Positions 1-20,000 of a stretch of DNA of 20,000 nucleotides are shown here, piece by piece. The stretch covers positions 480,405 through 500,404 of the forward strand of contig NC_057752.1 in the NCBI RefSeq assembly GCF_004010195.1, in the 5' to 3' direction. This stretch comes from Chiloscyllium plagiosum (lineage: Eukaryota). Below the pieces are notes generated by a model, which searched no databases, had not been told where the DNA came from, and saw only the letters and a program-made list of their open reading frames with translations. Both the position numbers and the translations under genes were made by a program. Positions within the stretch are counted from its first letter, which is position 1; the number at the start of each line of letters is the position of its first letter.

Positions 1-612
1 ATGCAAAATTGACATTCTTCATGTGTGAGCTCAGTGAGGTTTGCCAGGCTGTTCATCCATGATTTGCATTGCAGCCCAGTCAGATGCCAACATCACCAAA
101 AGTCTAGACACAATAAATTTTTCAAATAGGGTGGGAGATCACAGGGTAGCAATCAAGACAAAAATCTCTGACTGACTGTAGCACTTATATACTTGCAGGC
201 ACCTCCATGCAAAGATTTATTAAATATACTCTGAGGCCTAATGTTTTTCTTTGTTAACCAATTACCTCAGTTAGTTATAGATCTCACCGACCGGTTATTT
301 TCATTGCTTGCCTTTTGACTATAAATTCCTCCTGTTATCCCCAGTCCCAACTGCACATCTACTGAAAGGAGCAGTACCGTCAAGAAGGTACCACTGCCAA
401 CTATGCCACTGCATACAATGTCAGGGGTGGAGTGAGTGAATGTTTGTGGATGTGGTGCCAAGGCTGCTTTGTCCTGGATGGTGTCAGGCATTTTGAGTGT
501 TGCTGGAGTTGCACCCATCCAGCAGAAAGTGAGGACTGCAGATGCTGGAGACCAGAGTTGAAAAGTGTGGTGCTGGAAAAGCACAGGTCAGTCAGCATCC
601 AAGGAGCAGGAA

Positions 613-648
613 ATTCGACGTTTCGGGCATAAGCCCTTCTTCAGGAAT
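613..648 (-). ncRNA. Minimal type I hammerhead ribozyme (PLE terminal repeat)
   Basis: Reverse complement reads ATTC-CTGAAGA-A-GGGC-TTAT-GCCC-GAAA-CG-TC^GAAT: CUGANGA and GAAA core, 4-bp stem II, palindromic ACGT stem III, stem I ATTC/GAAT, GUC cleavage triplet. Confidence 0.85.
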
Positions 649-859
649 GAGGCTGGTGTGCCAAGCGGGCTGAGATAAAAGGTAGGGGGGGGGAATTTGG
701 GGGAGGGGCGCTGCGAATACGATAGGTGGAAGGAGGTGAGGGTGAGGGTGATAGGCCAGAGGGGAGTGGGGGTGGAGAGGTCGGGAAGAAGATTGCCGGT
801 CAAGAGAGTGGTGCTGAATCCGGCGGTTGGGATTGAGATGAGGTGGGGGAGTGGAAATG

Positions 860-1616
860 AGGAAGCTGGAGACGTCTACATTCATCCTGTGGGGTTGGAG
901 GGTTCCTAGGCTGAAGATAAGGCGCTCTTCCTCCAGGCGTCGTGTGGTCAGGATCTGCGATGGAGGAGGCCAAGGACCTGCATGTCCGTGGCGGAGTGGA
1001 AGGGGGAGTTAAAGTGTTCAGCCACGGGGCGGTTGGGTCGGTTGGTGCGGGTGTCCGAGAGTGTTCCCTGAAACGTTCCAAAAGTAGGCAGCCTGTCTCT
1101 ACAATGTAGAGGAGACCACATCGGGGGTAACGGATACAGTAAATGATGTGTGTGGAAGTGCAGGTGAATTTGCGATGGATATGGAAAGATCCATTGGGGC
1201 TTTGGAGGGAGGTGAGGGTGACGTTTGGGCGCAAGTTTTGCACTTCTTGCGGTTGCAGGGGAAGGTGCTGGGAGTGAAGGTGGTGTTGGTGGGGGGTGTG
1301 GACCTGACGAGGGAGTCGTGGATGGAGTGGCCTCTCCAGAACGCTGATGGGGTGGGCAGGGAAATATATCCTTGGTGATGGGGTCTGTTTGGAGGTGTCG
1401 GAAATGACGGTGGATGATACGATGTATCCAAAGCTTGGTGGGGTGGAATGTGAGGTCCAGTGGGGTTCTGTCCTGGTGGCGATTGGAGGTGCGGGGTTCA
1501 AGGGCAGAGGTGCGAGAAGTGCAGGAGATGCGGTGGAGAGCATCGTCGACCACGTCAGAGGGGGAATTGCGGTCTTTGAAGAAGCAGGCCATTTGGGTTG
1601 TTCGGCAGTGGAATTC
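860..1616 (-). pseudogene. Frameshifted PLE ORF C-terminus: RT thumb, Cys-rich linker, GIY-YIG endonuclease
   Basis: Pieces across frames: FFKDRNSPSDVVDDALHRISCTSRTSALEP..TPLDLTFHP; FPCNRKKCKTC (CxxxxCxxC); FTCTSTHIIYCIRYPRCGLLYIVETGCLLLERFREH; PVAEHFNSPFHS; LGTLQPHRMN. These match PLE GIY-YIG motifs (IY..YIGET..RF.EH..HF...H). Confidence 0.9.
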
Positions 1617-1624
1617 CCTCACTA

Positions 1625-1760
1625 TTAGACCTAATCACCACATCCTACAAATAATGTTTAATTTAGCATGGCCAATTCATTTAACTTGTATATCTTTCGA
1701 TTGTAGGAGGAAACCGGAGCTCACAGAGGAAACCTGTGCAGACACGGGAGAATGTGCAGA
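1625..1760 (-). mobile_element. V-SINE (HE1-like) fragment at the PLE inversion junction
   Basis: aatttagcatggccaat...ggaggaaaccggag...gaggaaacc..tgcagacacgggagaatgtgca resembles the reverse complement of the V-SINE central domain (recognised from memory). Confidence 0.75.
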
Positions 1761-1856
1761 ATTCCAAAGCCATTCGCATGAGCCCTCACCTCCTTCCACC
1801 TATCATATTCCCCCCCACCCCACCTTTTATCTCAGCCCGCTTGGCACACCAGCCTC

Positions 1857-1892
1857 ATTCCTGAAGAAGGGCTTATGCCCGAAACGTCGATT
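1857..1892 (+). ncRNA. Minimal type I hammerhead ribozyme (inverted PLE repeat)
   Basis: ATTC-CTGAAGA-A-GGGC-TTAT-GCCC-GAAA-CG-TC^GATT; stem I has one mismatch. Confidence 0.8.
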
Positions 1893-2769
1893 TTCCTGCT
1901 CCTCAGATGCTGACTGACCTGCTGCGCCTTTCCAGCACCACACTTTTCGACGTTGCACCTGTCCAAGCAAGTGGGGAGTATTCCATCACATTCCTGAGCT
2001 GTGTAGATAATAGACAGGTTTTGAGGAGTTAGGAGGTGAATTATTTGCTGCAGAATTCCTATCCTCTGACCTGCACTTGTAGCCACAGCATTTGTATGGC
2101 AAGTCCAATTTAGCTTCTGGTCAATGGCAGAACCCCAGGACATTGATGTTAGGGGATTCAGTGATTTCCCTTGACATTCAATGGTATTACAGTGGTTAGA
2201 TTCTCTCTCTGGCTGGAGATGGTCAGTGCCTGGCACTTATGTGGCCCAAACATGGATATTGTCTTGCCACATATGAACATGTATTGCTTCAGTACCTGAG
2301 CAGCTGTGAATGGCGCTGAACATTGTGCAATCATCAGCGAACATCCCCACTTCTGACCTTATGAGGGGCGCAAGGTCATTGATGAAGCAGCTGGAGATGA
2401 TTGGGCCTCAGACAATACCCTGAGGAACTCCTGCAGAGATGTCCAGGAGCTGATATGACTGACCTTCAAAATCCACAAACGTGTTGCTTTGTGCCATGTA
2501 TGACTTCAACCTTTGGAAAGTTTTCCTCAATTCCGATTGACTCGAATGTTGCTAGAGTCCTTGGTGCCACACTCAGTCAAAAATTGGCAATCACTCTCAC
2601 CTCACTTCTGGAATTCAGCTCTTTGGTCCATGTTTGAACCAAGGTTGTAATAAGATCAGGAGCAAAGTAGCCTTGACAGAAACCAAACTGAGCGTCAGTG
2701 AGCAGTTTATTAGGAACCAATTTTCCACATTGTCGGATAGATGCTGCTGTTGTGACTGTACTAGATAAG

Positions 2770-3015
2770 ATTTTGATGATAAATATTGCACAGAACACCA
2801 AGGAGAACTTCCCTACTGTACATACAATAATACCATGGGATCGGTGGCATCCACCTGAGTGGACATACTGGGCCTCAGTTTAGTGTCTTATCCAAATTTC
2901 CAAGAATACAGCACAGCTCCTCTGAAGGTGTATGCCTTCTCAGCATTACATGGGGATTATCAGTCCTGATTATAGAACCCAGTCTTCTGATTTAAAGGCA
3001 AAAGGGCTACCCACT
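2770..3015 (-). mobile_element. Old Deu-domain tRNA SINE (SacSINE1-like)
   Basis: ccatgggatc...catccacctgag...gcctcagtttagtgtcttatcc is the reverse complement of the motif at 5040-5170. A tRNA-like head remnant lies near 2975-3013. Confidence 0.55.
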
Positions 3016-3367
3016 TCCACACTTAACATGCAACCAAGATGTGCCTGTGGTACCTTTGTACTGCTTCCTGTGTCACTCAGTATACCTTTAGCTATCAAAT
3101 GTGTCCAGTCCAACATCGCAGAATTAATCAATGTAGCAGGTTTCTTGTAACATGTTTAAACAGTTGTTAAATTGAACTGGGTGAACTGCCATCAAATTTA
3201 CTTTTCAGTATAAAAATAGAGATTTATAGTCAAGAATGATAGACAATTTCTAAATCCACTTCTATAGTTATTAACCAAAGCTGCTAACAGAAAAATCATT
3301 TATTGCTTTGAAATGCCCTAATCAATCACATTCTTATGACAATAACAAAGGAAGTGATGTCAGCAAT

Positions 3368-3949
3368 ATGCTGTACAGGGCCCTGGTGAGACCGCACCTG
3401 GGAATATTGTGTCCAGTTCTGGTCTCCAAATTTGAGGAAAGACATTCTGGCTAATGAGGGAGTGCAGCGTAGGTTCACGGGGTCAATTCCTGGAATGGCG
3501 GGACTATCTTATGTTGAAAGATTGGAGCGACTGGGCTTGTATACCCTTGAGTTTAGAAGACTGAGAGGGGATCTGATTGAGACGTATTAAGATTATTAAA
3601 GGATTGCACACTCTGGAGGCAGGAAACATGTTTCCGCGAATGGGTGAGTCCTGAACCAGAGGACACAGCTTAAAAATAAGGGGTAGGCCAATTAGGACAG
3701 AGATGAGGAGAAACTTCTTCACCCAGAGAGTGGTGGGTGTGTGGAATGCTCTGCCCCAGAAGACAGTGGAGGCCCAGTCTCTGGATTCGTTTAAGAAAGT
3801 GTTGGATAGAGCTCTCAAGGATAGTGGAATCAAGGGTTATGGAGGTAAGGCAGGAACAGGATACTGATTAAGGATGATCAGCCATGATCATAATGAGTGG
3901 TGGTGCAGGCTCGAAGGGCAGAATGGCCTACTCCTGCACCTATTGTCTA
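3368..3949 (+). mobile_element. CR1 LINE 3' end
   Basis: LYRALVRPHL.YCVQFWSP, RRLRGDLIE, RGHSLK, NFFTQRVVGVWNALP, then the 3' tail gaatggcctactcctgcacctattgtcta. Confidence 0.9.
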
Positions 3950-4600
3950 AATAGAGAAAGAACTCAGTGAATGTTGTCACATTGAAATTTAGAACTGGAG
4001 TCTACATCATTCCTGCAGTGGAGGAAAGAACATGAACAAACAGTGATCAAATCTCCCCTTTCTTTTAAACTTTTCACAAAAGCATTGTAAATAGTTTTAC
4101 CATATTCTCAAAACTACCAGAACTCTTATTATGTTTTTTCACATTTAAAGTTTGAAAACCTAATTAGTTTTCTCTGATGTAATTAAAATATTCTTTCATA
4201 CTGCGGGAGAGAATATTTACTTCAAAATGAAGGAAAGTACACGAGTTAAATAGTATTATATGAACGTTTTCTGGGAGAGTCTGTTTCTAGCACTCCTTGA
4301 CATATTAAAAGCAGTTCTAAAACTGCTCCTGCACCATTGTGTACATGTACACATACACACACCATGCACACTGTAGACCAATGATTCTCAAACTGGAGTC
4401 TGCAGAGACATTTCAGGAAATCTGCAGCACAAGGTGGCCACCCAGGACACCATAATCAAAAGTAAGGAAGGTATTGGCAGTCAGAGCTCATTGTCTGCTA
4501 GTGCTTCATCCAGAGGTGTTTTCTCAACTGTTTTTGCCTGTGGTGGCTGCCATTGCCTTTCACTGTCAAGGGCAGAGCAAGAAGGCAGGTCTCAGGTCTA

Positions 4601-4680
4601 CCTCATCCAGAATGGAAATTGAACTTGCGGTATTGGCATTATTCTGAATCACACACTTGCCACCTAACCAGCTCAGCTAA
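4601..4680 (-). mobile_element. tRNA-derived SINE head fragment
   Basis: Reverse complement has A-box-like TAGCTGAGCTGG and B-box-like GTTCAATT. Confidence 0.45.
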
Positions 4681-4734
4681 AAAAAAACCCAAAAGAACTG
4701 CAGATGCTCTAAATCAGAAAAACAGGAATTGCTG
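4681..4734 (-). mobile_element. Short PLE terminal-repeat tail fragment
   Basis: aaaagaactgcagatgct.taaatcaga...aattgctg shares the ACTGCAGATGCT motif of the PLE tails at 525, 7820 and 19930. Confidence 0.5.
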
Positions 4735-5039
4735 ATGAAGTGTTAGTGTTGAATAAGAAGGCCCGTTGGGGATTTTCTCAACTCACCAACAATCAAACTC
4801 TTAAGTGGTCAATTAACAAACAGTTAAAGCCCTCAACTCACCACCAGCCTGATTACCCCTGTTCCTGCATGCAAGAAAGAAAGGGGACTGGTTTCTGTGA
4901 CCTGCCTGCTCAGTTAGAGGGTCCATTTGCTTCAGTCTGAATCCAGGCATTTCAGGAGTGCCTCTGACCTCCCCCTGACCTTTGTCTTCCTACAAGACCC
5001 AAAAGAGAAAGACCTTTATTCTCATAGGCCACAGCAAGT

Positions 5040-5170
5040 TAGTCCACACTGATATTCCAGCAGTGTTGCACTGTGGTTGTGATGTTTTTTGGGTGAGATG
5101 GTAAACGGAGGTCGTTTCTGCCCTCTCAGGTGGATTTTAAAAATCCCATGGTAGTATTTTAAATAGGGGA
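5040..5170 (+). mobile_element. Deu-domain SINE fragment (SacSINE1-like)
   Basis: gtgttgcactgt...gagatggtaaacggagg...ctgccctctcaggtggat...aaaaatcccatgg.agtattt resembles the Deu domain. Confidence 0.65.
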
Positions 5171-5199
5171 TTTTTAAAATGTTTATATTCATCTGAAGT

Positions 5200-5515
5200 T
5201 TCCTCCATTTCCTCATCCTACAAGTTTCTCCAGTCCCCACAGCCCTCAGATATGTGTAACACTGCAATTCTAATTATTTGAGCACCCAAATTTTAATTTG
5301 CTTCACCACTGGCAGCAGCCTTCCCTAAGCTCTAGGATGATCTCTCTCTCTCTATTTTAAGAGGCTCCTTATAACCTACTTATTTTTACTAAACATTTGG
5401 TCATCTGCACTAACGTCTCCTAAGATATGTGTGTGTGTGTGTTCACACTTCTTTTAAGTACCTTGAGCTATTTTACAATGTTTTACAAGGTGCTATATAA
5501 ACACATTGTTGTTGT
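5200..5515 (+). mobile_element. Old L2-type LINE 3' end
   Basis: ttttaagaggctccttataacctac...tttggtcatctg...aaggtgctatataaa..cattgttgttg. Related reverse-complement copy at 12350-12795. Confidence 0.55.
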
Positions 5516-5847
5516 ACCCTGGGCCAGCATTTCCTATCCTTCCCAGTCTGAGATTTCCACCACTAGATTTCAGTCTGTGTCTGGAGCTGACCTTTGTGCA
5601 CTTGAAATATTATTGCTGTCATTTCTTTACAGGGTGCAGTGCATCGTGCTGAATGTTTCCCTCTAGCTATCAGCATTCTGAGGCACTGACATTAAAAATG
5701 GAAAAAGGATCCCTCTTGTCTTCTGCCAGAGGCCATGTTAAAACTGCCACGTTCTCTCCCCACCCCCGCTTGTTCAGCAAGTAAATTCAGCAGCCAGTGA
5801 GTAGGTGTGTTACATATGATTGGATGCCATTCTGTGTTGAAGGAGCT

Positions 5848-6357
5848 TATTTATTCATTCATGCAACGTGGGTATTACTGGCTGGGCCCAGCATTTATTG
5901 CCGGTCCCTAGTTGGCCTTGAGAAAGTAGGTGAATTGCCTTCTTGAACTACTGCAGTCTGTGTGCTGTGGGTTGACCCACAATGCCATTAAGGAGTGAAT
6001 TCCAGGATTTTCAGCCAGCAACACTGAAGGAACAATAATATATTTCCAAGTCAGAATGGTAAGTGGCTTGGAGGGGAACATGCAGGTGGTGGGTGTTCCC
6101 AAGTGTCTGCTGTCATTGTCCTTCTAGATCAAAGTGATTGTGGGTTTGGAAGGTACTCGTAAGGAGCTTTGGTGAATTTCTGCAGTATGCCTTGTAGATA
6201 ATACCCACTGCAGTTTCTGAGGGTGGCAGGAGTGGATGTTTGTGGATGTGGTGCCAGTCAAACAGGCTGGTTTGTTCTGGTTTGTGCCAGCTTCTTCAGT
6301 GTTGCTGGAGCTACACCCACCCAGGCATGTGGGGAGTATCCATCACACTCCTGACTG
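5848..6357 (-). mobile_element. 3' end of the same CR1-group LINE family as 432-2730
   Basis: 6230-6357 aligns with 432-524 plus 1970-2000 (tttgtggatgtggtgcca...gtgttgctggag.t.caccc...gtggggagtat..catcaca). Confidence 0.75.
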
Positions 6358-7333
6358 ATATCTGAACTGGTGTGATCAGGGCAAGGAGCAGGGGAATGGA
6401 GGGATGGAAGTTCTACAGCTTTGTTTTCTCGGTTGGTAGGTCAACCTTCCAAAGTTTGTGCTCCTGGTTGGTGTCCAGTGTGAAAATGCTTCTGTGGGGA
6501 TGTCCAGTGAAACTCCCCAGACTCCCCTGGCTTGATTCCAGTGAAACATTTCCTCTTCAGTGCACATACATATTTCCAGACAACTGGTGCTGCAAACTCA
6601 CCCAATTGAGCTGAATTCTGTGTGCAGAAATCAGACCCATTTCACATTCTGGACTGAAAGAAGTAAGTTTAATTGGAGCCTTTATCTCAATAATACCATA
6701 TCCTACACAGTGGAGAGCAGATACAAACCTAAAAAACATACCAGGCTAACTGATGACGAGATAATTCACCCAATCAGGAGAATGCAGGAGATTTGAACAA
6801 AGTATTCTCAGTGGTCTGGAGAGAAATAATCTAGATTTAGTTCTATAGACTTGCCTTTTCAGCTCACCGAGAATCAATACAACTAGAAGGAACAAAACTG
6901 AAATCCGTCGGAAAATTCACAGCTACAAGGTGAAGCCTTAAGTTGCTATCTATCAGAAAATCATTGAGACAACTGGTGATAGACAACATTTTCTAGATGG
7001 ATAGTGAGCAGAAATATAGTACTCATCAGGAATCAATCCACAGCACAATTTAAAGAAGGATTGTTTCTGCAGCCAAGGGGAGGGGCACAGAGTGAACTGA
7101 CGTCTTTGTGACAACGACAACATCGCTGTGCATGGCATTTCTGTAAATATATTGCACTTTACTGTGATGTTTCTCGTTGTCATTTCACCACTAGCACTCA
7201 TTGCAAGCTTGCCCTTGAACAATGGCACCTGGAGAACTGGATCTGGCTCAGCAAGAATCTGCATTTAGAATATGGAACATTACAGCACAAGCCCTTCAGT
7301 CCACCATGTCTGTGCTGACCATGATGCCATTCT

Positions 7334-7448
7334 GTTATTTTCTAATCAACCTATTCAGAAATGTTCATACTTCTGCAGCAGGGTGGACTTGAAACCAGTC
7401 ATCCTGGTCCCAAATATAGGAACACTATCACTGCACCACAGGTACCCT
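7334..7448 (-). mobile_element. Short tRNA-derived SINE inserted in the CR1 3' UTR
   Basis: Perfect 9-bp TSD TGCCATTCT (7325-7333, 7449-7457). Reverse complement has A box TGGTGCAGTGA and B-box-like GTTTCAAGTCC. Confidence 0.75.
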
Positions 7449-7819
7449 TGCCATTCTAAACTCATCCTATCTGCCTGCACGAGGTCTGTATCCCCCCTGT
7501 TCACTGACTGTTGTCTGTTTAAAAGCCTCTTAAACATTGCTGTCATATCTGCTTTTACCACCTCACCTGGCAGCGCATTCCAGGCACCTACCATCTTCTG
7601 TATAAAAAATCCTTTCCTCATACATCTCCTTTAAACTTTTCCCCTCTTCACCTTAAACCTATGTCCCGTAGTATTTGATATTTCCACCCTGGGAAAAAGA
7701 CTCCATCTATCCATCCTATTCATGCATCATTTTATATATGCTTCTATCACATCACCCCTCAGCCTTCAACACTCTAGCAAAAAACAATCCAAGTTTGTCC
7801 AACTTCTCCTAATAGGCTA

Positions 7820-7987
7820 AAGTGAGGACTGCAGATGCTGGAGATCAGAGTCGAGAGTAAGGCGCTGGAAAAACACAGCAGGTCAGGTAGCATCCGAGGA
7901 GCAGGAGAATCAACGTTTCGGGCATAAGCCCTTCATCAGGATTCCTAATGCTGCCTGATCCACTATGCTTTTCCAGCACCACACTCT
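7820..7987 (-). mobile_element. Non-coding PLE terminal-repeat insertion (family A) with inverted 5' segment
   Basis: 7820-7944 is homologous to 527-648, followed by an inverted copy of the tail (~7949-7990). TSD CAACTTCTCCTAATAGGCTA (7800-7819) / CAACTTCTCCTGATGGCTA (7988-8006). Confidence 0.85.
7907..7944 (-). ncRNA. Minimal type I hammerhead ribozyme
   Basis: Reverse complement reads GAATC-CTGATGA-A-GGGC-TTAT-GCCC-GAAA-CG-TT^GATTC, with a perfect 5-bp stem I and GUU triplet. Confidence 0.85.
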
Positions 7988-8425
7988 CAACTTCTCCTGA
8001 TGGCTACTACACTCCGTCTAGGCAATATCCTGGTAATCCTCTTTTGCACTCTCTCCAAAGCCTTCACATCCTTCCCATAGTGTGGTGACCAGAATTGCAC
8101 CTAATGCACCAAATGCGGCCTAACTTAAGTCTTACACAGCTGCAACATTACTTGCCAACGTTTATACTCAATGCCTTGACTGATAAAGGCAAGCATGCTG
8201 TACACCTTCTTTACCACTTTATCCACTTGTGTTGCAACTTTCATGGAGCTAAGGACTTGCAACCCAAGATCCCCCTGTATATCAGTGCTCCTGAGGATCC
8301 TGCCATTTCCTGTTGCATTTGACCTCTCAAGATGCATCACCTCACATTTATCCAGATTAAACTCCATCTGCCATTTTTCCACCCAGCTTTCCAATTGGTC
8401 TATATCCTGCTGTATCCTTTGATAA

Positions 8426-8527
8426 AGTCAGAAGTCACAACACCAGCTTATAGTCCAACAGGTTTATTTGCTCCTTCGTCAGGTAAACTGTCCATCCCAA
8501 TCCAACACCGGTACCTCCACATCATGA
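8426..8527. mobile_element. Short rearranged insertion of second hammerhead-type repeat (family B)
   Basis: Shares acaacaccag.ttatagtccaacaggtttatttg and the reverse-complemented tail tccaacaccggtacctccacatcatga with 14906-15099. Half hammerhead CTGACGA-A-GGAGC on the minus strand (8470-8482). TSD TGTATCCTTTGATAA (8411-8425) / TGTATCCTTTTATAA (8528-8542). Confidence 0.8.
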
Positions 8528-9509
8528 TGTATCCTTTTATAACCTTTCTCATTATCCACAATTCCACCAATTTTCATGTCATCTGCAAACTTATAATGAG
8601 ACCACCTACATTTTCATCCAAATCATTGATATATATATACATTACAAACAATAGAGATCCCAACACTGATCCTTGCAGAACACCACTGTTCACAGCCTTC
8701 CAGTTAGAAAAACACCGCTCCACAACTACCCTCTGTCTTCTATGACCAAGCGAATTTTGTATCCAACTTACCAATTCACCATGGATCCCATGCGACTTAA
8801 TCTTCTGGACCAGCCGACCATGAGGGACCTTGTCAAATGCTTTAGTAAAGTCCACGCAGACAACATCCACTGCCCTACCTTCATCAATCATTATTGTTAG
8901 TTCCTCAAAAAATTAAATCAGATTTGTAAGACAAGACCTCCCCTACATAAAGCCATGCTGACTATCTCTAATAAGTCCATTCTTCTCCAAATCTGAGTAA
9001 ATCCTGTCTTGAAGAATCTTCTCCATTACGTTCCCTACACTGATGTAAGGCTCACCAACCTATAATTTCTTGGATTATCCCTGTTGCCCTTCTTAGACAA
9101 AGAAACAATATTGGCTATTCACCATGCTTCTGGGACCTCACCTGTGGCTAAAGAGGATACAAAGATCCCAGCAATCTCCTCCTCTGCCTCCTGATCCCAT
9201 CAGGCCCTGGGGTCTTATCTACCTTATTGTTTTTCAAGATAACCAACACCACCACTTTCTTAATACCAACATGCCCTGGAACATCAATATACCCCTCCCT
9301 AATCTTACCATCATCCATGTCGCTCTCCTTGGTGAATACAGATGCAAAGTACTCATTAAGAATTTCACCCACTTCCTATGGCTGCATGCATAAATTCCCT
9401 CCTTTGTCCTTGAGTGGAGCTGACATTGCCCTAGCTATCCTCTTGCTCCTAATATACGTATAAAATGCCTTGGGATTCTCCTTAATCCTACTTGCCCAGG
9501 ATATTTCTT

Positions 9510-9544
9510 AGTTAGAGACAAAAACTGCAGATGCTTGAATCCAA
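9510..9544 (-). mobile_element. 35-bp PLE tail micro-insertion
   Basis: aaaaactgcagatgcttgaatcc between AGGATATTTCTT (9498-9509) and AGGCTATTTCTT (9545-9556). Confidence 0.65.
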
Positions 9545-10597
9545 AGGCTATTTCTTGGCCCTTCTCGACCTAATTTTTTGTTTAAGTGCTTTTCTGCTTC
9601 CTTTATACTCAAGGGCCTTGTTTGATTTCAGTTTCCTAAACCTTACATATGCTTTCTTTTTCTTTTGACTAACCTTTCAATATCTCGTCAGCCAAGGTTC
9701 CCGAATCTTGCCATTCGTATCTTACCATTCTTATCATTCATCCAAACAGGAACACGCTAGTCCTGAACTCTGATCAACTGACCTTCAAAACGGTCCCACG
9801 TGTCAGATGTGGATTTACCCTCAAACAGCTGCACCCAATCGAATTTCTCATGTCTAATACTGCTGTAATTAGCCTTGCACCAATTTAGCATTTTCACCTG
9901 AAGACCAGTTTAATTCTTATCGATAACTATTTTAAAACACATGGAATTATGATCACTGTTCCCAAAATGCTTCCCCACTGAAACTTCGATCACCTGGCCA
10001 GGCTCATTCCCCCCCACATGTTTGAGTACAGCCCCTTCCCTAGTTGGACTATCTACATATTGTTTCAAGCAACCCTCCTGGATGCACCAAACAAATTCTG
10101 CCCTCCGGCACTAAAACAGTCCCAGTCAATATTGGGGAAGTTAAAATCACCCACAACAACAACCCTGTTTTTGTGAACATCTTTCCATGATCTGTTTACA
10201 TATCTGTTCCACTATCTCAAGCTGGCTATTTGAGCCCTCCAAGATATCCTCTCTTAGTACAGCTATGATGTTCTCCTTAATCAGTAAGCAACTTCCCTCC
10301 CCTTTTACACCCCTCTCCATCTCGCCTGAAACATCTGCACCTGGGAACGTTGAGCTGTCAGTCCTGCCCTTCTCTCAACCCAGTTTCTGTAATGGCTCCC
10401 ACATCATAGTCCCATGTACTAATCCAGGTTCTAAGTTCATTTCCCTTACCTTTTAATACTCCCTATCCTAAAATAAATACATGCCTGTAGTGATTGTAAC
10501 AAAGTCAGCCAAGTGGACCTCATAGAATGAGTTCCCTGATTGATTGGACCTGGTTAACAGCCCCAAAGAGCCCTGACTGACAGATAAAAACACGAAT

Positions 10598-11425
10598 CTT
10601 GCGGTGGGATCCCGTCCGCACTCACCCCAGCCAGGAAAGAATTTCACATTGGCCCCAAGGTCCCGTACTTCCCGTGGGAGCCTGTGCCCCACAACCTGAG
10701 CCGCCTCCGGAATTTTAATTTTGTTTCTTTCAAGGATGTAAAAAGAAGGGCCCTGTATAGACTGCTGCTGCACACCGTCCACCTCTTCTGCCTCATCCAC
10801 CATCCGGACACGCCTTGGCGTGCCCATTTGCCACCGGGCGGTGGGGATTCCCAGTGGAGNNNNNNNNNNNNNNNNNNNNNNNNNNNNNNNNNNNNNNNNN
10901 NNNNNNNNNNNNNNNNNNNNNNNNNNNNNNNNNNNNNNNNNNNNNNNNNNNNNNNNNNNNNNNNNNNNNNNNNNNNNNNNNNNNNNNNNNNNNNNNNNNN
11001 NNNNNNNNNNNNNNNNNNNNNNNNNNNNNNNNNNNNNNNNNNNNNNNNNNNNNNNNNNNNNNNNNNNNNNNNNNNNNNNNNNNNNNNNNNNNNNNNNNNN
11101 NNNNNNNNNNNNNNNNNNNNNNNNNNNNNNNNNNNNNNNNNNNNNNNNNNNNNNNNNNNNTATTTCCCCCTCCAACTCTATTTTGATTTAGTCCCTACCC
11201 TCCCCTTCACTATTTGATCACACAGCATTGCCTTTTGTGAAGGGCACTGCTTGTCACTGGCCACTCGGGTGTTTCCTTTCTTCCTGGTGGTGGAAACTGA
11301 ATAAAGGTTCATGCACCTTGTGTCTTTCACTGTGTCTCACACCTGCACACACACACCATGGGTGCTGGGGGTAAAAATAAGCACTACCAGAGTTAGGCGG
11401 TAGTGTGGGGGTTAAAGAAAAAAAT
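10598..11425 (+). mobile_element. Tx1-clade LINE 3' portion, copy A (contains the gap)
   Basis: ALYRLLLHTVHLFCLIHHPDTPWRAHLPPGGGDSQW is typical of the Tx1 ORF2 region before the C-terminal Zn knuckle. ORF end ISPSNSILI* (11191), 3' UTR and A-rich tail follow. Confidence 0.85.
10860..11160. other. Assembly gap (301 N)
   Basis: Run of n characters. Confidence 1.
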
Positions 11426-11441
11426 ATATAAACAGGAGCGT

Positions 11442-11497
11442 CCCTTTGATGTGAAGGGCACTGCTTGTCACAGGCCACTCGGGTGTTTAAAAAAAAA
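11442..11497 (+). mobile_element. Tx1 3' UTR fragment B with premature poly(A)
   Basis: ccctttgatgtgaagggcactgcttgtcac.ggccactcgggtgttt (also at ~11797-11843) followed by A9. Confidence 0.75.
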
Positions 11498-11512
11498 GAG
11501 AAAAACATGAAT

Positions 11513-11985
11513 CTACCTCCTTGTGGGTCTGCTCCTGGGCCTGGCCAAACTGGTCATAAACAGGTCTAGGCAGCAGGCCGTGGAGGGGGTCATTAGGGCC
11601 GACTGCCTGCCCCTCTTCTGCGGTTACGTCAGAGCCCGGGTGTCTCTGGAGAAGGAGCACGCGGTGGCAACCAACACCCTGGAGTTGTTCAGGGAGAGGT
11701 GGGCGCCGCAGGGAGTGGAGTGCATTATTTCCCCCTCCAACTCGATTTTGATTTAATCCCTGCCCTCCCCTTCACTGTTTGATCACACAAGCATTACCCT
11801 TTGATGTGAAGGGCACTGCTTGTCACTGGCCACTCGGGTGTTTCCTTTCTTCCTGATGGTGGAAACTGAATAAAGGTTCATGCACCTTGTGTCTTTCACT
11901 GTGTCTCACACCTGCACGCACACAACTTGGGTGCTGGGGAAAAAAATAAGCCTAACTGCGGTAGTGAGGGGGTTGAAAAAAAAAA
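11513..11985 (+). mobile_element. Tx1-clade LINE 3' portion, copy C
   Basis: ORF 11523-11756 GLLLGLAKLVINRSRQQ..DCLPLFCGYVRARVSLEKEH..LELFRERW matches the Tx1 ORF2 C-terminus. 3' UTR is similar but not identical to copy A; A10 tail. Confidence 0.88.
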
Positions 11986-12139
11986 CAGGAGTATCAGACA
12001 TCCTGAAAAAAAACATGAATGTCAAGGGTTCTGTTCATTCAAAGCTGGTTCTGAGGGAGCGAGATCAGTGTCAGGGACCTCCATGTGTAAATAAAGGGTA
12101 ACTTGGTGACGGGATACTGGCCTCTGTGGAGTTCTTTCA

Positions 12140-12356
12140 AAGCCAGTCCCACCATATTCATTAAACTGGTCCTGCCTGTCCATCCTATTAGACTTATTTA
12201 ACGTTGACTTTGTCCTCAAATCACTCCACATGCTGACTGACTGCTCTGTCACACCAGTTTAAACCTTCCTGATTGGCACTAGCAAACCTCCCTGCAAGGA
12301 CACTGGAGCCTTTCTCGGTGCAACCGGTCCTTCTTGCACAGATGTCCCACCTGCCC
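12140..12356 (-). mobile_element. Continuation of the 7266-10485 CR1: end of ORF1 (esterase-like) and inter-ORF region
   Basis: Minus strand reads ...SVLAGRFASANQEGLN at ~12258-12305, resembling shark CR1 ORF1 C-termini. Confidence 0.65.
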
Positions 12357-12795
12357 TTTATGCAGCACTTTTAAGGTAGCAAAGTGTTCCAAGCTGTTTA
12401 AGAGGAAAAGTACCAAACATGAGAGTATGTTAGTATAAATGACCAAAAGGTTAATCAAAAGAGTTGGTTTTAAGGATTGACTTAAAGTGAATAGATCAAG
12501 AGGTGGCATGGTGTAAAATGAGAATTCCATATCATAAAGCCCAGGCAAAGGAAGGCACAGCTGCCAATGGTGAAGTGATTACAATCAGGAATGCTCAAGA
12601 TGTCAGAATTGGAGGAGCACAGATGTCAGAAGCATAGAAGTTAGAAGAGGTTTGAAAGATAAGGAGGGGCAGTGGTATGGTAGGATTTGAAAACAAGAAT
12701 GCAAATTTTAAAATCGAGGTGTTGACTAATCGGAAACCAACGTAAGTCAGTGAACTTGATGAGGGTTTCAGTAGCAGATAAGCTGAGACAAGGGT
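12350..12795 (-). mobile_element. Old L2-type LINE fragment
   Basis: gaccaaaagg...ttttaagga...gaattcca...aaggcacagctgccaatggtg...gatttgaaaacaagaatg; reverse-complement similarity to 5200-5515. Confidence 0.55.
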
Positions 12796-13009
12796 ATCGA
12801 CCCAACAATCATTCCACCTCTAAATCACAAAGGATGATATATTCAATAGCTTGGAGACTCAAAAAGGCAAAGGACAAAACATGTAGTCCAGCCAAATAAA
12901 AATGAAAAAAGGCAACTGAGGATGTCAACAAAAAAGCGAGATAATGGCCTCAAACTATTGAAGGATCTCAGGCACAAAATGAAGGAAACAGAATAGGTTT
13001 GACCATTAT

Positions 13010-13205
13010 GTGGTCAACAGTTGATGGGCTGAATGGCCTACTTCTGCACCTGTATCTTATAAATGGTAGAATTTGAAATTCAGTTTGAGGGTGTGAAACT
13101 TGGTTGGAAACAACTGTACTAAACATAAGGGTAACTACAAAGGAATGATGGCAGAGTTGGCTTGAAAGGTGTTCAGTAGAAAAGATGGTTGATGAACAAT
13201 GGCGG
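13010..13205 (+). mobile_element. Old CR1 fragments (3' tail 13010-13060; EN/RT linker piece resuming at ~14422-14575)
   Basis: Tail gggctgaatggcctacttctgcacct; [19 protein letters not shown]; after the young insertion, HIPVR and INQPWLT. Confidence 0.55.
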
Positions 13206-14421
13206 ATGATTGACGACAGCAGAGCAGTAGATGTGATCTATATGGACTTCAGTAAGGCGTTCGACCAGGTGCCCCATGGGAGACTGATTAGGAAGGTTAG
13301 ATCTCATGGAATACAGGGAGAACTAGCCATTTGGATACAGAACTGGCTCAAAGGTAGAAGACAGAGGGTGGTGGTGGAGGGTTGTTTTTCAGACTGGAGG
13401 CCTGTGACCAGTGGAGTGCCACAAGGATCGGTGCTGGGTCCTCTACTTTTTGCCATTTACATAAATGCTTTGGATGCGAGCATAAGAGGTACAGTTAGTA
13501 AGTTTGCAGATGACACCAAAATTGGAGGTGTAGTGGACAGCGAAGAGGGTTACCTCAGATTACAATAGGATCTGAACAAGATGGGCCAATGGGCTGAGAA
13601 GTGGCAGATGGAGTTTAATTCAAATAAATGCGAGGTGCTGCATTTTGGGAAAGCAAATCTTAGCAGGACTTATACACTTAATGGTAAGGTCTGAGGGAGT
13701 GTTGCTGAACAAAGAGACCTTGGAGTGCAGGTTCATAGCTCCTTGAAAGTGGAGTCACAGATAGATAGGATAGTGAAGAAGGAGTTTGATATGCTTTCCT
13801 TTATTGGTCAGAGTATCGAGTACAGGAGTTGGGAGGTCATGTTGCTGCTGTGCAGGACATTGGTTAGGCCACTGTTGGAATATTGCGTGCAATTCTGGTC
13901 TCCTTCCTATCGGAAAGATGTTGTGAAACTTGAAAGGGTTCAGAAAAGATTCACAAGGATGTTGCCAGGGTTGGAGGATTTGAGCTATAGGGAGAGGCTG
14001 AACAGGCTGGGGCTGTTTTCCCTGGAGCGTTGGAGGCTGAGGGGTGACCTTATAGAGGTTTACAAAATTATGAGGGGCATGGATAGGGTAAATAGGCAAA
14101 GTCTTTTCCCTGGGGTCAGGGAATCCAGAACTAGAAGGCATAGGTTGAGGGTGAGAGGGGAAAGATATAAAAGAAACCTAAGGGGCAACTTTTTCACACA
14201 GAAGGTGGTATGTGTTTGGAATGAGCTGCCAGAGGATGTGGTGGAGACTGGTACAATTGCAACATTTAAGAGGCATTTGGATGGGTATATGAATAGAAAG
14301 GGTTTGGATGGATATGGGACGGGTGCTGGCAGGTGGGACTAGATTGGGTTGGGATATCTGGTCGGCATGGACAGGTTGGACCGAAGGGTCTGTTTCCATG
14401 CTGTACATCTCTATGACTCTA
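13206..14421 (+). mobile_element. Young 5'-truncated CR1 (HER1-like) LINE, RT domain to 3' tail
   Basis: One reading frame with two stops (13566, 13692): [65 protein letters not shown]. Stop at 14342; tail ctctatgactctat. Confidence 0.95.
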
Positions 14422-14574
14422 TGTTTAGGAAACTGTTCATGAATTACAGCAAAGACATATACATATCCCAGTGAGAGCGATGAGTTTTCAGAAGTGGATA
14501 AATCAACCATGGTTAACCGAGAGAGAGGTAAGGATAGTATCATATTGAAGGAAAAATCAATGTGGCAAAGATTA

Positions 14575-15425
14575 GATGGGAATGTGGGAAGGTGATCAGT
14601 AAGTTTGTGAATGACATGAAGATTGGCTGGGTGGTTAATGAGGAAGATGGTCTTAGGTTTCAGGAGGATATTGACATTTTGGTCAGATGGGCAGATCAGT
14701 GGCAGATGGTATTTAACCCAGAAAGGGGTGAGGTAATGCGCTTTGGAAGAAATAACATGATAAGGAAGTACTCAATGAATGGCAGGGCACAAGGAAGCTC
14801 AGAAATAGAAGGATCTTGGGGGGTTTTGTCCATAGATTCCTGAAGGCAGTTGGTTCATAATGTGTTGATGAAGGCATACTAGACACTTACCTTTATCAGT
14901 CATGATGTGGAGGTGCCAGTGTTGGACTGGGGTGGACAAAGTTAAAAATCACACAACACCAGGTTATAGTCCAACAGGTTTATTTGGAAACTCTAGCTTT
15001 CGGAGCGCCGTTCCTTCACCAATGAAGGAGCAGTACTCCGAAAGCTTGTACTTCCAAATAAACCTGTTGGACTATAACCTGGTGTCGTGTGATTTTTAAC
15101 TTTATCAACCATGACATAGATTAAAGGAGCAGGGAGGTTATGTTTCGGCTGTCCAAAACTTTGGTTAGGTCACAGCTAGAGTACTGTGTGCAGTTCTAGT
15201 CACTACACTATAGGGAGGATGTGATTGCACTGGAGCGGGTGCAGAGGAAATTCACCAGGATGTTGCCTGGGTTGGAGCATTTTAGCTCTGAAGAGAGACT
15301 GGATAGGCTTGAGTTGTTTTCTTTGGAGCAGAGAGAGGACTTAATTGAGGTGTATTAGAGTATGAGGGGCATGGGCAGGGTGGATAGGAAACAGTTAAAG
15401 GGTCAATAATAAGAGGGCATAAGGG
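14575..15425 (+). mobile_element. Decayed CR1 RT fragment interrupted by a palindromic insertion
   Basis: ISKFVNDMKIG, WADQWQMVFNP, LEYCVQF, LERVQRKFTRMLPG. Confidence 0.85.
14906..15099. mobile_element. Palindromic insertion of family B repeat with two back-to-back degenerate hammerheads
   Basis: Inverted arms 14938-15018 / 15022-15103. Plus strand: CCAATGA-A-GGAG-CAGTA-CTCC-GAAA-GC-TT. Minus strand: TTGGTGA-A-GGAAC-GGC-GCTCC-GAAA-GC-TA. TSD CTTTATCAGTCATGA (14891-14905) / CTTTATCAACCATGA (15100-15114). Confidence 0.85.
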
Positions 15426-15430
15426 ATATA

Positions 15431-16227
15431 CAGATTAAATGAGTGTGCAAAAAATGTGGCAGATAGAATATAATGTGGGAAAATATAAGATTATGCACTT
15501 TGGCAGGAAGAACGAAAATCTGAACATTATTTACATGTAAAAAGACTGCAGAAAGTTGTAACACAGAGGGTCTTGGAATTCCGTGTGTGTAAATCACAAA
15601 ACATTAACACACAAGTTCAGCAGGTAATATGCAAGGCAAATGGAATGTTGACCAGATATTGACCAAAGGGAATGGAGTGCAAAAAAGGGATGCCTTGCTA
15701 AAACTTTACAAGGCATCAGTCAGGCAATACCAAAACATTGCGAACAGTTTTGTTGTTCTCATCTAAGGAAAGATACACTGGCATAGCAGAGAGTCCAGAG
15801 AAAGCACACGAGGCTGATCCCAGGAATGGAGGCATTTTCTTATGAGGAGAGATTGAGAAGGTTGGACCTGTACTCATTGGAATTTAGAAGAATGAGAGAT
15901 ATGCAGAAAGGTGGTTTCTGGGAGAGTCTAGGACCTGAGTACATAATCTTAGGGTAAGGAGTCATCAGTTCAGAGGGAGATGAGGAGGGATTTCTTCTCT
16001 TAGGGGGTAATTAATCCATGGAATTCTTTATTACAGAGGGCTATTGAAGACGGATTATTAAGAATATTCAAGGCTGAGACAGACATTTTTAATCAGTAAG
16101 TAAATCTTGGGGTATGGGAAAAGGCAGGAAAATGGAGTAGAAGATTATCAGATCAGCCACAATCTCATTGAATGGCAGAGTTGACTCAATAGGCTGAATG
16201 GACTACTTTTATATCTTATGGTCTTAT
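15431..16227 (+). mobile_element. Decayed CR1 3' portion
   Basis: WQIEYNVGKYKIMHFGRKN, SYEERLRRLDLYSLEFRRMR, tail ggctgaatggactact...tcttatggtcttat. Confidence 0.8.
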
Positions 16228-17696
16228 AAAAGGGAGACAAGAAAGCAGATGAGGCCTGGAAACACAAGTGGAGCAGTCCATTTGAATTCCCATTGGGTCC
16301 TGAAGCAGGTGGAATATTCATCCATGCCACAGAAAGCTCACAGCCACAAAGAGTCAGGGTGCCTTCCCATACTGGAGGTCCTGCTGCTATATCTCTCTGA
16401 CACTAAATGACCTGGACATTGGCAAGTCAACACTATTCAGGTCCCTGGATTGGTGAAAGTTAGGACAATAGAGGCGTCCAGGCCTAGGTAATGGACAAGA
16501 CAATCATAGTTGCACAATTTACAGATGGCCTGGCCTATAAACAAGGCAAATTAACAGTCAAAATATACCTTTGAATCTGGATCTATTGGCTGCTCACCAA
16601 TGCAGCCTTCCAGCATGTCTTTTTCCTCGCTTTTCATCTGAACCTCCACTTTCATTAATGGGAACATAAATTTCAGCCACATTACCGCAAACAGTCAATC
16701 TACCCCTCCCCTTCCAATTCTGACCCCAAACACTCTAAGCCCTCAAAAGGACCTACATGAGAGGAAAACTTCACATTCCTTCTTTCACTTCAGTCTCTGG
16801 TTTAAGTCCACAGTAGCTCAGCCTCTGAATCAATGCTCCTAATCCATATAGGTCTGTTTGCCTCGCTGAATGTCAGTGGTGTTATTCTCTGATCTTCAAA
16901 CTCTCCTCATTCTCATTGAGTGTACTAAGGTTAATAAATGTATCTGCTGAACATAGGAAGGAAAGACAGGCAACACATATAATCTATGAACAAGTGTTTA
17001 AATAGCTTTGAATGAAGTTGATAGGGACCTAGGAGCCTAAAGCAAGCTTGACATTCAACATATTCAACCAATACACATTTAAGACTATCAGAAATAGGAG
17101 CCATTTGACCCCCAAGCCTGATGTGTCATTCAATAGGATCATGGTTGATCCAACATTCCTCACATCCACTTTCCTGCCCTTTCCCCTGTAACCTACTAAT
17201 CAAAAATCTAACCATCTCAGCCTTAAAAATACACAAGGAGACTCTGCCCCCACAGCTCCCTGTGACAAGGAGTTGCAAAGTCTCTCAAACCTCAGAGAAA
17301 AAAATTCCTCCTTATCTCAGTCTCAAATTTGGCACCCCCTTATTCTGAGACGATGTCCTCTGGTCTTAAGACTCTCACATAAGGAGAAATATCCTCTCAG
17401 CATTTACCCTGTCAAACCCCTTAAGAATCCTACATATTTCAATGAGATCACCTCTCATTCTTCTGAACTCCAGTGAATAGAGTCCCAACCTGTTTAGCCT
17501 TTGCTTATAAGACAATCCCTCCTTAACAGGGATCATCCTAGTGAACCCTCAATTAAATGATGTCTTTCCTTAAATAAGGGATCAAAACTGCTCACAGTAT
17601 TCCAGATGTGGTCTCCCCAGCACCTTGTACAGTTGCAGTAATATTTCCATACTGTTATACTCCAATCCCCTTGAAATAAGGGCCAACATTCCATTA

Positions 17697-17728
17697 CTGA
17701 AGAAGGGCCTGTGCCCGAAACGTCGAAT
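17697..17728 (+). ncRNA. Minimal hammerhead ribozyme lacking its own 5' stem I strand
   Basis: CTGAAGA-A-GGGC-CTGT-GCCC-GAAA-CG-TC^GAAT. Confidence 0.75.
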
Positions 17729-17822
17729 CTCCTGTTCCCTGGATGCTGCCTGACCTGCTGTGCTGTTCCAGCAATAAAGTTTCAACTTTGATCCCCAGCA
17801 TCTGCAGACCTCACTTTCTCCT
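17697..17822 (+). mobile_element. 126-bp PLE terminal-repeat insertion (family A) starting at the hammerhead core
   Basis: Perfect 14-bp TSD CCAACATTCCATTA (17683-17696, 17823-17836). Homologous to the reverse complement of 525-644. Confidence 0.92.
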
Positions 17823-18099
17823 CCAACATTCCATTAGCCTTCCTGATTATCTGCTGCACCCTGTGTGCTAGCCTTCTGTGTTTTGTGCACCAGTACCCCA
17901 AAGTCCCTTTATGTTGCAACTTTCTGCAGTTTTTCTCCATTTAAATACCTTTATGTTGTGTTCAGTTCTGGACACTGAGACAAAGGGAATACATTTTGGT
18001 GGTGGAGCAAGTGCAGACAAAGCCAAAAGGACAATGCCTTGTATCAGATGTCTGAGTTGCAAGGGAAAACTAGGACAGGCAGAGGTAGATAAATTAACA

Positions 18100-18272
18100 G
18101 TAAGTGAGAGAGTGAAAGGTTGTTGGATAGGTTGGATCAGATCAGTCATGATCTTACTGAATGACAGAACAGATCGAGAGAGATTGTGAGGTCTGCAGAT
18201 GCTGGAAATCAGAGTTGAGAGTGTGTTGCTGGAAAAACAGGGGCCAAGTGACCTTACTTCTGCTCCTAATTT
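18100..18272 (+). mobile_element. CR1 3' tail fragment containing a minus-strand PLE tail piece (~18186-18240)
   Basis: gatcagatcagtcatgatctt..tgaatg and cttctgctcctaatt flank gtgaggtctgcagatgctggaaatcagagttgagagtgtgttgctggaaaaacag. Confidence 0.7.
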
Positions 18273-18299
18273 ATGAGTTTGTAACAGACTCCGGCATTG

Positions 18300-18570
18300 G
18301 ATTCTCAGAGGTAAATGCCTGTGAGATGTACAACATTAATAAGGGAATGAAAAAGATTAACCTGAAATCTTACTTACACAAAGCTGTGGGAGGGTAGATA
18401 TAGAGGACACAGTTTCAAACCAATAAAACTGACAAATTTTTTCAGGAGGTTTTATTCAACATACAGAGTGACTGACATGGAGATGAGTATAGGCAATCAT
18501 GGTGGAACCAGTTAAGTGACAATTTGATGCAGCAATTGGGGTTTGGGGGACATCTTTGGATGGATGGGCA
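18300..18570 (+). mobile_element. Very old CR1-like 3' fragment
   Basis: EMYNINKGMKKIN and RGHSFK resemble CR1 'EVYKI..G...V' and 'RGH.FK'. Confidence 0.4.
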
Positions 18571-18573
18571 GAT

Positions 18574-19796
18574 AGAGTCATAGAGCAGAAAAACAGACCC
18601 TTCAGTCCATCTTGTTCATGCGGACCAGATATCCTAAATTAATCTGTCCCTATTTGCCAGCATTTAATCCATATCACTGTAAACCCTTGCTGTTCATGTA
18701 CCCATCCAAATGCCTTTTAAATGTTGAAATTGCACCTGCCTCTGGCAGCTCATTCCATACAAGCACCATCCTCTGTGTGAAAAAATTACCCCCAGGTCCT
18801 TTTTAAATCCTTCCCTCTCACCTTAAACCTATGTCCTCTAGCTTTGGACTCCCATACCCTGGGGAACAGACCTTGACTATTCACCCTAACCATACCCCTC
18901 ATGATTTTCTAAACATCTGTAAGGTCACCCCTCAGCCTCCGGTACTACAGGGAAAATAATCCCAGCCTATTCAGCCTCTCTCTATAGCTCAAACCTCCCA
19001 ACCCTGGCAACATCCTTGCAAATCTTTTCTGCACCCTTTCAAGTTTCACAACATCTTCTCTATAGCAGGAAGACCAGAATTGAACGTAGTGTTCCAAAAG
19101 TGGCCTAACTGATGTCCTGTACAGCCGCAACACGATATCCCAACACCTATACTCAATGCACTGACCAATAATGGCAAGCATGCCAAAGGCCTTCTTCACT
19201 ATCCTGTCTACCTGTGATTCCACTTTCAAGGAACTATGAACCTGCACCCCAAGGTCTCTTTGTTTGGCAACACTACCCTCTCATGAAGTGTATAAGTCCT
19301 GTTCTGATTTGCCTTACCAAAATGCAACACCTCATATTTACCAAAATCAAATTCCATCTGCCACTCCTCGGCCCATCTGATCAAGGTCCCGTTGTACCCT
19401 GAGATAACCTTCTTCACTGTCCACTACAACACCAATTTTGGTTTCAACTGAAAACTTACTTATCATACCTCCTATGTTCACATCCAGATCATTCATATAA
19501 ATGACTAAAAACAGTGGACCCAGCACTGATCCTTGCAGCACATTGCTGGTCACAGGCCTCCAGTCATAAAAACAACCTTCTGCCATCACCCTCTGTCTCC
19601 TACATTCAAGCCAACTTTGTATCCAATTGGCTAGCTCTCCCTGGATTCCGTGAGATCTAATATTGCTAACCAGTTTACCATGCCGAACCTTGTTGAGTAC
19701 CTTACTGAAGTCCATATAGACAACTACCACCTGTCTACCTTCATCAATCTTCTTTGTCAATTTTTCAAAACAGTCAAGTTAGTGAGACATGATTTC
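18574..19796 (-). mobile_element. CR1 (HER1-like) RT to 3' tail, same family as 13206-14421
   Basis: [61 protein letters not shown]; tail is the reverse complement of ctctatgactct. Confidence 0.92.
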
Positions 19797-19828
19797 CTGA
19801 AGAAGGGCTAATGCCCGAAACGTCGATT
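19795..19828 (+). ncRNA. Minimal hammerhead ribozyme with weak stem I
   Basis: TC-CTGAAGA-A-GGGC-TAAT-GCCC-GAAA-CG-TC^GA. Confidence 0.75.
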
Positions 19829-19914
19829 CTCCTGTTCCCTAGATGCTGCCTGACCTGCTGCGCTTTTCCAGCAACACATTTCCATCTCTGATCTCCAGCA
19901 TCTGCAGACCTCTC
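19797..19914 (+). mobile_element. PLE terminal-repeat insertion (family A) starting at the hammerhead core
   Basis: Nearly identical in extent and sequence to 17697-17822. Confidence 0.85.
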
Positions 19915-19920
19915 TACAGT

Positions 19921-20000
19921 GTAAAAACAATGACTGCAGATGCTGGAAACTAGATTCTGGATTATTGGTGCTGGAAAAGCACAGCAGTTCAGGCAGCATC
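19921..20000 (-). mobile_element. Related PLE terminal-repeat tail in opposite orientation, running off the window
   Basis: aaaacaatgactgcagatgctggaaac...gtgctggaaaagcacagcagttcaggcagcatc parallels 533-599. Confidence 0.8.

Follow-up and report, generated by a model that had tools for sequence, protein, structure and literature searches.

Minimal hammerhead ribozymes (min-HHRs) of Penelope-like elements (PLEs) have been in print since 2014, with thousands of copies reported per vertebrate genome (about 4,000 in coelacanth, about 9,000 in Xenopus) and with no activity as monomers and low activity as dimers (Cervera & De la Pena 2014, PMC4209133). The hammerhead of the Anolis Poseidon element PAc is described as needing the protein of the element for cleavage (Frangieh et al. 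2024, PMC11167929), and the role of PLE hammerheads has been called unclear (Craig et al. 2021, PMC8557442). Rotifer pseudo-LTRs (pLTRs) are described as having TATA and Inr-like motifs (PMC8557442; Arkhipova et al. 2013, PMC3846280), and a CX2-5CxxC linker is given as a mark of Neptune/Nematis elements (PMC8557442). In D. virilis, transcription is reported to start 46 nt upstream of an intron of 75 nt, the end of which adjoins helix I (PMC2377424, PMC4209133). Retrozymes have been reported in the one chondrichthyan sampled (10.64898/2026.07.22.740005). To this known kind of motif a shark family is added here.

We analysed a 20,000-nt stretch of a shark genome (the window), for which an earlier note had claimed five hammerheads of a Penelope-like family. 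A search with the pattern CTGANGANGGGCNNNNGCCCGAAACGT revealed five exact matches at the claimed places (618-644(-), 1861-1887(+), 7913-7939(-), 17697-17723(+) and 19797-19823(+)) and none in 200 dinucleotide shuffles of the window; chance origin of any of the five is not expected. The spans given earlier comprise the core plus the helix I strands and agree with ours within 1-2 bases (Table 1). All five copies have the core CUGANGA...GAAA...UH, an unpaired base between A9 and G10.1, the G10.1-C11.1 pair and, as dimer-type helix III, the palindrome ACGT at 15.2/16.2 without loop 3. Variation was found at the sites named in the note, namely loop II (TTAT in three copies, CTGT and TAAT), N7 (A in four, T in one) and position 17 (C in four, T in one), and the cut predicted there for copy 2 was correct. 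The C17-to-T change of copy 3 falls in a CpG and may therefore be ordinary decay; T17 is, however, fixed in one family of another animal. The proposed search with Rfam Hammerhead_1 would miss these motifs, since the nine Rfam matches up to E=5 included no hammerhead. The supposed large genomic population was borne out by two DNA runs, in which 51,119 and 78,569 contigs aligned to a stretch of 301 bp.

Table 1. Features of the window, in window coordinates
Feature	Coordinates	Strand	Details
Insertion A, left target-site duplication	508..521		12/14 identical to 1952-1965
Insertion A, tail	522..612	-	~90 nt downstream of cut site, to the family's fixed 3' end
min-HHR copy 1	613..648	-	helix I 5' strand 648-645, C3=644, predicted cut between 617 and 616; helix I 4/4 pairs
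Predicted pLTR promoter	645..681	-	putative function, from loose-end peak behind 648 and motif scan
Broken 3' part of PLE ORF	862..1616	-	tblastn to P0001; frame scan
Insertion A, inverted 5' arm	1783..1951	+	second pLTR, without tail end; matches reverse complement of ~554-742 with gaps
min-HHR copy 2	1857..1892	+	predicted cut between 1888 and 1889; helix I 3/4 pairs, U-U mismatch
Insertion A, right target-site duplication	1952..1965
Insertion B	7814..7987	-	short unit 7819-7941 (tail to CUGA), head-to-head with short inverted arm 7948-7987(+); duplication 7800-7813 / 7988-8001
min-HHR copy 3	7908..7943	-	N7=U, position 17=U; helix I 6 contiguous pairs, partly created by inversion junction
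Second-family insertion	8426..8520		duplication 8404-8425 / 8521-8542
Second-family repeat	14906..15099		head-to-head inverted insertion, joint inside CUGAUGA; duplication 14891-14905 / 15100-15114
Insertion C	17697..17822	+	126-bp short unit, first bases CUGA; perfect 14-bp duplication 17683-17696 / 17823-17836
min-HHR copy 4	17697-17728	+	within insertion C; helix I lacks core-adjacent pair
Tail-only fragment of family 1	18186..18239	-	without hammerhead; 87% over 55 nt
Insertion D	19794..19915	+	short unit inside LINE RT fragment
min-HHR copy 5	19795-19828	+	within insertion D; helix I 2 contiguous pairs
Related-subfamily tail	19916..20000	-	tail-to-tail with copy 5, running off window; ~80% identical over 67-70 nt

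The five motifs stand for four events rather than five, because copies 1 and 2, which are identical over the core, are the two arms of one insertion. All five copies are single or inverted, and no head-to-tail tandem was found among them. The LINE RT fragment around insertion D was recognised by an RVT_1 match on 19350-19778(-); for this insertion no target duplication was found within the window. The hammerhead of the adjoining related-subfamily tail, if any, lies beyond the window. A tail hairpin appeared in the folds of four of the five copies, with z-scores of -0.05 to -1.8, which are not significant.

Copy 1 lies ~220 bp downstream of a broken frame with the domain order RT C-terminus, CxxxxCxxC linker (CNRKKCKTC, 1257-1231(-)) and GIY-YIG endonuclease, in which V replaces the YIG glycine. 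The frame scan placed four frame changes near 1350, 1220, 1065 and 955. In tblastn, residues 197-461 of protein P0001 were covered (E 3e-37; 70% over 89 aa for 1616-1350). GIY-YIG and RVT_1 matches of P0001 were below Pfam cut-offs, and the ORF fragments of the window alone gave no Pfam match. A CX2-5CxxC linker was present in 104 of 110 YIG-bearing homologues among those listed, and in one of 120 proteins (P0007, from Stegostoma) the C-terminus reads through the same hammerhead motif. Direct and inverted pLTRs, a tail and short target duplications are all present in the window. Core, helix III traits and ORF context agree with the note's view that these are minimal type I hammerheads belonging to a Penelope-like family: the five motifs are real min-HHR copies in the pLTR of a PLE of the shark genome, and the linker and the vertebrate host point to the Neptune type.

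A second, decayed hammerhead family in the window had been overlooked. A relaxed descriptor detected two degenerate motifs, 15019-15047(+) and 14994-15022(-), with 2 core mismatches each, helix II GGAG/CTCC and an AGCT palindrome; 12 Markov sequences gave no exact match and one relaxed match in total. In the other insertion of this family, the hammerhead at 8470-8482(-) has lost all past the helix II 5' strand, and the inversion junction lies 2-4 nt before CTGA.

Three public runs were informative on loose ends of the first family, the DNA runs X1 and X9 (contigs) and the RNA run X21 (reads). Among the best 18 of 872 rows, loose ends before 524 numbered 1,370 contigs in X1, 1,067 in X9 and 942 reads in X21 (flank agreement 0.37-0.49), and those behind 648 numbered 284, 311 and 202, respectively (agreement 0.31-0.40; median loose part 255, 146 and 55 nt). 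Loose ends at subfamily indels (558, 564, 584, 586) served as internal control and showed agreement of 0.64-0.85 and, in contigs, lengths of 14-21 nt. At the 3' junction in X1, on the adjacent positions 524/525, 1,716 contigs continued into long, unrelated flanks. Across the family, the 3' end of insertions is fixed at ~95 nt beyond the cut site, and their 5' end falls preferentially 4 nt ahead of CUGA. The cut site is not the preferred 5' end and is absent from the six best-supported loose-end places of every run. Many copies end elsewhere than at 648, since the 284 contigs there compare with the 1,716 at 524/525. The best reading of these end statistics is that short insertions mostly derive from uncleaved RNA whose 5' end lies just before the ribozyme.

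The initiator consensus is YYANWYY, which occurs at 1.1% of window positions. The predicted shark promoter has an initiator-like TCATTCC, in which A at 648 is the preferred 5' end of the family. The TATA-like TTTAT 31 nt upstream is weak. We consider it probable that the motifs are pLTR min-HHRs of a Neptune-type PLE in four insertions, likely inert when dispersed, and that the ends of the copies reflect a transcription start and run-off copying. The pLTR would be a promoter with a TATA-like box near -30 and the first base of helix I as initiator A; because transcription would begin at this base, the ribozyme would form the first ~36 nt of the element RNA. Reverse transcription by the element's protein would begin internally, at the tail, as it does in vitro for the anole element, and the end of the insertion A tail may mark this place. 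Uncleaved RNA would be copied to its 5' end, where run-off would yield the short unit, so that short copies likely correspond to the initial ~125 bases of the RNA transcribed from the element itself. Inverted and tandem forms would result from a template jump or fold-back at the 5' end; the inversion joints 583/586 to 648 are consistent with the inverted form and the head-to-tail joints 649 to 524 with the tandem form. Long forms would arise from read-through RNA of an upstream tandem copy. The ribozyme would cleave only when dimeric or assisted by the protein of the element, on two-pLTR or tandem RNA of the element; there selection would keep the core and a paired helix I, while single copies, being partnerless, would decay. 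A start at helix I is not universal, given the upstream start in D. virilis.

The helix I boundary might instead be a point of truncation or joining, set by fall-off of the reverse transcriptase, by a template switch after unwinding of the hammerhead or by short homology to the target. We regard this as unlikely, yet several observations fit it: 3-5 nt at the junctions of copies 4 and 5 are common to insert and target, in both families the inversion junctions lie within 6 nt of C3, and RNA starts at 648 were not seen in the one library. Moreover, the ATTC ahead of the core is similar to the GATTC that follows the cut site, a homology that fits the joints from 647-651 back to 610-617 (5 of the 27 joint rows listed); these joints could also be traces of cleaved RNA. 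A stall at structure would, however, be expected at the 3' side of the fold and not just past it, and the same offset was found in another animal despite a different helix I sequence; TATA-like boxes lie there at -30 to -33.

This comparison comprised 15 metagenome loci, of which L001, L005 and L011 have the same core downstream of a Neptune-type ORF (in L011 with GIY-YIG above cut-off). In an 8-copy family, which kept the upstream pLTR in four copies, upstream identity of L009 and L013 is lost 3-5 nt before C3, and the contigs L003 and L014 start exactly 4 nt before C3. The start in this animal fits only the pyrimidine-A core of the initiator. For the five families with presumed upstream pLTR (in L007 the upstream DNA is only presumed to be pLTR), the best TATAWAW match in -36..-26, a range set after seeing the data, starts at -33, -30, -30, -30 and -31, with 0, 2, 1, 1 and 2 mismatches; equally good background windows numbered 0/340, 168/340, 26/340, 0/40 and 33/340, and the boxes are weak in the shark and L002 families. 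Over 15 distinct rows the inner pairs of helix I were U-A in ten and C-G in four, and G-C in nine and U-A in five. Covariation of helix I scored 0.228 between the two animals (0/500 shuffles; slides at most 0.093) and is essentially one lineage-level event; helices II and III were fixed by the search pattern.

The ~125-bp unit could also be an independent non-autonomous element, SINE- or retrozyme-like, re-copied from short copies or tandems by PLE protein in trans. Its fixed ends and own duplications would suit such an element, as would the head-to-tail joints 649 to 524 in 14 contigs of X1 and 9 of X9 and the published derivation of tandem retrozymes from PLE pLTRs (10.64898/2026.07.22.740005). 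Core depth in X1 was ~20-45 times that over 665-708, but contig depth ratios do not measure copy number and are raised by divergence among subfamilies. Short copies lack an upstream TATA-like box, do not differ in sequence from the end of long copies (copy 1), and their tandems are few against more than 1,700 single junctions, which makes an independent element rather improbable.

The note had further claimed that dispersed copies are able to cut host transcripts that read through them. A monomer cannot form helix III, the ACGU duplex amounts to -1.7 kcal/mol, and predicted homodimers did not adopt the active fold. Helix I is complete in copies 1 and 3 and defective in copies 2, 4 and 5; family-wide, a U-U mismatch (position 614) occurs in ~92% of X1 depth, and the majority is paired in X9. 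Within the window, the closest pairs on one strand are separated by 2.1 kb and 7.3 kb, and copies 1 and 2 lie on opposite strands. Family RNA made up 3,035 of 12,955,460 records of X21, one insensitive library (poly(A) single-cell, ~2% read), and 94% of it runs on into unlike sequence. In this library RNA depth was flat over the cut site in both directions (839/844/831 and 575/650/680 in three bins), and reads crossed it without a pile-up of molecule ends. Its start table had no place, 648 included, where many molecules begin, and reads clipped at 648 continue into mixed flanks. Cleaved RNA could have been lost before sequencing.

A large working population, cutting host read-through RNA by pairing between copies on the same or another transcript, would agree with the presence of family RNA and with variation in 612-648 being confined to 612, 614 and 640 (N7), none catalytic (40 best-supported of 131 variant rows). 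Tandem 126-nt units could dimerise, and the fall of the read-direction ratio from ~2.7 over the tail to ~1.2-1.3 over the core could be loss of one strand, if direction equals strand. The flat depth, the defective helix I, the predicted homodimers without the active fold and the published min-HHR and anole results, the latter with no RNA-seq ends at the cut site (PMC4209133, PMC11167929), argue against it, and we hold it to be very improbable. Cutting of host transcripts is unsupported, and the dispersed copies at the window sites are likely inert leftovers; were the idea true, RNA cutters would sit in shark introns in very large numbers, for which no support was found in these data.

The ribozymes themselves are expected PLE cargo, and the start-site link is a modest, mechanistic lead. 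Tentatively, and with somewhat less than even confidence, we propose that the Neptune-type transcript of sharks and at least one other animal starts at helix I and that ~125-bp solo copies are run-off cDNAs. As the transcript would start at the first base of helix I, the ribozyme would be a cap-proximal cutter. Activation by protein or a second pLTR would then cut the first 32 nt, with the cap, off the element mRNA, a switch from translation to template or decay. Solo pLTRs would be primary transposition products in which the genome preserves both the transcription start and the place where reverse transcription begins, and promoter position and ribozyme timing could be read from genomes.

Like the min-HHRs of PMC4209133, the shark motifs have a type I core with an extra nucleotide between 9 and 10.1, the G10.1-C11.1 pair and palindromic 15.2/16.2 without loop 3; they also lie in pLTRs, mostly as single copies tied to truncated PLEs, with opposite-strand pairs. 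The 4-5-bp helix I described there is complete in two of the five shark copies only, and helix II has 4 bp in contrast to 7-8 bp in Schistosoma (PMC4209133). The covered parts of that text and supplement name no sharks and describe no fixed 5' end at helix I. PAc resembles the shark family in its hammerhead at the pLTR-ORF junction, its fixed tail end (~85-100 nt past the cut site in PAc), uncleaved RNA as template and a lack of RNA-seq ends at the cut site, which for the shark was seen in one insensitive library; it differs in clade (Poseidon versus a Neptune-type linker) and in a start codon inside the hammerhead, and the covered part of the report maps no 5' end of its transcript (PMC11167929). 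Neptune EN+ PLEs share with the shark element the order RT, CX2-5CxxC linker, GIY-YIG, as well as 5' truncation, an inverted 5' pLTR, an optional tail and short duplications (PMC8557442, PMC3846280). Solo pLTRs are attributed there to recombination or deletion, whereas in the shark, solo units are flanked by duplications of their own and show a preferred 5' end. Animal non-LTR retrozymes are likewise hammerhead-bearing and PLE pLTR-derived; they form tandem arrays, with units of 363 bp on average in the chondrichthyan, in contrast to the single or inverted window copies, and the shark family shares tandem units with them in the reads (10.64898/2026.07.22.740005).

A pattern search recovered the five minimal hammerhead motifs that the earlier note had reported: the window contains exactly five matches, 200 shuffles contained none, and the coordinates and predicted cut site proposed there were correct. 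In hammerhead numbering each copy reads C3-U-G-A-N7-G-A9 plus one additional A, then helix II (4 bp, capped by a loop of 4 nt), followed by GAAA, C-G, U16.1 and, at position 17, either C or U. All structural traits listed in that note are stated features of the minimal hammerheads of Penelope-like elements (PLEs) in the available part of PMC4209133. The suggested Rfam check yielded no hammerhead match. Minimum free energy folds of the copies did not contain the active hammerhead fold, which is unsurprising in a motif dependent on a partner, and their z-scores were not significant. The view of five dispersed copies held for the motifs, but not for the insertions, of which there are four (A to D), since copies 1 and 2 share insertion A. 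Its direct and inverted arms correspond to the usual PLE layout (PMC8557442 and PMC3846280, as far as available), and copies 1 and 2, lying on opposite strands, cannot dimerise within one RNA.

A second hammerhead family, overlooked previously, has a GGAG/CTCC helix II and an AGCT palindrome; its three copies in the window are all broken at or within the core. Target duplications were sought for copy 5 and for the tail-only fragments at 18186 and 4694, and none was found. A good part of the remaining window is LINE-type reverse transcriptase (RT) debris, into which several hammerhead copies have inserted.

Features of the window, with strand in brackets where assigned
Feature	Position	Description
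Copy 1 (insertion A)	618-644(-)	Direct arm; helix I full; 14-bp duplication flanks both arms
Copy 2 (insertion A)	1861-1887(+)	Inverted arm; helix I defective
Copy 3 (insertion B)	7913-7939(-)	Short unit with small inverted arm; helix I full; 14-bp duplication
Inverted arm of copy 3	7940-7955	Its beginning may be the five bases immediately following the cut site, then a short deletion; copy 3 gains a 6-bp helix I from it
Copy 4 (insertion C)	17697-17723(+)	126-bp unit starting at CUGA, inside a perfect 14-bp duplication; helix I defective
Copy 5 (insertion D)	19797-19823(+)	Short unit; its tail meets the tail of a related subfamily that runs out of the window; helix I defective
Tail joined to copy 5	19916-20000(-)	Another subfamily; a sixth hammerhead may sit just past the window end
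Tail	565-600(-) and equivalents	Splice-acceptor-like series of a branch-point-like CTGAC, a stretch of pyrimidines and CAG; ATG whose frame stays open to the tail end
Tail-only fragment	18186-18239(-)	Related subfamily, no hammerhead
Tail-only fragment	9510-9544(-)	Related subfamily, no hammerhead; 12-bp duplication, 11/12 matching
Tail-only fragment	4694-4718(-)	Related subfamily, no hammerhead
Second-family insertion	14906-15099	Head-to-head inversion joined at/within CUGAUGA
Second-family insertion	8426-8520	Head-to-head inversion joined at/within CUGAUGA
Rfam MIR841 match	14956-15084	Second-family inverted repeat
RVT_1 match	13149-13565
RVT_1 match	19350-19778
Repeat between arms of insertion A	1621-1765	~145 bp; presumably a shark tRNA-derived SINE
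Duplicated repeat	11161-11970	~565-bp spacing; adjoins a 301-N gap
Hairpin	7100-7191	~90 bp, long matched ends; weak MIR535 match, both strands; possibly a tiny inverted-repeat element

The translation of 951-1634(-) matched, among longer proteins, only P0001, a protein of Chiloscyllium punctatum whose best relatives are found in whale shark, zebra shark and rays, which points to a shark as the host. P0001 aligned in pieces to 1616-862(-), with 70% across its first 89 residues and four frame changes. The domain order is RT C-terminus, CxxxxCxxC linker and GIY-YIG endonuclease, in which V replaces the glycine of YIG. A Pfam search of the two frameshifted window translations returned no family. 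Among 120 listed of 808 homologues, 110 carry the YIG motif and 104 of those 110 the linker, and in one zebra shark homologue the C-terminal end is a translation of the same hammerhead. A CX2-5CxxC linker is given as a mark of Neptune and Nematis in the accessible part of PMC8557442.

Contigs of two DNA runs from two organisms and reads of two RNA runs were aligned to window 500-800 at 80% likeness. The RNA run X22 was left out (0 of 8,328,510 reads aligned). The DNA runs gave 51,119 and 78,569 aligned contigs; contig counts are lower bounds on distinct junctions, and neither they nor summed contig depth are copy numbers. Among the 18 of 872 loose-end entries listed, the strongest is a 3' end before 524 (1,370 and 1,067 contigs; 942 RNA reads), with an adjacent one at 525 (346 and 304 contigs); beyond 524, after six common letters, the flanks are long, unrelated and AT-rich. 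The strongest loose end on the 5' side lies behind 648 (284 and 311 contigs, 202 reads), with a flank agreement of 0.31-0.40, and in the DNA run X9 a further 293 contigs are loose at 639, their loose letters running on to the 648 boundary. Loose ends from subfamily indels differ, being short with an agreement of 0.64-0.85. Inversion joints at 648 and head-to-tail joints 649->524 (14 and 9 contigs) agree on the 648 boundary. Position 648 is the A that opens helix I, four bases ahead of C3. None of the listed peaks falls at the cut site, even though copies beginning at that point would have 90 nt to align.

An exact motif scan of metagenome contigs revealed the same core at 15 loci of a second animal; the same scan of viral and prokaryotic contig collections gave no match. 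At three of the 15 loci a PLE ORF precedes the core, in one case with an open linker-GIY-YIG frame; downstream of L003, L014, L005 and L001 neither an ORF start nor an RT was found. Helix I differs in sequence from that of the shark and keeps its pairing. Across 15 distinct rows the two inner pairs of helix I switch between U-A and C-G and between G-C and U-A (score 0.228; 0 of 500 shuffles), essentially one lineage-level change, helices II and III being fixed by the search pattern. Alignment A2 excluded L003 and L014, which have only 4 nt upstream. In an eight-copy family the upstream pseudo-LTR is kept in four copies and lost 3-5 nt before C3 in two; the remaining two are contigs whose first base lies exactly 4 nt ahead of C3. 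All eight copies have U at position 17. This family (L002, L003, L005, L014) displays two 3' ends, near +100 and +168 counted from the start, reminiscent of an optional PLE tail.

The preferred 5' ends may reflect a transcript start at the base of helix I, a reading that we hold tentatively and at slightly less than an even chance. With positions counted from the A that lies four bases ahead of C3, the best TATA-like match within -36 to -26 has its first base at -30 to -33 in five families; it is perfect in L001, has one mismatch in L007 and L008, and is weak in L002 and the shark. The shark A at 648 sits in TCATTCC, which fits the initiator consensus (background 1.1%). Against a start at 648, no RNA starts were seen there, most copies end at other bases, and a junction at this point could also be promoted by template switching or by short homology. 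The D. virilis start lies farther upstream (PMC2377424, in the part available). A D. virilis-like splice acceptor just before helix I was rejected, with no AG there in either animal and heterogeneous flanks at 648. No paper in the literature searched, with subscription journals, Repbase and Dfam outside the search, states a transcript start at helix I, which is no proof of novelty.

With a start at the base of helix I, cDNA from an internal start would run off at the RNA 5' end and yield just the ~125-bp units observed, each with an intact-looking core. Such run-off cDNAs would fill the genome with hammerhead motifs without selection on single copies. Within 612-648 only N7 and two positions just past the cut site vary (40 of 131 variant rows listed). 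This agrees with the conservation test proposed in the earlier note, but no less well with recent copies descended from a source under constraint.

In the RNA run X21 the family occurs in 3,035 of 12,955,460 records, 94% of which continue into unlike sequence, indicating passive transcription of the copies from either side. The proposed cutting of read-through host transcripts found no support here, as X21 depth did not change abruptly across the cut site and ends did not accumulate anywhere; this does not disprove it, and X21, a fragmented poly(A) single-cell library, would miss degraded products. Five of the 27 joint rows listed link 647-651 with 610-617; one of them falls exactly at 617 and has five A's inserted on the element strand. 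The contigs concerned thereby carry, immediately before a unit that begins at 648, a piece whose end lies at the cut site (617|616) or close to it. Such joints may derive from cleaved RNA that took part in a template switch, or may be short-homology products.

A literature search found no shark or Chiloscyllium PLE hammerheads, although the supplements of a 2026 preprint and one file of PMC4209133, outside the search, may list shark families. The available text of PMC4209133 describes thousands of dispersed minimal hammerhead copies per vertebrate genome, and dimer cleavage is attributed to Lunse et al. 2016/2017 as cited in PMC6765202. For the anole element, the accessible sections of PMC11167929 report that reverse transcription is initiated internally, some 85-90 nt beyond the cut site and at the genomic tail end, that the main template is uncleaved RNA and that the ribozyme cuts only with the protein. 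In the shark family the distance from the cut site to the fixed 3' end is about 95 nt, compared with these 85-90 nt, and the shark motifs add a family to an already known kind, the PLE minimal hammerheads.

Follow-up and report, generated by a model that had tools for sequence, protein, structure and literature searches.

A solo LTR of a Gypsy retrotransposon in the shark Chiloscyllium plagiosum is interrupted twice by LINE sequence of the Tx1 clade, both times at the same short word just behind a TATA-like box. Does this arrangement reflect an accident of one locus, or a LINE family that prefers the promoter region of another retroelement? We approached the question from a single 20,000-nucleotide stretch of DNA (positions 480,405 to 500,404 of contig NC_057752.1), which we call the window and to which coordinates refer unless another locus is named. 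The genome as a whole measures 3.56 Gb and is rich in CR1-type repeats.

Structure of the interrupted LTR

The LTR extends from TG at 10486 to CA at 12139 and lies inside a minus-strand CR1-type repeat, seven other copies of which continue across the insertion point without an LTR. Its flanks, ATGCC on the left (10481-10485) and AAGCC on the right (12140-12144), match at four of five bases and constitute the LTR's own 5-bp target duplication. The LTR and its inserts are given on the plus strand. The 5' half of the LTR (10486-10597) carries the TG start and the TATA-like box and ends in the first Tx1 target duplication, the 12-mer AAAAACACGAAT at 10586-10597. Direct reading places two further copies of this target, both in the form AAAAACATGAAT, at 11501-11512 and 12009-12020. 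These two differ from the first by a CpG-type change, and the CG form of the 12-mer is also present in another locus, L042. The third copy opens the 3' half of the LTR (12009-12139), which holds AATAAA and the CA end.

Between the target copies lie two Tx1 blocks. Block A (10598-11429) consists of a 5'-truncated ORF2 end, a 3' UTR and an A-rich tail. Its two segments (10598-10859 and 11161 to about 11429) are separated by 301 N (10860-11160), where about 496 nt would be expected if block A is one copy. A spacer, AAACAGGAGCGT (11430-11441), follows, and then a 47-nt piece of Tx1 3' UTR (11442-11488) whose A-tail reaches 11500; full-length copies have this same UTR stretch as their 5' leader. 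Block B (11513 to about 11982) comprises the last 80 codons of ORF2 with a stop at 11754-11756, the 3' UTR and an A-tail, and is followed by a 23-nt sequence, AAACAGGAGTATCAGACATCCTG (11983-12005), with an A-run up to 12008. The window's Tx1 units differ from each other in their 5' starts. Pfam returned no match for the window's two ORF2 ends, and TRF found no tandem repeat.

A sequence-only reading of the window had recognized the broken LTR, the recurring 12-mer, the two blocks and the short third piece, and all of these stand at the positions it gave. The copies of the 12-mer are target-site duplications (TSDs), from which that reading left two further spacers unseparated. Neither AAACAGGAGCGT nor AAACAGGAGTATCAGACATCCTG agrees with the site of the window LTR itself, and both correspond to LTR copies elsewhere, the former being a common variant of the site that likely came in with block A, and the latter a piece of another variant, likely transduced at the 3' end from a donor LTR. 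The simplest and best-fitting history of the locus has two insertion events, both of which brought along a transduced tail. Because target copies two and three share the CpG-type change, block A was probably inserted first, and block B would then have entered the downstream target copy after that change.

The sequence-only reading had also named its own potential undoing, a misassembly beside the gap, which we consider very improbable: the gap lies inside block A and is shorter than expected, and none of the read-derived contigs listed bridges it or the junction between the blocks, but the 3' junctions, including the AAACAGGAGTATCAGACATCCTG piece, are present in such contigs (those from two runs of one sample extend over 11916-12066, and those of a run in another study over 12006-12108 and 12093-12196), the two blocks are only about 89-96% alike, and the same architecture occurs at the gap-free loci L101, L114 and L287. 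Contigs of a second organism contain similar tailed spacers between Tx1 pieces.

Two other features of the window deserve mention. At 14931-15110, two 88-nt inverted repeats (88% complementary) face each other across a 4-nt spacer; they are related to 8436-8527 and may represent a small non-autonomous DNA transposon or a pair of SINE ends. Between 584 and 1921, degraded ORFs that we take to resemble the RT/GIY-YIG end of a Penelope-type element are enclosed by inverted arms of 110 nt (95%), which lie about 1.1 kb from each other.

The host LTR family

Intact LTRs of the host family are about 235 bp long. The natural site, represented by TATAAACAGGAGTGTCAGAGG at locus L052, has an initiator-like word about 29 nt after its first T, a reading for which we presume the usual rule of TATA-to-initiator spacing. 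In three loci (L126, L127 and L130), paired LTRs stand 2.5-4.2 kb apart and enclose gag-like, RT, RNase H and integrase fragments in the order typical of Gypsy; the RNase H match has an E-value of 7.5e-8, and those to RT (0.011) and rve (0.015) are weak and lie below the Pfam cut-offs. By these features the host element is a Gypsy LTR retrotransposon.

Among best-matching copies, the LTR shows a similarity of about 83%, and of 80-85% between the paired LTRs of a single element, as compared with about 95% for Tx1. Since the LTRs are more diverged than the Tx1 copies, the Gypsy family looks older than the Tx1 burst. Most target LTRs had already decayed when they were hit, leaving the earlier idea that the LINE disables its host unsupported.

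Target preference of the Tx1 family

We tabulated the surroundings of Tx1 copies genome-wide with an internal ORF2 query, on which the main count rests in place of a first 3' UTR query that held 14 nt of flank. From the 40 best-scoring matches we took 35 at 10 kb, leaving out the window itself, three short contigs and one match inside another locus. All targeting counts given here derive in the same way from the 40 best-scoring matches of a search and are not a census. The Tx1 array adjoins the LTR site in 20 of the 35 loci (57%), and both halves of the LTR are visible in eight. The scripted tally includes L097, where the LTR is inverted, and omits L113; exchanging the two by eye leaves the total at 20. 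In a control search with the 3' end of CR1, which belongs to a different clade and is not a second Tx1 family, none of the 29 best-matching loci adjoined the LTR site. Best matches that are 5'-complete gave a similar picture to the main count, with 22 of 34 at the site. Counted by eye from the LTR side, a tailed insert occupies the target spot in 4/29 and 8/29 LTRs of two sets. Inserts at the LTR site always have the orientation of the LTR.

The remaining 15 loci lack an LTR at the array edge. Ten of them are clearly off-site, with clean TSDs of 10-17 bp, and the rest are ended by gaps or by the 10-kb limit. Off-site copies sit at A-rich spots, several of their TSDs resemble the LTR site, and two of the ten lie in or beside a Gypsy internal region. 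The family also carries the marks of target-primed reverse transcription (TPRT), namely an A-rich tail, 5' truncation and TSDs. These data support a strong preference of the Tx1 family for the TATA-adjacent site of the LTR. The flank tabulation that the sequence-only reading had proposed thus bore out its claim of targeting (20/35 against 0/29), while the ten off-site loci spoke against strict specificity.

Could such a distribution arise without targeting? A single Tx1-in-LTR insertion might have been spread by Gypsy itself, or Tx1 copies with a liking for A-rich DNA might simply have survived in neutral repeats. The A-rich off-site copies fit such a history, as does the abundance of the LTR, with more than 2000 first-look candidates. 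However, the points of 5' truncation vary from locus to locus, and in L130 and L110 an element's paired LTRs do not match in content, one being filled and its partner either intact or holding something else; both observations argue against hitchhiking with a Gypsy element. The insertions also occupy a single position in a single orientation, the controls gave 0/29, and the LTRs are more diverged than their inserts. An absence of real targeting is already largely refuted, and we give it very little credence.

The spacers inside the arrays carry a record of repeated use of the site. In 9 of 14 cases the inner spacers are the odd site variant of their own host LTR (permutation mean 0.46, maximum 4). 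Because they repeat host-specific mutations, most spacers are true TSDs, left by repeated local insertion into LTRs that were already mutated.

Several loci depart from the common pattern. At L116 (G000:C41:17406593-17416592), a Tx1 copy lies inside a satellite of short period, the repeat unit of which opens with a sequence similar to the LTR target. Loci L097, L105, L108 and L277 contain Tx1 units in inverted orientation or arrays arranged head to head, some of them beside Gypsy sequence, which may stem from twin priming or later inversion. At L142 (434-753, oriented), where a 45-nt piece of Tx1 UTR occupies the site, some 40 nt of upstream LTR are duplicated behind it, far more than in the usual TSD.

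Domain architecture and 5' ends of the LINE

Natural long copies of the Tx1 element measure about 6.5-7 kb. In three of them (L109, L113 and L122) we found the endonuclease (PF03372) and RT (PF00078) domains along with a zf-RVT match, and in ORF2 the APE endonuclease precedes the RT. For the endonuclease domain, L113 offers an open frame of 365 aa. A CCHC knuckle (C-x2-C-x4-H-x4-C) is encoded at the ORF1 position in 24 of 37 5'-complete loci. The ORF2 product is 47% identical to that of Xenopus Tx1L (E-value 2.9e-179). In a midpoint-rooted RT tree of 37 rows, in which the query row was flagged for unusual composition, it falls with Tx1L, turtle and stingray rows into an 8-row clade (support 100/99), the nearest relative found being from stingray. 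The LINE is a member of the Tx1 clade, as the sequence-only reading had assumed when it asked for an RT phylogeny. At L151 (1600-1800, oriented), a more diverged Tx1-like 3' UTR occupies the LTR site, which suggests that a related, older family shared this target.

The 5' ends of these elements are unusual. Of 30 copies that keep the 5' UTR, 29 are preceded, without an intervening tail, by the element's own ORF2 end and the first ~95 nt of its 3' UTR; the remaining copy has LTR sequence in front. This leader varies in length from about 30 to 630 nt, and at L267 a whole Tx1 copy is fused head to tail. A 5' end that repeats the element's own 3' region to a variable extent is a TART-like terminal repeat. 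We considered whether each leader was copied from the tail of the same copy. By rank this was not supported, since a leader's own tail does not consistently come first (ranks 4, 3, 16, 8, 3, 15, 17, 3, 14, 5 and 1 of 16-18); the agreement at leader/own-tail diagnostic sites (84/126 against 68 expected) is similar to the excess seen for any sequences of the same locus.

The head of the 5' UTR resembles the LTR downstream of its TATA box (alignment scores of 41-49 against a shuffle maximum of 36), and at L092 and L219 LTR sequence passes straight into a Tx1 copy. From these resemblances it is plausible that Tx1 uses the LTR promoter. In one of two RNA runs, a poly(A) single-cell run, 1938 reads matched 11300-12200 at an identity of at least 88%. 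They are about 20- to 100-fold sense-biased over the 3' UTR and show A-rich loose ends at the canonical 3' end. Six of the 1938 match the window locus at 99% or more, and almost none cross the window's 3' junction. The reads may stem from internal priming on genomic A-tracts.

Foreign spacers and passengers

Foreign spacers like those of the window also occur away from the LTR site. The off-site copies at L095, L107, L112 and L120 contain LTR-type spacers inside their arrays. Such spacers could only have come with RNA, so read-through transcripts from donors residing in LTRs were likely copied as blocks. The window's two foreign spacers were likely carried in by read-through RNA as well.

Tx1 is not the only sequence delivered to the site. 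A passenger repeat adjoins the LTR site in 19 of its 29 best-matching loci, where it is intermixed with Tx1 units, and it is abundant in the genome (2043 first-look candidates). Its longest copy continues directly from LTR position 189, contains GC-rich internal sub-repeats and ends in AATAAA and an A-tail. That copy, of about 2 kb (L251, oriented 3667-5731; minus strand of G000:C43, about 2709770-2711833), is non-coding, without a long ORF; this full-length copy contains no Tx1-like ORF and gave no Tx1 match. At L165 (560-1340; locus G000:C20:29179987-29183130), an intronless ferritin-like copy with an A-tail (PF00210, E-value 1.5e-4) lies directly after the LTR target and upstream of passenger pieces. 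This copy is frameshifted and interrupted by stops. At L149, the target site holds a tailed piece of the LTR's own downstream region.

This assortment points to relaxed recognition of poly(A) RNA, with the target set by the protein. Within that protein the endonuclease likely determines specificity, judging indirectly from the off-site TSDs that resemble the site and from the unrelated mRNA that landed there.

Growth of the arrays

We compared 203 spacer-defined units, counting a pair as having the same start if their 5' starts fall within 2 nt. The same start is shared by 79 of 410 same-locus pairs, as opposed to 231 of 20093 pairs between loci (permutation mean 6.2, maximum 18), and 27 of 48 multi-unit loci hold at least one such pair. 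At 32 non-CpG diagnostic sites, same-start pairs agree at a rate of 0.76 (0.55 expected) and different-start pairs at 0.61, and same-start agreement is above expectation in 28 of 35 loci. Same-start pairs also share 66 of 524 rare alleles where about 10 are expected, a count of non-independent pairs made with edges trimmed and pairs more than 97% identical dropped. The signal is confined to diagnostic and rare alleles, as same-start pairs show no excess of overall identity over region-matched cross-locus pairs. Arrays partly copy their own units, and both RNA and DNA routes fit. Chimeric units, with a 5' part taken from neighbouring DNA, were also considered and set aside: concordance shows no clear fall with distance from the start (0.83, 0.75, 0.76, 0.70, 0.79).

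By an RNA route, a read-through transcript of the array would be copied back into the same locus, its cDNA pairing with the duplicated target there to give an exact 5' junction and a variable 3' end. Nine pairs in eight loci have just this form, with the same start, different 3' ends and a tail on each, and they share five rare alleles where 0.9 are expected. At L101 and L266 the LTR-adjacent first unit has a junction identical to those of inner units, in 10 of 27 loci a leader begins at the same point as a neighbour (permutation mean 1.8, maximum 6), and cross-locus same-start pairs show little excess (41 shared rare alleles against 32 expected). Yet this decisive set is small, concordance is 0.76 and not near 1, and the region-matched test of overall identity showed no excess. 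A transcription start ~30 nt behind the TATA box would moreover leave the target duplication out of the RNA, so that a start further upstream would be needed. We regard self-feeding through RNA as possible and rather unlikely.

Growth at the DNA level fares somewhat better, at a little under even odds. Here a few targeted insertions would produce dimers, and unequal exchange or gene conversion would then duplicate units and fuse upstream units onto full-length copies, which would account both for the shared 5' breakpoints and for the variability of the leaders, a mechanism put forward for R1 arrays in bioRxiv 10.1101/158386. This precedent, the excess of shared 5' starts and rare alleles within loci and the roughly even concordance along the unit are all consistent with such exchange. 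The 3' ends differ in 52 of the 79 same-start pairs, which speaks against simple duplication, although many of the differing ends lie at an internal A-run, where slippage could act. Just 1 of 61 same-start pairs is more than 98% identical, so duplication is not ongoing. Unequal exchange also leaves the foreign spacers, the passenger and the ferritin copy unexplained; it would supplement targeting rather than replace it.

A model of promoter-adjacent insertion

Taken as a whole, the data are best explained by an LTR-targeting Tx1 LINE with site regeneration, passengers and array growth, a reading to which we assign a probability of roughly 85%. The Tx1 element would preferentially enter LTRs of an old Gypsy family in their own direction, a few bases downstream of the TATA-like box, its endonuclease likely recognizing the A-rich site and reverse transcription being primed there. 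Each insertion duplicates 10-17 bp. The duplication would regenerate the site behind the new A-tail, where it can be hit again, so that arrays form. Almost any poly(A) RNA is likely acceptable to the machinery, including Tx1 fragments, read-through RNA with donor spacers, the passenger and ferritin mRNA; all of these are seen at the site, presumably with mobilization in trans. Given its LTR-like 5' UTR head and variable 5' leader, the LINE is likely transcribed from the LTR promoter or by read-through from it. Units within arrays are related, and the arrays would further copy them by an RNA or DNA route.

More tentatively, and with doubts that outweigh our confidence, thousands of dead Gypsy LTR promoters may serve as self-feeding landing pads. 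The LINE would take its 5' end from the LTR, insert between TATA box and start site, rebuild a TART-like leader and have the RNA of the locus copied back, while passengers and mRNA copies would be dropped behind a ready-made promoter, providing a targeted route to retrogenes.

Relation to known systems

The sequence-only reading knew of no description of this pairing, which does not hold at the level of the family: the main text of Kojima 2015 (PMC4494074) presents two crocodilian Tx1 families, Tx1-8_Crp and Tx1-4_AMi, that prefer specific LTR retrotransposons. That paper regards a Tx1 family as target-specific if one sequence type makes up more than 20% of flanks, and the shark family, at 57% among best matches only, lies above this threshold. 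The main text gives neither site nor orientation for the crocodilian families, and the shark family is set apart from them by description and not by a tree, through its one TATA-adjacent Gypsy LTR site, its LTR-like 5' UTR head and its 5' repeat of the 3' region. Tx1-Mar and SINEU, described in the same text, insert in Mariner-N4_AMi as tandems that sandwich the TSD, with 5' extensions derived from the flank and proposed transcription from it. They share with the shark system a transposon target, non-autonomous passengers that use this target, TSD-separated tandems, target-derived 5' extensions and the proposed transcription from the flank. In contrast, their target is a DNA transposon and their passengers have snRNA heads, whereas the shark site harbors a 2-kb passenger with an LTR-derived head and a captured mRNA copy. 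Tx1L of Xenopus laevis, which inserts in Tx1D as described there, likewise has two ORFs with an APE endonuclease and RT and a transposon target, in addition to its 47% ORF2 identity and its place in the same well-supported clade, but that target is a piggyBac-type DNA transposon and not an LTR promoter.

Outside the clade, Drosophila TART has a 5' end that directly repeats a 3' region and reaches upstream to a variable extent, which PMC1636488 attributes to read-through or a template jump. TART resembles the shark LINE in this repeat and differs in its clade and telomere target, and overall identity shows no closer match of the shark leader to its own tail. R1 likewise forms TSD-separated arrays, by double insertion and unequal exchange according to the text of bioRxiv 10.1101/158386, though it belongs to a different clade and targets rDNA. 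The open-access literature that we covered, as distinct from Repbase Reports and most subscription journals, yielded no report of Tx1 at an LTR TATA box, of shared breakpoints in such arrays or of a TART-like leader in Tx1.

A preference of Tx1 elements for transposons, which figure among the known targets of the clade in the text of PMC4640811, and for LTR retrotransposons in particular, is thus already known, and our core claim extends this catalogue. Beyond the known habit, the shark family adds foreign spacers, an LTR-derived head, a TART-like leader, an LTR-headed passenger, mRNA capture and local self-copying. With one short, defined promoter target and many copies, the specificity of the endonuclease is directly testable. 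The delivery of unrelated poly(A) RNAs to the site bears on the birth of retrogenes and on tools for site-specific insertion, and the arrays preserve traces of local copying, along with a TART-like leader in the LINE of a vertebrate.

Follow-up and report, generated by a model that had tools for sequence, protein, structure and literature searches.

Target-like segments behind the A-tails of Tx1-like LINE copies in a Chiloscyllium plagiosum LTR-like repeat are probably 3' transductions

How do two insertions of the same LINE come to carry, behind their A-tails, short stretches that resemble the local target site but differ from it? The question is raised by a locus within the 20,000-nt stretch of Chiloscyllium plagiosum DNA analysed here (the window), which we take, from the look of its translations, to be repeat-rich vertebrate DNA with CR1/L2-type, Penelope-type, and SINE-like pieces. 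The original prediction was that the donor elements had been located at the same site in other LTR copies and had been transcribed into it. The locus is built from the following elements:

10486 to 10598, + strand: LTR-like repeat, 5' part, ending in target copy 1 (assigned from the sequence)
10586 to 10599, + strand: target-site duplication copy 1, A5-C-A-C-G-A-A-T-C-T, directly behind the TATA-like GATAAAAA; 13/14 identical to copy 2
10600 to 11424, + strand: Tx1 copy A, comprising a 5'-truncated ORF2 end, the 3' UTR, and an A-tail, with an N gap at 10860-11160
11425 to 11442, + strand: segment A, target-like but foreign, 17-18 nt, with an intact TATAAA
11442 to 11500, + strand: fragment B, 47 nt from within the Tx1 3' UTR, truncated on either side, with an A-rich linker at 11489-11500
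11501 to 11514, + strand: target-site duplication copy 2, which is the 3' flank of A+B and the 5' flank of C; 13/14 identical to copy 1 and 13/14 to copy 3
11513 to 11985, + strand: Tx1 copy C, comprising a 5'-truncated ORF2 end, the 3' UTR, and an A10 tail
11983 to 12005, + strand: segment C, target-like but foreign, 20-23 nt; 11986-12005 has 5-bp inverted ends and forms a small hairpin
12006 to 12020, + strand: second A-run (3 extra A) and target-site duplication copy 3 (duplication 12009-12020)
12009 to 12139, + strand: LTR-like repeat, 3' part, with AATAAA at 12090 and CA at 12138-12139

The host of these insertions has the properties of a solo LTR: it is dispersed and present in high copy number, ends sharply at 12139, is bounded by TG...CA, and contains a poly(A) signal. 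The window includes no internal region of the element. Four of the 24 listed sequencing runs were aligned to 11340-12260 at 80% likeness, namely X1 (organism A), X8 (organism B), X15, and X21, the last being a raw poly(A) single-cell RNA run of which about 2 in 100 reads were taken. Over 12084-12114 of the 3' part the depth of the read and contig alignments reaches 170,000-470,000, and the loose ends behind 12139 are heterogeneous (548 contigs in X1 and 684 in X8, with an agreement of 0.35-0.36). Upstream of about 12079 the depth over the local copy drops from more than 170,000 to a few hundred or thousand, and the local copy is divergent in this part. A TCATT at 12035 is presumably Inr-like. 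The 5' part begins with TG at 10486, TGTAAC at 10495 being an alternative start, and we infer the LTR identity of 10486-10598 from the 3' part together with the shared target duplication. If the start is at 10486, the candidate host duplication is ATGCC/AAGCC (4/5 alike). In three contig runs the loose ends extend about 6 letters beyond 12139, and these letters are complementary to the TGTAAC at 10495. This suggests that most LTR copies extend 6 nt beyond 12139, and the local copy might thus be clipped at its 3' end. The ends of the repeat are accordingly ambiguous within 10481-10500 and 12134-12144.

The target site within this repeat is TATA-like, and the local site used in the comparisons below begins at 12011. 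The three local target copies, of which neighbours are identical at 13 of 14 positions, differ at target position 13, where copies 1 and 2 have C and copy 3 has G. Because the C is common to copies 1 and 2, copy C would have been inserted first, and A+B later into the 5' duplication of copy C.

Judged by the relatedness of their ORF2 remnants, copies A and C are 5'-truncated pieces of a Tx1L-like LINE of the Tx1 clade. The closest named protein is ORF2 of Tx1L from Xenopus laevis (YTX2_XENLA, P0011), to which copy A is 47% identical over 64 aa (aa 1054-1117, E 1.4e-14) and copy C 41.5% over 65 aa (aa 1231-1292, E 1.1e-9), both in a set of 14 proteins. Copy C has ten shark-type homologues, and the named homologues of the insert come from two sharks. 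One shark homologue, P0009, overlaps copy C by 32 aa at 78%, and the best of its four matches is Tx1L ORF2 (E 1.8e-35). The Tx1 copies in the window are devoid of endonuclease and reverse transcriptase domains, to which only the broken gene models P0009 and P0010 provide a link. Pfam searches returned 0 families for three window fragments and one weak RVT_1 match for four homologues. In protein-profile scans with 7 of 11 ORF2 C-terminal sequences, 0/277, 0/14, and 0/54 pattern matches were confirmed, and pattern scans gave 0 loci for segment C in viral contigs, for the Tx1 3' UTR in metagenome contigs, and for the LTR 3' part in prokaryote genomes. Copies A and C are identical at 231 of 246 aligned bases, and fragment B (11442-11488) is identical to 11797-11843 of copy C at 46 of 47 positions. 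The copies show an A-tail, 5' truncation, and target-site duplication, and the two insertions in the window share one LTR site. Among the 22 rows listed for 11513-11930, copy C departs from the majority letter in 20, by eye at least about 5% of its length. Its stretch 11929-11990 represents a rare tail type with a 7-nt gap compared to copy A, across which the depth in X1 falls from about 980,000 to 300. The gap in copy A consists of 301 N, where the spacing of Tx1L predicts about 493 nt, and it could conceal further junctions. The gene model P0005, named mucosal pentraxin-like, starts with about 58 residues of the Tx1 ORF2 C-terminus and is probably a mis-joined annotation.

Both segments are present as predicted. 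The 17-mer at 11426-11442 follows upon A7 (11418-11424) and a single T (11425), and the 23-mer at 11983-12005 is followed by A8 at 12006-12013. The predicted combination of resemblance to and difference from the local site is real, although the likeness is modest (15/23, 11/19, and 6/9, depending on the comparison). In the window, the 9-mer AAACAGGAG occurs only at 11430 and 11983, and not on the - strand. A score of 15 of 23 against the local site, as found for the 23-mer, is attained at 6 of about 40,000 positions in the window. When aligned at the AAAC anchor common to both, segment C agrees with the local site at 11 of the 19 positions that follow. None of 203 background AAAC anchors and 0.39% of all positions attain this value, and transitions account for six of the eight mismatches. 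For segment A, the agreement is 6 of 9 positions behind the anchor (5/203 anchors reach 6) and 6 of 7 ahead of it. The likeness is concentrated in the first 10-11 nt, where segment C matches at 7 of 10 positions. Compared with one another, the segments agree at 7 of 9 positions, and both contain AGGAG where all three local target copies read AYGAA. The eight differences of segment C in 19 positions are too many for a decayed local duplication (P 3e-4 at 10% divergence and 4e-3 at 15%). Segment A with 4/16 differences (P 0.02-0.21) is on its own not beyond drift. An Rfam search with E up to 5 gave one chance match only, and the segments are therefore not pieces of snRNAs, tRNAs, or miRNAs.

The position of the segments is informative as well. 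Copy C is followed by the non-element stretch 11986-12005 and three extra A within a 12-nt duplication, which is the layout of a 3' transduction, and A+B is situated within a 13-14-nt duplication that has the N gap inside. Because each unit of Tx1 plus segment is bracketed by local-type target copies (13/14), the segments came with the insertions. Insertion of the segments separately before the Tx1 copies is ruled out because the 5' flanks are local-type target copies, and ectopic recombination because it would import a foreign LTR flank instead of 20 nt and an A-run. The second A-run, behind segment C, exceeds the duplication by only 3 nt, and there is no AATAAA-type hexamer ahead of it. The idea that A-tail and target together form a poly(A) signal and thus terminate the RNA some 20 nt downstream is not supported: TATAAA and AATATA are found at the junction of A but none at that of C.

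We regard it as probable that the segments arose by 3' transduction of the target, the element being a Tx1-clade LINE with a preference for a TATA-proximal site of the LTR-like family. Transcription of a donor Tx1 copy, located in another, sequence-divergent LTR copy, would have continued beyond the weak 3' end of the element into the target behind it. For copy C, the donor RNA would have ended about 20 nt into the target, and for A+B it would have extended across a sandwiched target duplication and into the following Tx1 piece of a tandem pair. At the new locus, the endonuclease would have nicked at the local T|AAAAAC site, and reverse transcription would have been primed on the terminal A-run as in L1. 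A copy of the foreign target would thereby have been introduced, and the insertion would have left a 12-14-nt duplication of the local site. A, the 17 nt, and B are probably a former donor tandem pair with its sandwiched target duplication, which accounts for segment A, for the start of B, and for its early end in one step. The original prediction had described B as if it was itself targeted. This fits targeting at the donor locus, but B was probably not inserted here, because it would then have a 5' duplication with local letters running into copy C and not the GTC end. Donors at the same site in other LTR copies, the core of the prediction, are consistent with the divergence of the segments, their position inside local duplications, and the depth data described below. 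However, neither a donor nor an uninterrupted variant LTR is found among the joints and loose ends listed: a joint 12005>12034, as possible from a variant LTR, is absent from the 15 joints listed of 396, and a loose end matching a variant LTR from the 24 listed of 1981.

Similar junctions are present in other contigs. Two of the 15 joints listed (11412>11978 and 11421>11975) connect a tail of the common type to at least 21-24 letters fitting 11975/11978 onward, in two contigs of X1 and three of X8; their short sides of 21-24 letters are partly A-run, were aligned at 80% likeness, and were flagged as weak. Position 11425 is crossed with A by 42 contigs in X1 and 38 in X8, and position 11440 with T by 6 and 10 contigs, respectively. 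In addition, 7 of the 12 spacer rows listed of 288 show a tail, an A-run with a short spacer, and another 5'-truncated Tx1 piece, while the other five comprise one 5-letter A-rich spacer and four switches between two reference copies. Two of these seven spacers fit the LTR site by eye. The first matches the local site and both segments at 6 of 9 positions, and the second, which joins at 11445, matches segment A at 5 of 7. The remaining five are unlike the LTR site and are other, mostly TATA-like, A/T-rich sequences, which may hint at further Tx1 targets. The alignments behind all these junctions are short and weak, although the junctions are found in two organisms. The segments had been put forward as independent evidence for specificity, and this is fair insofar as they represent two extra events, but the other tandem spacers do not fit the LTR site. 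The 3' ends of the seven tandem rows all differ (11377, 11388, 11409, 11420, 11827, 11914, and 11924), the end of B being an eighth, and the 5' truncation points cluster at 11757-11764, right after the ORF2 stop.

These rows also bear on a template switch, in which the reverse transcriptase would have started on a 3'-cut Tx1 RNA, giving B, and jumped to an RNA ending in target, giving A and the 17 nt. The segment would still derive from a foreign LTR site, but A and B would never have been neighbours. The junction of segment A and B shares only about 1 nt and B is cut at both ends, as this scenario would have it, and jumps with short junction homology are known for SINEU/Tx1-Mar from the parts of PMC4494074 considered here. 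However, the same succession of tail, spacer, and 5'-truncated piece is found elsewhere with TATA-like spacers of 13-17 nt (the seven rows mentioned), one of these rows joins the tail to 11445, which is 3 nt from the start of B, and premature A-tailed 3' ends like that of B are common in the rows listed. Given that a donor tandem pair covers everything in one step, we consider a template switch unlikely.

The segments could also be the regular 3' end of the elements, and the original prediction named an intrinsic Tx1 terminus absent from uninterrupted LTR copies as the finding that would speak against it. As regards the terminus, this is not what the depth shows. At 11417, 11425, and 11440 the depth is 52029, 3131, and 296 in X1, 95926, 6095, and 2547 in X8, 620, 54, and 8 in X15, and 415, 16, and 5 in X21. 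Thus, in 4/4 runs the depth at 11440 amounts to 0.6-2.7% of the tail depth, these shares being lower bounds because contigs break in A-runs. RNA reads exit as poly(A) at 11416 (89 reads) and 11424 (328 reads). Only 5-6 reads of X21 are present at 11440. Since read-through could be masked by oligo-dT priming on the genome-encoded A-tail and mimicked by intronic copies, X21 is neutral on this point. Over 11340-11960 the 3' UTR reads of X21 are strongly one-stranded (about 500-850 versus 3-34 per 3'-end bin), and the family is therefore transcribed or carried in transcripts. A related alternative is that the segment is the fixed tail of a small Tx1 subfamily, either an old inherited transduction or an intrinsic terminus, which would tell nothing about recent donors. 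The 9-mer common to both copies would fit, as would the similar depth over 11960-11990 and 11991-12021 (301 and 337 in X1, 1320 and 1755 in X8), which is well above the 5-45 of single listed contigs and could be produced by sister copies. But at most a few percent of the tail depth runs into the segment, A and C differ in tail type, segment length, and letters (7/9 alike), and tails of the common type are also joined to letters resembling segment C. A fixed tail is thus quite improbable, and transduction from foreign target sites is still the reading to be preferred.

The second half of segment C invites yet another explanation. Its last 9 nt agree with the LTR at 4 of 9 positions, but at 8 of 9, allowing for one gap, with the first half of the segment read as its reverse complement. 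The perfect 5-bp inverted ends are located exactly at the segment borders, which is the case for 28 of 19,660 window 20-mers (0.14%), and the fold of -5.2 kcal/mol is reached by 2.7% of 3,000 sampled 20-mers. Therefore, read-through might have covered only about 11 nt of the target, followed by fold-back synthesis or a stop at the base of the hairpin, and only the first half would be LTR-derived. However, the end of segment C is in register with the local TCTG and its last 3 nt match, the LTR variant might itself contain the inverted repeat, and the statistic was chosen after the fold had been seen, so that we regard fold-back as very improbable. The hairpin is absent from the local site and ends, in register, 2-4 nt before the Inr-like TCATT, and the whole 3' end at 11860-12013 folds no better than shuffled sequences (z -0.40). 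An assembly chimera of reads from several Tx1-LTR loci is hardly credible: the 301-N scaffold gap is situated 265 nt upstream of segment A, the repeats are of very high copy number, and the examined stretch is not covered in full by any of the 24 contig pieces listed, but a mis-join would switch to a foreign LTR flank and remain there whereas local target copies bracket both units, and 30/30 bins have depth in X1, X8, and X15.

The closest parallel to a transduced target is provided by Drosophila R1. In the parts of Stage and Eickbush (2009, PMC2718515) compared here, insertions carrying downstream 28S sequence are described, read-through templates with possible annealing to the target are inferred, and tandem arrays are separated by a 14-bp duplication. 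Like R1, the element at this locus is an apparently sequence-specific LINE with duplications of about 14 bp, tandem arrays split by duplicated target, and co-inserted downstream target. The two differ in that R1 belongs to the R1 clade, targets 28S rDNA, and has nearly invariant 3' junctions according to the same excerpts (PMC2718515), whereas the element here is of the Tx1 clade, its LTR-like target is divergent, its 3' ends bear A-tails and vary, and an on-target site has received a copy of foreign target. The likeness to R1 that had been pointed out thus holds for the footprint, the co-inserted downstream target and the tandem copies split by a duplication (PMC2718515, in part), but not for the uniform 3' junctions. 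As far as covered by the available sections of PMC7265360, 3' transduction has been reported for L1, R7Ag, and R1Bm. In these cases, too, a flank is copied between the element tail and a second A-run, but at the present locus what was transduced is a variant of the target itself, with a length of only 17-23 nt. Flanking target RNA raises the efficiency of R2Ol (PMC6530143, sections compared), and RNA with downstream target serves as template in R1Bm and R2Ol as it would here (PMC6530143 and PMC7265360, both in part). The target RNA of R1Bm and R2Ol pairs with the nicked DNA, with a gain in efficiency or precision (same sections of PMC6530143 and PMC7265360), whereas here it was copied.

With respect to the choice of target, the crocodilian families Tx1-8_Crp and Tx1-4_AMi prefer LTR retrotransposons, and tandem insertions with a duplication between them are described (Kojima 2015, PMC4494074, main-text parts). 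The present element resembles these families as well as Tx1-Mar and SINEU-3 in using mobile elements as targets and in its tandem insertions with sandwiched duplication (same parts of PMC4494074). For crocodilian Tx1 5' extensions are described, while neither a TATA-proximal site nor target 3' transduction was found in the main-text parts of PMC4494074 that were compared. In these parts, Kojima's rule for a target-specific Tx1 family demands that more than 20% of the flanks are of one type (PMC4494074). Tx1L also inserts into another transposon, Tx1D (PMC4494074, in part), but this target is a piggyBac-type DNA transposon and not an LTR.

The locus probably represents a genuine 3' transduction of the target by a Tx1 family with a preference for an LTR, the principle of which is not new. 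In the accessible portions of the open-licence PMC and bioRxiv literature, no report of target transduction by a Tx1 element was found. The borrowed segments are lineage tags that tie an insertion to the LTR subfamily of its donor. With the full assembly, chains of donors and daughters would be traceable and the tolerance of the endonuclease for target divergence, here 8/19 positions, would be measurable. The segments also point to the existence of Tx1 RNAs with downstream target. Such RNAs are the precondition for priming of the R1/R2 type, a question thereby testable in a vertebrate Tx1 family.

A further proposal, that the read-through RNA aids targeting, is unsupported by the two insertions, because in 2/2 events the segment was copied and an A-run directly adjoins the local site. 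Seven contiguous bases were available for pairing in register, compared to 5 for an A-tail, yet reverse transcription began at the downstream A-run. Events primed in register would leave no such trace. The footprint is already known from insect R1, and a targeting role for the extra RNA does not follow from it. It is a doubtful but conceivable scenario that Tx1 read-through RNAs ending in the LTR target, at the base of a small hairpin before the LTR start site, routinely pair with the nicked LTR and sharpen targeting across divergent subfamilies as in R1/R2. The copied segments would then represent failures in which donor and recipient were too unlike to pair. If true, a vertebrate Tx1 element would aim at the core promoter of another retrotransposon by means of an RNA-assisted targeting loop.

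Several further repeats were noted in the window. An inverted pair of 88-nt arms at 14931-15110, 88% complementary and 4 nt apart, is MITE-like, and a 35-nt piece of its arm is found at 8436-8470. The stretch 520-1930 on the - strand, which we take to be a Penelope-like fragment, has inverted ends of 110 nt (584-693 and 1812-1921, 95% complementary), and short inverted pairs related to these ends are present at 7814-7993, 17692-17822, 18180-18239, and 19794-19980.
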